Shown: positions 1-64,000 of the stretch, in pieces | How the letters are laid out: every line of letters starts with the position of its first letter | Position numbering within the stretch: position 1 is the first letter of the stretch | Assembly: GCA_965649765.1 (NCBI GenBank) | Contig: OZ287754.1 | Location: 16,244,001 to 16,308,000 of the forward strand | Direction of reading: 5' to 3' | Source: Bispira polyomma | Taxonomy: Eukaryota | DNA length: 64,000 nt | Made by a program: the position numbers and the translations under genes | Notes under the pieces: model-generated | The model's database searches: none | The model's input: only the letters and a program-made list of their open reading frames with translations | What the model was told of the DNA's origin: nothing

Positions 1-300
1 AGGGACCATCTTACTCACGCATGCTTACGTTTACTTACACTACGTCCACTACGCAAATGCTTATATTTTACTTATGTGTGCTATTTTTAGACATATTTTG
101 CACAACTTAGAGGTGTTTTAAGGGATAACTTTCTTATTTGTTGTCTGATGTTTATTATTCTAAAACTAGTTTGTTCAATACATCAAATTTTGAAATTAAA
201 TCAACTAACTACTGCAGAGAAATAAAACTATTCCAAGCAACTTAAGCTATTCATATCCATTAAAACTTGTTTCCACTCTTAATGTGGTTTGGGATGGATG

Positions 301-875
301 TGTGTGTGTGATGCCATCATCCTTATTGTTTGTATGTTTTGGCTTTGGTTGTAGTGGTGTGTTTAATAATTTAAACTAAAGTGTAACAAATCTGATATTC
401 CCTGATTTTGATTTGCAAACAAATTTGGTGTGTGTGAAATAACATTTTTTCTGTTATTTGAGAATAAACCCAATTAATACTGGCTTTTGTACATTATTAA
501 GAAGAAGAGAAAAACCTGTGAGCACCATTACCTGCAGTAGAATGGAGAGCCCAGATTGGCAAAAGCACTAAGACTGTACACACATCCCTCTTTCATCATC
601 TCATATAGTTCAGGATGTGCACAATCATCTTCAATCATAAAGGGTGTTTATTCATTGTATTGATATTAAGCATACAAGTCCACGTTACCAATTTTAAGGC
701 TGTAGTCACCTAACAGCCCTCCTACTTTGTGTGTGATGCCACATCGTTATTGTTTGTATGTTTTGGCTTTGGTTGTAGTGGTGTGTTCGATAATTTAAAC
801 TAAAGTGTAACAAATCTGATACTCCCTGATTTTGATTTGCAAACAAATTTGGTGTGTGTGAAACAAAATTTTTTA
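301..875 (+). repeat. ~145-bp direct repeat (301-451 and 728-875) flanking exon 14
   Basis: Two near-identical copies of gtgtgtgatgcc...tttgcaaacaaatttggtgtgtgtgaaa. Confidence 0.9.
532..628 (-). CDS. Exon 14 (domain 7A) DCAHPELYEMMKEGCVYSLSAFANLGSPFYC
   Basis: Same length as exon 12 (97 nt) and clearly paralogous (DC....YE..KE.CV.....F.NLGS..YC). AAG acceptor, GTAATG donor. Confidence 0.83.
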
Positions 876-3800
876 CCTATCTTCCTACCCTGCTTCACTT
901 CTCTCTGTCATAAACTTGAAGAAAGGCAACAGACTAACTGTTTCTTCGATTAGACGCACCAGAAAGGTGGGATCCAGAGCTTTACCCATTGCAGCTCCCT
1001 TGTTATGGAACAGTCTCCCAGTTGACCTCAGATCAGTAGATACACTTATTGGTTTTAGGAAAAGCTCAAAACTTATCTTTTTAACCTTGCCTACCCACCT
1101 TAGTTTCCCTTCCTCAAATCTTTCCTTATGACCTTGCTATGCCTATGGATTTTACGATTGGATCACTGATTCTGCAGTTGTGCTTTAAAAGATGCCTAGC
1201 ATCAAAAAAGTTTATTAAACATGCATAATAATAATAATAATTACACACCAGATCACTTTGTAAGAGATTAAACAAGAGGTAATAATGACACTGAAACTCT
1301 ATTAGTCATTATATGTTACTGTAAATATTTCAGTATGTCACTTTGATTGACACGGAAAGGTAGCAGATATATGGTTATATTGACAAAACTTTAATTATTA
1401 AATGTTTTTCAACTAGGCTTTGAAATCATTCTCTGTGGACATTTTACTCTTATTGGTGTTTTGGGGGAAGCTATGGCTTTTGAAGGGAATTTCAAAAAAT
1501 GTAAACAAAATGGATAGTCAATAGATATGTAAGTATATTGTATTAGTAGCAATAGCCTCAATTTTATGTATAATAAAATAGTAAGGGTAAGCTAAATTCA
1601 TGTGTCTTTGAACGTTCTTCTCCTGGGGTTGGTGGGGCATGTCACCGGTGATGTCAAAGTATCACGGGGGTCAGGCCTCAAGCCCATTCAAAATTATTAG
1701 GATACCAGGCTAATTTCGTATTTGTGATGTCAGCTAGAATTCCCAAGCCTAGCTAGTTCACAAGAAATCACCCATACTTTCTCAGTTTGACTTAATAGAC
1801 AAGTCAGATGTGAAGAATTGCCCTGGAGTGATTTTACTATTTCTGGCTTCCTAGTAGTAAACATTTATAACTTTGGTGAGTGTTTACAGATATTACAATG
1901 ACTACTTAACAATTTCAAATGCATTCTGAAAGCTAATTTACCAAGATAAATTTTCAGAACCTATATGTTTAAGGGCCTTTCTGGAATGTTCGGCCATCTT
2001 TGATTTAACAAGAAATCCCCTAGTCTATATATATTTTTGAAGATGTCTCAAAAAATCAACAGTTCAGACCTGTTTTCATTCATACTGAAATATCAGACTA
2101 TGATTGATGGTTATTTTGATATTTGATTTGTTGGGCCAGCACTTTGCTGGACTTCAGTATAGCCCAAAAGGCTATAAGATAATGTATAGCAAAATATATA
2201 ATGGTCTCACTCCCACTCCCACTTACAATCATAACATGAGGCACAAAGTTAGTAATAGGTAGACTTGGAGACAGTGATACCCAGTGGTGGTTCTCTGGAT
2301 TCATAAAATGGGCATGCAGCAAATATAAACAGAATGGTCAAACCCAAGCACTGTGAGAAATATGGATAAAATCAGGTTTTATCTTTACAATTCAATTGAT
2401 ACCAAATCTGAATGAGGATATCTCCATCATACATCAAACATGCTGAATACATTATTTTGTGATTCTAATTCATATATCTAAAGTGGGGGTTCCACATTCA
2501 GGATTTGCTCCCCGAACTTCCCGATTTTGAGGTCGGGGACACGCACAGGGAGGTTGGGGAGCAAAAACGGGGTGGTCTGGAAGGTCGTGAAGAATATAAA
2601 CACATATTTTAAGCTTAGTTTGTCATTTTGGTTGTCCTGATAACGGAAATCAGTTCAAAAGTTGTTTACCTTTGCGACATCAAACCCACTTCCGGTTCAG
2701 TTCATGTACGCGAACGAAGAAATTATTTGCTGTTATTTACAACAAACTTTCATCAAAAATGAGGTTTAAACAGGTATTATTTCTTTCATTTCATAAGGTC
2801 ATCTCATTTTGTCATATATATTATATACAATAACAGTCCGGACTTTGACTTTTCTACATTCGATCTTTATGGTCAGGGATCTAAATCCGTCAGATCCTAT
2901 TGGCGATACGTTCGATCCTAGGGTGATACGTCAGATCCTATCACCAGTAAAGTAAGATCGGGGTCGCGAGCCCGTCAAAACGGGGTGCAATCAGTTCGAT
3001 CGGCAAGGTCGGGACACATTGTCATTTTCCCGTCCAAAAAGTGGATTTTATTGATTTTTTCGCCCCCACCTTCCCGACTTTAAAATTGGACCCATTTTGC
3101 CGATCGAACTTGAAAGTGGAACCCGCCCTTTAGATACAAAAACAAAATTGATGCACTTGAGGTACATAAATTTAATAAATCATTTTAATAATAATAATAA
3201 TAATACAATTAAAACCTCTCCAACTCAATACATTACCAAAGAAAGTGCTGCAGAGTGCAGACAACTGGTTCCTGCTGTATTGTATCAATGCTTCAGCTTC
3301 CATCTGCTTGTTGTCGCCACATCGTCCTAGGAACACAGCCTTTCTCATACATGCTTCTCCCAACATCAGCATTGGACCTTGTAATCTACATTTGAATAGA
3401 AATTATATCCATGTTCTCACACACTCTTGGTCAAAAGAGAAGCACTATTTGATGCACCTGGACCTGTTAATAAATTAGTTACTCTATAAAAATAAATAAA
3501 TAATAATAATACTATCAAAAAGATATTATGATGGAAGGTACACTAAATGAGATTGAAGTATGTGATAGGATATCTATATCACACTACAGATTTATTATAT
3601 GTACGTTGTAACATTTTTGTTTGACAATTTCTGCTTTCATGTTTATCAACAGCAACAAAAAACCACTTTTCCCTAATGTGCTGGTTATCTGTAAACATAA
3701 ATAGTTTACATATTTGTAGAGTCATTCTATTGATTAGTTAAATCTTAAAACTAAAGATTATTGTTGTTGAAGCCGTTGCTTCAGGTCAACCCATGTACTT

Positions 3801-6800
3801 TCCATCAGTCTTAAAGGCTACTAACTTGATAAGAGGAAATGGGCTCTCAGCCTCAAAGTGTCGCCCCAATAAGAAGGTTGGGAGTAGTTGTTTAACTTAT
3901 GCAGATCCTATTGAATGGAAGAAGTTCCCTACTGATATCTGCAATCATACAAGCCTAAGTGCTCTCAGAAGAAATCTGTTAAGGCACACTTATTCTCCTT
4001 AAATTTGTTAAATTTAGTTGGGGTTTATGTCGCTTTCAACAGCTCAGGTCATATCATGACGGCCAGACTCAATGGTAGAAAAACCCAGTGCTGTAATTCA
4101 CCTACTTACGGCGAGTACCTGACAAACTGTTCCACATGAATGAATGGATGCGATTTGAACGCAAATCAGTGAGAGGTCAGTCATTGCGAAGCAGGTGCTT
4201 CTAACCACTAGGTGGCTCGTTTACCATAGTATGCTACAGTTTTAACTTGCCATTTCTTAGTGTTTTAACTGGCCATTTCTCAGTGTTTTAACTAGCCATT
4301 TCTCAGTGTTTTCACTAGCCATTTCTCAGTGTTTAACTTGCCATTTCTCAGTGTTTTAACTTGCCATTTCTCAGTGTTTTAACTTGCCATTTCTCAGTGT
4401 TTTAACTGGCCATTTCTCAGTGTTTTAACTGGCCATTTCTCAGTGTTTTAACTGGCCATTTCTCAGTGTTTTAACTTGCCATTTCTCAGTGTTTTAACTG
4501 GCCATTTCTCAGTGTTTTAACTGGCCATTTCTCAGTGTTTTAACTGGCCATTTCTCAGTGTCAGGTCTAACTGGTTCTATGTCACAGCAGTTTGTTCGTA
4601 AAAGGTTTCCTCATTAGAAACGGACTATGATTTTACCAACTTTTGTCAATGATGTTAGAAGATGCCTGTAATCAATTAGGCACATTAAAAATACCATATC
4701 ATTAGACACTCCAGAGTGTAAAAACCCCATTATGGTTAAATCTATGGACGGTGATCCTTAGAGGATGTCTTGACATTAATTGATGGCCATATAGAATGCA
4801 AACGCCATTATTACCTGCAGTAGACAGAACTCCCCAAATTGATAAATAGGCCAAACTGACTAACACAGCTTTCTTTTATAGCTTCATAGACTACATCAAA
4901 TTCACAGTCATCTGAAAATAGGATTACTGATAATTGTGTTTCAACATTTCAATTGTCATAACTGCTTGGTATTAGCCAGTATACTCTATAATGGGGTGGG
5001 ATTATGAGTGTCATTGTTATGGATATATAAACAGTTGTTAAAATTCTAAATTTAATTTAAAAAACTATAACATTTATGCTGCAAGAGCCAGGTTCTCTTA
5101 TAGGGTCATGGCAGTTAAGCCCTGCAAATTGTTACTAACAAAATATACATAGATCTACATATGTACACGACTTTATGACAACTGATTACCACTTAAAAGC
5201 ATGTTTATTCTTTGACAGTGATGTTCATTCTATAATTTCAGTGCCATCTTTTTTACAAAATTTAGTTACTAGCTGTCACACCACGAACAATTTGGAATTT
5301 ATTTGAATTTTAGATGATTTTTTTCTGCAAGATTACTAATTCTTACTTAAGTTTTTCAAATTTTTAAATTTTGTATTATTTTCTCAACTTTGTGGATTGT
5401 TTTAATCAAACTTTCTTCAACATTACTCTTCAGTCCTTGAAGCATAAACGAAGAAACCCTTAATTGTTTGTAATCTCTAAAAACATTGCAATTGAAAGGA
5501 GGTATCCTGAAGACAGGCGACTCTACAATTCATTAATGGTATTTCAAATTCAAATTTTGTTTTGGCGGTACATGAATGGACTAGACCATGATTAAGTTAC
5601 ACTGCTTATCAGACTAATAGAGACTATTGCCACACGTCATTAAAAATATTTATTACTTCCACAAAGTTTATTGTAGTTGTGTTTCCCTGAGTCTATTAAC
5701 GTTTGTGCTGGAACGGATAAATCAGCATCACATTTCATCTCAGACAGACGTCCCAAGATGCAATTCTCTGTGGCAACAAGTGTAGTCGTTATGGTACTAA
5801 AACATACAAAAATGAGTTTTGAACATGGTACAGAGTACACAAAGATCATTTTGTTCAATGTTCAACATAATCCCCTCACACTAAACCTGTAGCTTCAGAA
5901 TCCATTTGAAAGATTTCTGGTCGCCTGTTTGATTTACCATATATTATTTTCAAAACATATAAAGTTTAATAAAACTGAAAAGAGCATATGTTCTGCGTGT
6001 AACCCAAGTACAAAAATGTATTAAAGTGTTTGACCAAATATGATCTGACTTATTCATTAGGTTTTCTATTGATAAAGTGCCTAATTGCTGAATTATAAAG
6101 TTCAATTATTTAATTGTCCCCAACCCAGCAAATACAAGGTAAAATTAGAAGTTTCAATGAATTTTATTACACAATGTTGACTGAGTCGTAAGAGATCATA
6201 CAGCATAAAGTCAATTTTGTCCAGGTTCCAATATATATATTTTCAAAGTCTGTTTCACATCATACCTGCAGTAATTGAGATCTGCTGGGTTTAAAGTCAG
6301 GTCTTCAATAAGGCCACTCACAGCCAGCAAACAGTGACCTATGGTTTCAACAGCCATAGGTATGGTCTCGCATTCCATACCTGAAAAAAAAGCTTCTGAT
6401 AAAGTGTGGCAGAATCAACAGAAGTTTTCTTGTTGAAAAATATTAAAAACTCATTTTCCTTTTGATACATTTTAATCTAAAATACGATTTTTAGGTCCCT
6501 TTATTAAACAGTAGAGGGGGGGAACCAATGCTGAATCATTGTAAACCACAGACCTACAGCAATAACCTGACAAAGTTACCCTCATCACAGAACATGGGGA
6601 TTTAAAATCATATTGGATATGTGAAAATAAACACCTAAAACAAAAATGTCATCTTTAAACAACACGGCCATTGGGTGTTTTAGCTATGGTATGTGAGAAT
6701 TGAGAGTTTTGTTTAAAATGCCATCATACCGGCATCATTTACAGTACAACTTATGATCACAGAAGACCATTGTGAAACACATACCTGAAAACAGTGGAGC

Positions 6801-9800
6801 AAAGAAGGCACCTATGGCCTGTTGTAGAATGTAGGCAGAAGAGGAGGCCACACTAGGTAGAGTCATCAGACAGGTCTTGTCATGCAGTGCAGTGATGATA
6901 CAGGATACAAGCGAGACGAGATAACTCATGGAGGATCTGCAGAGAAAATTTTTGGGAAAAAACGTATCAATTTTAGACTTAACTCAAGTGAAGGGTCCTG
7001 TGGTTACTTATGTTGATGGAGAGAACCCTACATTTGTGACCATTGATTGTCATAGAGCTTTTAGTGCTTAAGTTAAATTATATAGTTTTATTGTATATCT
7101 TCCCTCTCACTTGATTTTGTTTTAAATACCAAGATCTCAGATGTAATTAGGGCCACGGTGGCCTAGTGGTTAGCAAGCATTGCGCTTCACAATCACTAGT
7201 CTCTCACCTCTGGGTGGCATGAGTTCGAATCCCGTCCATTGCTCTGTGGGAAAGGTGGTAGTTCCTTACTGTGGGTCGCTGGTTTCTCTGCAGAACCTTG
7301 ACCGACTGTATGCAGTGTTTCCTCCAGCGTTTCCAACTACCCGTCCCAATATAACCTACTAAAAGGTACTAGAGTGGACGTTAAATATCCAAATTCAAAT
7401 TCAAACTTTTGCCTGAGATTTTTGAAGAATATGACAATATATTAAAGAAAAGAAATATTTCTAAATAACATATAATGTGTGTCTTAATGTACAATAAAGA
7501 CATCTAAAATATGGCCACGTATTTGAATCGGATACTGAATAACATTTAAACATTACATAATTTTTATCACATTGTCAAATTGTAAATTGTACTTAAAAAA
7601 TATTAATTTTGTTTTTAATAGTTTGTTCAAATTTACCTTTGTTTGCCATATTTTTTAGCAATTAATTAGTTCATATTTTGTGAAATATTTGTTTACTCTG
7701 ATTTACTGTCATTAAGAATTCTGTTGTCAGATAGTAAGTTTAACTGAAAATTTATTTTCCTGTTACAAACCACAATATAACTAAATGTAACCCACTGACA
7801 TCTAAGATCTTGATGTCATCTACAGTTTTGACAAATATAGCAAGTACAAATAATTACATAGTCATCAGAACATATTTGTTATCAACACATATATCAAACA
7901 ATAATGTGGCAGTTGAGTTTAGAAACATTGGGTTTTGGGGGAAACTTATCCCCCTTAGTGCACGTCATGTACATCCTAACATCCTTCCATATGAACTGGC
8001 TATGTTTTTGAACTACACGATTAGTTAATTGATTTTGTTGTTGTGCTTTGATAGATGCCTCGCATCACTAAAGCGAGTTTAAAATACAAGATCATAATGT
8101 AACTTACTCCACTGTCAAGTCCGGCATGTTGGCAGCGTTTAGTTCCATGCATGCAGTAACGTCTAGTCTTGTCTGATTCATTTCCGACTGACATTGCTCT
8201 GATAAATATAATAATTAATGGTCTGGTCACACCTACACGTGCTAACGTCCCCCAACGTACCTAAGTAATATACACTGAAAACGTGGTAGTATTCTATCAA
8301 AGTGATGTAATTTCCATAAAGGGGTAGTCGATTGTAACGTTTTGTGACGTTTCGTGACGATGTTGGTACTTGTACACATGAAGAGGGAACAAAAAACGGA
8401 CCCTTTACTGGTAGGATATTATTACCAACTACTACATAGAAGTAATGTACTGCTACTTATGGCTGCGTTCTGCTGCCTTCTCCTACTTAGTGAAACTTTC
8501 GTGGCTAACGGAGACGATCTCGCTACTTACTGGGACTTCCTCGCTACCCACTACTACATAAAGCTACTTACTGATACATCTATGCTACTTTCGGAAACGT
8601 TCGGGGACTAACAGAGAAAGGGGAGAAACGGGAGCTGTTTCTGTAGTGTTTCAAACAGTTTGAAACACTACAGAAAAAAGATAAAACGGAGACATTTCCG
8701 GAAAGATATCATCTGTCGTAAAACATCTCAAAATGTAAAGAAACGATCACAGAAGGGATCCTCACTTCCTACTAAGTTTCAAAACGTTTTCCAAATTCTC
8801 ACAACGTGACACTAACGTAGCTATAGAACGTGTAGGTGTGACCAGGACATAAAGCAGTAATAACTTAAATTTATCTTGTGAATCTAAATGTGTGTAGCTT
8901 TTTCGTCTGATATCACCTCTATTGAGGTCTCCTCTGACTTTACAGTTTACACCGTGACCTGGGGTCTTCCACTGGGTTCTTTCACTAGTCATGCTGCCAC
9001 ATACAGCCCACAAAGACTTACACCCTTTAGTGGCCAGGTAGCCATTTATACACCTGGGTAGAGAGAGACAACTTTGTGTAAATTACCTTGTGCAAGGATA
9101 CAAAATCCAAGCCTGCAGGGAGGATCGGACCGGGGCTCTCAGATTACTCAGATCCAAAGTCTGACACTCTAACTGGTAGGTCACAGAGATCATCTTAAGA
9201 TAGATTCATACTGCTGTGAATATCAAACCATCTACGGTAGTCTCCCTGGTTACGACTTCCATCCGCCCACTATTTTTGATTTCCGATTAACGTTTTGGGT
9301 TTGTTGCGCCTTAGAATTTGTTGTACAAAGATTAAGCGCTATAAAAGTACGACTAGATTAGATTAGATTGGATTAGAACTTTACCCAGTTCGTAAAGATT
9401 TGTTTTGCAAAAATGGGCATTTTAGTTGAAACAAAACTATTAACTGCATAAATTATCATTATAAAATTAAGTAGATAAATTGATGGTAAACTATTAGTTG
9501 ATTATTTGTGGGGGAGGGAACAGTACCTAAAATTAAAGTTACAAATTCGAAGTGACAATTGTGATACCATAAATAAAAATCTACCCGACACTTGTATAAA
9601 AATGCTCCGGGTCTGGTCTTACCGTAACTAGCGCAAGCTGCTGAGTAATAATTCCAGGCCAAATTTACCAGGTGGTCCCTCAATACACTCATTCCAGAGG
9701 TACAGCCGCCTGCTGATGAAGCCCAACTCAAACACTGCCCAAAGCTCTGCACTGCTTCAGGGGCTTCACTGTGATCAGATACAGAAAGAAAATGACTGTA

Positions 9801-12800
9801 AACACCATATAGAATATATTATTTTTGATTTAAACTCTCTTATATTTTCAACATCAAGAGAATATTCCACTCTCATAATGTCAACACAAGTAAATCTACT
9901 CAATTCAGTTCTATTCAAAACAAGTGTAATACATTCACTTATTGTGGATCAGTATATTTTGAATTCATATTACCTAACCAAGCTAAAAAAATATTATCTG
10001 CATACACTCATTTCTCTTATTTAACAGAAATAAAGTTGTATTAAAAACAAATCTACATTTACATATAAATCACACACAAATTATCTGTGTTTTAAATATT
10101 ATTATTTTTTAGTTTAAACTACACACATAATGCTTCTGATTTTATAGAAATTCAGTTGCACTCAATACCTTGCCAAGCTAAAAATAATTTATCTGGGCTT
10201 TTAATAGCTTTCTTTCTTATTTGAACTCCATAATTTCTGTTAGGTAACAGAACACAACTGTATACTAAAATCACGAAAAATATTGAGTTTGGCATGAAAA
10301 TGATATTGTCAAACTGAAAGTCTTAGTCCCTAGGTTAGTCACAGAGTTAGTCCACTTACTGGCAGTCAACCAACTGGATACTAAAACCACCTACAAGCAG
10401 TGAGTTTGGCATTAATACGATCTTGCCGAGCTCAAAATCTGAATCACTAGGGTAGTCACAGAGTTAGTCCACTTACTGGCAGTCAACCAACTGGATACTA
10501 AAAACACCTAAAACAGTAAGTTTAGCATTAATATGATCTTGCCAAGCTAAAAAATTAAGTCCCTGGGTTAGTCATAAAGTTAGTCCACTTACTGACAGTA
10601 AACCAACTGGAGAAGAGGATTGCTGGCGATGTCAACTGGAAGGCTATCTCTATAGTCCAGAAGGCTGCCCATACAAACTGCCACTGCTGCTTGAAAAGCA
10701 GACTCATTCTGACAATCTAAAGGCAATATTAAATTGGACAAAAAAGACCTTTTAAAAAGACAGAAAATTATCAATCACTGGAAAGGAATTAACTAGACTC
10801 TTTTTACAATATTTTTAGGTATAATTATTTTGGGTAATCTGGCAATGACATTCCTTTGAAGTAGATCGAGCAGAGGCTTAAATCTAAGACATTTGTCTTA
10901 CCTTTTGGTAAAAAAGGACTAATACTTTTGTGGTCCACGGTGGCCTAGTGGGTAGAAAGTTGGTCTGATGATCAGAAGGTCCTGGGATCTATTTCCGGTA
11001 CCGGACAGTAGTTGCATTGGTTGGATAGCATCCTTGGGCAAGATGTGTACATCTGTTTGCCAGTGGCTCGGATGACCACTTAAACATAACATAATTTATC
11101 GGTCAGGGAGCGAAAAAACGGGACCTCGGTCCGATTTTTGAACAAAAATTAAGAAAAAAATAAAAGAAAAACAATCGGCCAACGTCAGTGACTGTTGAAA
11201 GAAAACACAGGCTACGTTTTTAAAAGACATTGCAAAAGCATTAGCTAAAATGTAGCTTGCCAACACAGTACCTTCACAGGTGAATTCATAATTCTGCCAC
11301 GCCAGCCTGGTGAGGATATCTATGTCATTGTGCTTCAGCTGACTACAGTTGGCACTGGTGATGGTGTCTCTCCAGCATTGTTCTAGGTCCTTTGTGCTTT
11401 GGCTCATTGCACTAAAACATATCCATGAACTGATGAAGAAGCTACACCAATTTGCAGTAACCTTGTGTATCATAGGCGGATGCACAGGACTTTGTAAAGG
11501 ACTTTGTAAAAAGGTTTTTCCACTCATTCTTGTATACATAAATGTTAAAATGTAGTTGTGAAGACTCGTGTTTTCCACGGCCCTCAAAAAACACTTTTAA
11601 AGGGAATTGGGGGAAATGTGCGTTGAGTAGAAAACTAAGCAAATCTCAGCAATGTACTATCTTAAAACAATTGAGTTAAGCCTTCATGCACATTAGATAC
11701 TTGGCTAGGGGACAAACAACCACAATAAATGTTGTGTAATCACAAACGGTTCTCCCCACTTTCTTTGAAATGTCTCCTGACTCCTGCAAGAGTCTCTTCC
11801 AATTCAACGTCACGTTAACCTTTGAGGCAACACTGAGGTGATTATCATCTATTGGCTCATCCATGTAAATCAGATACTGCAAGATATGCTATATAGTGTA
11901 TTTTTTCTTGGGGGGGATAGTATGGTATTCATACAAATATTATTAATGCTTAAGTTCCCTATTGACTTGTTCGCCAAATTTATCATGAGTAAGATGAGGT
12001 TTACATGGAGAACAAATAATAATAATATATTTCATAAGTTTTTTTTCAAAATATATGACTCTATGTAGACAAAAATTCATATATTTATGAAAATCAGATA
12101 CTGCAAGATATGCTATATAGTGTATTTTTTCTTGGGGGGGATAGTATGGTATTCATACAAATATTATTAATGCTTAAGTTCCCTATTGACTTGTTCGCCA
12201 AATTTATCATGAGTAAGATGAGGTTTACATGGAGAACAAATAATAATAATATATTTCATAAGTTTTTTTTCAAAATATATGACTCTATGTAGACAAAAAT
12301 TCATATATTTATGAAAATCAGATACTGCAAGATATGCTATATAGTGTATTTTTTCTTGGGGGGGATAGTATGGTATTCATACAAATATTATTAATGCTTA
12401 AGTTCCCTATTGACTTGTTCGCTAAATTTATCATGAGTAAGATGAGGTTTACATAGAGAACAAATAATAATAATATATTTCATAAGTTTTTTTTCAAAAT
12501 ATATGACTCTATGTAGACAAAAATTCATATATTTATGAACTTATGGTATGATATGAAATATATGGTTCTGTAAAAACAAAAACAAATGCATTTATTCACG
12601 AACTATTGTATAGTAAGCCAATGTAGGAGTTTTTTTTTAATTAGTGACACGGATAGTTTTGAATGTACCGTAACTTGTTTATATGAGACTTTTTGGGCTC
12701 CAAGCCATAGGGAATTGCAGTAGTCCTGGCGGCTGCTGACAAGGGAGTTAGCCACAGGTATTCACCGCATTATTCAGTGACAAGTGATTGATGATTCTTT

Positions 12801-15800
12801 TAATATAAACTATAAACAAATCACAGTGCAGAGTAGGTCATGTTACATTCCAGAATAACAAAAACATGTTTACAACCCTATGTTATGGAATAGCCTCCCC
12901 AGTTGAGCTTTGATCACTAGAAACACCATCTGGGTTAAAGATATTAAATCCTATCCCTCCTAGCTTGATTACCCCCCCCCCCCCCTTAGTTTTCTCCCTG
13001 TACATCCCCACACCTTTCTTTACGACATGGCTATGTTTTTTGGACTTATGGTTCGTTTAATTGATTCTGTTGTTGCACTTTGGTAAGATGTCTTGCATCA
13101 ATTTATAAAAATGCAAAATACAGTACATTATAAAACCTCTCTGAACCTGAAATGTTAATAGTTGTCTAATATACATGCACAACATTGTAGAAATGCATCC
13201 TCTTCAGGTCCTGATGTAAAGGTTTCCTAAGCACTTCAATCTGCACTAGGTCCCTTAAAACTTTTAAAAGGGAGTAATGAAACCAAAAATAAACATAAAA
13301 TCAATCTACATTTTCATTAGAAAAATATTTGATTAAAAATGCTATTAAAAATAGTAAAAAATTAGCTTATACAATATTTAAATAAAGTTCCTGGAATCAC
13401 ATAACTATGATATATATTTATGTTGTACATTGTGTAGAAACTTATATGTATTACACAAACTAATTTCTACCCCCCCCCCCCCCCCCTTCCTCTCCTCAAA
13501 ACAATACCTGACCTGCAGAATAATTCCAGATAATTCGAATGAACCTCTTGCACTGCAAACTGTGCCTGCATGGTTTCATTGTATGTGTCTTGACAGGAAA
13601 CAAGGCCAGCGTAATATAAGTCTTCATCTTGACAGGCTGAATATACACAGGTTTCGATGTATGGCATTATTAAACTACAGTAGTCCGTTTTTACAATGTG
13701 TTCTTATCCAGAGTATTTACTACATCAACCAACTAAGACACAACACATAACCACAAATACAGTTTACACCCCCAGCCTGGGCTCTTCCAATTGTCAACTA
13801 GTTGTCCAGTCTCGGCTCCCTCAGATAGCATACTAGCTGTGCTGCCATATACAGCGCACAAAGACTAACACCCATTAGCGGACAGGTACCCATTTATACA
13901 CCTAGGTACAGAAGTTACAACTTTGTGTAAAGTACCTTGTCCAAGGGTACAATCTCCAGGCTTGCAGCGAAGATCGAACCAGGGCTCTCATATCACACAC
14001 ATTAGCATTGCGCTTCACAATCACTGGTCTCTCACCTCTGGGCAGTGTGAGTTTGAATCTCGTCGATGCCTATGTGGGAAAGGTGGTAGTTCCTTACTGT
14101 AGGCCACTGGTTTCAGTGCAGAACCTTCAACAACTGAATGCAGTGTTTCCTCCAGCGTTTCCAACTACCCATCGCAATATAACCTAAACAGGTACTAGAG
14201 TAGACGTTAAATATCCAAATTCAAATTCAAATCCATCTCCAGCTATAGCCGTAATCATAGCACTATGTTTGCAGTAGAATTATGTATTGATTGTCATCAC
14301 AATGTATTTTTATTTTAACATTGCTGTGAACAACCGTGTATTATTATTACATGGCAACTGGGCAGTTTCTTTGTGGATGAAAGTAGTACAGAGTAGTGGG
14401 TCAAGGGTTTTTGCACTACAAACTACCAACCTTCAGCAAGTCTATGGCCAAATATCCCACATATATGCTATGGCCGATAATTGAACCCCTCTGCAGCAGA
14501 GTAAGAATGTTATCTATCTACCACAGATGCCCCCTCTGTGACTGCTAGGTAGACCCATCGGGGGTAGTGAGTTCAGTGCAGACCTTAAACTCTCTTACTA
14601 AAACCATTCTGGTTCAATGACCTTTGCGTTTTATTGGATGGCAGTTGGCCTAGATTCTATAGCTATTCCCGCCAAAAGCCATAAAACCTCACTTTAATTT
14701 AAGAAATTGAAAGGGCAGAACGCCATTTTAGAAACTTGCAAATTTTCTTTAAAGTTATTTTACACTTTATTTTTATTCTTTTATTTTATGTTTGTGTGCT
14801 ATTTTACAAGTAACCGAGTCTTCAGATATGTTGTAGTCATGGAATGCAGGCTGTCTGGATTAAAAAAGTGAACTTGCTGGCACCTGACTGGAGTGATTTG
14901 TCAAAATATCTTTGACATATGCGAATTTTGCTCCTCTTTTAGGGCTATGGTTGAGGGATGTCATTAATTTGATTTGAAATTTACTAAAATTGTTTTCTAG
15001 AAAGTTTACAACCTCAACCAGTAAAATCCGCATATACCAAAGATCTTTGTGCTTATATTTGCAGAAAAATGGCACCTCGTGCTACATATGATTGTAGAGC
15101 TTGCAAAACAAGCCATAGAAAACCGATAAATGACAATTGTCCTTTTGTAAATGAACCTGAAATTACTGAACAAAGTGACACTTCTAGTTCGGCGATAAAT
15201 TTACACATATTGGAAGAACTTAAGAGGCTGAATGGACGAATTTTGTCCATTGAAAAACGTGTGGAGCAGACAGAGAACAGTCAAATTGCCATTGCTGCTG
15301 CAGCCAACGCTGTATCAACAGCTCCAGTGACCCATCCTGTGGCTGCAGCCAAAATAAACAAAAGTTTGGTTTTATTCCTCTAGGAAATCTTAAGATACCT
15401 GATGTGGTTAACGCCAGAATTGCACAAAGTTGTCAAAAGTCAAAATTGCCCAAATTTCCTGGGGGCCCAGATACCAGTGGTCTCTCAACTACAGGTCAAT
15501 GAATGGGAAAAATTATTAGACAATTACTGGGATAATCAATTGATGCATCTCATTAAATTCGGCTTTCCCCTAGACTTTAATAGAGCTTGTCCTCTAGAAA
15601 ATAAGGGAGTAAATCATAGCTCTGCAACTTTGTTCGAAAATGATGTGAAAGCTTATCTTAAAGAAGAAAAAGAATTTGGTGCAATAATTGGACCATTCAA
15701 AGAACCCCCACTATCTGAATTACATATCTCTCCCTTCATGACTCGGCCTAAACCGGATGCTAAGCACCGTAGAGTAATAATTGACTTAAGTTGCCCACAA

Positions 15801-18800
15801 GGCCAAGCAGTCAACTCAGCTATAAATAGAGATCAGTATTTAGATACTCCTTTTATTCTCACGCTTCCCATAGTAGATGACATTACTCGGAATATTATCA
15901 AATTAGGTAAAGGAGCATTATTATACAAGTTAGGCTATCGCCATGGCAGTGCAATATTTCAAAGACTCAGTGACGCGATTCGGTTTATGATGACGTCACA
16001 AGGTCATGACGTCATAAACTATATAGATGACATCATTGGTTACGGCCTTTCAGACACAATTGGCGACTCATTTGAAAAACTAAAAGAACTCTTCCAAAAA
16101 TTAGGATTTGCCATTAGTCAGAAAAAAGAAGTTCCACCTCGTACCAAAGTAATATGTCTAGGGGTTCTAGTGAATACAGAGGATTTTACTTTGTCCATAC
16201 CAGAAACTAAACTCACTGAGATAAAGCAAATATGTCATTCATGGACTAATAAAAAAGCATGCACCAAAAAAGAGCTTCAATCGCTACTTGGTTCATTATT
16301 ATATATCTCCAAATGTGTCAAAACTTCACGAGCTTATCTTAATAGAATGCTAGACACCCTAAGGGGTTCACAAAATACTCAGGAAATTAAGCTTGATATA
16401 ACATTTCATCAGGACCTCAATTGGTTCAACACTTTTCTCACAAGCTTTAATGGCATGGCTTTCTTTGAACATAGACTGGTAACAGATCAGGTACACCTAG
16501 ACGCATGTTTGCAAGGCCTAGGTGCTTGCTGTAATAATGAAGTTTATACCAAAGAAATTCCGCTTGGCTATAGAAATTACACCATAGTCCATCTCGAAAT
16601 GATTAATATCTTAGTTGCAATCAGAAATTGGAAAAATCAATGGGCTGGACGCAAATTGCTTGTACATTGTGACAGTGTATCTATTCTAAATTCAGGAAAG
16701 ACATATGATCTTACTCTGGCAGCAATGACCAGAAACATTTTTATGGAAGCTGCAAAGGCACACATAGAGTTAAGAACTATACATATCCTAGGTAAAAGAA
16801 ACGTTACAGCTGACTTACTCTCCAGATGGGCTATTACCCCTAATAATGAAGCAAAATTAAATGAATTAATGCAAAATCCTACTTGGATAGAGGTCAACGA
16901 TGACCTCCTAGAGGTAAAGTGGTCAATTTAGCTTTATAAATTTTTCAGGCTCTGCAACCTGGGTGTCAAAGCTTGCAGAAAGAGCAGTCAATAGAGCACA
17001 TCAGGCTTTTCGCCCTTCTACACAAAAGCATACGCAGCCATGTTCAAAGTATTTTTAGCTTACTGCTGTTTTGCTAACATCTCAATTTACAATATTACCC
17101 CCACATCAGTGCTAGCCTTTCTAGAAGTATTAGTAGTGAACAACACGTCACATACTTCTGTTTCAAATTACCTCGCCGCCATTAAGGCTAGTATGTCATT
17201 GTAGGGTCTCCAAATTACTGCTTTTGCAGAGCAAAGAATTAAATATTTTCAAAAAGCTCTGGTTCTAAACAAACCATTCAAAGCCAAAATTAATGGCATT
17301 ATAGACATTGATTTATTGCAAAACATAGCCACCATCTGTGATTCCATGTATATGGGGCAAATTTACAAGGCAGCCTATCTGCTTGCCTTCTTCTCTTTCC
17401 TCAGAATCTCTAACTTAGTCCCCCACTCTCAAGCTACTTATTCACCATTGCACCAGTTAGCTAGGGCTGACATTATCTTCGCCCCTCCAGGTGCCCATAT
17501 AATCATAAAATGGACAAAAACTTTACAAGCTAGAGACACAATAAAAGTCATTAAAATTCCATCACTGCAAAATAAAACCATATGCCCAGTTACAGCCCTC
17601 AAAAATTTGCTGGCAATGACACCAGGCAGTAAGAACACCCCATTGTTCCAAATTAAAACTAATTCTCGGTGGATAACCCTTACTGACAGCAAAATACGTA
17701 GAAATCTTAAGGATATCTTGAGCAGACTAAACAAAACGCAAGCTAATATCACATTCCATACTTTTCGGCGCTCTGGTGCAACAATGGCCTTTAACGCCCA
17801 TGTTCCTCTTCAAGACATTCAAAGTCAGGGCATTTGGTCTTCTGAGTGTGTGTGGAGATATATCACTCAGGACCATGCTGCCTCTGACCAGGTAGCCCTA
17901 GCTCTCCAATCCCTTCTTAACCCTATTTCTACTTCCTAGTTGGGCCTTGGTGGTTATTGTCTTTGTTTTTACTATGATTTTTATGCTATAATTTGTAAAA
18001 TTTATTATATACTTAAAGCCACCTTATAGTCAAAACATTTCGTAACCTTAACTAGACAGATGTAAGGCTAAGGCCAGCAGAAATCATGTAATTCGTTAAG
18101 GTTACCTTAAATTTTGGTAAAGTTAAACTTAAACTTAAAGTTACATTAACCTTAAACTTAGTCGACACAAAGTCGCTCTTAAGATGAACTTAGACTAAGC
18201 TCTTAAAATGTTTTTCTTTTAAGGTGGCCTCAATTATCTTAGCAAAATTTTAACCAATTGTAACTATATGTGTAGGAATAGATTAAATATATATATCCCA
18301 ACTGCTAGTCTTTCTTGCAAGGTCAATTTCTTAAAAACTCAAGGTCAGGGCACTGTGCTAGGTAGACCCATCGGGGGTAGTGAGTTCAGTGCAGACCTTA
18401 AACTCTCTTACTAAAACCATTCTGCTTCAATGACCTTTGCATTTTATTGGATGGCAGTTGGCCTAGATTCTATAGCTATTCCCGCCAAAAGCCATAAAAC
18501 CTCACTTTAATTTAAGAAAGGGCAGAACGCCATTTTAGAAACTTGCAAATTTTCTTTAAACCCCACCCTCAGCCCCAACTTCACCTGTGTGGGCTCTTTC
18601 TTCTTCGCACCGGGAGCTCATATTTTCAACAGGAAGGCCTCTGTCTGGGCCACTTTACACCTCAGGCGCAGGGGCGGTGATGGTCTTAGGGTCGGGTCTT
18701 TGACCAGCAAGCAACATGGCTCTGCTGCAGGCTTTCATCCCGACAGTCCAGTATGGTCCTTTCAGGATCTTTCCTGTTTGTCTCCATCACTAATTACTGG

Positions 18801-21800
18801 GTAACACCAGGGTTCCTAGGAACCACTCTTATTTTAGAATTTAGCCCAGGCAGGTGTGGTCTGAATTCCACTTCATCAAATGTGTGTCAATTTATTGTTG
18901 TCAATTATTGTGTTTATATAAAATTGTCATTAATGGATGTATGAATGTATACAAAGTGTTAACAGTTAGTATGTTAGTTTCAGTTCAAGTCGAGGTCATT
19001 GACAACGGTATCAAAAAATGGCCAAGCAGCATGACAAGCAAGCATGACAGCAACCAAGCAAGACATGCAAGCCAAGCAACCAAGCAACCAAGCAGCTTCC
19101 TCTATTTATTATTGTATATTATACACTAAATTCCTTACTACACATATATTGACTTATACATGTACGGATCGCTAAACTTGATGTTAAGGGCTGAAATTTT
19201 CAGCCATTTAAGGCTTAGTGAGCTTTGAGATGGTGCCTTGGACTTTAAAGACATTGCAATATACACCCTTATTTTTATATACAGGTTTTTAGTATTTAGC
19301 TAGTTAGTGTATCTGTACTTTTACTTACATGGTTACTGTCTTTTTAATGTGGTTATTGTCTTTGTTTTTACTATGATTTTTATGCTATAATTTGTAAAAT
19401 TTATTATATACTTAAGGCCACCTTATAGTCAAAACATTTCGTAACATTAACTAGACAAATGTAAGGCTAAGGCCAGCAGAATTCATGTAATTCGTTAAGG
19501 TTACCTTAAATTTTGGTAAAATTAAACTTAAACTTAAAGTTACGTTAACCTTAAACTTAGTCGATGCAAAGTCACTCTTAAGGTGAACTTAGACTAAGCT
19601 CTTAAAAAAATTTTCTTTTAAGGTGGCCTCAATTATCTTAATAGATTAAATATATATATCCCAACTGCAAGGTCAATTTCTTACAAACTCAAGGTCAGGG
19701 CATTGTTCAAATAATTTCCTATGTTCCTTTGTTTACTTTACATACAGCACCCATCAATCTGAATCTAGTTGGGTTTTTAAAATTAATCATTTTCTTTGTT
19801 AACTTTGCAAAAAGTCAAAGATAGTTGAGGCTGACCTTAATCTCCCTCGTTTTAATTACTTAAACCCAATGAAGCTACGGTGGCACTTCATTCACTTATT
19901 GAATAATTCTGTAGATCTATTAACATAAAAAAAAATAATAATAACATTTCAAATTGTACTCTTTAAATACTGTGTTATCTGCAACATCAAGGTCACACTG
20001 AAGGCCACTGTTTACATATAGAACCCATCAATTTCAGTTTAGTTGGGTTTTATCTTGCTTTCAACAGCTTAGGTTATATTGCGATGGCCACATTTAAAAA
20101 ATGCAAGAAATCAGTGCTGAAGCACTGTGTAAACTACCAGTCCATGGCAAGTACCTGACAAAGTTTTTCCCACATAAAGGAACGAACGGGATTTGAACCC
20201 ACATTTGGTGAGAGGAGAAGTGACACTTTTAACCACAAGGCCACCAAGGCCCGTATAGCACTCACAAAGTCCTAATGTCCATTTTGTGTATACCAAGACC
20301 AAGACTTGTTAAGTGGTCATCCCGGACAATGTGTATACCTATCTTTAACCTGGATATAAGACCAGATCTTGTGCATCTCAAATAGAGTGATTTAGTAACT
20401 AGGATGCAAGGCCGAAAAATAATATAAATATAGCAGTGACAATGGCAATGTAGAGTTACCCTGTCCAGTGCATATTTTACTGTAACTCCACCATTTAGTG
20501 TGCATCATGGCCTTCATTACATAAATATACCACATGGCCATTGAGACTTACCTTGTCCAGTGCAAATTTCACTATAACTCCACAATTTAGTGTGCATCAT
20601 GGCCTTCACTACATAAATATACCACATGGCCATTGAGACTTACCTTGTCCAGTGCAAATTTCACTATAACTCCACCATTTAGTATGTATCATGGCCTCCA
20701 CCTCCGCCTTTGTGCTGGCATTGCATTTTTTCCCCTCTACCAAGGCCTTCTTCAAACACTTTGTGTACGTTTTGGTTATTCTCTTGGCATTCCTACAGAT
20801 CATAACAGTTACACACACCAATTGCAAATTTATCATACTAATGAATGCCGTATTAAGAAGGCGTCTGTGCAACAGAACACAGCTTTTAGTGATGTCACGA
20901 AAAATTATCTTATGGCATGACTCTCAGTTACCAAACAGATAATGTCAGAAAAATGACGGCTTGTTTATGAAGAAAAAAATGTTTTTTTTAAATTTTTTTG
21001 TTCATGCTCATTGTTAAACATAATGTGTTCCATACCCATATTTTTTATGGTTTTTTGTAGTGCAATACTTTCCTACCCTGATATTTTCAGACATAATATG
21101 ACATCAATCATCTGCCCAATTGAGCTCTCTATTATTAGTGTACGCTTGCAAATGCGACTCTCGGCTTGTGTTAAGAAAGTCAACCCTGGACCTCATGGCG
21201 AAAGTACACAGGAAACTAGACCGAATAATCTGTCTCTGTTTAGCGAGATTCCTTACTGATATTTTGACGATGGAATACACGAAATGGGACATAAGTAAAG
21301 CGTTTGAAATTTAGTGTGACATAAATGGCTGACAGAGCTGTGTCAATATATGTGATTATATCGGCATGAAATAACAGAAAATCGGCTACTATATCAAATA
21401 TAAGCAATGAGGGGATGTATTTATTTTGAACTGATCCTATCTAATATATATGCCGATTTTGGAAGCCGCTCTGTTGCCAATCGGCTACATCTGACTAAAA
21501 AGCCATTATTCGCGACAGAATACTCGGTTTGTTCATCTATACAAGGTCATTTGGTATTAATTTTTTTTTGTCTTATCCTATTGATTAAAAAAAATTTAAA
21601 AATCGGACCAAGAAACTTTTGGCCTTCAAAATTATATACCATGGCAGATCTTCCACAGAAATAAAGATGTGTACATGCCAACATCCACTTTAGACATTTT
21701 TTTTACAAAAAGGTCACCACATCAATGTCAAAAGCTCTTATGACTTAGCTAAGACAATAGTCTTGCGTTTAACACTGGTCTTAGCAAAAGTTCAGTCTAA

Positions 21801-24800
21801 GACTCAAGACCTTTTGTGAATCTGGCCCCAAAGCCGAGCCAACATTGTGTTGCACTCTTGAGCAAGAAAAGAAGTAGCTTTTACTCCAGATATTGAACCG
21901 AGCTGTGTTTACCATTTTTAAGAGAGTTCAGTTATTATTTAGTCAAGTTTTAAATGGAATACAGTGGGTATATTCATCTTGGACCCATCTCTTTACTCTC
22001 ACTTACCCTCCATAGACATCTTTCTTCTCCACATCCCTCCCGAACCACAAATTTTCTTTAGAAACGAACCATGATTTTACCAACTTTGTCAATGATGTTG
22101 TGCTTTAGAAGATGCCTGGCATCAGTTAGACGAGTTAAAAGTATATCAATGTCAAAGCTCTAATGCCATGTACTGTATTTTTTTTATTAGATGAATGCTA
22201 TGATACATGTAGCATACAGTTATGCCGTCGTCATACTGAGCACGTCCATGTTACGTTTAAAATTTCGTAAACATAAGAAAACGGAAATAAACAAAGTGAA
22301 AATTTATGGAAATGTAGCAAAAAAACAATGGTTGGGCCGTTTTGTACACGTTCTGTACACATATGTACACATTTGTACACGCATTTAACATATTTTATTA
22401 GCCGTTTCAATTATCTTTGGACTGTTAGCCACATTTTAAAATATGTTACCTACATTTTTAAACACATTTCAATCTCGTTCTCTTTAGTTTAAATATTATT
22501 TGAATGTATAGTACGTTTAACTCCTTTAAATCATATACACATTGAATATGTGCCATACGTTACCCGCAAGCGCACCAACTGTTTGAGGAAAATTGTACGA
22601 AATTTGAGACGTTCACAGGCGTTTTCCTTATTAAGGGTCATCTTACTCACGCATGCTTAAGTGTGCTTACGTTTACTTAAGTATACTATGTTCACTACGC
22701 AAATGCTTACATTTCACCTTACCATCTTTTGTCCATAATCAAAACCTAAGCCCAGTGGGACCATGGCATTATTGTTAGATATGTAAACTTCAGTCTATGT
22801 TTAGTATTAGGTTCACAGGAGTCAACATATCACCGAGAAAACAAAAAACTTACTGGCACAGATCTTTTCCGACAGAAGTTTGCAGCTTTTCAATGTTGGA
22901 AATGTATCTGGCCTCGCATTGGTTCTTTTTGCTGATGTATTTTCCTGGCTTGTTACATGCTTTCAAAGGAAAGTATAAAAATATGTTAAAATATGGAAGC
23001 TCTGGCAAACTTTACTGATAATTATAGTAATATAACACGTTTTTTCAGGCCTCATTGGTTTTTAGTTCACTGTTTTTTATGCCCAAGGGCTTTTCTGATT
23101 TATTTTTTTGGGGCTGCTGAAACCCCATAATGCCATACAAAATCATGTGATTGTACCATTGTAGAAAGATGGATAATTTATTTATTATAGTGACATGTAC
23201 ATATTAAAATACAATAGCATAATTTCAAAATAATTTAAAACAAAGATGTACCCAGCCCCACATAGACTTATATGTCACTATTCCACAACTAGTGTGAATA
23301 CAATTACATATTTAATAATCAACAACTACAAATAGAATATGCTATATCTTCGATTTTTAGAAAAACAAGATTCTTTATAAAATAACTAATACTGATTTTC
23401 GATTTTCCAAAGAAGAAACTAGGTATTTTGACAGCTGTTTCTGATAATTTTAATTAATATATCAAAATTGATCATCATAAGTCATATTTACGAATGTAGA
23501 ACATGTAACAGATATAATACTAAACCCTTTTTGTCTCGACAAATTGTAGATAACATAATTTACATAGTCGTTGTTCTATTTTTAATGGCTGTAGCCACCT
23601 GAAACTGTATGATTAATTATGGTAAATGACATTGTTTTAACTTCTATAGCGCAACAATCGACGGCCAGGAATCCTCTGTGGCACAAATCCCAATCAGTAT
23701 GCAAAAGAATAGTCTGACACGAGAAAATGTTCGTGATCAGAATTCAGTTGTGACTAGGAGACAAATGTTAAGGCGAATTGATACAGATGTGTTTTGAGCT
23801 TGCTTTTTCCTAAAGCCTGTAATCCTTGTCCCTGCAGCCAGTTTTTTTGGGGAAAAACTACACATAGAGGGACGAATTCGTCTGGTAAGATAGATAGTAG
23901 ACAGTATAGATGATAAGTAGGAAGGTTACTGCACATAGACAGTTTTAAAAATACCTTGACTTTTATCTTGAATTTAATATGGAACTTAGTAGGCAGATAG
24001 TGCAATTTTGTAAGCAAAGGTGGCATGTGAGTTCTTTTGAAATTGTTAAGCTTGTCTATTTGCCCTTGTCAAATTACTTTCAGTAGTGAGTTACAGTAAT
24101 CAAGTAGACTTGCCACTGGGGCATTTGCAACTGCAACAGCATTTTCGATACTTAGGTGCTACAATGCTGCAGTAGCAAGATCGACAGATGTTTCAAACAT
24201 GTTTCTTGAAGGAGAAATCAGAGTCAAAAGTGACTCCCAGGATCTTGTCACTGTCAACAGGAAAGGTGCTGTTACCACAGAGTTGCTGGAAAGAACTTTA
24301 AAACCTTTTTCCTCTTATGTTTGGAGCTAATAACTAGAAATTCTGTTTTGTAATAATTCATTAATGATTCAATTGATATGAGGTATTAGAACGCTGTTTC
24401 AGGACCAGATAGCTGGTGCGAGGATATTACTTTTCCATGTAGAGTTGTGTACAGTGAAAACATCAGGGGTCGGAAGACAGAACCCTGTGTGACAGGAGAT
24501 CGAAAGGAGGCTGCTTGGCTCTGCTTACACTGATGATTTAATCACGGTGGTCTAAATAAGATTCATGGATGTGATTGATGGACAAGTGCTTATTTATTTG
24601 AAGTGCAACAGCCAGTCCATAAGATCAAGTAATATCAATTGTGAAGACACATGAACACACATAGGTTATCATATAACAACTTTATTTTAAAACACTGATT
24701 TGGGTAAAACACTGACATGTTAAAACATTCATATTAGTACTACTGTTAGCACGTTAGTTGTTAGCTATACACTTTATTACAACAGTTGAGGAGAATTTGA

Positions 24801-27200
24801 GGTCACCTTGACTTCTCCTGAATGTATGAAAACCAAATTCAGCAGGTTCCAGATCCATGGATACTATAAGTGATTTGAAAACGCTTCTGACCTTTGAGGC
24901 TGATAACATCATTAATTTGTCACTAGAAAAAATTTGAAACAAAGCGGGTTTCCAGAGATTTTAAGAAACTTTATCATTGACTTTATAGCAGAAATAGGAC
25001 ATAAATTGGAGCCTCTTAACTCAGGAGGTTGTACCACTTGATATAAACCTAAACGCTGCATGTTCTTAGCATACTTACTAATGATATGCATACCAGGCTT
25101 GCCAAAGACTATGTACAACACCACAGGTAATCTTGTTTTGTCACAAACTGATACCACTGAGCATACTAAAGAGGCTAAACGGTAGAAACCAAAAAGGGCT
25201 ACTACAAAAAGTGCCTGAAACACTGGTGCATTAGAAAGCTCTTTGGTCTTTTTAAGAAGTTCTGTTAACATATCTAAAGTGATGATACCTTTAATGTTTA
25301 GCAACAAAGGAGCATTAGCTCTTACAGATCTTATCATTAACTGCACTTGTTTACTCTTGAGTGCTAAAGTTGGCCAAAAAAAAAGACATTTTGCAATTAA
25401 TTAGCTCCCAGTCCATTTTAAGCCAAGAATTCAACATAAGCTACAACAGTTACTTCATCATGTGGAGTGACCAAGTCAACAGCAACCATAAAGACCAGGA
25501 ACTGACGAAACCTGGCAGCATAGGCGGATGCGGTTTGTAAAAATCAGAACTTCAGTATGTCTCCTTTCCCGCAGTCCACATGCAACAAGTATACAGCAAA
25601 TTTACTCCTAGAATAAATGAATGTGGGGGTTTGTATAGGCAGAAAATATTGCGGGAAATACATAGACAGTTCAAGCCACAATTAGCTCACACCCATGCTC
25701 AGACTCTTGCTGGTCAAAAAACTCACTCTGTTCAATGTGACCGACATTTTGATACAAAGTCTAGCCAGAAACCTAGTCTTTCTAGGGCTAACAAACTTAT
25801 CCTCATATGTACTGACCTATAATGCTAATATTTACTCGTATGTGTTCATTTCTTGATCAGCTTAGAGGCTCAAATTTGCTACTGGTCTGTAATTTTAAAG
25901 ATTATTTCCATCTAAGTTTGGAGTAGAGGAGTAACATTGGCAGTTCTGAAAGACTTTGAGAAGCAGCCCGCTTAAAGCAAGTAGTTTTTATGTTTGTTGT
26001 GGGAGAATATCTATACAATCCTTCAGTAAGGAAGTAGGTATTGAGTCCAGGTCGCATTTAGATGGTGATAAAGTAATGATTTTAGGGACGTCATCGCTGA
26101 GTATTCTAATCTTATTTAAGGTAGATGGTTTGTGTGGTGGAGTTAGGATGTTGAGAGAGGTGGATGGTTTGAAAGCCATACAGATTTTATCAATCGTCTA
26201 AAACAAAATATTTTTAAAACATTTTGGCTGCTTAATTAAGGCTGGTACAGTCCGGTAGAACAGGATCTCTAATTTTATAGAGGATCTTTTCTATAGATTG
26301 CCATAATTTCCCAGAGTCGGTGCTGTTTTTGGAGATGAGGTAGTAACAATGATTTTTTTAGCTTTTGATAGGAGCCTACTATAGTGGTTGACAGCAGCTC
26401 TAGAATGTGATCTGTCTATCCTGGATTTGTATGACACAATATTTTCTCATTGAACCTTTTTTCGTCTCTTGGGATTGAGGATTTCTAAAGTGATCCAGAT
26501 GCTGTCCGGGTGCGACAATGCAGTTTTGTCGTGGAAAGGTAGGCACGATAGTTAAACATTTCTCCAAGGGCAGTGTTATATTAATCACACAGATCAATTA
26601 CATTTGTCCTTGGGTTTCTGACAAGTTGGCAGGATGCAAGGTCAGCTTTAAACCTGTCATTGTTGATTGTATTTGTTTTTCTAAATTATAATAGTTTCGC
26701 CCACTGTGTATTTATGAAGAAATTTAATGGAGAGAGCGACATTGAAATGATCAGTAATACCCTTTGCCATGTATGATTCTACAAAGATGGAAGAGTCTGT
26801 CTTTGTTAATACTAAATCTAAAATGTGAGTATGAATGTGGGTTTACTTTTTGATGTATGTATTAAATGTGGATATATTTAATATTTCCATCATGTCAGTC
26901 CAGTCAGAAGCAAAGGAGGATTTTGAACAGAGGCTTAGCGGTCTATAAAATGTCAAGAGGCAAAAAGAAAAGGAACCATGTGATATTTTTAGGTAGATGG
27001 ATTCTGAAGAAGCAAAACTAGGAAGATTGATTTTAACCACATCAAAAATCTTTCTTTAAAAAAAATTACTATTTTTTCCTGTTTCTATTCTAAATGGTAA
27101 AACCGAACCCCTACTCTAAACTGAGCTACAATTTTAACTTACCCTCATTTAGGCCAGCCCCCAAGAAAATCACAAGAACTAAACTGCAAAAGAACTTCAT
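532..27200 (-). CDS. Multi-exon gene for a secreted protein with >=7 tandem six-cysteine domains (3' end lies outside the window)
   Basis: 14 exons with GT..AG boundaries and fully compatible phases: 27143-27200, 22854-22959, 20644-20792, 13513-13636, 11272-11411, 10593-10716, 9623-9768, 8108-8198, 6785-6936, 6266-6380, 5657-5796, 4815-4911, 3237-3385, 532-628. They splice to 1688 nt (562 codons + 2 nt) with no stop. Cys spacing is conserved between the repeats. Confidence 0.88.
876..1241 (+). mobile_element. 3' end of an L2/CR1-like LINE
   Basis: ORF remnant GSRALPIAAPLLWNSLPVDLRS matches the typical L2 ORF2 C-terminus; (TAA)n tail. The same 3' UTR recurs at ~4620, ~8020, ~13020, ~22060 and ~44310. 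Confidence 0.75.
2481..3130. mobile_element. Non-autonomous DNA transposon (MITE) with ~25-bp imperfect TIRs
   Basis: Left AAGTGGGGGTTCCACATTCAG vs reverse complement of right end AAGGGCGGGTTCCACTTTCAAG; flanked by TA on both sides. Confidence 0.7.
3237..3385 (-). CDS. Exon 13 (domain 6B) LQGPMLMLGEACMRKAVFLGRCGDNKQMEAEALIQYSRNQLSALCSTFF
   Basis: tgtAG acceptor, GTAATG donor, phase 2-1. Confidence 0.88.
4010..4215 (-). mobile_element. tRNA-derived SINE
   Basis: Reverse strand has tRNA A/B-box-like head (cctagtggttagaagc...gttcaaatc) and a tail related to the SINE copies at 20036-20252 and 36765-36995. Confidence 0.65.
4237..4561 (+). repeat. 23-bp minisatellite (CAGTGTTTTAACTGGCCATTTCT) x ~14
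   Basis: Directly visible tandem array. Confidence 0.95.
4815..4911 (-). CDS. Exon 12 (domain 6A) DCEFDVVYEAIKESCVSQFGLFINLGSSVYC
   Basis: ttttcAG acceptor, GTAATA donor, phase 1-2. Confidence 0.88.
5657..5796 (-). CDS. Exon 11 (domain 5B) TITTTLVATENCILGRLSEMKCDADLSVPAQTLIDSGKHNYNKLCG
   Basis: gttttAG acceptor, GTAATA donor, phase 2-1. Confidence 0.86.
6266..6380 (-). CDS. Exon 10 (domain 5A) MECETIPMAVETIGHCLLAVSGLIEDLTLNPADLNYC
   Basis: tttttcAG acceptor, GTATGA donor, phase 1-2. Confidence 0.88.
6785..6936 (-). CDS. Exon 9 (domain 4B) SSMSYLVSLVSCIITALHDKTCLMTLPSVASSSAYILQQAIGAFFAPLFS (lacks Cys6)
   Basis: ttctctgcAG acceptor, GTATGT donor, phase 2-1. Confidence 0.85.
7151..7405 (+). 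mobile_element. tRNA-derived SINE (full length)
   Basis: GGTGGCCTAGTGG A box, GAGTTCGAATCCC B box, (AAATTC)n tail; second copy at 14003-14232. Confidence 0.85.
8108..8198 (-). CDS. Exon 8 (domain 4A) QCQSEMNQTRLDVTACMELNAANMPDLTV (lacks Cys3)
   Basis: tttatcAG acceptor, GTAAGT donor, phase 1-2. It is required to bridge exons 7 and 9 in frame. Confidence 0.8.
8219..8849. mobile_element. Harbinger/PIF-type MITE
   Basis: TIRs TGGTCTGGTCACACCTACACGT / ACGTGTAGGTGTGACCAGGACA with TAA target-site duplication. Confidence 0.85.
8880..9190 (-). mobile_element. tRNA-derived SINE, second family
   Basis: Reverse complement matches the + strand copy at 49433-49760; partial copy at 13810-13990. Confidence 0.75.
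9228..9377 (+). mobile_element. L2-like LINE 3' tail with (TAGAT)n end
   Basis: Near-identical to the reverse complement of 59735-59885. Confidence 0.8.
9623..9768 (-). CDS. Exon 7 (domain 3B) EAPEAVQSFGQCLSWASSAGGCTSGMSVLRDHLVNLAWNYYSAACASY
   Basis: tcacAG acceptor, GTAAGA donor, phase 2-1. Confidence 0.88.
10256..10610. repeat. ~117-bp tandem repeat x3 that duplicates the 3' end and donor site of exon 6
   Basis: ccacttactg(g/a)cagt(c/a)aaccaactgga at 10352, 10469 and 10585. Confidence 0.9.
10593..10716 (-). CDS. Exon 6 (domain 3A) CQNESAFQAAVAVCMGSLLDYRDSLPVDIASNPLLQLVYC
   Basis: cctttAG acceptor, GTAAGT donor, phase 1-2. Confidence 0.88.
10932..11090 (+). mobile_element. tRNA-derived SINE
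   Basis: ggtggcctagtggg A box, then tccttgggcaag core-like motif. Confidence 0.65.
11272..11411 (-). CDS. Exon 5 (domain 2B) AMSQSTKDLEQCWRDTITSANCSQLKHNDIDILTRLAWQNYEFTCE
   Basis: ttttAG acceptor, GTACTG donor, phase 2-1. Confidence 0.88.
11867..12538 (+). repeat. 224-bp tandem repeat x3, nearly identical
   Basis: aaatcagatactgcaag recurs with a period of 224; only ~2 substitutions, in copy 3. Confidence 0.95.
13513..13636 (-). CDS. Exon 4 (domain 2A) CQDEDLYYAGLVSCQDTYNETMQAQFAVQEVHSNYLELFC
   Basis: attcAG acceptor, GTCAG donor, phase 1-2; lies within ORF 13467..13667. Confidence 0.88.
14003..14232 (+). mobile_element. tRNA-derived SINE (5'-truncated copy of 7151-7405)
   Basis: High identity to 7176-7405. 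Confidence 0.85.
15069..15350 (+). pseudogene. Truncated gag of element 1 (N-terminal C-x2-C-x3-H-x7-C finger), fused by deletion to pol
   Basis: CRACKTSHRKPINDNC matches CSVCSGRHGRPVGKKC of element 2. At ~15350 the sequence jumps to pol QNKQKFGFIP (QNSGKYGFIP in element 2). Confidence 0.8.
15402..16931 (+). pseudogene. RT-RNase H of element 1, missing RT motif A
   Basis: NYIDD, DACLQG, LEMINI and TADLLSRW are present. 34 codons including the D of K-x-DISRAF are missing relative to element 2. Confidence 0.88.
16949..17939 (+). pseudogene. Tyrosine recombinase of element 1
   Basis: FLRISN, WTKT, FHTFRRSG, GIW and WRY motifs; frameshift near 17025 and a TAG at ~17201. Confidence 0.88.
20036..20252 (-). 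mobile_element. tRNA-derived SINE
   Basis: Reverse strand reads ggtggccttgtggttaaa...gggttcaaatccc. Confidence 0.75.
20455..20697. repeat. ~92-bp tandem repeat that duplicates the 3' end and donor site of exon 3
   Basis: ttacc(t/c)tgtccagtgca...catcatggcc at ~20456, 20548 and 20640. Confidence 0.9.
20644..20792 (-). CDS. Exon 3 (domain 1, B half) NAKRITKTYTKCLKKALVEGKKCNASTKAEVEAMIHTKWWSYSEICTGQ
   Basis: ctgtAG acceptor, GTAAGT donor, phase 2-1; lies within ORF 20609..20872. Confidence 0.88.
22854..22959 (-). CDS. Exon 2 (domain 1, A half) CNKPGKYISKKNQCEARYISNIEKLQTSVGKDLC
   Basis: ttcctttgaaAG acceptor, GTAAGT donor, phase 1-2, C-x12-C. Confidence 0.85.
23690..27050 (-). mobile_element. 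Decayed L2/CR1-like LINE (EN + RT), interrupted by a YR fragment
   Basis: Remnants TFYRP (EN), SKCDLDSIPTSLLKDC, LDYCNSLL and LTKLHYLP, with many stops and frameshifts. Confidence 0.75.
24800..25537 (-). pseudogene. Tyrosine recombinase fragment of a Ngaro-like retrotransposon
   Basis: TASAYAARF, FGFYRLASLV, LCPISAIK and FGFHTFRRS; homologous to the YRs of elements 1 and 2; contains stops and frameshifts. Confidence 0.85.
27143..27200 (-). CDS. Exon 1 of six-Cys repeat protein: signal peptide MKFFCSLVLVIFLGAGLNE(A)
   Basis: ACAATG start, hydrophobic core and GTAAGT donor in phase 1. Splicing gives ...LNEA|CNKPGK, a plausible cleavage site. Confidence 0.8.
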
Positions 27201-29025
27201 TGTGAATTTGAGCACATCCGTGTATTGGCCTCAGTATTTTATTACTCCATTGGATCACTGATATAAAATATGAAACATCAAACCCCGGGGATTGTGTCAT
27301 ATTGTGGGCGAAATTTTAATGTAGATGCTTATTTTGCAAATAATATGTACATATATTATTGATTTATTAGTATTAGTTCGTTTTGCATTAGTGTCCATCA
27401 TCAATGATATATTTGTTTGATATTCAAGTGCCCCATTGTAGCATAATTCATATATTTTAATGTAGAAACTGTTTGGTATCAATTAATAATGGCATGTTTT
27501 GGTTATATTGAAATCCCCCATTGTAGAACAATTCATAATTATTAAAATAAAAGCAACTGTTCATTGTCATTTGTTATTCTGGACAATAATATGCAGATAT
27601 GTTTTACAAAGAAAACAAAATGGCATGGGATCCTTTGATCATCAATAAAAAATGATCATCAATATTAATTGATCCACATTATATTTATTTAAATAATAAT
27701 GATAGATCTTAACTAAAAAAAAGTCATATATATTCCTACTAAATAAATGCATTGCAAAAATTGAAAAGAATCAACAGTAATATATTTTTTGTTTCTTGTG
27801 AAAATATGTAAATTATGTTTTCATACAAAAACAGCAGTCACTCTCTTCAAAAAGGTACACAGATATTCCTTGTTAAAACAAGTAACGTTTATTATTATCA
27901 TGGAATGATGAAGTTTCAATAAATATGCACTCAAACTTTTTAAACCCCTTAACAGTTCACCTTGATTCATGCAAAGTATTTTTGTCATCACTTATGGAAA
28001 AACCATGTTCCAAAAACATAAAAAGTTGTTAAAAATGATGGAGAAACATTACACTCGAAAATAGAGTCTGTAGATTGTGTGACCAAGAAATTGAGGGCAA
28101 GATTAATCTTATTTTTTTTTTACTGTAACTACCACAAAACTGAGAGACCTAATACATTGAATGGAACTCTTTTGAAGATAACAAAACAGTTGACCTTTTA
28201 AAGCAGAAACATAGTACTAACATCTTTAAGGACTATATAGTAAACATATTCTAAAATAGGAAATCTGTTTTGAACAAGCAAGCTGTAACCAATTAAGAAT
28301 GGTATGCATCAATAAACTAAATCCATAAATAGTGTGTAAATTTATATATTATAGAATTGTATATATTTTGATATAATTATATATAGTAATATATATTTGT
28401 ATATGTGTAGTTAAATATTTATATGTAGGCAGTACTTCATAAGCTTGAGTTATATTGGACTGGCTGTCTAGCTAATGTATAATAGTTCATGTTTTATATA
28501 TACGCAGGTGGCACTATAATAAATCAATTCTCTCTCTGTCTGTATATTTTTGGCAAAACATTATATAAGCTCCAACATTCATATTGTACCAACTGATACA
28601 ATGAAGATGTTGTGTTTTGTTTCTGACAGAAATTATTTTACAAATATTTTTTTTTAAAACAATTTTTTTGAAGCAGCTTTTTGGAGATTACTTTAGAATG
28701 CTTCCATGTTGCATTATTCAATCCAATTTTACCTGTGTTCCTTTATAGTAGTTTTTTCTATTTATTTATTTATTTTTTTTTTTTTTGTTGTACCAAAAAA
28801 ATACAAAAATACATTTGACACATCTTATTGAATGTAATCAATTTATTACAACAAAGGCTTATACCACGATGCTAGTTACCAAATCACACAAAAAAAACAT
28901 TTATACTTTTAAGTTTTCCCATACTTCCCATTTCTGGTGGGCTGACGCCCATGCGACAGCCCCCCTCAGTTCTGGTGGCAGGTCACTGGGAGGCTAATTA
29001 AGCCACCTGGGGTCACGGGGGCAAG

Positions 29026-29064
29026 TATAAAAGGGATTGCCGCCAACAGGCGCCATCATTAGTT
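29026..29064 (+). promoter_or_regulatory. TATA box and initiator-like sequence in the A region of element 2
   Basis: TATAAAA at 29026, then CGCCATCATTAGTT ~25-30 nt downstream. Element 1 has CATAAAA...CGCCATTTT in a similar position. Confidence 0.55.
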
Positions 29065-29165
29065 AAAAACAGTTCATAGATACAAGTGTTTTACAATTGG
29101 GGCTTTTACTACCCAGGGCTTTTACTACCCAGATATTGTTTTACATTTTAATTGAATGTGTAGTC

Positions 29166-30137
29166 ATGCCTAAGGAATACCCGTGTAGTGTATGTTCTGG
29201 TCGGCACGGACGTCCAGTTGGAAAGAAATGTAAATTTAATCCGTTGGACAGCGTCGCTGATGAGGTGGCTGCCGTTGATCTGCCTGTTTCTGATTCCGTA
29301 TCTAGTTTGATACTTCAACAACTGGTCGTGATGAATGAGAAGATGGACAGCATGGATCGAGTACAAGCTACTGAGGCGGCGCTGTGTAAACCCAGCGCGC
29401 AGGCATGTAACACAGTTTCTAAACCTGTATCTAATGTCCCTAGTGTTAGTGAACCAGTGTTTGAGGCCGTTGTGCCCTCCCTAGATTACCTGCGTTCAAA
29501 TTCCAGCTTACAAAGTCAGGTAGACCAGCGCTTGCTGCAACTGCAACAACTCCATGATTTAATGGGAGGTAAACTGAAATCCCAAAGAGGTGGCGCGGAA
29601 GCTCCCGTTAAACGTCATGTTGATTGGCCACAAAATTTTGTCTTATCTGGTGTAAAAAAGGTTAGACCCACTTACGATGACCTTACTTTGGTTCAGTTCG
29701 TCCCCGGGTTTGTTCGCTGTACGCAAGAGCAAAAAGAGTCCTCTGTCCGCAAGGCCATGTTGGAATATCTGGCATGCCTGATGGATGACGCCCATGATTT
29801 TTCGTGGGACGCCGCCAAAGCCGCTCACGCCATTTTGTTAACCAACATGGAAATGGACCGATTGAATTGGACGGATGTCGAAAAGGTCGACCGGATAAGG
29901 CGCGCTCATGCACAGTGTCATGTAACGTCCTCAGCTAGTGGGTCTGGCCTTTCTAAAAGCAATGTTGGCAGTAGGGGTAAAACAGTTGGAGTAAACTGTC
30001 GATTCTTCCAAGAAGGAACGTGCAAATTTGATGCCAGCCATCGCACTTCTGGACAGTGGTTCAAACACTGCTGTGAGAGCTGTGGTGGCACGCATCAAAC
30101 CAAGTTGTGCTCCAAAAACTCGGTGTCAAAAAACTAA
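29166..30137 (+). CDS. Gag-like ORF1 of element 2 (N-terminal Zn finger, coiled coil, C-terminal Cys/His fingers)
   Basis: MPKEYPCSVCSGRHGRPVGKKC...GKLKSQRGG...WPQNFV...CRFFQEGTCKFDASH...HCCESCGGTHQTKLC. Confidence 0.88.
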   Translation: MPKEYPCSVCSGRHGRPVGKKCKFNPLDSVADEVAAVDLPVSDSVSSLILQQLVVMNEKMDSMDRVQATEAALCKPSAQACNTVSKPVSNVPSVSEPVFEAVVPSLDYLRSNSSLQSQVDQRLLQLQQLHDLMGGKLKSQRGGAEAPVKRHVDWPQNFVLSGVKKVRPTYDDLTLVQFVPGFVRCTQEQKESSVRKAMLEYLACLMDDAHDFSWDAAKAAHAILLTNMEMDRLNWTDVEKVDRIRRAHAQCHVTSSASGSGLSKSNVGSRGKTVGVNCRFFQEGTCKFDASHRTSGQWFKHCCESCGGTHQTKLCSKNSVSKN

Positions 30138-32608
30138 GGGGCCACTGCAGTATTGCAGTGGCTGCTAAGAAACTTGTACATAAAACCTGCTCTAGAGTTG
30201 TATATAATTCTACTTTTAGGGATTTTAAACTGTTTGATCATGTGTGTTGTAAATATGATGTGTATACTGGACCCCGACTTAACAGGTCATACCGGGACGT
30301 GTTGCAACAGGGCCTTGTGGTTACTGATACCGAGATTTGTGGAAACCGGGAAATGGGAAAAGTTAACCCTGTTTCTGTTAATAAAACCCCCCAAGGTAGC
30401 AAACTTGTGTTCCATAATACCTCATTGCACAAGGTGTCGGGAAGGAGGCATTCACCTGTGAAAGTGTTAAATACACCAGCTGACAGGCAACGTGAGAAAA
30501 CAAATCACCAAAAGGTGTTAAGAAAAACACCTTTGGGTGGTGTGAAAACATCCGTGAATAGGCGGGTCGGTAACAATGCAAACCGGGTGTTACAAAACCA
30601 ACCAATTGCGTCCAAAACAATTGAACTAAGTGATGGCGAAGGGTGGCCTAAACTTCTGGGTTCTCCGAGTGTGAAAACAATTGGCGCGGGTACCACTCCA
30701 AGTAATGCTAACAATAGTGGGTTTCGCCTTCCCATTCATAACCGGTTTAGTTGCTTAGACATTCCTGATGTAGAACTTCCTGACTCGAGTGACACGTTAG
30801 GTAAGGTCGATTTCACACCTATTCTACCACCTAACAAGAGATCTAACCCGTGTGATGACAAGTATGTACTGGACCTCTCAGGAGGCCTTGATAAAAGACA
30901 GCGCTTAAATGCAGCTAAAGATAATGTGACCTACAAGTTGTGGGATATACAGAATAGTGGAAAGTATGGGTTCATACCAACTAGTTCCTGGGGTACCCCA
31001 GTGATTGATTGTTCCAATAACCAATTGATCACAGACGTGTTTACACTACATAAGTCCCTTAAATTGGATGGGAGACCAAATTATAAGGGTTTACAAGTCC
31101 CCATACACACCCAACTGACGGTCCCTGCCTGGGAAAAGTATTTAGCGAATTATTGGGATTGGGAACTCCCCTTACTGATAAAATTCGGATTTCCTCTTGA
31201 CTGTAATGAAGAACATGAGTTCAAGTCTGACTTGAACAATCATGCTTCAGCCAATCAATATCCTGAACATGTGAACCATTACCTGGAAGAAGAATGTTCT
31301 ATGGGTGCTATGTATGGACCTTTCGTCCATCCCCAAATTGATGATGTGCACACATCCCCATTTATGACTAGAGACAAATCAAGCTCGGTTAACCGACGAG
31401 TCATAATCGATCTGAGTTGGCCCATCGGTCATTCGGTTAATGCAGCCGTGTCATCGAATTCGTATCTGGACAAGGAATTTGTACTTACTTACCCTTCTAT
31501 AGATGACATAACCCAACAAGTGTTGCAAAACGGTAGGGGCTCCTTGCTATTTAAAGCGGATATTAGTCGCGCATTCCGTCACGTGACCATAGACCCCAGA
31601 GACATCAATCGTCTGGGCTTATACTGGGACGGCTACTATCTCGACGGCTCGTTGCCCTTTGGCTACCGACACGGTTCAGTGATTTTTCAGAGAATTTCTG
31701 ACAGTATAAGGTATATAATGGAAGGTGAAGGTCATCAAATCACCAACTATATCGACGATCTCTTATGTTCTTCTGTTCCCTCAAAAATCTATAAAACGTA
31801 CCACCGACTGCAGGCCCTTTTGGCCGAGTTGGGTTTGACTCTTAGCAAGAAGAAGCTGGTTCCTCCAGCCACCCGGGTAACCTGCCTAGGCATAGTTATA
31901 GATACAGTTCGGTTCACTACATCGATACCAGAGGACAAACTAGCTCAGGTTCAAAAAATATGTGGCAATTGGAGTGATAAAAAGCAGTGTACTAAGCGGG
32001 AGCTCCAATGTTTATTGGGTTCTTTGCTATATATTTCTAAATGCGTGAAGTACTCACGATTTTTTCTGAATCAGATGTTGCAACTCCTCCGAAGCAATCA
32101 CCACAAAACAAGTATCAAAATTAACCCTGAGTTCAAAAAGGACCTTAACTGGTTCATTGAGTTTCTCCATAAATACAATGGGGTGACATTTTTTCATCAT
32201 GCCCCCATTACTGACATTGTAGAGTTGGATGCCTGCCTAACAGGCATGGGAGGAGTGTATGGCAAACAAGTATATTACCTTCCCATTCCTGCTGCTATGC
32301 ACAAACATAATATTGCTTCATTGGAGATGCTGAACATTCATGTGGCTTTGAAATTGTGGGGCAAATACTGGCAAGGACGTAGACTGTTAATTAAATGTGA
32401 TAACCAGGCTGTTGTAAGTGTCCTTACTCATGGTAGAACTAGAGATAGCGAATTAGCCCTGTACTCGCGGAACATATTCATGCTGGCTAGCAAGCTCGAT
32501 GTAGACATACAGGTGGTTCATATTCTAGGAAATGACAATACCACTGCTGACCTCTTGTCTCGCTGGACAAATTCAAGTAAGGATAATGTTCTCTTACAGG
32601 AGCCGTGA
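30107..32608 (+). CDS. Pol (reverse transcriptase + RNase H) of element 2
   Basis: KADISRAF, LPFGYRHG, NYIDD, DACLTG, LEMLNI, CDN and TADLLSRW. A small frameshifting deletion near 32600 shortens the C-terminus; the ancestral stop is probably at 32641-32643. Confidence 0.92.
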   Translation: MLQKLGVKKLRGHCSIAVAAKKLVHKTCSRVVYNSTFRDFKLFDHVCCKYDVYTGPRLNRSYRDVLQQGLVVTDTEICGNREMGKVNPVSVNKTPQGSKLVFHNTSLHKVSGRRHSPVKVLNTPADRQREKTNHQKVLRKTPLGGVKTSVNRRVGNNANRVLQNQPIASKTIELSDGEGWPKLLGSPSVKTIGAGTTPSNANNSGFRLPIHNRFSCLDIPDVELPDSSDTLGKVDFTPILPPNKRSNPCDDKYVLDLSGGLDKRQRLNAAKDNVTYKLWDIQNSGKYGFIPTSSWGTPVIDCSNNQLITDVFTLHKSLKLDGRPNYKGLQVPIHTQLTVPAWEKYLANYWDWELPLLIKFGFPLDCNEEHEFKSDLNNHASANQYPEHVNHYLEEECSMGAMYGPFVHPQIDDVHTSPFMTRDKSSSVNRRVIIDLSWPIGHSVNAAVSSNSYLDKEFVLTYPSIDDITQQVLQNGRGSLLFKADISRAFRHVTIDPRDINRLGLYWDGYYLDGSLPFGYRHGSVIFQRISDSIRYIMEGEGHQITNYIDDLLCSSVPSKIYKTYHRLQALLAELGLTLSKKKLVPPATRVTCLGIVIDTVRFTTSIPEDKLAQVQKICGNWSDKKQCTKRELQCLLGSLLYISKCVKYSRFFLNQMLQLLRSNHHKTSIKINPEFKKDLNWFIEFLHKYNGVTFFHHAPITDIVELDACLTGMGGVYGKQVYYLPIPAAMHKHNIASLEMLNIHVALKLWGKYWQGRRLLIKCDNQAVVSVLTHGRTRDSELALYSRNIFMLASKLDVDIQVVHILGNDNTTADLLSRWTNSSKDNVLLQEP
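30128..30162 (+). promoter_or_regulatory. Predicted -1 programmed ribosomal frameshift signal (gag to pol)
   Basis: A_AAA_AAC in the gag frame just before the TAA stop, a 6-nt spacer, then the perfect hairpin GCCACTGCA-GTAT-TGCAGTGGC. Pol is in the -1 frame. Confidence 0.8.
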
Positions 32609-32724
32609 CAGAGGACCACTTACTGCTTAATCACCACATTTAGATATTGCTTGTCTGGTTGCATGGTATTATGTTGATCAGCCTTTACAAATGTTACTTT
32701 GTCTGCTTTGTGTTTGTGTTATAG

Positions 32725-33713
32725 CTAGAACTCCCCTGCAGCAGTTATTATATCAAAATGCAACAAAGAAGCTTCACCTGGCCTTCTGCAGGTCTACAGA
32801 CAGATCTTATACTGCGATGTATAGGGTGTACCAAGCTTATGCATCCTTCTCGGATCTGCCTTGTGACCAGGTGACAGCTATTGATCTTCTTGCTTTTTTA
32901 GAATTGTTACACTTTAACTCTGTAAAACCTGCCCATATGGCTAATTATTTATCTGCTATTAAAGCTAAGAGTATTGTATACAATGTGCCCATTCATGCCT
33001 TCAGTGACCCTCGCTTGGCTTACTATCAAAAGTCTGTCCAATTAGCTGCCCCCTTAAATGTTCAGCTCAAAAAGATTATAGACATACCTCTTCTGACTAG
33101 TATTGTCAATGTCTCCAACACCACTTACATGGGTCCTATCTTTACAGCTGTGTATTTGGTCAGCTACTTTTCCTTCCTCAGGTTATCCAACTTAGTACCT
33201 CATTCTTGTCTTCAGTTTTCTGCTTTGAGACATCTATCAAGGGCTGATGTTATGTTTCACAGGGACAAAGCTGTCCTTTTAGTAAAATGGTCCAAAACAA
33301 TGCAGAGTAATAATCAGATTAGACTTATTACTATCCCACGTTTGGTGGGTTCCCCTCTTTGCCCTGTGGGGTCACTGCAGGCAATTATGGCTCTTACTCC
33401 GTCTGAACCTAATTCACCCTTATTTCAATTGAAAGACAAATCTCACTGGGTTCCGCTTACTGACACCCGTGTCCGCAGGCATTTCAAAACGATACTTGCC
33501 AGGCTCCAGTTGCAGGATTCTGGCCTCACACTGCACGCTTTCCGACGTTCGGGTGCCACTTTTGCCTTTAACCATAACGTCAGCATTCAGAACATCCAAA
33601 AACATGGCACTTGGACGTCGGATTACGTGTGGAGGTATGTTACCGACTCAGTGGATGCGGGACAGCAGGTATCGGACACATTTCGTCTTCATCTTGCTAC
33701 TTGTTCTTCCTAG
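32725..33713 (+). CDS. Tyrosine recombinase of element 2 (intact; probably entered via a splice acceptor at 32724)
   Basis: Catalytic residues R (FLRLSN), K (WSKT), HxxR (HAFRR), W (GTW) and Y (WRY) are present, with no internal stops. Confidence 0.92.
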
Positions 33714-34829
33714 CTTCCTACTTGCTGGGTTTGGGTGTTTCTACTCAAAATTTAGTCTATATTTTCATATTCTAGATAATTATGTAATTTTTGCTTTACA
33801 TGTAGTCACATGCTAGTCATGTATAGTGTCATATAGAATTTAAATTACTATTTCACTTGCTAGTCATTTCATGTTACAACTATAAAGTTAACTTCACAGA
33901 GTAGTATTTTATTTCCTAGTAATTGTATGCTACAACTATTAATTCAACTTCATGAAATAACTGTTTCATTAAAAGGTAATAGAATCTGTAATTAACTGCA
34001 AAATTACAACTTAACTCTTCTTCTATACATTTTAGGGTCACCTCAATTTTTTAATTCCCCTATGGGTTAAAAATTTTAGTATACTAACCTGTATTTAAGG
34101 TGATCTTTAGCCCCCCTTTTGTAGTCTAAATTATAAGATCATCTCCATTTATAAGTACCCTACGGGCTTTGTCATTTCACTAATTTAAACTGTGTTGGGG
34201 TGACCTTATCTTGTTCTTTGAAGTTATGTAAAATATTTTATTACTTTCACTCAATTTAGTATGACTTAAAGTTACAAATTATCATGACCTTAAGTCACGT
34301 TGTATATAGTAGTTTAACATAGACTAACAATAAAATATTTTACCGCATTCTGCTTACTTACTATCTTGCCTTCTTGACCTCTGACCCTTTGGCCTGTCAC
34401 GCGGGGAATGTTGTTAAATTTTTGTTTAATTTGATTTACTTTAGACAAAAATTTATGTTCTGAAAATACATTTTTAAATTTTTTCTGAAGAAAATAGATG
34501 TTAAATTGAAATTTCCTTCTTGAGCACCAAATATGTAATACCTTAATACTAGTAGCAACAAGTTCAGTGGTGAGAAATTTATGTCCATTTCTTCATACTC
34601 TAAATTTGTCTACCATAACATAGATCTATTTTACGATCCAACTTATTATTAAAGATTATTAAACTTATTGTCAACGTAAGTGCACTGAGTAAAAATGTGG
34701 TGGAAAGAATCTGGATGCTGCTTACAAAAATTGCAATGGTTGGAATCAATTACTTTTATCTTATGCAAATATTGATTGGTATCCAAAATGTTAAAAATTA
34801 TTTTATATTGAAACCATATTAATGCTTTT

Positions 34830-35520
34830 TTGCACAAGGGTCTTCACCTTTGTGATCTGCCTTGCATGCAAAGCACCATTCATGGGCATCCCAGTGGGCA
34901 TACAAGTGGCCACATTTTCCCCGTATTTGTGCTAGTTTCTTGTCCTCCTTCTTTTTAGGGGATACAACCCAATCAAAGGCTGTAGCAAGGGCGACGAGGA
35001 CAGCCACACCAATGCAGACCTGTACAATCCACATGGTGGATTTATCCGAATGACTAACAGGTCTAGCATGAACTGGAGTGATATATGCAATCAAGTACAG
35101 CACACAGAAAACATAAAACTAACAGTTGTCCCCAATAACTCTGTGGTTATAAAGGGAAGTCATCTTGATGACCCAGTCGCCTACTTGTGCAGTGATACAG
35201 GACCTCAGTCTAGAATGTGTTACCCGTATAGAAACTTTCATAAGAAAAACACATCTGGCATGTCCATACCAAAAATATTCCATCCAATTTCCGAAGAAGA
35301 AAGGGCTGTAACAGCCATAATAACACGATTAAAAACAGAGTTCTCTTTTGCTGTCTGTCAAATAGCGGCTAGAAAAAGAATGACCATCTGAGCCTAGTAA
35401 GTGTGCACGGTAAAATATAGATCACCGGGAATGACTGATGTAGCCCTCTTTTTTCTTAAGGGTTCTGGCTGCTCCGGGTAGGTGAGTTACCGGTAAGTAA
35501 ACAATTACACTGGGTAAGTA
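34830..35520 (-). mobile_element. 5' fragment of a DIRS1-type element (Gag N-terminal Cys/His motif)
   Basis: QIRGKCGHLYAHWDAHEWCFACKADHKGEDPC resembles the N-terminal motif of invertebrate DIRS1 Gag; truncated against the LINE fragment. Confidence 0.6.
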
Positions 35521-36764
35521 ATTGTATTGCAATAAAATAGATATGTTATGTCATGGAGAAAGGACAGAGAACAATATAGATTCCTGTAGAACTCTTTTAC
35601 TTATGTATGGTGTATCTGTGGGGTGTGCACGAAGAAATGGTGTCCTTTTAAATTGTGGTCTCCATCTAAACCTAATGCTGCATAGGTACCACCATCAATA
35701 TCTATAACCTAGACTCACACTGAATTACAAGGCGAAATACATCCTAATTGATATATCTTAATCATCAAAGGTCTAGCACTATTGTAGGAATCCTGATGGA
35801 TCCTTGCTTATCCACCGTAGTCTGAGGGTGTCCCAACAATTGCTCCTGTCCAAAACGGCTGTGATTAATAGATCCTGACTAATCCTGGTGAGTCGTAGCT
35901 AAGTTGTAAGACATCATAGGTTCGCTATTTGTCTCATCTAAATGAGTTTTTGTCCATTGCTACTTATTGTACAACTAACCCTGATAAAATTTACTTTTTG
36001 TCTTATTAAGTCGTAAGTCTGTCATCAGTCAGTCAGGGGTAGTCAGTATATGTCTTGATAGGCCATCGTGATAGTCAGGGCATGTTTGTAGCCATTGTAG
36101 GACAGTCTTAGCAATATTCAAATCTTAATTAGTGCTGACCTATCGATGACATGTTTAGGAGTAGCCTAGTACTCTCCTAGGTTCGCCGTAACACAATTGT
36201 AATTCTCAATCACCTTTAAAGTGATTTTGTTCCACAAGAATATGGACCTTGGAAGACTATGACGTCTGTAATAATTCTCAGCTTAATCTGGAGAACCATT
36301 GTTGTGGTATGCCACAAAAAAAAATAATTTAAGGTAATTACAGGTAACTATCAAAGGGAAACATGGGATGATTAGTTCCTATTCTATTAATAATATAAAT
36401 ACATTGGGATTTTTTTTATATTCAAAATTTGATTACATAAACCAGAAAGTATATTTTCAATGTAATACTCATAAACATTAATGTATCATTTAAACAGAGT
36501 GCACTCGAGAATTGATTCATTTTTTACAGAAATTATATTTATAACATGATTGATTAAGCGTGTTTAAAAAATACTTACTGATTTTATCGTCCTCAAAGTT
36601 AAACTGGTAGCCTTGTCAGGGGCTCAATTTTCCTTTAAAAATAATAGTCCTTTCTAATAGATTTGAGTAATCTATAGATACAGGAATAGTTTACACCTAA
36701 GTAAGTCTAGGTAAAAGTTTACTCTCCTTAGTTAAATCCTGCTTCTCTGCTTTTTCAGTTCATT

Positions 36765-36995
36765 CACGGTGGCCTAGTGTTTAGAACCACTTGCCAAATA
36801 TCGATGGTCTCTCATCAATATGGGTTATAATTTAGCTCATTCCTTTATGTGGGAAATTTTGTCAGTTACTTGCCATAGGTCGTTGATTTACATTGCTTCA
36901 GCAATGATTTTAATCCACCTTTAACTCTAGCCTTTATGATGTAACCCTAAGCTGTTGGAAGCGACGTAAACCCCATAAAATTTAAATAAAATTCA
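36765..36995 (+). mobile_element. Decayed tRNA-derived SINE
   Basis: cacggtggcctagtg head, tgtgggaaa body and gcgacgtaaacccc tail, as in the other copies. Confidence 0.65.
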
Positions 36996-38363
36996 AATAT
37001 CTGTTCTTTTTTTTTAAACCACTAGATACACAGAATATCGGCTTACACATATTACAAACAATTTAAACACTCTCATTTGTTTTACATTTAAAAGTGAATA
37101 ATTTTAAAACTGTGAAAATTAAATATAATATTAAATATTACTATTTAATTAAATAAAGACTAAAGGTTATAAAGTACTAGTTTGTAAAACTTTCTTTTGA
37201 TATTATTATAACCAGTTAACTGTGGCCTCTATAGCATCCAAATATCATCAAAGACTCAATTACATGTCTGTACAGGCCACACTAGCTTTGAAGGTAATAT
37301 GATAATTAGATGAAAAGAATCCTTTACAAACCTTTATTTTGATGTACCTAAAACTGTAAAATGTGGTTGCTGTTTAAGGTAATTAGGTAAATCTCTTGAA
37401 AAGACTTACAATTGCTTATATTGGATGCTGGTCATCCAATTATATGTGATATGTGTGGCTTCTTAACTTTAAATACAAATACAGGTAAGTTAAGAAGTGG
37501 CTTCTCAGTTTGAGAAATCCATTGGGCCAGATTAAGAAGGTTCAAAATAATTACCCATTGAATATGAAGTTAGCCATTAATTGTAGTTATCACATACTGT
37601 TGTATAAAAATAAAGACTGCTTGCCTGCTATCGATTCATTTAGGATTTATACATGTACAAAATGGCTGATTCAGTTGAACATAGATCCAAGCAAGATTTA
37701 TACACTAATTTTTAGCAAACTAAAAACATTTTATTCCAAAAGATGAATATTTTTAAGTGATTGAAGAGATAAAAAATGCTGCCAAAATAAGAGCAGACAT
37801 ATTTACTTACTATTACCAACCACTTATACATGTACATATTTTCTGTAATAATGTAATTAATTAATTGGTGTCATTTACTACATAAAATATATCACATGAC
37901 ATGTAATATATGAGAAAATGTCATTTGTATGAGCAAATCTATTTCAAAAGTCATTTTCAGGTGGGAATATATATTTTGAAGACTACTTGTAACATATTGG
38001 TGTAATAAATTGGATGATATGTACAACATACACTTAGGATAGATAACATATTATATATGTACATGTATATGTAATTTGTCTAAATAAATTGACCTAAATA
38101 AAGATCGACTCTTCAATAACACCAAGTAAAATCACCACTACCACATAATTATGCATCATATGGATGAAAAAGACTTAATGTGGCTATAGTTAATCATCAC
38201 TTGAAGAATAATAAGACAATTCAGTAAATACTTGAACTTACTGGATACAAAAACCAGTAAGTATGCGTATTTACTAAAATTTTTAGGAATTACACATATT
38301 TACTGACCAAATCAGTAAATACCCATATTTACTGATTTCACATATTTACTGTAACATATTTAC

Positions 38364-38368
<5 letters not shown>

Positions 38369-38411
<43 letters not shown>
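38369..38411. repeat. (TA)n microsatellite
   Basis: Direct observation. Confidence 0.95.
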
Positions 38412-38418
<7 letters not shown>

Positions 38419-39523
38419 TCTAAGTTAGTAATTTAACATATTTACTGTAAGATGTATATATATATATACATGTACATATATAAAGCTTGACATTTAAGCT
38501 GGGAGGGCTGTGGAATAAGTATACTCTAACTTGGACCCATCTGCCAAACCCCAAAACATCAGTTATTATAGCAAAAAGGCCTTTGCACACTATACCGTGG
38601 CGAACGTACCAACAAAGCGAATACATAGTTTAGAAAGCAAGTTTCAATTTGAGCAAATCTTTCACATGATTCTATGCAAGGCGAGTACTATACTATAAAT
38701 CATCCAGAGTTAAATATAGCCACTGAAAAAAAAAAAAATATTCAATTCAATGCAATTTTACATGCACAGTGTTAAATTCAAATCTAAGTTTGTGTGTGTG
38801 TGTGAAAGCAATGAAACTACTCGCCTCTCGCTGATGTACACCGCTTCTAAGTATCCACACTTTACACCAGTCTGCAAAATTCTTTAATCTCCTAACAGGA
38901 GCGAAGACATTATATAACCTAACCTGAGCCAAGGCTTTTTGTTTAAGGTTTCTCTCCAAAGTGTTATTTAAATAAAGATGCCATAGGAGCTAAGTTGGTA
39001 TTTATTTATCATTTTCTATTGACACAATTATATTTGCCAGGGGTATGCTTTTTCCAATTATAATGCTTAGGTGTGTGTATGTGTGAATTCTAACCGCCTA
39101 CTGTGAAACTATAGTATTTAGTCTCTATGCTTTTAGATGACTTGCTGTTTTGTAATGTGTAGAGCTCGAAATGTTGTGCCCTATAGAAGAAAATGTCAAA
39201 ACAATTTACAATTTTTGACATTTTGAGTTCACTGGACCTAAAATTTCACTATTGGCTATTTTATTTTGGAAGTAAAATATCAATACAAATCCTCAAATAT
39301 TCACTGGGAACAAAATTTTCTCTATCAAAAAATCAGAAAACCCAACAAATATGGACCCAACACAACCGTAATCCATATAGATGGAGAATTATGTAAGGTT
39401 TCTTTGATATCAAAAGCCAAGATTGCGGTATAACATTTGGGTGTTATTCAGTTCAGGCCACTCATCCCTCGCAGTGGTTTACTACTATCCATTTTTCGCT
39501 AGATGCCAACTGTATAGAGACCG

Positions 39524-39618
39524 TTATCGTGGGAATTGATAGAACTCTATCTCAGTCATGGGAATTGATAGACCCCTATCATGGGAATTGAAAGACCCCT
39601 ATCGCGGCAATTGATAGT
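39524..39618 (+). repeat. Short tandem repeat, tatc(g/a)tgggaattgataga, x4
   Basis: Direct observation. Confidence 0.8.
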
Positions 39619-39929
39619 AAAAGCTCCTCACATTTAAACTAGTAGTCGAGAAAACAAGACATATATAAGGCATTACAACATTTTCAATATACGCGGGGAA
39701 ACTGTCAGACATCTTCTTTTATAAATTACTTTAGTCTTTTAGTCTGTTTTATCCTATGCGGTAGCAAGAATATTTGTATACACAAGGGGTAACTTATAGA
39801 CATTGGCTTGATGGCAACCAAGAAGGACCAGAAGGTGGTTTCTCAGTATTCTCTCAGATGGAAACAGTCGCACATAACCTGTCTCCGTCACAGGGCAGTA
39901 GTAGAGTGAATCCCTGTCATTCGGAATGG

Positions 39930-40634
39930 GATTCACATCAGTACAAGGTTGAGGCCCAGAAAAAATGTGAATGAGCAAAGTTTATTGCAAATGCAGGCTA
40001 TTAGTGGCCGGTTACAGGTGTTAGAGGAGGACAAGTCTAAATTCAGTAAAGGTAAGCAAAACCAAAAGGTGGTCATTCAGCCACGCCCTAAACGTCAGGT
40101 TAAAACTGTAGTAGAAACTGCATACATAAAGCAAAATGTGGTATGGCCCCATGAGCATGTATTGGCAGGGTCAAGTCAAGAAAGGGTTAGCTAAAACCAA
40201 CTCACCGCATTAAAGTGGATGTCTGGCTTTTGTCGAACCATGAGCAGAGCAGATGTTAGAATATGTGATAGCCCTCTTGGATGATGCACAGGATTTCTTA
40301 TGGACTGCTGCCAAAGCCAGACACACAGTACTCCTATATCGCATGAAGCAGGCAGAGATTCAAGATTAGTAGGAGGGTGATAAAATTGACGGAGTTAGGT
40401 GAGCAAATGCTCAAAAACACACATATGTCAGTGCTTCTGCATCTAGTTCACAAGATAAAAACCAGTGATACACTGTGGGGCCAAAAAACTAAGTCCAACT
40501 ATTACAATAACTGGAAATGTAAACATACAAAAAGCCAAGAAACGGCTGGCACTTTGTACAAGCATATTTGTTCCTCCTGCTTCGCTCTAGATGCTAAATC
40601 TACTATGCCCCCCGATTCTGAGTGTAGAAACTGA
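39930..40634 (+). pseudogene. Decayed Ngaro-like gag
   Basis: VVWPHEHVLAGSSQERVS, WMSGFCR, LLDDAQDFLWTAAKA and YKHICSSC align with the Gag of element 2; many stops and frameshifts. Confidence 0.8.
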
Positions 40635-41569
40635 CTTAAAATTGTTTAAAATACAAGTTTTTAGAGTGACAGTCATTAATTAAATGCTTATATCTCAGTA
40701 AATATAGGTGATACCTATTTTTACATTATATATTATAATATATATTATAAAGCTAGATAAATATGCTTTCTGGAACTTTCTGGAGTCAAAATATGTTATT
40801 TATTAGGTGAGAAAGTTTACTTTAAAAGGAGAATTTTACAGCGAACCCACCAAAACGGCAGCAAAAACGTAGTACAGCAAAACCTCTGGTAATCAGCAGC
40901 GACACCTGGAGTCACTGGTTTAGGGTCAGTTGTGGTTTTCCAAATGTGATAGGAAAATACAGTGATTCAGAGGTTGTTACAAAAAACACCAACAGAATGA
41001 TGGGGCGGAGAGAAGGGTAAAGTGATAATGCAAGAAAGGCCCACAAGTTTGAATACAAGGTGACTGTTTGTTGTACAAAAACTGATAAGTATAGTGTTGC
41101 ATGTGTTGGCAATTGTTAAAATATTGACTAGTATATCAGAGACAATTGTCTTACAAAATGCAGATGTAGCATGTAAATTACAGTCCTTCAATAGGTTATA
41201 ATAAACATCCAGACAATTGTAGGGGCAGTTAATAATTATTTTATAAATTTTTAATTATAATTTGTTTTTAATATTATTTTACATCACAGCATATTATTAT
41301 TTTTGTTCAAAATGATAGCCCACTTTTTGGAGGGCAAAAATAGAAATCCCTGGGGGCGTTTATTACAGAAATTACAGTAATGCTATACATCTGAATAATA
41401 AAATAACACAAAGAAAACTCTAAACAACCCTTTAGCTGACCTGCCCTAATGAGTATAAAGTTTTAGGAGATGTGTGAGTGAGGACTACAGGTGTATATAT
41501 ATTCATTCAGTAGTATATGCAGAGATAGATTGAGAGAAAGAAGCACATTAGGGTAGATGCATACCTTTT

Positions 41570-43163
41570 AGAAAGACGCATACCTGATGGTTTTAAAACA
41601 GCTGTGGTTACTCCTCTTATTAAGAAGGCTTCTCTTCCAGTTGATGCCCTAAAGAATTATCGCCCTGTATCTGGTCTTAGTTTCATATGAAAACCAGTTG
41701 AACGTGTGGTTGCTAGGCAACTGTTAGATCACATCTTTGACCACGACTTAGACATCCATACCAGTCTGCATATAAAACAGGTCATTTGACTGAGACAGCT
41801 CTTCTGTCTATAAAATATGAAGTTCACCTATCTTTGGCAAGAGGGGAATCGACTGTCCCGGTATTGCTCGACCTCTCTGCTGCCTTTGACACCATCGATC
41901 ATTCCACGCTTCTCAGTTGTCTTCAGACTTGATTTGGAGTTAGGGGCTCTGTTCTTAAATGGTTCACTTCCTACTTAACTGATCGTTATCAGTCGATAAA
42001 AATTGGCTCTACTTTGTCCGCTCTTTGTGAACTCTTGTTTGGTGTTCCTTAAGGTTCTGTTTTGGGCCCTCTGTTGTTCTCATTATACACTGCCCTTCTC
42101 AGATTAGTTATTGGCAAATACACAGGTATTAAGTTTCATTTTTATGCAGATGATACCCAAATTTATGTGCACCTATCCCATAAGAACACATCCACTGCCT
42201 GTGAACAGTTGAACAGGTGGCTTGACGATGTGAAAGAGTGGATGTCAACTGGTAAGCTCAAACTTAATCCCGACAAGACTGAGTTCATAATCTTTGGCTC
42301 AAAACAACAGAGGGATAAGTTGAAAGCATTGTTTCCAGTTGACACCCTGGGTAGCCCTTTCAGCCCAGTTGATTCTGTCAAGAACCTGGGTGTATGGTTT
42401 GACTCTGACTTTTCTTTCTCTAAACACGTTCAGAGTGTCTGCAAAAGTTTTTTTGTGCAACTCCGGGACTTTAGACGTGTCAGGCGGTTTCTCACTTATG
42501 ATGCTTCTATACTTGTGGCCAATGCTTTTGTCAGTAGTAGACTGGATTACTGCAATTCGCTTTTCAGGATTCTCTCAAAGTTTAATTTACGTAAATTACA
42601 ATGCATTCAAAATAGTGCAGCTAGAATTGTGTCAAACACCAGTCGATACACCAGTATAACTCCTGTTCTTAAAAAATTGCATTGGCTCCCTGTTGAACAG
42701 CGTTCAGTGTTTAAGACAGCTACACTTGTTTATAAGTTTCTTCACACTGGGTTTCCAAAGGATTTTGCCCCATATCTTTCCACTTATAGTAGTTACTACA
42801 ATACCAGACGTAGTTAGAGTGGTAGTAATTTCCTTGTTGTTCCGAAGTTCCATCCATCTACTCAAAAGTCGGTTAAACAGTTTGGTCACAGTTTTGCTTT
42901 TGCTTTGCCTTTGGAATGCTCTTCCTGATGTGATTTGTGCTTCCCCCTCACTAGCCTGTTTTAAAAAGCAGCTTAAAACCCACTTTTACACTTTAGCATA
43001 CCTACCTTAGTCTTAATCATCCCCCGGCGCACTCTATGGTGCTGACTCTTTTCTGTCCCTTAAATTTGGAAATTGGATTGCTGTCTATTGTGTTTGTGCG
43101 CCTTGGAGTCCCCTTTGTTAAGCGGAGATTAAGTGTGATAAAAATTTACTTACATTACATTAC
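41570..43163 (+). mobile_element. 5'-truncated L2-like LINE (RT domain)
   Basis: [51 protein letters not shown] and LHWLP; (TTACA)n tail. Confidence 0.9.
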
Positions 43164-43169
43164 AAGAAT

Positions 43170-43480
43170 GCATCTACACGATTCACTTTTTTTGTACCAT
43201 TTTTAGTGTCTAAGGTGATACCCAAATGTCAAGCTTTAAGATTGGCCTTAACAGATACACCATTGTGGAATGAACCATTAAAGCAATTAACATGGCAATA
43301 AACAAAATTCATCACAAACGTTTAGCATATTTTTAACACACTAAGTGTTGGTGCTAACAAGATAGTGTCATCAGCAAACCCCAACTACCCATGTATTCTG
43401 TACCTATGTGACAACCATTCCCAGCCTTTATTATTCTGCTTAATATTACATCAATATACATATAATAAAGAAGATGTGAA
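43170..43480 (-). mobile_element. Non-LTR retrotransposon RT fragment
   Basis: GNGCHIG...FADDTILLAPT...HLGITL on the minus strand. Confidence 0.6.
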
Positions 43481-44309
43481 ATAACACTCCACCTGGACTA
43501 TATAAAAAGACCTATCTAGATCCCTGAGCTGGGAAATGAGAATAGATATTTTACTCCTTGGTTTAACTGAAGTGTGCCTCAAATATGAAATTTGTTTTGC
43601 ATCATTAGCATTTCATTTTATTGTATGGAGAACTTAATGCATATGTTGTATTTTTTTATTAACTTGTACATTGTACATATATTACTGATATTAATTGTCT
43701 ACTGTTTTTATATTAAAATATGTCAACTAATAATAAAGCTAAACAAAACATCAACTGAAAGAATAAACAATGAAAAATATATTTATATGCTGATGATGCG
43801 TATTAATTTTGTAAATTGTGTATAAAAGGTTTTTATGCAAATAAATGCAGACATTCCTCAAAACATTGAAAGGTTTCCCTCTTAAACATGCTTCGTGAAG
43901 TCATTCAGACTATTTGATCAGGTAAAATTGACCATATATTGCTAATAATCATATTTAATCAAAACATTGAAACTTTACAGGTGACTTATACTTTACTAAC
44001 ATTCTTGTAATCCTGTAAAGGTGCTTTTTTGAAAAACATTGAAGGAGATTGATCTGTGAAATATTCTTAACTACAATAATGTTGTGGCCTTTGTTTATTT
44101 CTACCATTGGACTGACAGTATTTTACGGTGAGTGATTATCAAATTATTTCTATTGTAGAATGTTTATATATGTACTGTGCATCCAGCCTTACTCATATTT
44201 CTAATGATTAATCATGATTACGGATTGTATCATATATATCCATGTCATATTACAAAAGCCATTTCAAAACCTACCTTTTCAGACTGGCCTATCGCTTATA
44301 ACCCCAATG

Positions 44310-44640
44310 CGCATTATTGATGCTAGACATCTTCTAAAGTGCAACAGCAGAATCAGTGATCCAATCGTGTGATCCATGGATATAGCAAGGTCACAAGGAA
44401 GGATGTGGGGTGTACAGGAGGAAAACTACGGTGGGAATGCCGGTTAAAAAGATAGGTTTTAAGCTTTTTTTAAAGTGTCTAATGATCTGAGGTTGACTGA
44501 AAGACTGTTCCAAACAAGGGAGCACCAACAGAGAAAGCTCTGGATTCAGCCTTCGTCAAAGGTTTAACAGAAGTAACAGAGAGGCTATTGCCTCTCTTTA
44601 GAGAGAACGGAAGCAAGGTAGAAGGGCTGTTGAGGGACTA
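44310..44640 (-). mobile_element. L2-like LINE 3' end
   Basis: Reverse complement is homologous to 876-1241. Confidence 0.7.
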
Positions 44641-44719
44641 CAGTCCTAAATTTGGTAACGTGAAGCCAGTGTAGTTTGTTGAGAAATGGAGTGACATCGG
44701 TGAGACTGCCCAGGCAAAA

Positions 44720-47700
44720 AATTAACCCTGCATAAGTAGTTCTAAATAGACTGGAGCCTTTGAAAAACCGCCACGGATGGGTTTTTTCTCAAAATTTTTT
44801 TCCAAATGTAAGGCAATAATTGACACGGAGAAAATCTGGCCTGCCCAACCACCCCTGCTGACTGGTTGAAACTGGAAGAAGTCTACAGAAACTGATGGAA
44901 CATCCATCACGCTGTGGGCTCTATTGACGGAAAGCATGTAGCTATCAAGAAACGTCTCAATGTTGGGAGTAAATTTTCAACTTTAAAGGCTTCCATTAAA
45001 TTGTGCTGTTAGCCCTGGTTAATGCCAATTACAGATTCATTTGGGTGGACATTGGCTGCAGTGGTTCCTGTTCCAACACCTAAATTTTCAACCAGTCAGT
45101 GCTGAAGGAAAAGTTGGAAGTCGGACACATCGGGCTGCCTAGACCAGCACCACTGTTTGAAGGATTCAGACATGATGTGAACTACATTCTATTGGACGAC
45201 ACCTTCGCCCTGAAGTCTGTTGAAACCATATTCCAGGAGATCACTGACTAACCAGCAAAGGATATGTAATTACAGGATATCAAAGGGAAGGAGGGTCACT
45301 TTGAGACACTTTGATGGACTACTTCATGAATGAGGGGACAGTCCAGTGGCAAAAGAGAGAATATAAAGTTTGACCTGATCCTGAGCCTAAACACCTGAGC
45401 CTGATGAGAAGCCACCCTGAGTCTGAGATGTCGCAGTAGCTGCAAACCAAAAAAGTATTTTCAGGACCACCCAAATATTTCAAGAACAATTACTAAGCTG
45501 TTTGTTACACCCCTCACCCCCTTACCCAATCACATCTCACAAAACACACTTATTAAGGTTTAAACCCAGCACCCATACATGTAATATTTTTGGCCCCACC
45601 ATAGAAACATAGTAGATTCCAACGAAACATGAAATAATTTTGACCTAACCACACCCTGATAAAAGAAACCCCTTAATGAAACAGATTCGAACCCAAGGTC
45701 TTACACATTATAAATTCCTACTGGGGACCCCCATAATATATAACTTAAAAAATACCTAGCAATAGACAGTTCATGGGCAATTCAGTGTCACAGATCATTT
45801 TTACAAACTTTGACATTTGTGTGACCACTTGGTTGGAAACCAAACTCGGTTCAAACCCTAAAAGTGGTGTGACCACTTGTTTGAAAGAGGAATATCTCAG
45901 GAATTTGTTTATTTTGTCTAAGATAAACTCTTTCTATTGCACAACTGTCAAAATATGGGGTTACAAAGAGTTGCTATTTTTTTCTAAATTGTTTCGAAAT
46001 CATTCCTTTTCTCTTATTATTTAAAACAACAATTGCTATGGAAATAGGGGCTTTTTCTCTCAATTTGGTAATGATGTGGGCTTTCTTTTATTTTGTTACT
46101 GGGATATCTACTGCCATTTAATTTTTACTTTTGGGTTTTAAATTCTGGGCTAGTGACTCGTAATCTCTGTCTGTATGTGTGACAATTATTTTTAAAAGCA
46201 CAGTGTAATGTCTTTAGTGGGGGGTATATCTTGGGTTTTGAAGTCTATGCCAGTGACTTATAAGTTCTGTCTGTATCTGTGACAATTATTTTTGAGCGGA
46301 CAATGTAATCTGTTTGTTTGGGCTAATATTTTGAGATATTAACTCTGGGCCAATGATATTTTTATTTCTGTGTGTATGTGACATTTATTTTCGAGGGGAC
46401 GGTGTAATCTGTTTGTTTGAACTAATATTTTGGGTTTCATATTTTGGGATTTGAACTGAAGACCAATGATACTTTTACTTCTGTCTGTAAGTGTGAATTG
46501 TTTTTTAAGGGACGGTATAATCTGTTAGTTTGGGATTTTAAACAAAATAGCTCAACATATTGTTCTTGGAAGATTCGGGTGGCCCTGAAAAGAGCCAGAG
46601 GCTCTGAAACGTGGTGGTCTAAAAAAGACCACCAGCAGATGGCTACTGTGGAGGTGGTGTTGGCTGTGGAGGTGGGGCTGGCTGTGGCTGTAAAACGGGC
46701 AGGACGTTGGGCTGTTGCTAGTTGAGCAATCCAAGTTGCTGTTGCTGCTGGTTGCTCAGTTGTTGGACATTCACTGTAATCAGGTTTGAGAACTGTTTAC
46801 TAGGTGAAAGGCTAGCAAACTTCACCTTTGTAGGAACCCCCACAATGTCATCCATACCATAATAACATAACGGCTTCTGACTCTGACTCTGCTGTGCCTG
46901 TTGCGGAGGAGCCTGAGACATGGTAGCTGTATCCACCACGAGAACTTGATGCTGTGCTGGATGCTGATGCTGCTGCGGGAATGTAGGTTGAACCTGGCGC
47001 TCTCGACTGTGTGAAGCTAGGGACTGTCCTCACAAAGGCACTGCTACGGATATGGCTTATCTCATGCTGGATTCTGCTGATGAGGTTTGAAAATGTCTCA
47101 TCACGGAAGCTCTGAAAGTCAGCCTTGTTCATCTTTTCAGCCTCTGTTGCCAGATACTGGAAGAAAGCGGTGCAGTTCTACTGGGGCTGCTCTGGGTTTC
47201 TCTAACAAAACTGGTCATCAAGGTCGTCATGTGCCCCAGGTGCTCAACGAGTTGACTGCTGATATCTGAGCCCTGGCTGGATGGGGAACTTCTCTGTATG
47301 CTCCTCATACTAGTCTCTGTGGCACTGTTTTCGCTAATACTAGAGCACCTTGACAAATCATACACCTCTCTCTGACGTGGTTGGGAAGCTCTCTGGGTAG
47401 ACATGGCAGATGGCTTGAATACAGAAGACTTGACGTGGTGCACTATGTGCAAGCCGAGGAAGGAAAAAGTGATTGATGAGCCAGTTCTTCCTGTCAGTGA
47501 ACTCTGGGGCTCATTGCCCTGACTTTTTTGCCAAAATGGGTGCGCTGTGACTAAAACCACGTTTTGACTTTGATCATCTTTAGGCATCCACTGGTGGCAA
47601 ACTCCTCTCATAGGCTCTCCTTGAGAGATCCATCTTTAAATTGTTCGTATCTCTTGTTGTAGAGAACCTCGTTATCTCTAGCAAATCCACTGTCGCCTCC

Positions 47701-48465
47701 TCATCCGCCTCTGTCAGTATGTCATGGACCATCTTGCCCGCCTTCTTCACGGGACCTCTGCACTGGGAAGAGTCCATCAATCCCTGGGACGATTCCAACA
47801 ATCCCTCTCTGTCGCTCCATTCACAAGGGGCAGGACTGGCCCTCTGGTCTTTCTTCTTTCTTTGAGCCTATACTTTATCTGAAGAAATACCAACTTTAAA
47901 TTCCCTTTCATTGTTCACATCCATCTTCCTCTTCATCCTTCTTCCTCTAGGCATCTTTATAAATGTTGTGTATATTAAAAAAAAAAACTAACTATGAAAC
48001 TTTGCCTAACTCAGTACATACAATAATTAAAAACAATAAAAATCCACACAGCTAAAAATACAACTCGTATACCAGTCAGCAATCTCCAAATACAATGAGT
48101 CCAGTACTGACGGGATGTTTTTATATCAAACGCCCCGGCAAGCCAAAGTTACATCTTATTGGTCGGGAGTCGATACGTCACATCCTTATGGTTATAATTT
48201 TGCTCATATATACACCCCGTTCGATCATTTAGCTCGCCCGGCAGATCTGATAGCCAATACGTTTTGTCCTACTCTGGCTAGTTTGATCAGGGTAAAATAA
48301 AGTATCAACTCCAAGTTCTGGCAGGGTGTGAGTATGTTCGATCGGCGCGCAATACATCAGATCGTCAGATACGAGTAAGTTCGATCTTACTACTGGCCCG
48401 TTTTGTTTGATCAAATATGGGGCAAATTTGAGTAAAATAGAACGGGCTAGTGTTAGGACAGGCCT
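44720..48465. mobile_element. Decayed Harbinger/PIF DNA transposon (transposase on +, Myb/MADF-like ORF on -)
   Basis: + strand 44800-45365: WNIHHAVGSIDGKHVAI, NFKGFH.IVLLALVNANYRFIWVDIG. - strand ~46550-47960: NEVLYNKRYEQFKD...KTWF.SQRTHFGK. Convergent two-gene layout with a TIR-like end near 48465. Confidence 0.8.
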
Positions 48466-48739
48466 GGAGTGTAATAAGACCTATCAGACAGAATGTAATA
48501 ACAATACTATCGAACGTATCCATCAATACAATTTAGAGGTCCTGGGAGGTAAGTCGGGGTACTTTAAGAAGATATCAAACATGTTTGATATCTTTGTCGA
48601 CAACCCCGTTTTCGCCCCCAGACCTATACGGACATGTCCCGGACCTCGAAATCGAGAAGCTCAGCGATCAAATCGGCATAGTGGAACGACCATTTTATAG
48701 ACATGTATGGTAGAGAAACTAGTGACTGTGTCTTTTTGG

Positions 48740-49030
48740 ATTTTGGGGTAGTATGTGCACTGGCCCAGTCTGGTACAGCCAGGTGTGTATTTGGATTCGA
48801 GGTGAGCCTATCTTTAAGGTTGGGCAATCTTCTGCAGCCAATTAATGGTTTTTCACTAAAGATTTTAGTTAGTTTTTTAGAGTTCTAGATTATATTTCAG
48901 ATGTGGTTGACGAGTTACCTGACGTTTGGGTTAGTGGGGTTGTATAGTGTGACCATCACATTGACATCCTTAGTTTTATCTGGTTTGGTGGCCAGAAGTT
49001 CAGATTGTGTGACTCAGCTTGCTCTCTGAT
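48740..49030 (-). mobile_element. Penelope-like element fragment
   Basis: VMVTLYNPTNPNV...KIFSEKPLIGCRRLPNLKDRL resembles the RT to GIY-YIG linker of Penelope-like elements; contains stops. Confidence 0.6.
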
Positions 49031-49253
49031 AATGTTTTTTGAGATGATAATGTTTACGGTATTAAATAACACAACAATATTTGAAACTAGTAGGTACGTT
49101 TTACATAACTATGAAATATGCAGGTTTGAAAAAATTGTTGTCTGTGTATGTTTAGCAAGACATTTATATTTGTAACTTCTTTCTAACAAATCCAAATAGG
49201 CCTTACTTCACTATGAATTTTGACTAGATAAAATAAGAGCTAAAGTTTTGCAG

Positions 49254-52200
49254 GTACCTCATATTACAATGATGCATGGGATTTCCTTCAAGTGATATGG
49301 ACTAAATGTCACGGTTTGTTTGGTGGTGATCCTTATTCGTTAAACATCTATGGTGAGTAATTTGTTTAATGACTTAACTATCTGATAAACTATATCATGT
49401 TGTGTGTAACTCGGACTGTGTATATTAAGCAGTGGTCTCTGTGGCCTAGTGGTTAGAGTATCAGACTTTAGATCTCAGGTATATGGAGAGCCCAGATTTG
49501 ATCCTCGCTGCAGGCCTGGAGATTGTATCCTTGGACAAGTTGCTTTACACAAAGTTGTCCCTCTCTGCCCAGGCCTAGAAACGAGTACCTAATTGGTGAG
49601 TAATACCGCTAATTGGTGTTTGTCTTTGTGCCACGTATGTAGCAATATGGCTAGTATGCTTCCTGAGAGATATAAAGTAAAGTAAAGTCGGCTAAGACCT
49701 TAATAGAGGTGATATCAGACTATAAACCTTCACACATTTACACACATTCACATACAACACAATAAGCAACATTAAATACATTGGTGATATCCCATTGTTG
49801 TAAAGTGTCGATTCATATTACAGAATCTGTATTAAGTTATATGTTTTCCACAGGACCAAATATTGTGTCATGACAGTGGTGCTTTTTAGTACTATGGCCT
49901 TAAAAAGAGACTGCATAATAGCCACATGTTAAGTTTAAGGCCCAGACGATCTAATTTTATTTACTAAAATTATCACCAATACATACATGTCTCCTTAAAG
50001 TGAACAGAAGATCAATTTTCTATGTGTATTTTAAGTCAGAGAAAGCAGACAAGGTACTTTGGTAGCTAGGAAGCTACAGTCTTCTTTGCTCATAACAAAA
50101 TTATCACTTTGTATGAAACAATAAATACAAGTTGAAGTTCCTAGTTGAACTTAGTTCCAAATCGTAAAGATTCGGAAAAAGATATTATAGCAGAAGACAT
50201 TAATTATAGGGTTTTAAAAGTAGTAATTAGTCCATACCATTAGATTTGTGTTTTTGTAGTGTTCTTTATTAAGGAGCAAAATAATATTTATATTTGGAAT
50301 TCAAACCGGTTTTCAATGTAACTCATACTGGAAAAACAAATAAGTTGGTCTTTAAACATCTGACAGATCATCAAATAATACCCTATTTACAGTCTCTGAC
50401 TTCTGCATAGATTATCAAACAATACAAAGCCCTGAAAAGACAATTAGAATATCCCAAGCAAGTCCCTGGGACCCTGCTGTTGAGTTAGGTGCTACAGTTC
50501 CTGGGGTATCTACGCCTTTGAAAAGACAGGGGGTTGTGTGTGGAGTCCACTCCCAGGATGTATATTGTGAATATCTGTTACCTTTCGGTTGTTAGACATA
50601 TTTTTGCCGCAGATTCAAAAACTATTTTCAAAATGAGGGGAGTGCATCACCACCTTGGCCAAAGGTAAGAAAGGAAAGGCAGACCAATACCTTATTCATC
50701 TTACTTTGCTTAAACATAGACAGAAATACATTCATATTGAGTTATGTTCCCAAATAATTTTCCCAAAATGTTTATTCTGCAGGATTTGCGATTGTTATGT
50801 CTGTTGTCTTTTTGGGAACCACGGGAATATTCCTTCTGGTTGACATCACTGGAAAACCCAAGTCACTGATTCAGTACAAAATGCAGGAGGGAAAGAATGT
50901 ACCTGTATGTACATATCACATTTACTTCATCATACATATCATCATACTTAATAACCATAGAAATTTAATAACTTGTCCATCATTAAATGGTAGTAGTTAG
51001 TGCTATGCTATATTTTAATCATCCTATCAATCCAGTCTGTGATTGTTATACACTGGGTTTTTTTTTTAGTTTTGACCATTTGATGGTCAGTGTAAACAAG
51101 GTTGCTTCATGCAAGTGCACAAGGCTTTTAGGGAAAGAAATACTAAAATGGTAGTGAGTGCTACATTAAGCAAATAGATTTTTGTATCTTATATTGTGGA
51201 CCCGTACATTATATATTGTATTATATACACTCATATATATTGACATTCAAAAAATGACATTGCACATTGATAGGATTGATAGGTATTCAGTAGGTAGGGT
51301 CCCAAAATTTTCTACTGCTACCTTTCCTGCCAAACCTACACAAATTATCTTGCCAACATTCAAGCCCTGGGTTTAATCCCAGCTAAGGGTATTCACCTCG
51401 AAGCAGACTAATAGTGTCTCGGATGATCACATAAAACGGGTGTGTCTATCATATGGTGATCTCCCCAGTGTCCAGATTGCCAATGATTACCGTCAAGCTT
51501 CTGTCCTTTAGGGAAATGGTTGGCTGTACTGTTGCAGTTACGAGAAGGTAGAACTTCGAATCCCAGAAGACAATGAGACTTTCTTAAGGAGTTGTAACTT
51601 AACTACAATAACAAATACAATTATATTATTCTAATTTAATAGCTGAAGGTAAAAGACCTCCAAAAATGTGTGCTTGTTGCACTGTTCAACGTCTATGTTG
51701 TGGGATATCCAGTCCAATATCTTTTCCATTGTGCCTACACGCTTCGAGGAAATGACAATGGTCCAGTCTTGCCCTCTCTACCAACAGCTGGGGCTCAGAT
51801 ATTGATTTGTGTGGCTATGTCAGAGATCGGTTTTTATTACATTCACAGGTATATTCTAGTTTTTGTACATGTCTCATTGTAACATAATCCTTTGATTTGT
51901 GTGTGTGTGGAGGGGGGGGGGGGGCAGTTTTCTACTTGTTTCGTCATAAATAATTGCAGAGTTATCTTGATGACTCAAAAATAGATTGCATTATACCATT
52001 ATATGTATTATGAAACAAGCAATGATAGCAGGATTTAAACATGTAACTAATTATCCTTTGTTGGCCATATAACTTTCTTTTATATTATTACCATAGGACT
52101 CTATAGCAACATGAATGCAGATCAATATCTAGAACCTGTTTGCAGCAAAATTATGTTGTGCAGTTACATCAATATTTGATGAAACATCTGCTATTTATGT

Positions 52201-54345
52201 TTAAACTTTTGATATGTGTAGTGCATGGTTTACATTGATTGAACACAAGTTACTTCCGTTCATCATTTATTTTAAAGCTATCCAAAAAAAACACCTGCTT
52301 TATTTAAGATACTACTTTGCTTTACAGGTTTCTCCATAAACCAAATATCTACAAACACATCCACAAGATGCACCATGAATGGTCAGCTCCCATTAGCATC
52401 AGTGCTTTGTATGCACACCCAATAGAGCACGCCCTGCTTAATCTATTTCCAATGGGTATTGGACCATTGGTAGTTGGATGCCACATCACTGTGAACTGGC
52501 TGTGGTACATGTTGGGCTTATCAGTGACCATCATGCAACACTCTGGCTACCACTTGCCTTTTACACTCTCAGGAGAAGATCATGACTTCCATCATGCAAA
52601 GTATTTAATATGTTACATCATTTTTACAATATATAATCGGTGTGTCGATTTTGTTATAAAACTGCATATGTTTCTCTACTTCTCAAAAAACCCAGCCTTG
52701 ACAGAAATATTCTTAAGAAATACAGACCTGTATCTAATTTGAGCTACATCTCTAAATTTATCAAAAAAGCAGTGGCGAAGCAGTAAATGACTTCATGGTC
52801 CATGAAGACAGCTAAAATATAAATGAATCAGCATATAGATGCTTTCATTCAACTGAGACCGCCCTGTTCAAGATTCAAAGTGATATCTCTGCTTCTGTCG
52901 ACAGTGGCAGCACTCACACTATTAGAGCTGTCGGCTGCATTTAACACGATCAACCATACTATCCTCTTTAACTGTGTGACTGATTGGTTTGGCTTTGATG
53001 ACACCTATCCTTAGTTGATCCAGTCGTATTTACATTGTAGAAAGCAAAAAATTAAAATTGTCTATCAAATTGTTAGAAGCTTTGTCACTTTATATTGGGC
53101 CCTTACTTATTCTCCATGTACACAACTCCCCCTAGTAATATAAGATCTAAGTTTAACGTCAATCATCATCTGTATGCTAACGATCCACAAATATACTTAG
53201 CAATAGCTGCAACCACCTTTGACTAAAACATATCTGAGTTGGCAAAATGCAATGAGGATGTGCAAAACTGGATGGAAAGTTTCTGGCTTAAACTTAACCT
53301 TGACAAAAATGAATTTATTACTATATGTGACAATGCTAATCGAGACAGTTTGAAAACATCAGTCTCCTTGACAACAATATGTCACCTGCAAAAGTAAAGT
53401 AAAGAATCTTGGTGTTATCTTTGACCAAGACAACTCATACATTAGTCATGTAACCAGTGTTTGCCGGGCCTAGTATTACCATCTAAGTGATCTGCGCAGA
53501 ATACGCAGATATCTCAGTCATGAAATTGTGTTTCAGTCCAGCAATTCTTTACTGTTGCAATGAGGTAAACTATTCCACAAAATGAACATGTATGTCTGGA
53601 AATATTAATAGCAACCTCAAGGAATATATTTTGTGGATTTCACTCCTGGTATAAATACTACACTTGTAGTTTTTTAAGTATCGAAGTATGTATGCAGGTT
53701 GGAGTCAAATACTTCTACACAATTGTAGCAGCCTTAAATGCACACCACTGTCTAACAGGGAGTCAATAGGCACACTATAGAATGGGTGAGACATTTTAAA
53801 GCCTAGTTGAACAACAAATCAGACGTGTTAAGGAGTTTTCAATTTAGATATTCTCATTTTCTCGTTGTGTTTCCTATGATCTCGTGTTAGTGAAATTGGT
53901 TTAGTATGTGTCCCTGGATCAACTCCCACTAATATCATAGAACCATATCACACTTGCACATTTCAACCAAACTTGACCATGTGTTGGCAAAGAAATCAAA
54001 TGTCACATTCAACTATCGAGGTATGGGGATTGTTATGCATATGATCGTGACATTACACAATGCATTGAGTGTATATCTAAATACAAACTGTGGAAATTAA
54101 TATCGTACAAATCCTTACAAATATCAATTTACAAAAACAGTGATATAATAATGCTTTTTTTCTGTTTTTTTATATTCAGATTTAAAGACAACTATGCTTT
54201 TCTGGGCATTATGGACTGGTTACATGGCACACAAAGCCACTTCAGGAAGGCTAAAGCCTTCGATAGGCACAGGGTACTAGTTGGACTAACACCAGCCAAT
54301 ATTCTGTACCCAGATGACCATATCAAAACCTGTAAAACAGAGTGA
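49254..54345 (+). CDS. FAXDC2: Fatty acid hydroxylase domain-containing protein 2-like (sterol desaturase family), paralog 1
   Basis: Exons 49254-49352, 50783-50904, 51643-51848, 52328-52600 and 54180-54345, all GT..AG and in frame. His boxes HRFLH, HKMHH, HSG, HDFHH and DWLHGT. A start exon is required upstream (candidate ATGAAATATGCAG at 49111-49123). Confidence 0.9.
49433..49760 (+). mobile_element. tRNA-derived SINE (intron of FAXDC2 paralog 1)
   Basis: gtggcctagtggttagag head and tgtatccttggacaag core; matches 8880-9190. Confidence 0.8.
52680..53560 (+). mobile_element. Decayed L2-like LINE RT fragment (intron of FAXDC2 paralog 1)
   Basis: KYRPVSNL, LELSAAFNTINH, HLYANDPQIY, LKLNLDKNEF and KNLGVIFD. 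Confidence 0.8.
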
Positions 54346-56690
54346 CCAATACAGGATAAATGACTAACACTGCTGGTTTATATATGAAGTAACAGGATAT
54401 TATGCAATACTAATGATTGTTCAATGTTGTAGCTGCATTTGGTATCAAATTTGATTTCATATTAATTATTCAGTCAGTAAAGAGCATTCAAATGGTCAGA
54501 TGTGAAACATGTGAAAATGGTTATGAAAAAGCTAAAATACATTCCATAGGAACAGAATCTCATTGGTGCAGAGAGTAACACATGTCAGGTCACCTATTTT
54601 CTTGGTGATGGTATATAGTTAGTATATAGCTAGTGGTTTTGTACAATACATAAATGGAGAGTTGCTGTGACAATATTATTAAATATAAATATAAAGGCAC
54701 GTGAGTATCAGCTACCCATGTTAGTGGATGGTATTGCAGTTGAAGCTCAACTTCACAAAACATTTATTGTTCAGAAAAACATTTTGACAACCTTAGATTA
54801 CTTTGGAGTACTTCTCTGTACATAATGTGTAAATTCATAAGTGCTAATATTGTACACATGTTGTAATCGGTGTGTCTGTGTGTTTGAATTGTGCTGGGAT
54901 AAAAAATGAATAAATAAAATAAAGGTTAAAGATTTTATATACACATACATTCACTGATAAATTGTCCAATCTGAATTATATTGGAAAATAACGCTCATTC
55001 AGACAAATGTTTGGCCGTATTCGTTGAACCTGGAAAGTCCACGTAAGCCCACGAATAGACCACCCCAAATCGCCCCCTTCCCCCCACTGCCACAAAGTTG
55101 TAATGTGTTTGAAACAATCTATATTGAAACTGTGACAGACATGCTGCAAAAGAGACACATACCTCCACTTACGAAGATATAAGAAACACCCACTAATACC
55201 ACACTAATGCCCACTAATTGCAATGAAAAGTCACTAACTGCTACTAATTGACACTAATGCAAAATCAGCCAACACAACTTGCCGCCAACGAGAAATGTTC
55301 CAAAACTAAACAAGACATAGATACCCCCCCTCCCTCCGCCCTGAAGAAAACCTCTCAAACAAGTTTTGTGCCACATAGGTTTTTTTAATTTTATAACTTT
55401 CGTTGCGGCGTGACTTATGTTGATGGATATCAACAAAGATTTCCGAAGCGCTTCTAATGTAGGTGTTCCTGAAACAAAGTTGAAACTTTTATTCACTGTT
55501 CGATACCAAGACGTTTGTGGTAAGTTCGTAATTGTCATCCATGTAAATGAGACCTACATATCATGTAGTTTTCTCTGGTAATATCTAAAACAAAGGTCGC
55601 TAATGTTGGCTTCCTTGGCACTTTTATTATCATAATAAGTGTGTGAAGTAAACTATTGTAAATCAGTAAAGGTGAAGTGGTTTGGCCAAATTGGTCCAGT
55701 ACCCTCTGTGAAGTAAGAGGATGCAAAAGTCAAAGTTTAGGGTTTTACGTCCCGTTCAACAGCCAGGGTTATATTGGGACAGGCCCACAGCATTTGTTAC
55801 TTGTGTGAGGCGAACCCAGTAAGAGGATGCAAGACACAGACATAGTAGGGTTTCTCACATTCGATTGTACACGCCCATTTCTCCAACTTGACATGATACC
55901 CTAAACTTGAAATACTCAACAACTTTAATTAAATAAAGCTATCACATTGTGTTCACCCCCAGAGACAGTAGTAAACTATTAGTTATGGTGGCCTTATCAT
56001 AAATTTATCATGAATATATGTATATGTTTAACATGTGTAAACAAAAATGTAAATATCTGGGACGGTTTTCACGAAAGTGATCAATTCAACAAGGTCAAAT
56101 CAAATTTGATAAAAAAAAGAAGATTTTTCGGAACAGCTCAGGTTGGTAGTCACAAAACATTCGGTTTCTTCTTTGATTAAATAATGGATTAACTTTGATC
56201 CAGTCAATTGATCTTAATACTTGTTTGTAAATACCGCCTCAGTAGTAGTGTATTAAAATTAACTATAATCCACAACCTCTTTGTCCCTCTCTCTAACTTC
56301 TAATATGATATCTGATTAGTTGAAAGGTACTGGCTATGAGAAATTTACAAAAAATATCAATCTCTGATTTAATCAACATTAATTAAGTATATAAGGACAG
56401 CATCAAGATCACAATATAAATAATACTATGACTTGTGATCGAGTGTACCATATGAAGTACTCTTGACCCAGTTTGATATCATCTGATAAATAAATGTATA
56501 AATATGAAACATATTTATAATAAAGCTTACGATATATTTCATCTCAAATGGTGTTGTCCTAGTTTACAACAGGTGATATTAATGTACAAATATGTAACTA
56601 GATTGTATATCTATATTGAAGCTTAACATATAATTTGCAAAAGCAGGTACACTAATACATGTTGTGCAAGTTTATTTGTGCCTACCAACA

Positions 56691-59600
56691 ATGGAACTGT
56701 ACAGTACTACTGGATCTTTTCTACAAGGATTATGGGAGCAGTGTAACAGGCTTTTTGGTGGAGACCCTTACCTCTTGAATGTCTATGGTGAGTTCATATT
56801 AATTTTAGTAATGACATCTTAAAATCCATTTATTTTCTGTTTGTCCACATCAATTATACCAACACCATATTTGGCACAATGATCTTGCGTATGATCTAAC
56901 ATGCACAATTATGTTTTGGTACAAAAGCCCATGTGCCCATATTGAAGAAATTAACTTGGCTGCCTTTATAGTGTAAATTGAAAGTATTTCTAGGCTTTAA
57001 TGAGAATATATTTAAACTTGAAAATATAACATTTTGTCATTTTTGAAAAGGTACTTAAGTTAACTTATGATAATTCATTATTTTTGTGAGGCCTTTTTTT
57101 TCTCTAATACGAGCCTCATATACACCCTGATATATAGACTTACATATTTATAGTTGCTGTTTTTAGCAATATTACACATTTTTATGAATATATCTGTATT
57201 TCTGTTGACAAACAATCAGTGTCTTTTACAGCATATCTAAACATATGATTAATTAATTATAGGCAGCTCTGGAAACTCAAAGATGCTTAATTGGGTTAAC
57301 ATCGGGTAAATGAAATTTTTCCCGATTTCAAAGTGATATTTCTACCATACACTAGGCCTCCTCATTGTTGTATCCATGGCATTCTGGGGACTAGGGACTT
57401 GCTTTCTTATACTGGACTTCACAGGTCATCCTGAAGTACTGCTACAGTACAAGATACAGCAGAATAAAAACAGACCTGTAAGTATTGTATTTTATTCATA
57501 TTTATACATTTATCTACATTTGTCTGGTATTTAAATCAGTAATTAATTTAATCACTAATCACTAATTAATTCCAAAGCCCAGGCTACCAGCCCCACTACC
57601 CGTGGGCTTGGCATAGACAGAGGCATGAGGATGATCATTTACCAATGCCCACGTGGTGAGTTGGCGTGCCATTTGGGGATAGAACTGACATATTAAGTGT
57701 TCATCTACAGGTTTGGCCCAGTCAGTGGTCGAACTCACGTGCCCATTGTTTCTAGCCCTGTGTTGGTCAATAGGCCCCTGGGGTAAATAAAATCGCAAAC
57801 TCTAACATAAACATATGTGGGTGGCAGAAAGATCTGTGTACTGTTTTATTAAAAGGATATTGATAACAATGCCCACTATTTTAACAAGTCTTTCAGATAT
57901 CCCATCCAGCAAATGGTTATACAAACATTTGGTGCCGAACAGTTAATGAAATGCTTCAAAACATACTATTATGGCTACTGCAGGAATATGAGATTACGCA
58001 AAAGATAAGATTTTAGGTCTGGAAGTCATATTAGTTTGACTTATCATTGTTGTGCTTTAGCTGAAATGGAAGGATCTCAAAAAGGCTCTTACCTTGGGAA
58101 TCTTCAACTTCTTTATCATTGGAATCCCTCTGCAGCATCTTGTATACTATGCTTATGTGTGGAGAGGAAATGACAATGGCCCAGTGTTACCCACTTTACC
58201 CACAGCTCTTCTGCACCTGCTTGGATGTGTGGCCGTAGAGGACGTCTTGTTTTATTATGGCCATAGGTATTTATGTTGGAGTGTCAAATTAAACATCCAT
58301 TAAAGGCCTTTATACACCGCCGACGACACGACACTATACAACAAAACAATTAGAAAATAAAATAACATTTAAAGATTATATAGACTGTTCTCGACACTAC
58401 ACTACACAAAAATTGAACTTGAAGAAATCTCTGTGTGGTTGCGGATTTGCATATTCTGTTTTTTGCAGAAATGGCAGGAAAGGAAAAATCTTTATAATAT
58501 TTTATTTGTATCATGTAGTGTTGTGTTCAATGTACATGGTAATGTATGCCGTATCGTGTAGTGACGTGGTGTAATATGTAGTCGTTGGTCTATAAAGGCT
58601 TTATAAAGTCATCACCAGAACAATGATGGATTGACAAAGATGGCTATGGAGAAGGGTTGAAAAGCCTGAACAGAAGTTTTCATTGACTTCTAAAACTGGT
58701 AGGTTCCACTCAACTGGACCATTTAGGGTCAATGACAGTGTGACTGCCAACCCGCTTAGGTAAGAGTTGATTTAAGACTGAGAGTGTACTGCCACCTGTG
58801 ACAAAGTATGCTGTTTAATTAGATCAATTTTATTGGTATCCAATTTTGTTTTACTCATAAATAGCCTTTACCATGGAAATTGAAAAGAAAATACTTAAAA
58901 TTATTCTTTGACAATGAAGGAAGCAATAGTCAACAGAGGAGCTAAAATGTACACTCTTTGCAGAATTTGAATGTTAATTGGTACATTTAAATATTTATCT
59001 GTATCATTATTTAGAGCCATTATTCATTTACCTTAATTTGGGCCTGGTAAGTTGTCACTATTCTTATCGCCGCTGATAAGCCGGATAGTCCTGACTTCCA
59101 TACCTAATATTTTAGAGTGCAATTTACTGAACTTTATCAGTGTTGCTATAACAATAAAGCATTATAAAGATTATGATATAATATTCAATTCTGCTTTATA
59201 TAGACTCCTGCACCACCCAAGACTCTACAAAGACATCCACAAGATTCACCACGAGTGGACTGCACCTATTGGTATTAGTGCTGTGTATGCACATCCTATA
59301 GAGCACATCCTCTGCAATGTCCTACCACTAGCTGCTGGACCTTTCGCCACAGGCTGTCACATCAGTGTAACTTGGTTGTGGTTCACACTAGGGATCACTG
59401 TGACCACTATTATGCATTCTGGATACCACCTCCCATTTACAAGATCAGCTGAGGCTCATGATTTCCACCATGCCAAGTAGGTTACATTTTGACAAATGAA
59501 TTTTGGTTCATCTTCTTTTTATCTCTTTTGGTCATAATAGGTAAGGTTTAAAGACACCTGTTGGTGAAAGCCATTATACTGGTATACATGTACAAATTTC

Positions 59601-60513
59601 TTTCTTTTCCAGTATCTCTGTGTGGCTGGGATTTAAAATGTACTAATTAACCTTTGTGTCTGTGCAAATGAATAGCTTAGTTTAATCTTATGACATAAAC
59701 CGATGATTGGGAGTTCAGTGTTGGAGAATATCAATCTAATCTAATCTAATCTAGTCATACTTTTATAGTGCTTAATCTTTGTACAACAAATTCTAAGGCG
59801 CAACAAACCCAAAACATTAATCGAAAATCAAAAATAGTGGACGGATGGAAGTCGTAACCAGGGAGACAGCCGTAAATGGTTGCAACGGCTAAGGTGGAAA
59901 AGCCTGTTCAAAAAGGTAGGCCTTCAGCTTACTCCTGAAAGAGGAGAAAGTTTGAGACAGGCGAACATGATCAGGTAGGCTGTTCCAAATGAGGGGGCCA
60001 TCATAAGCTAGGCAGTGATTAAACTGAACTTTGGATTTGTGGATGTAAGGGTCGAAAGTGGGAATGTTAAGGTATAATATATCAGGGTTACTGCGCCTTG
60101 TCAAAACAGGGTAGTTGGACAAGGTTTTCTGTTTTGCAAACCACCTCCCCTCAGAGCTGAGATTCGAACCTATAACAGCGGAGTTAGAAGCCACATGTGC
60201 ACATGTGTCACCACTAAACTACCAAAGACCACCTTCACAAGTATAGTCAAGGAGCAACTACAATTTGCAATCTCGTAACTAAGACGGGCCGTTTAAAGAT
60301 GGCTATTTATCAAAAACATTATGTTATCTGTAACATGCCACTAAAAATACTTTGTGCTTCTTGTTTTCTAGATTTACCAACAACTTTGGACCCACTGGTA
60401 TTCTGGACTGGTTACATGGTACAGATGATCTCTTCAGAAAGTCAAAGGCCTTTCAAAGACACAGAACACTGTTTGGCTTCACTCCAGCGGGTGTTTTATA
60501 TCCTGATGATTGA
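56691..60513 (+). CDS. FAXDC2: Fatty acid hydroxylase domain-containing protein 2-like, paralog 2 (279 aa)
   Basis: Exons 56691-56787, 57356-57477, 58061-58266, 59204-59476 and 60372-60513. Internal exon sizes (122/206/273) are identical to paralog 1. His boxes HRLLH, HKIHH, HSG, HDFHH and DWLHGTD. Confidence 0.92.
58302..58602. mobile_element. MITE with imperfect TIRs
   Basis: Left AAAGGCCTTTATACACCGCCGAC vs reverse complement of right end TAAAGCCTTTATAGACCAACGAC. Confidence 0.65.
59733..60125 (-). mobile_element. L2-like LINE 3' end with (TAGAT)n tail
   Basis: LAYDGPLIWNSLPDHVRLSQTFSSFRSKLKAYLFEQAFPP. Confidence 0.85.
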
Positions 60514-60649
60514 GTAACTGTTTGATCATGAACACTATAAGATTTAATGTACTAATTTTAATATACTAAAATATTGACAAAAAAATATAAAAAAATTTAA
60601 AAGTTTTTGGTATTTAATTAAATTGAATTATAAATAACACCCAATCATA

Positions 60650-62155
60650 CTCTGGCCCTCTTCACTACTGACACAGGTTCTCCAAATAGCCCTATGTATA
60701 GGTTAAGATCCATGTTGATGTTTACTTTTTCAAAATAGAGAAAAGTAGGTGAGGTCCCTGCTTCAGTTCCCAGGAACCAGACATAAGCTAATTAGCCATT
60801 TAATTATCAACACAGAAAAAGATTGCGGTTCATAATTTTATTAGTTGACTACAGGGTTAAAACTACTATGTACAGTTTTTCATTAAGAAGAGGGACATAA
60901 GGTAACCTTAAGAAACCAAAGAGTTTAAGGTCACCATAACATAAGGAATTGTCAAGATGAGGTTACCCTAAGTGAGATTTTGAATTTAAGTTAGGGTGAC
61001 CATAAGTTAGGAACTGAATAAGGTGACCATAACTTGAATTTTAGTTTAAGTTTGAGAATACTAGAAGTTTAAGTTTAAGTGAATAAATTAAATTTTTAAT
61101 GAGATTTAAATTTTAAAAATTTTGGCAATTATTAGTGAAATTTAAATTTAAAGATTTTGAAAGTTAGATGGAGGAGTACATTACGTGCTCCCCACAGGAG
61201 GGTGACCTTATGCCCCAATATGCTGTGATAATTTATTTTATTGACATTTACTTTGCATGTTTTTAAACATGTGAATTTATAAAAGTTTCAGGTGAGAGGA
61301 GAAGTCCAAACCAAGCACCATATCACAGTAACATTATAGATATATTATATAAAGGAATTGTAAAGTGCTTCCTTTCAATTGACATTTAAAATGTAAAAAT
61401 TATAAAATATAGATAAAAAGTTACAAATTACACCAACAGCAGTATGATTCTAACACATCACAAGCCAGCATATAGCACTTTCCAATGGTTGAGTGGTATT
61501 CCGAGTATTCTATAGACAAATACTGCACCACCTGTCTTTTAAAGGGTAACCAACCCTGGGAGATGGCATGACGGCCATCTTGAAATTTTAAACATTCTAA
61601 AGAAAAATTCCCCTCTCTAGCTCACAGCAACAGTCCTACGTGGTTGAGCAATACAACCCCTTAGTTACATAATACAGTTGGAGGAATACAAAATTTAAAT
61701 TAAGCACATTTACTAAGAGATAAACTAGCAGAGCAGCACAGACCACAAATTCAGGGGAGTACATCCACAGCTTGCACATCCTGGTCACAAACAGCCTAAC
61801 GTTCGTCAAAGCCCTCATACACAGAGCCTAGATGGTATAACAGAACATTGTATCTTGCACCCGACCAGGAATACTGAGGAGACGAGCCCCGACACAAGGT
61901 CAGAATGAGCCTGCGGCTGACAAAAAGCACACACAGGGCTTAACAAGGGATCTCTGCTGTTATGCGGTGACACTCCATATCTACAACTACAACAACAAGA
62001 GTAAGTAACAGGGACGAGGAGGGTGGGTTAATTCGAAGTTGTTCCTCTGCTGACGGTTGGTGTAAAGAAAGAGATTTCAAATTTTCTTGGTTTATATAGC
62101 GAAATGCAATCAAGTGTGACCAAAAGACTGGTTCCCCGAACTGAAACCACCAACA
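60650..62155 (-). mobile_element. Probable ORF-less A-spacer-B derivative of a Ngaro-like element (element 3); boundaries approximate
   Basis: Minus strand reads TGTTGG start, TATATAAA box, then CCCACCCTCC (element 1 has CCCCACCCTC right after A2), a spacer, and an AT-rich block with six GGTNACC motifs like the B repeats. Confidence 0.5.
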
Positions 62156-62814
62156 CTATGGCGTTGCCTTCTAAAATTACACTCAAAATGTATTTGGTAT
62201 TCATACAATCTAATACTTATAATAATGTAGTTTTTATCTTATGTCACATTAATTTTTGGTTATCTTAATAACATGAATAACTATATAGTCTTTAAAATAT
62301 TTATATTTAAATGTCACATAAGCATGCCTAAAGCAATTGAAACAACACATTTTCATTTGCATTGAAATATTTATTTCATTGTTTTTTTTTTATTTTAAAA
62401 CTTTTTACTTGTGTTATAAAAACTGATTGCATTCATCATGTGTATTGCGGTAGATTACTATAAATTTACAAAAAAAATGTCATAAAAGCTAATCTTTAAA
62501 ATGTGGTTCATCCAGTTGGTGTCCAAAGCCATATCATTCCTTTTTCGACAGATCTACACTGGTTTCAAATTCAAAATCACGCCATTGTCGAGGTATATGT
62601 TCTTGTTTTGAAGGACATTGCTCTTGGCCAGCCAATGCAACACTCATCTAGGATAGTAACTTGACCAGAGGAAATGAACTCTCAATCTCAAAGTATTGTT
62701 GCAAACATAAGGTTGGTATTCATTGTTTTATGAATGAATGGAACAGTGAATGAAACAAGCTACCTACTGATATTCATACTCAGAAAAGCCTTAGGACATT
62801 CAGAAGAAGCCTAA

Positions 62815-63680
62815 TGGGGCTGTTCGACTTAGCCAATTGTTGCTTCCGAGTTATCTTTAGCTATCGGGGCCAATCGAGCCAATCACTCAGGTTTGCAAAC
62901 ATAGCCAATAATTTGGGATCAATAGGGAGCAATCGGGAGCTTGCAAGGAGTTATTGTTAGGTCCTAACAAGCTACTTTTACAGCCACTGAGCACAATTCA
63001 GAAACCACAGCCGTGTGTAAGTCGGGCATACAGAAGACAACTCAAGGCTGACAACAATAATTTGGGAGCGTATTTTAATTGACTGACATGTCAAATCGGG
63101 GGGACCAGAAACATATATAAGGGGCCGTGACAGTACTCTTCAGATCATTTTTGTCTTTAGCAATACACATCAGCAACTGGCAATTTTCATTCAATATATA
63201 ATAAAAGTTTAATTCTTTGAGTAATAAGTTTAAAACTTTTACATGGCACATTTGTTTTATCTAATATGCCACCCAAGAAGATGAGAAGGAAGCGGAAGAT
63301 GGTGACTTATGATGATGAGCAGGAGGAGTAGAGGGAGTTTAATTTGGTTATTAACAGACCTGGAGAGATTGTGACTGTGGTTATCTCAATTTACTGCCCT
63401 AGAAGACACACCAGAGACCCAAGATACAGAGGGACAAGATTCAACTAGTGACCCCGAGGTGGCTATACAACAAACTCTACACTGACTACAAAGACAACCA
63501 GAAGAAGAACGTGGCATGAGAAGAGTTCTGCTGAACCAGGAGGTGAAAAATAAAACTACAAAAAGCATCCTTGGTCCCTTCCCACAGAAAAAAACTACAA
63601 GAAGCATACTTGGTCCCTTCCCACAGAAAAAAACTACAAGAAGCATACTTGGTCCCTTCCCACAGAAATAAAAATACACT
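62815..63680 (+). mobile_element. Possible Harbinger-like transposon end with a decayed ORF
   Basis: TAA + TGGGGCTGTTCGACTTAG TIR-like start, TATATAA at ~63114 and a basic/acidic ORF start MPPKKMRRKRK... Confidence 0.35.
63551..63668 (+). repeat. 39-bp tandem repeat x3
   Basis: aaaactacaagaagcatacttggtcccttcccacagaaa. Confidence 0.9.
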
Positions 63681-63769
63681 GTTAAATTTTCAACTTGTCA
63701 AAGCCTACTCTAATATATAAGTATTAAGTACGTCGGTCTCTCTTCCGTCCCCGGTAGAAAGATTTTAAT

Positions 63770-64000
63770 ACATGCCCCTTTAAATAGAAATATGTTAAGT
63801 AGTTGCCCCTCACAGTAGAAATATTTAAAATACTTGCCCCTTTGAATACAACCCTGTTTATTAGTTGGCCTCATTAGGGGAGAAGTATGTTTATTAGTTT
63901 GCCCATTTGATTGGAAATAGTTATCCCCCTTAAATAGAAGTCTGTTTAGTAGTTAGCCCCCTTGAATAGAAATATGTTAACTACTTGACCCTCCAAAATA
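63770..64000 (+). repeat. Degenerate ~31-bp tandem repeat
   Basis: gcccctttaaatagaaatatgttaagtagtt-like units. Confidence 0.75.

Follow-up and report, generated by a model that had tools for sequence, protein, structure and literature searches.

Neuritin (NRN1/CPG15, PF15056) is a small extracellular protein with six cysteines in a predicted helical domain, directly after which comes a GPI signal. Its cysteines are arranged as two close pairs followed by two spaced residues, an order that resembles the one in the repeated module described here. However, neuritin has one such domain, whereas the protein considered here has twelve modules ahead of a putative GPI signal, and the cysteine spacings of the two differ. 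The GFR-alpha/GAS1 proteins, which function as co-receptors, share with our predicted product the general organization of GPI-anchored surface proteins with tandem all-alpha disulfide-rich domains. Their GDNF domain, however, has ten cysteines in a pattern unlike that of the module and adopts a five-helix, five-disulfide fold, as opposed to the six cysteines found here and half-modules that are predicted to form a long helix and a hairpin. Saposin-like modules also have several features in common with the module, namely a length of about 80 residues, a helical structure, six cysteines forming three disulfides and a tandem arrangement in a secreted precursor, but their cysteine spacing and nested connectivity are unlike either C-x12-C...C-x12-C-x9-C-x22-C or the Cys3-Cys6 bond proposed below. 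Finally, three-helix repeats of the spectrin type offer a structural analogy only, in that bundles of helices, if connected by very short linkers, would make up an elongated rod; spectrin repeats occur inside the cell, contain no disulfides and have no sequence relationship to the modules, and the rod analogy itself is drawn from half-module models.

The locus was delineated in and below a stretch of 64,000 nucleotides (the window, G000:C7:16244001-16308000) in a 1.04 Gb assembly of 75 contigs. The window is AT-rich (GC 33-44%) and contains many transposon ORFs. We consider it likely that the locus holds a real single-copy gene, with 26 exons spread over about 51 kb, whose product, with a signal peptide, twelve helical modules and a GPI-type end, would act as a surface recognition or adhesion protein.

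Exon chain and full extent of the gene

Fourteen exons could be placed with exact boundaries on the minus strand of the window (Table 1). They sum to 1688 nt, i.e. 562 codons plus 2 nt, with no in-frame stop in any of the 14 or among the split codons. All 13 introns are of the GT..AG type, with donors mostly of the GTAAGT/GTAATG type and pyrimidine-rich acceptors. After the first exon, which has phase 0-1, the phases alternate strictly between 1-2 (A exons) and 2-1 (B exons). The original prediction had proposed a chain of 14 minus-strand GT..AG exons with a stop-free frame of 562 codons, and all of these were found where it had put them; its further claim, that a domain consists of one phase 1-2 and one phase 2-1 exon and forms a symmetric 1-1 unit, agrees with the phases throughout. 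A search of public runs returned no RNA library. Three runs that cover the stretch are genomic contigs; these are continuous, with joints that relate to repeats and none that are spliced, and for exons 4B-6A the assembly was matched with zero differences.

The count of at least seven modules in 14 exons had to be revised: the exons stand, and the total becomes 12 modules and 26 exons. The search of the adjacent sequence for exon 7B and the C-terminus, which had been recommended at the outset, covered 80 kb below the window, segments of which were read for further exons, and it recovered exon 7B, modules 8-12 and a last exon. Modules 9-12, which escaped an iterated HMM derived from modules 1-8, were located by their cysteine pattern together with splice phase. 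The full gene model comprises 26 exons over ~50.8 kb of the minus strand (G000:C7:16220437-16271200), 12 of them below the first base of the window, and encodes a product of ~1090 residues. It is laid out as a signal-peptide exon, 12 two-exon modules and one last exon. The A/B phases are unchanged in exons 7B-12B and their splice sites are canonical, and a poly(A) signal, AATAAA, lies ~185 nt downstream of the stop in the last exon. When the B-exon profile was run against the whole assembly, extra B exons were detected just below the window and none elsewhere, and the A profile behaved alike. As the matches of both profiles are confined to one locus, the gene is single-copy.

Table 1. Exons of the gene model. 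Exons 1 to 7A are in window positions; exons 7B to 12B are core codon ranges on contig C7, to which the position of the last exon also refers.
Exon	Position	Strand	Phase	Remarks
1 (E1)	27143..27200	-	0-1	ATG at 27200; 19 signal-peptide codons + 1 nt; donor G|GTAAGT
1A	22854..22959	-	1-2	Cys1-3 of module 1, Lys-rich; orthologue L023:13766-13873
1B	20644..20792	-	2-1	Cys4-6 of module 1; NAS sequon; orthologue identity 53-56%
2A	13513..13636	-	1-2	Acidic module 2; NET sequon kept in second species
2B	11272..11411	-	2-1	NCS sequon kept in second species
3A	10593..10716	-	1-2	
3B	9623..9768	-	2-1	
4A	8108..8198	-	1-2	C1-x13-C2, no Cys3; x13 and no Cys3 in second species likewise
4B	6785..6936	-	2-1	Phe at the Cys6 position, in second species too
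5A	6266..6380	-	1-2	
5B	5657..5796	-	2-1	
6A	4815..4911	-	1-2	In variable-copy block of modules 6-8
6B	3237..3385	-	2-1	
7A	532..628	-	1-2	Final exon in the window; gene runs on to lower contig coordinates
7B	C7:16243032-16243172	-		
8A	C7:16242436-16242525	-		
8B	C7:16241904-16242047	-		
9A	C7:16240794-16240916	-		
9B	C7:16237359-16237508	-		
10A	C7:16227311-16227427	-		
10B	C7:16225972-16226112	-		
11A	C7:16223609-16223731	-		
11B	C7:16222973-16223122	-		
12A	C7:16221786-16221914	-		
12B	C7:16221027-16221164	-		
Last exon	C7:16220437-16220540	-		~490 nt after 12B; phase-1 acceptor, 33 codons + stop

The transposon-filled introns, and the run search that returned no RNA library, would be in keeping with the exon chain being a chance pattern, or the remnant of a dead gene, amid transposons. 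However, a scan of 144 kb for the cysteine pattern combined with in-phase AG and GT gave 22 matches on the minus strand (10 A-type and 12 B-type), whereas the plus strand had none of either type and shuffled sequence averaged 0.2 A-type and 0.2 B-type matches; moreover, all 26 exons are in frame. One of the minus-strand B-type matches, at C7:16197651, is false.

A colinear orthologue in a second invertebrate species

An exhaustive HMMER profile search with the 12 B exons against 1.84 billion representative proteins yielded five matches at E <=0.001. Three of these (P0001, P0003 and P0005) are repetitive bacterial-type proteins and were discarded as low-complexity matches. The other two (P0002 and P0004) are true matches, being ORF fragments of 47 and 57 residues that both come from the ENA assembly ERZ22147071; no annotated full-length protein from any organism was matched among the representatives by the B-exon profile. 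The two fragments led to ERZ22147071 contigs of 2.9 Mb and 32 kb, which are eukaryotic, carry prokaryote-style gene calls and are filed as a metagenome assembly. On them we identified a colinear orthologue of the gene in a second invertebrate species, split over contigs ctg24189l and ctg31476l (L018, L020-L024).

The A and B exons of the orthologue follow one another in equal order, with identical phases and splice positions. Its signal-peptide exon has 19 codons and ends in G|GTAAGT, and its last exon shares the acceptor phase and encodes DYSGYITTT...TSGQA and then a hydrophobic end. As DNA, the two loci align in the exons (~69-74% identity) and in shared interspersed repeats only, the introns being unalignable. 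Over 770 aligned codons the amino-acid identity is 44.5%, with pN of 0.349, pS of 0.674 and dN/dS of ~0.27, synonymous sites being saturated between the two species; at the level of these codons, the gene is shown to be conserved under purifying selection. The identical architecture of the orthologue, and the low dN/dS despite saturated synonymous sites and unalignable introns, argue further against a chance pattern or dead remnant. We regard the probability of that explanation as negligible; given the conservation between the two sequences, it is effectively refuted. Judged on the combined sequence evidence, the exon chain is a genuine, single-copy, unannotated protein-coding gene, whose escape from annotation is explained by exons of 90-150 nt in transposon-filled introns, with no annotated match among the 1.84 billion representatives.

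For modules 1-5 and 9-12, identity to the positional orthologue is 24-56% per exon, as against at most 32% for the best paralogue, with exon 4A as the sole exception (24% to its orthologue versus 26% to paralogue 3A). This one-to-one positional orthology implies that the ordered array is older than the split of the two species, and, if the module has no relatives, the persistence of nine of the twelve modules in 1:1 correspondence at ~44% identity would indicate that long, strictly ordered arrays of this type can be retained over very long times. Modules 6-8, in contrast, form a block of mutually similar units, with three members here and at least five in the second species, where the count is a lower bound as the 32-kb contig ends, and the 2.9-Mb contig begins, within the block. 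The variation in copy number of this block indicates that duplication does occur in units of two exons with phase 1-1 symmetry, in line with the earlier suggestion of a module suited to exon shuffling. The lineage expansion that had been proposed with it holds for modules 6-8 only, as the other nine modules are 1:1 orthologues and the gene is single-copy.

Module architecture, family and probable anchoring

The module, of ~85 residues, conforms to the pattern C-x12/13-C-x15-25-C-x12-C-x9/10-C-x22-C. Its A exon encodes Cys1-x12/13-Cys2 and stops just past Cys3, a split codon coming next; its B exon starts 12 residues ahead of Cys4 and continues with Cys4-x9/10-Cys5-x22-Cys6. The cysteine spacing reported in the original prediction holds across the modules, save for module 4, which is devoid of both Cys3 and Cys6 in both species. 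Successive modules are separated by linkers of 2-6 residues. Comparison of the A half with the B half by hhalign gave no sign of an internal duplication.

All searches and folds were performed exon by exon, i.e. on half-modules, with 25-26 natural sequences for each half in the folding. AlphaFold2 modelled the B half as a helical hairpin (pLDDT 93.5) with helices at residues 2-20 and 24-45, in which Cys4 is placed mid-helix, the turn contains Cys5, and the second helix ends with Cys6. The A half was modelled as a helix of 21 residues that begins at Cys1 and extends beyond Cys2 (pLDDT 76), with a less confident, variable stretch between this helix and Cys3. Taken together, the two half-models depict the module as a long helix with a helical hairpin after it. 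In such a model, Cys3, just before the first helix of the hairpin, and Cys6, where the second one ends, would lie side by side, so that a Cys3-Cys6 bond is the natural reading; it would close the open end of the hairpin. Cys3 and Cys6 have been lost jointly in module 4 of both species. This paired loss represents a single ancestral event, and the proposed disulfide map, which would also include putative Cys1-Cys5 and Cys2-Cys4 pairs, rests on that event and on geometry. Each module is probably stapled by three disulfides, and the earlier notion of disulfide-stapled helical domains gains support from the models of both halves.

Comparison of ten individual exons (1A-3A, 5A and 1B-6B) with Pfam, at E up to 10, revealed no relevant family, SapB included; an ADAMTS_CR_2 match on exon 1A was at chance level. 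PDB sequence profiles gave no match for either half. A six-frame search of the whole genome with the NRN1 model (PF15056) produced three weak matches (E >=1.8), none of them at C7:16.22-16.27 Mb, and the DUF19 model (PF01579) produced two weak matches on other chromosomes and none at the locus. The GDNF (PF02351) and RGM_N (PF06535) models left the locus untouched in whole-genome searches; both found other loci above cut-off, namely C7:54306819-54307049 (+; 39 bits) and C2:105420285-105420503 (-; 24 bits) for GDNF, both encoding bona fide GDNF/GAS1-type domains, and C2:87699146-87699274 for RGM_N, which indicates that the profile method works in this genome. With the B-half model as query, Foldseek against PDB retrieved generic helical hairpins only (best E ~2), as did a shape search of the Atlas. 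A feature search of the ESM Atlas gave no usable match, and a literature search for a described counterpart protein gave none that was relevant.

By these sequence comparisons, no named family is detectable at the level of exons and half-modules, which accords with the original prediction that none could be assigned. The folding and Foldseek analysis that it had advised for single domains was run on half-modules and returned a confident hairpin with generic structural matches only. The loose likeness to neuritin, the RGM N-terminal domain and DUF19, which had been put forward as a family lead, gained no support from the corresponding Pfam models, all of which miss the locus. It is nevertheless conceivable that the module belongs, in strongly diverged form, to the neuritin/NRN1, GFR-alpha/GAS1 GDNF or saposin-like groups, and that the gene is a multi-domain relative of known GPI-anchored co-receptors. 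The GPI-type C-terminus, the all-helical halves, the presence of six cysteines in ~85 residues, their tandem order and the similar cysteine order of neuritin are all consistent with such an origin, and the use of half-modules in the tests weakens every one of the family negatives. Against it are the whole-genome searches with NRN1, GDNF, DUF19 and RGM_N that miss the locus, even though the GDNF and RGM_N models work elsewhere, the lack of a relevant match among per-exon Pfam and PDB profiles, and an exhaustive profile search in which no annotated protein emerged. On balance we view membership in one of these superfamilies as rather unlikely.

The first exon encodes a hydrophobic stretch of 19 codons that is a typical signal peptide, with equal length and phase in its counterpart from the second species. 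Together with nine conserved N-glycosylation sequons, it supports the signal peptide and extracellular routing that had been proposed. At the opposite end, the last exon encodes DYSGYLTTTETSGQS..., next serines and then a hydrophobic end of 11-13 residues, a short tail that measures ~13-18 residues in the second species. The conserved form of this exon in the two species, behind a phase-1 acceptor, is DYSGY[LI]TTT...TSGQ[SA]...hydrophobic end, in which the small residues S-G-Q-S/A stand at a fixed distance before the terminal hydrophobic stretch and almost nothing comes after it. An N-terminal signal combined with such a C-terminal signal constitutes the GPI-class layout, which is seen in both species, and on these grounds the protein is probably GPI-anchored, although so short a hydrophobic stretch might also suit a minimal transmembrane anchor or a released form. 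The original prediction of a secreted extracellular protein is thus sustained in its signal peptide, but the product is probably GPI-anchored and not freely secreted.

Alternatively, the product could be secreted and have a structural role in cuticle, tube, mucus or egg coat, with the hydrophobic C-terminus removed or serving as a short transmembrane segment. Long arrays of disulfide-rich modules are common among invertebrate matrix proteins, and the shortness of the hydrophobic tail would fit such a role. However, the conserved last exon, with S-G-Q-S/A and then a terminal hydrophobic stretch, has the layout of a GPI signal, unlike the end of a matrix protein, and the modules have no low-complexity or cross-linking motif. 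A structural role of this kind accordingly appears quite improbable to us.

In the GPI-anchored protein that we favor, a cleavable signal peptide would be followed by twelve tandem modules of ~85 residues, a short Ser/Thr-rich stalk and a GPI-attachment signal, and the working form would be a chain, tethered to the membrane, in which very short linkers connect rigid helical modules. The net charge of module 1 is +10 in our gene and +5 in the orthologue, and that of module 2 is -10 and -6, respectively, which bears out the Lys-rich first domain and acidic second domain noticed earlier. Modules 10-12 have net charges of -14, -19 and -18 here and of -12, -13 and -14 in the second species. There are 14 N-glycosylation sequons in the full protein model, and the previously listed NAS, NET, NCS, NES and NQT are all present; nine sequons coincide in exon position between the two species, and seven of these belong to modules 10-11. 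The distal module 1 would then be basic, and modules 10-12, near the membrane, strongly acidic and heavily N-glycosylated. As far as can be judged from the two sequences, this conserved charge polarity suggests a surface recognition or adhesion protein whose distal end would bind an anionic partner; we infer the rod shape and the binding role from such features. The polarity conserved between species, from a basic tip to a base that is acidic, glycosylated and adjacent to a probable lipid anchor, furnishes a testable hypothesis on surface recognition in animals that have been little studied.

More tentatively, and with somewhat less than even confidence, the module, a disulfide-stapled helix and helical hairpin specified by a symmetric pair of exons, may found an undescribed extracellular family that is restricted to one invertebrate lineage, twelve copies being arranged as a GPI-tethered rod whose charge polarity is conserved. 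If this is true, the protein would be a covalently locked extracellular counterpart of the spectrin-type helical rods, and if the module has no relatives, it would represent a new building block among the few extracellular helical disulfide domains.

Repeats and elements in the introns

A tandem repeat with a 92-bp unit (2.7 copies, 93% matches) occupies window positions 20452-20701, where it takes in the final 58 nt of exon 1B, the GTAAGT donor of this exon and the beginning of the intron behind it; the period is not divisible by 3. Owing to the repeat, the exon end and donor recur just within the intron as two additional near-copies, which might be used as decoys or as alternative donors.

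The introns also contain an interspersed repeat of extremely high copy number, with copies at window positions 7087-7424, 3876-4213, 14069-14232 and from ~8216, for which contig depth reaches up to millions. A tRNA-like GGTTCGA.TCC box in its loose ends marks it as a probable tRNA-derived SINE. The orthologous gene of the second species likewise has intronic copies of this probable SINE, which are 71-78% identical.

The intron between exons 1B and 2A harbors a DIRS-like retroelement (window 15069-17939, plus strand), with an ORF of 509 aa that has a weak RNase H match and one of 207 aa that has a tyrosine recombinase (Phage_integrase) match. A related recombinase-like ORF, lacking a Pfam match, is found at window positions 24915-25400 on the minus strand. 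In the 9A-9B intron, a decayed LINE-type reverse transcriptase (L011:4128-5603, minus strand, corresponding to G000:C7:16238128-16239603) lies on the strand of the gene and is split over two frames.

Follow-up and report, generated by a model that had tools for sequence, protein, structure and literature searches.

Layout of the element

The window, the 64,000-nt stretch of AT-rich, probably animal DNA (GC content 30–44%) that was analysed as a whole, carries a tyrosine recombinase (YR) retrotransposon with the following main features.

28935..34409, plus strand: copy of an Ngaro-like YR retrotransposon (A repeat, ORFs, B repeat; ends approximate, no A2-B2)
29166..30137, plus strand: gag-like ORF1 of 323 aa, from ATG 29166 to TAA 30137, with a C-terminal Cys/His knuckle and the end ...SKN*
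30077..32608, plus strand: pol ORF in the -1 frame, open from stop to stop, with an N-terminal linker, RT and RNase H and without a methylase
32631..33713, plus strand: tyrosine recombinase ORF (HAFRRSGAT...Y), which does not overlap pol in this copy

The label "gag" rests on the position of ORF1 and on its Cys/His knuckle. Pol matched the Pfam family RVT_1 (E 3e-8), and the YR match (E 0.0026) fell below the curated cut-off, with the catalytic H-x-x-R motif present. The left end of the element coincided with a step in contig depth at ~28934. Contigs in which 28933 is followed directly by 34411 represented the empty site, and others, running from 34408 into 28935, linked the B end of the element to the start of A.

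The first-pass annotation had assigned this locus to the YR retrotransposons, an assignment that we could uphold and narrow. Split direct repeats in the layout A1-ORFs-B1-A2-B2 define Ngaro-like elements in the accessible parts of the literature (10.1101/2021.08.05.455354, PMC3266345, PMC8547959). This layout was absent from the 28935-34409 copy and was present in a relative at 14543-19706 (A1/A2 96% and B1/B2 84% identical), which shared 46% Pol and 44% YR identity with the element studied here. No Dam/MT Pfam match, as would mark a methyltransferase after RNase H, was obtained in Pol of the element or in five homologues, and these Pol ORFs finished soon after RNase H; in the 28935-34409 copy, a small break near 32600 shortens the ORF slightly. 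DIRS1-like retrotransposons have inverted terminal repeats with an ICR and an MT domain; neither terminal inverted repeats nor an MT domain were found in the 28935-34409 element. Judged from the order of its ORFs, the missing methylase and the split repeats of the neighbouring relative, the element is Ngaro-like: its gag, RT/RNase H and YR frames stand in line, as in the Ngaro-like YR retrotransposons (order DIRS) described in the available text of the sources, which likewise have no methylase; the split direct repeats that these carry were seen here in the neighbouring relative.

The pol frame was open from 30077 to 32608, as the first-pass annotation had stated. Its first in-frame ATG lies at 30353, 73 codons past the putative slip site, so that the claim of an ATG-free start of Pol holds, with 73 codons in place of the ~80 given for it. 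A -1 slip would yield a Gag-Pol fusion with a computed length of 1,147 aa, in good agreement with the ~1150 aa predicted earlier.

The gag/pol signal and its conservation

Three adjoining features were recognized at the junction.

30128..30134, plus strand: slippery heptamer A_AAA_AAC in the phase of gag (X_XXY_YYZ), from direct reading and conservation
30135..30140, plus strand: 6-nt spacer TAAGGG, which opens with the gag stop (TAA here, TGA in some related contigs)
30141..30162, plus strand: GC-rich stem of 9 bp with a 4-nt loop, a likely frameshift stimulator, from folding and conservation

Direct reading of the 3′ end of gag as TCA AAA AAC TAA placed AAAAAAC in the X_XXY_YYZ phase. The stem arms, GCCACTGCA (30141-49) and TGCAGTGGC (30154-62), enclose the loop GTAT and pair perfectly over 9 bp, and a G-U pair between 30140 and 30163 can form a tenth pair; the fold energy of the hairpin was -15.6 kcal/mol, or -17.2 kcal/mol with the G-U extension. 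The letters therefore bear out what had been proposed for this site, namely a heptamer A_AAA_AAC at 30128-30134 that closes gag and a 6-nt spacer followed by a perfect 9-bp GC-rich stem at 30141-30162. The arrangement is that of canonical programmed -1 ribosomal frameshifting (PRF): an X_XXY_YYZ heptamer that keeps the reading phase of the ORF before it, a stable 3′ structure behind a spacer of 5–6 nt (canonically 5–9 nt), and an open, useful -1 frame with conservation of both site and structure, to which one distant relative (L001, see below) is an exception. A search for a pseudoknot yielded a single 4-bp complement of the loop ~50 nt downstream, which was not counted as evidence, and an Rfam search of 28900-34500 gave no match at E <= 1.

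The hairpin was compared with what the window offers elsewhere. The two strands of the 64,000 nt contain 882 X_XXY_YYZ heptamers in all, and it was the strongest hairpin behind any of them and the sole one at or below -15 kcal/mol; no other 30-mer region in the coding span of the element reached this value. On 33 nt the fold had a z-score of -4.8, with none of 200 shuffles equally stable, and on wider frames the z-score ranged from -1.8 to -3.8. Since the simple pattern of a heptamer plus a perfect 9-bp inverted repeat also occurred at three AT-rich sites of the window, the case stands on stability, position and conservation. The gag/pol signal is real and not a product of chance.

Conservation of the slip site was assessed in the tails of Gag homologues. 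Among near homologues (33–60% identity), 27 of 55 terminated in KN. In a search with a profile built from the window Gag and 22 homologues, the best 150 of 3,575 representatives were considered; of 203 distinct Gags, 111 without an intact C-terminal Cys/His knuckle were dropped and 92 were kept. With this profile, which may favour KN as its 22 homologues were picked for KN-type ends, 37 of the 92 intact Gags ended in KN and 22 in KNx, giving 59/92 against a mean of 8.4 and a maximum of 19 in 2,000 tail shuffles. The excess persisted among representatives less than 50% identical (28/56 versus 5.0 in shuffles) and for KN anywhere in the tail (69/92 versus 30.7). Conversely, 33 of the 92 did not end in KN or KNx, and 23 had no KN in the tail. 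The residue preceding KN was variable (S, P, A, T or I), as expected, since only its third base matters for the heptamer. In the -1 frame, KK[LPRQ] appeared among the first residues of 12 of 120 Pol calls, two of which fit less well; KKL starts of Pol corresponded to KN-stop Gags, and KKR starts to KNE/KND Gags. Conservation of the heptamer in relatives, which the first-pass annotation had itself named as a test, thus came out in favour of its reading.

Aligning public contigs on 30080-30215 revealed a depth over 30126-30162 four to nine times that of the flanks in three runs, which represent at most two samples of one study: ~18,700 in the signal versus 2,100–3,500 in the flanks (run X1), 4,670 versus 500–970 (X2) and 2,800 versus 490–670 (X3). 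In each of the three runs, loose contig ends lay just 5′ of 30126-28 and just 3′ of 30161-64. The depth peak, together with these ends, indicates that these 35 nt are common to diverged families whose surrounding sequence is largely unlike, with the proviso that the palindrome may inflate the depth. The sole change listed within the signal was 30136 A>G, which turns TAA into TGA and keeps the stop; differences near contig ends are unlisted in these data.

Protein homologues carried traces of the stem in several frames. Seven of 120 Pol calls traversed it as HCx(x)AV, a pattern with one match in 89,434 residues elsewhere, and five of the 203 Gags, frame-broken or stop-less, displayed it in other frames. 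Of these, P0043, P0044 and P0194 retained the stem peptide P-L-Q-x-C-S-G, and P0304 (A-L-Q-C-S-A) and P0208 (G-T-A-K-L-Q-C) both imply G-C (or G-U) in place of C-G at the pair 30142:30161. These two proteins thus imply, at the level of amino acids, a compensatory flip from C-G to G-C at one pair. Compensatory changes had been put forward as a further test of the stem; this single pair appears to flip on both sides, and the expectation is borne out for that pair only.

Outside this set of relatives, the exact signal pattern had no match in viral contigs or in prokaryote contigs, and a Pol alignment search found no relative in either collection. The junction was uninformative in two further YR elements that retain parts of gag, one owing to a gag-into-pol deletion near 15355 and the other being decayed with no pol behind its gag remnant. 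Together, the Gag tails, the contigs and the stem peptides show that the signal is strongly conserved across many diverged relatives.

Routes to Pol

In our reading, programmed -1 ribosomal frameshifting at the heptamer and hairpin is very probably how the element produces its RT, fused to Gag as Gag-Pol. This is the interpretation that the first-pass annotation had offered, and the KN ends of Gags, the 35-nt island in the DNA, the KK-L/R read-through in Pol calls and the flip at one stem pair support it. The accessible part of PMC5009743 counts A_AAA_AAC with the heptamers most prone to shifting and gives 5–9 nt as the usual spacer, in agreement with the earlier description of this heptamer as efficient. 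Ribosomes would stall over A_AAA_AAC when the hairpin reaches their mRNA entry channel, the gag stop being the next codon to be read. The majority would terminate and release the 323-aa Gag, and a minority would slip back by one base, with tRNA-Lys and tRNA-Asn re-pairing on AAA AAA, and continue through ...SKN-LRGHCS... to yield a Gag-linker-RT-RNase H protein of 1,147 aa. Such a slip would set a high, retrovirus-like ratio of Gag to Gag-Pol, and the fusion would hold RT at the particle with no need for a protease. Against this reading stand the Gags that have no KN in the tail, the distant relative L001, in which no strong hairpin follows gag, and a search of 6,197 longer-protein candidates, a weak test, in which no natural in-frame Gag-Pol fusion was found.

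Pol could instead be produced as a separate protein by termination-reinitiation or leaky scanning, from an AUG overlapping the gag stop, from a GUG within the 3′ arm of the stem or from AUG 30353, a route that we regard as very unlikely. Three Pol homologues (P0106, P0136 and P0175) start with MRHC..., which fits an AUG overlapping the UGA in KNE-type Gags, and such relatives may use this route, but no AUG is present at the gag stop of the 28935-34409 copy. Similarly, 25 Pol calls start 9–18 residues before the conserved motif, near the Val codon of the stem, at either ATG or GTG; however, the residue at this position was Val, not Met, in all seven stem-traversing Pol calls. AUG 30353 is flanked by a purine (-3) and a G (+4), yet three out-of-frame AUGs precede it, and an RVVYNS-like motif, conserved in 52 of 95 long-linker Pols (5.2 in shuffles), lies upstream of this first in-frame AUG in the 28935-34409 copy. 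Reinitiation would also leave the in-phase KN before the stop unexplained.

It appears highly improbable that Pol is translated from an RNA in which a gag donor has been spliced to a pol-frame acceptor, while the hairpin acts in, for example, packaging or dimerisation of the RNA. Splice-like signals do exist elsewhere in the element, and an acceptor-like tract lies just 3′ of the hairpin (exon start 30220). According to scores from rough hand-made matrices, however, the 30220 acceptor is weak, and it is in phase 2 in the pol frame, whereas the best gag donor is in phase 1; the sole phase-1 acceptor scoring above zero in 30077-31000, at 30882, is also weak and would drop conserved linker motifs. 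Splicing into pol, moreover, does not account for the fixed spacing of heptamer, stop and stem.

Other kinds of recoding at the signal, either readthrough of the stop codon or slippage of RNA polymerase on the A6 run, seem extremely unlikely. In their favour, the gag frame is open for 107 codons beyond TAA, and there is the case of L001, a distant relative with 26% Gag identity that was the one locus obtained from 43 candidates in a Gag alignment against metagenome contigs. In L001, pol follows in the same frame directly past a TGA and no strong hairpin is present; with its broken YR, this locus may be a decayed copy. Nevertheless, readthrough at the junction studied here would stay in the gag frame and never enter the Pol frame, and the stop varies between TAA and TGA and sits 0, 1 or more codons past KN in homologues. 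As for polymerase slippage, a run of six A is short for this process, which needs neither a downstream hairpin nor a terminal C.

Recombinase expression and relation to known systems

The YR frame has no start codon ahead of its conserved N-terminal part. Three candidate splice sites bear on its expression.

29566..29574, plus strand: candidate phase-1 splice donor in gag (GAG|GTAAAC), at the nearly invariant Gly135
30798..30806, plus strand: candidate phase-1 splice donor in the Pol linker (TAG|GTAAGG)
32703..32726, plus strand: candidate phase-1 splice acceptor opening the YR frame, with exon start 32725 and the same register in 3/3 elements

A T-rich tract and AG in phase 1 preceded YR in all three elements compared (28935-34409, one at 16949, and L001), and the conserved A-F/A-H was equidistant from the putative acceptor in each. 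The gag donor at 29569 ranked 7th of the 315 GT sites of the element and best within gag, and a matching site was found in L001. The linker donor at 30801, which lies in the Pol frame past the slip, ranked first. Joins to YR were open from either donor, giving 463 aa from 29569 and 874 aa from 30801. Among the 17 closest Pols, four of which were not evaluable, a G[K/E] compatible with G|GTAAG lay 40–47 residues past an NRF-like motif in 12 of the 13 evaluable, a count without a shuffle control. These features raise the tentative possibility that, after the slip, unspliced RNA might give Gag-Pol and RNA spliced from 30801 to 32725 might give an 874-aa Gag-linker-recombinase fusion. If the linker donor is used, YR would require both a slip and a splice.

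The signal resembles the -1 signals of retroviral and LTR gag-pol junctions in its heptamer class, its 5–6-nt spacer and its 3′ structure, as well as in a -1-frame pol that begins at the gag end with no nearby start of its own; the MMTV gag-pro junction uses A_AAA_AAC. It differs from these systems in that the Ngaro-like element has neither a protease nor a DDE integrase, its stimulator looks like a simple hairpin and its gag stop falls within the spacer. At the gag/pol junction of Sireviruses, a conserved 11-bp stem with a 4-nt loop has been described, with pol in the +1 frame and the mechanism unresolved (PMC5009743, in its accessible part). Common to Sireviruses and the element studied here is a short hairpin between gag and pol that is conserved and contains covarying bases, in our case implied at one pair; in contrast to Sireviruses, a canonical -1 heptamer precedes the stem here.

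For Ngaro itself, programmed frameshifting at the RT/YR overlap was proposed, with no signal named, by Poulter and Butler 2015, as quoted in the available text of PMC13003380. The proposal as quoted concerns RT/YR, whereas the element described here has its signal at gag/pol, and its RT/YR junction shows, in this copy, a conserved putative splice acceptor in place of an overlap. Poulter and Butler (2015) and Goodwin and Poulter (2004) reportedly suggested the same for ORF1/ORF2. No gag/pol signal for YR elements is given in the accessible portions of PMC3783388, PMC6681497, PMC7192593, PMC5405496 and 10.1101/2022.06.16.496473, and neither DIRS nor Ngaro appears in the first 300,000 characters of PMC5009743 (449,034 in total). 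In the literature searched, we found no defined gag/pol frameshift signal in the Ngaro-like class; the supplement of a Xenopus preprint, which holds ORF overlaps, may bear on this. Frameshifting has thus been suggested before for the class, and a defined signal at gag/pol is new as far as the literature searched extends.

The -1 recoding mechanism itself is textbook, and the surprise is moderate; a slip-plus-splice route to the recombinase, if true, would raise it. How YR retrotransposons express ORFs that have no start codons had been the subject of suggestions that, in the literature searched, were not pinned to a signal. The short, sharply bounded and widely conserved cassette described here makes this question directly testable in a reporter, and its hairpin would be a minimal stimulator of natural origin, available in many variants. 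For annotation, the start of Pol would be corrected to the AUG of Gag. The Gag/Gag-Pol logic of retroviruses would thereby extend to a lineage that has neither protease nor integrase, and, if the tentative splicing route is also true, the Gag:RT:YR ratios throughout a Ngaro-like clade would be governed by a frameshift followed by a splice, with one start codon serving all three proteins.

Gag/pol junctions in related elements

In the distant relative L001, a single locus from metagenome contigs (26% Gag identity), pol followed the TGA of gag in the same frame at positions 1300-1350, and no strong hairpin was found at this gag/pol junction. The junction represents either stop readthrough or decay, the latter being an option because the YR of L001 is broken near 4040. 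Some Gag homologues that lack the KN residues encoded at the slip site carried PN or GN in their tails (P0268, P0284, and P0307). Judged from the proteins, these tails are compatible with other shifty heptamers, C_CCA_AAC and G_GGA_AAC.

Related elements and other features of the window

Split direct repeats were clear in a second Ngaro-like element, which had an A2–B2 gap of ~790 nt and a gag-into-pol deletion near 15355, with the slip site and linker lost.

Features of the window
14543-19706, +, second Ngaro-like element
14543-14753, +, its A1 repeat
17950-18356, +, its B1 repeat
18356-18560, +, its A2 repeat
19349-19706, +, its B2 repeat
39860-40640, +, decayed gag remnant from a more distant relative
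24766-25400, -, broken YR fragment
42053-42814, +, non-LTR-type RT fragment
52308-52739, +, host exon, fatty-acid-hydroxylase family
59037-59477, +, host exon, same family, paralogue of the preceding exon
4195-4607, tandem array, 23-nt unit
11863-12539, tandem array, 224-nt unit
20442-20717, tandem array, 92-nt unit
~29160, ~15065, and ~39865, acceptor-like tracts before the likely gag ATG

In each of the window's three elements that carry gag, an AG-ended acceptor-like tract lay 0-4 nt 5′ of the likely gag ATG; such a tract was absent in L001. At the sequence level, these tracts suggest a 5′ leader intron in the window's gag-bearing elements.

Variants of the main element

Some contigs joined flanks 28933 and 34411 directly, so the main-element insertion is probably polymorphic, that is, missing from some chromosomes, and therefore recent. 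In addition, contigs from all three runs (read sets matching the element) connected 30824 back to 30775 through a single additional letter. This joint corresponds to a tandem duplication of 51 nt that stays in frame and belongs to a common variant of the family; the duplication would double the candidate Pol-linker splice donor.
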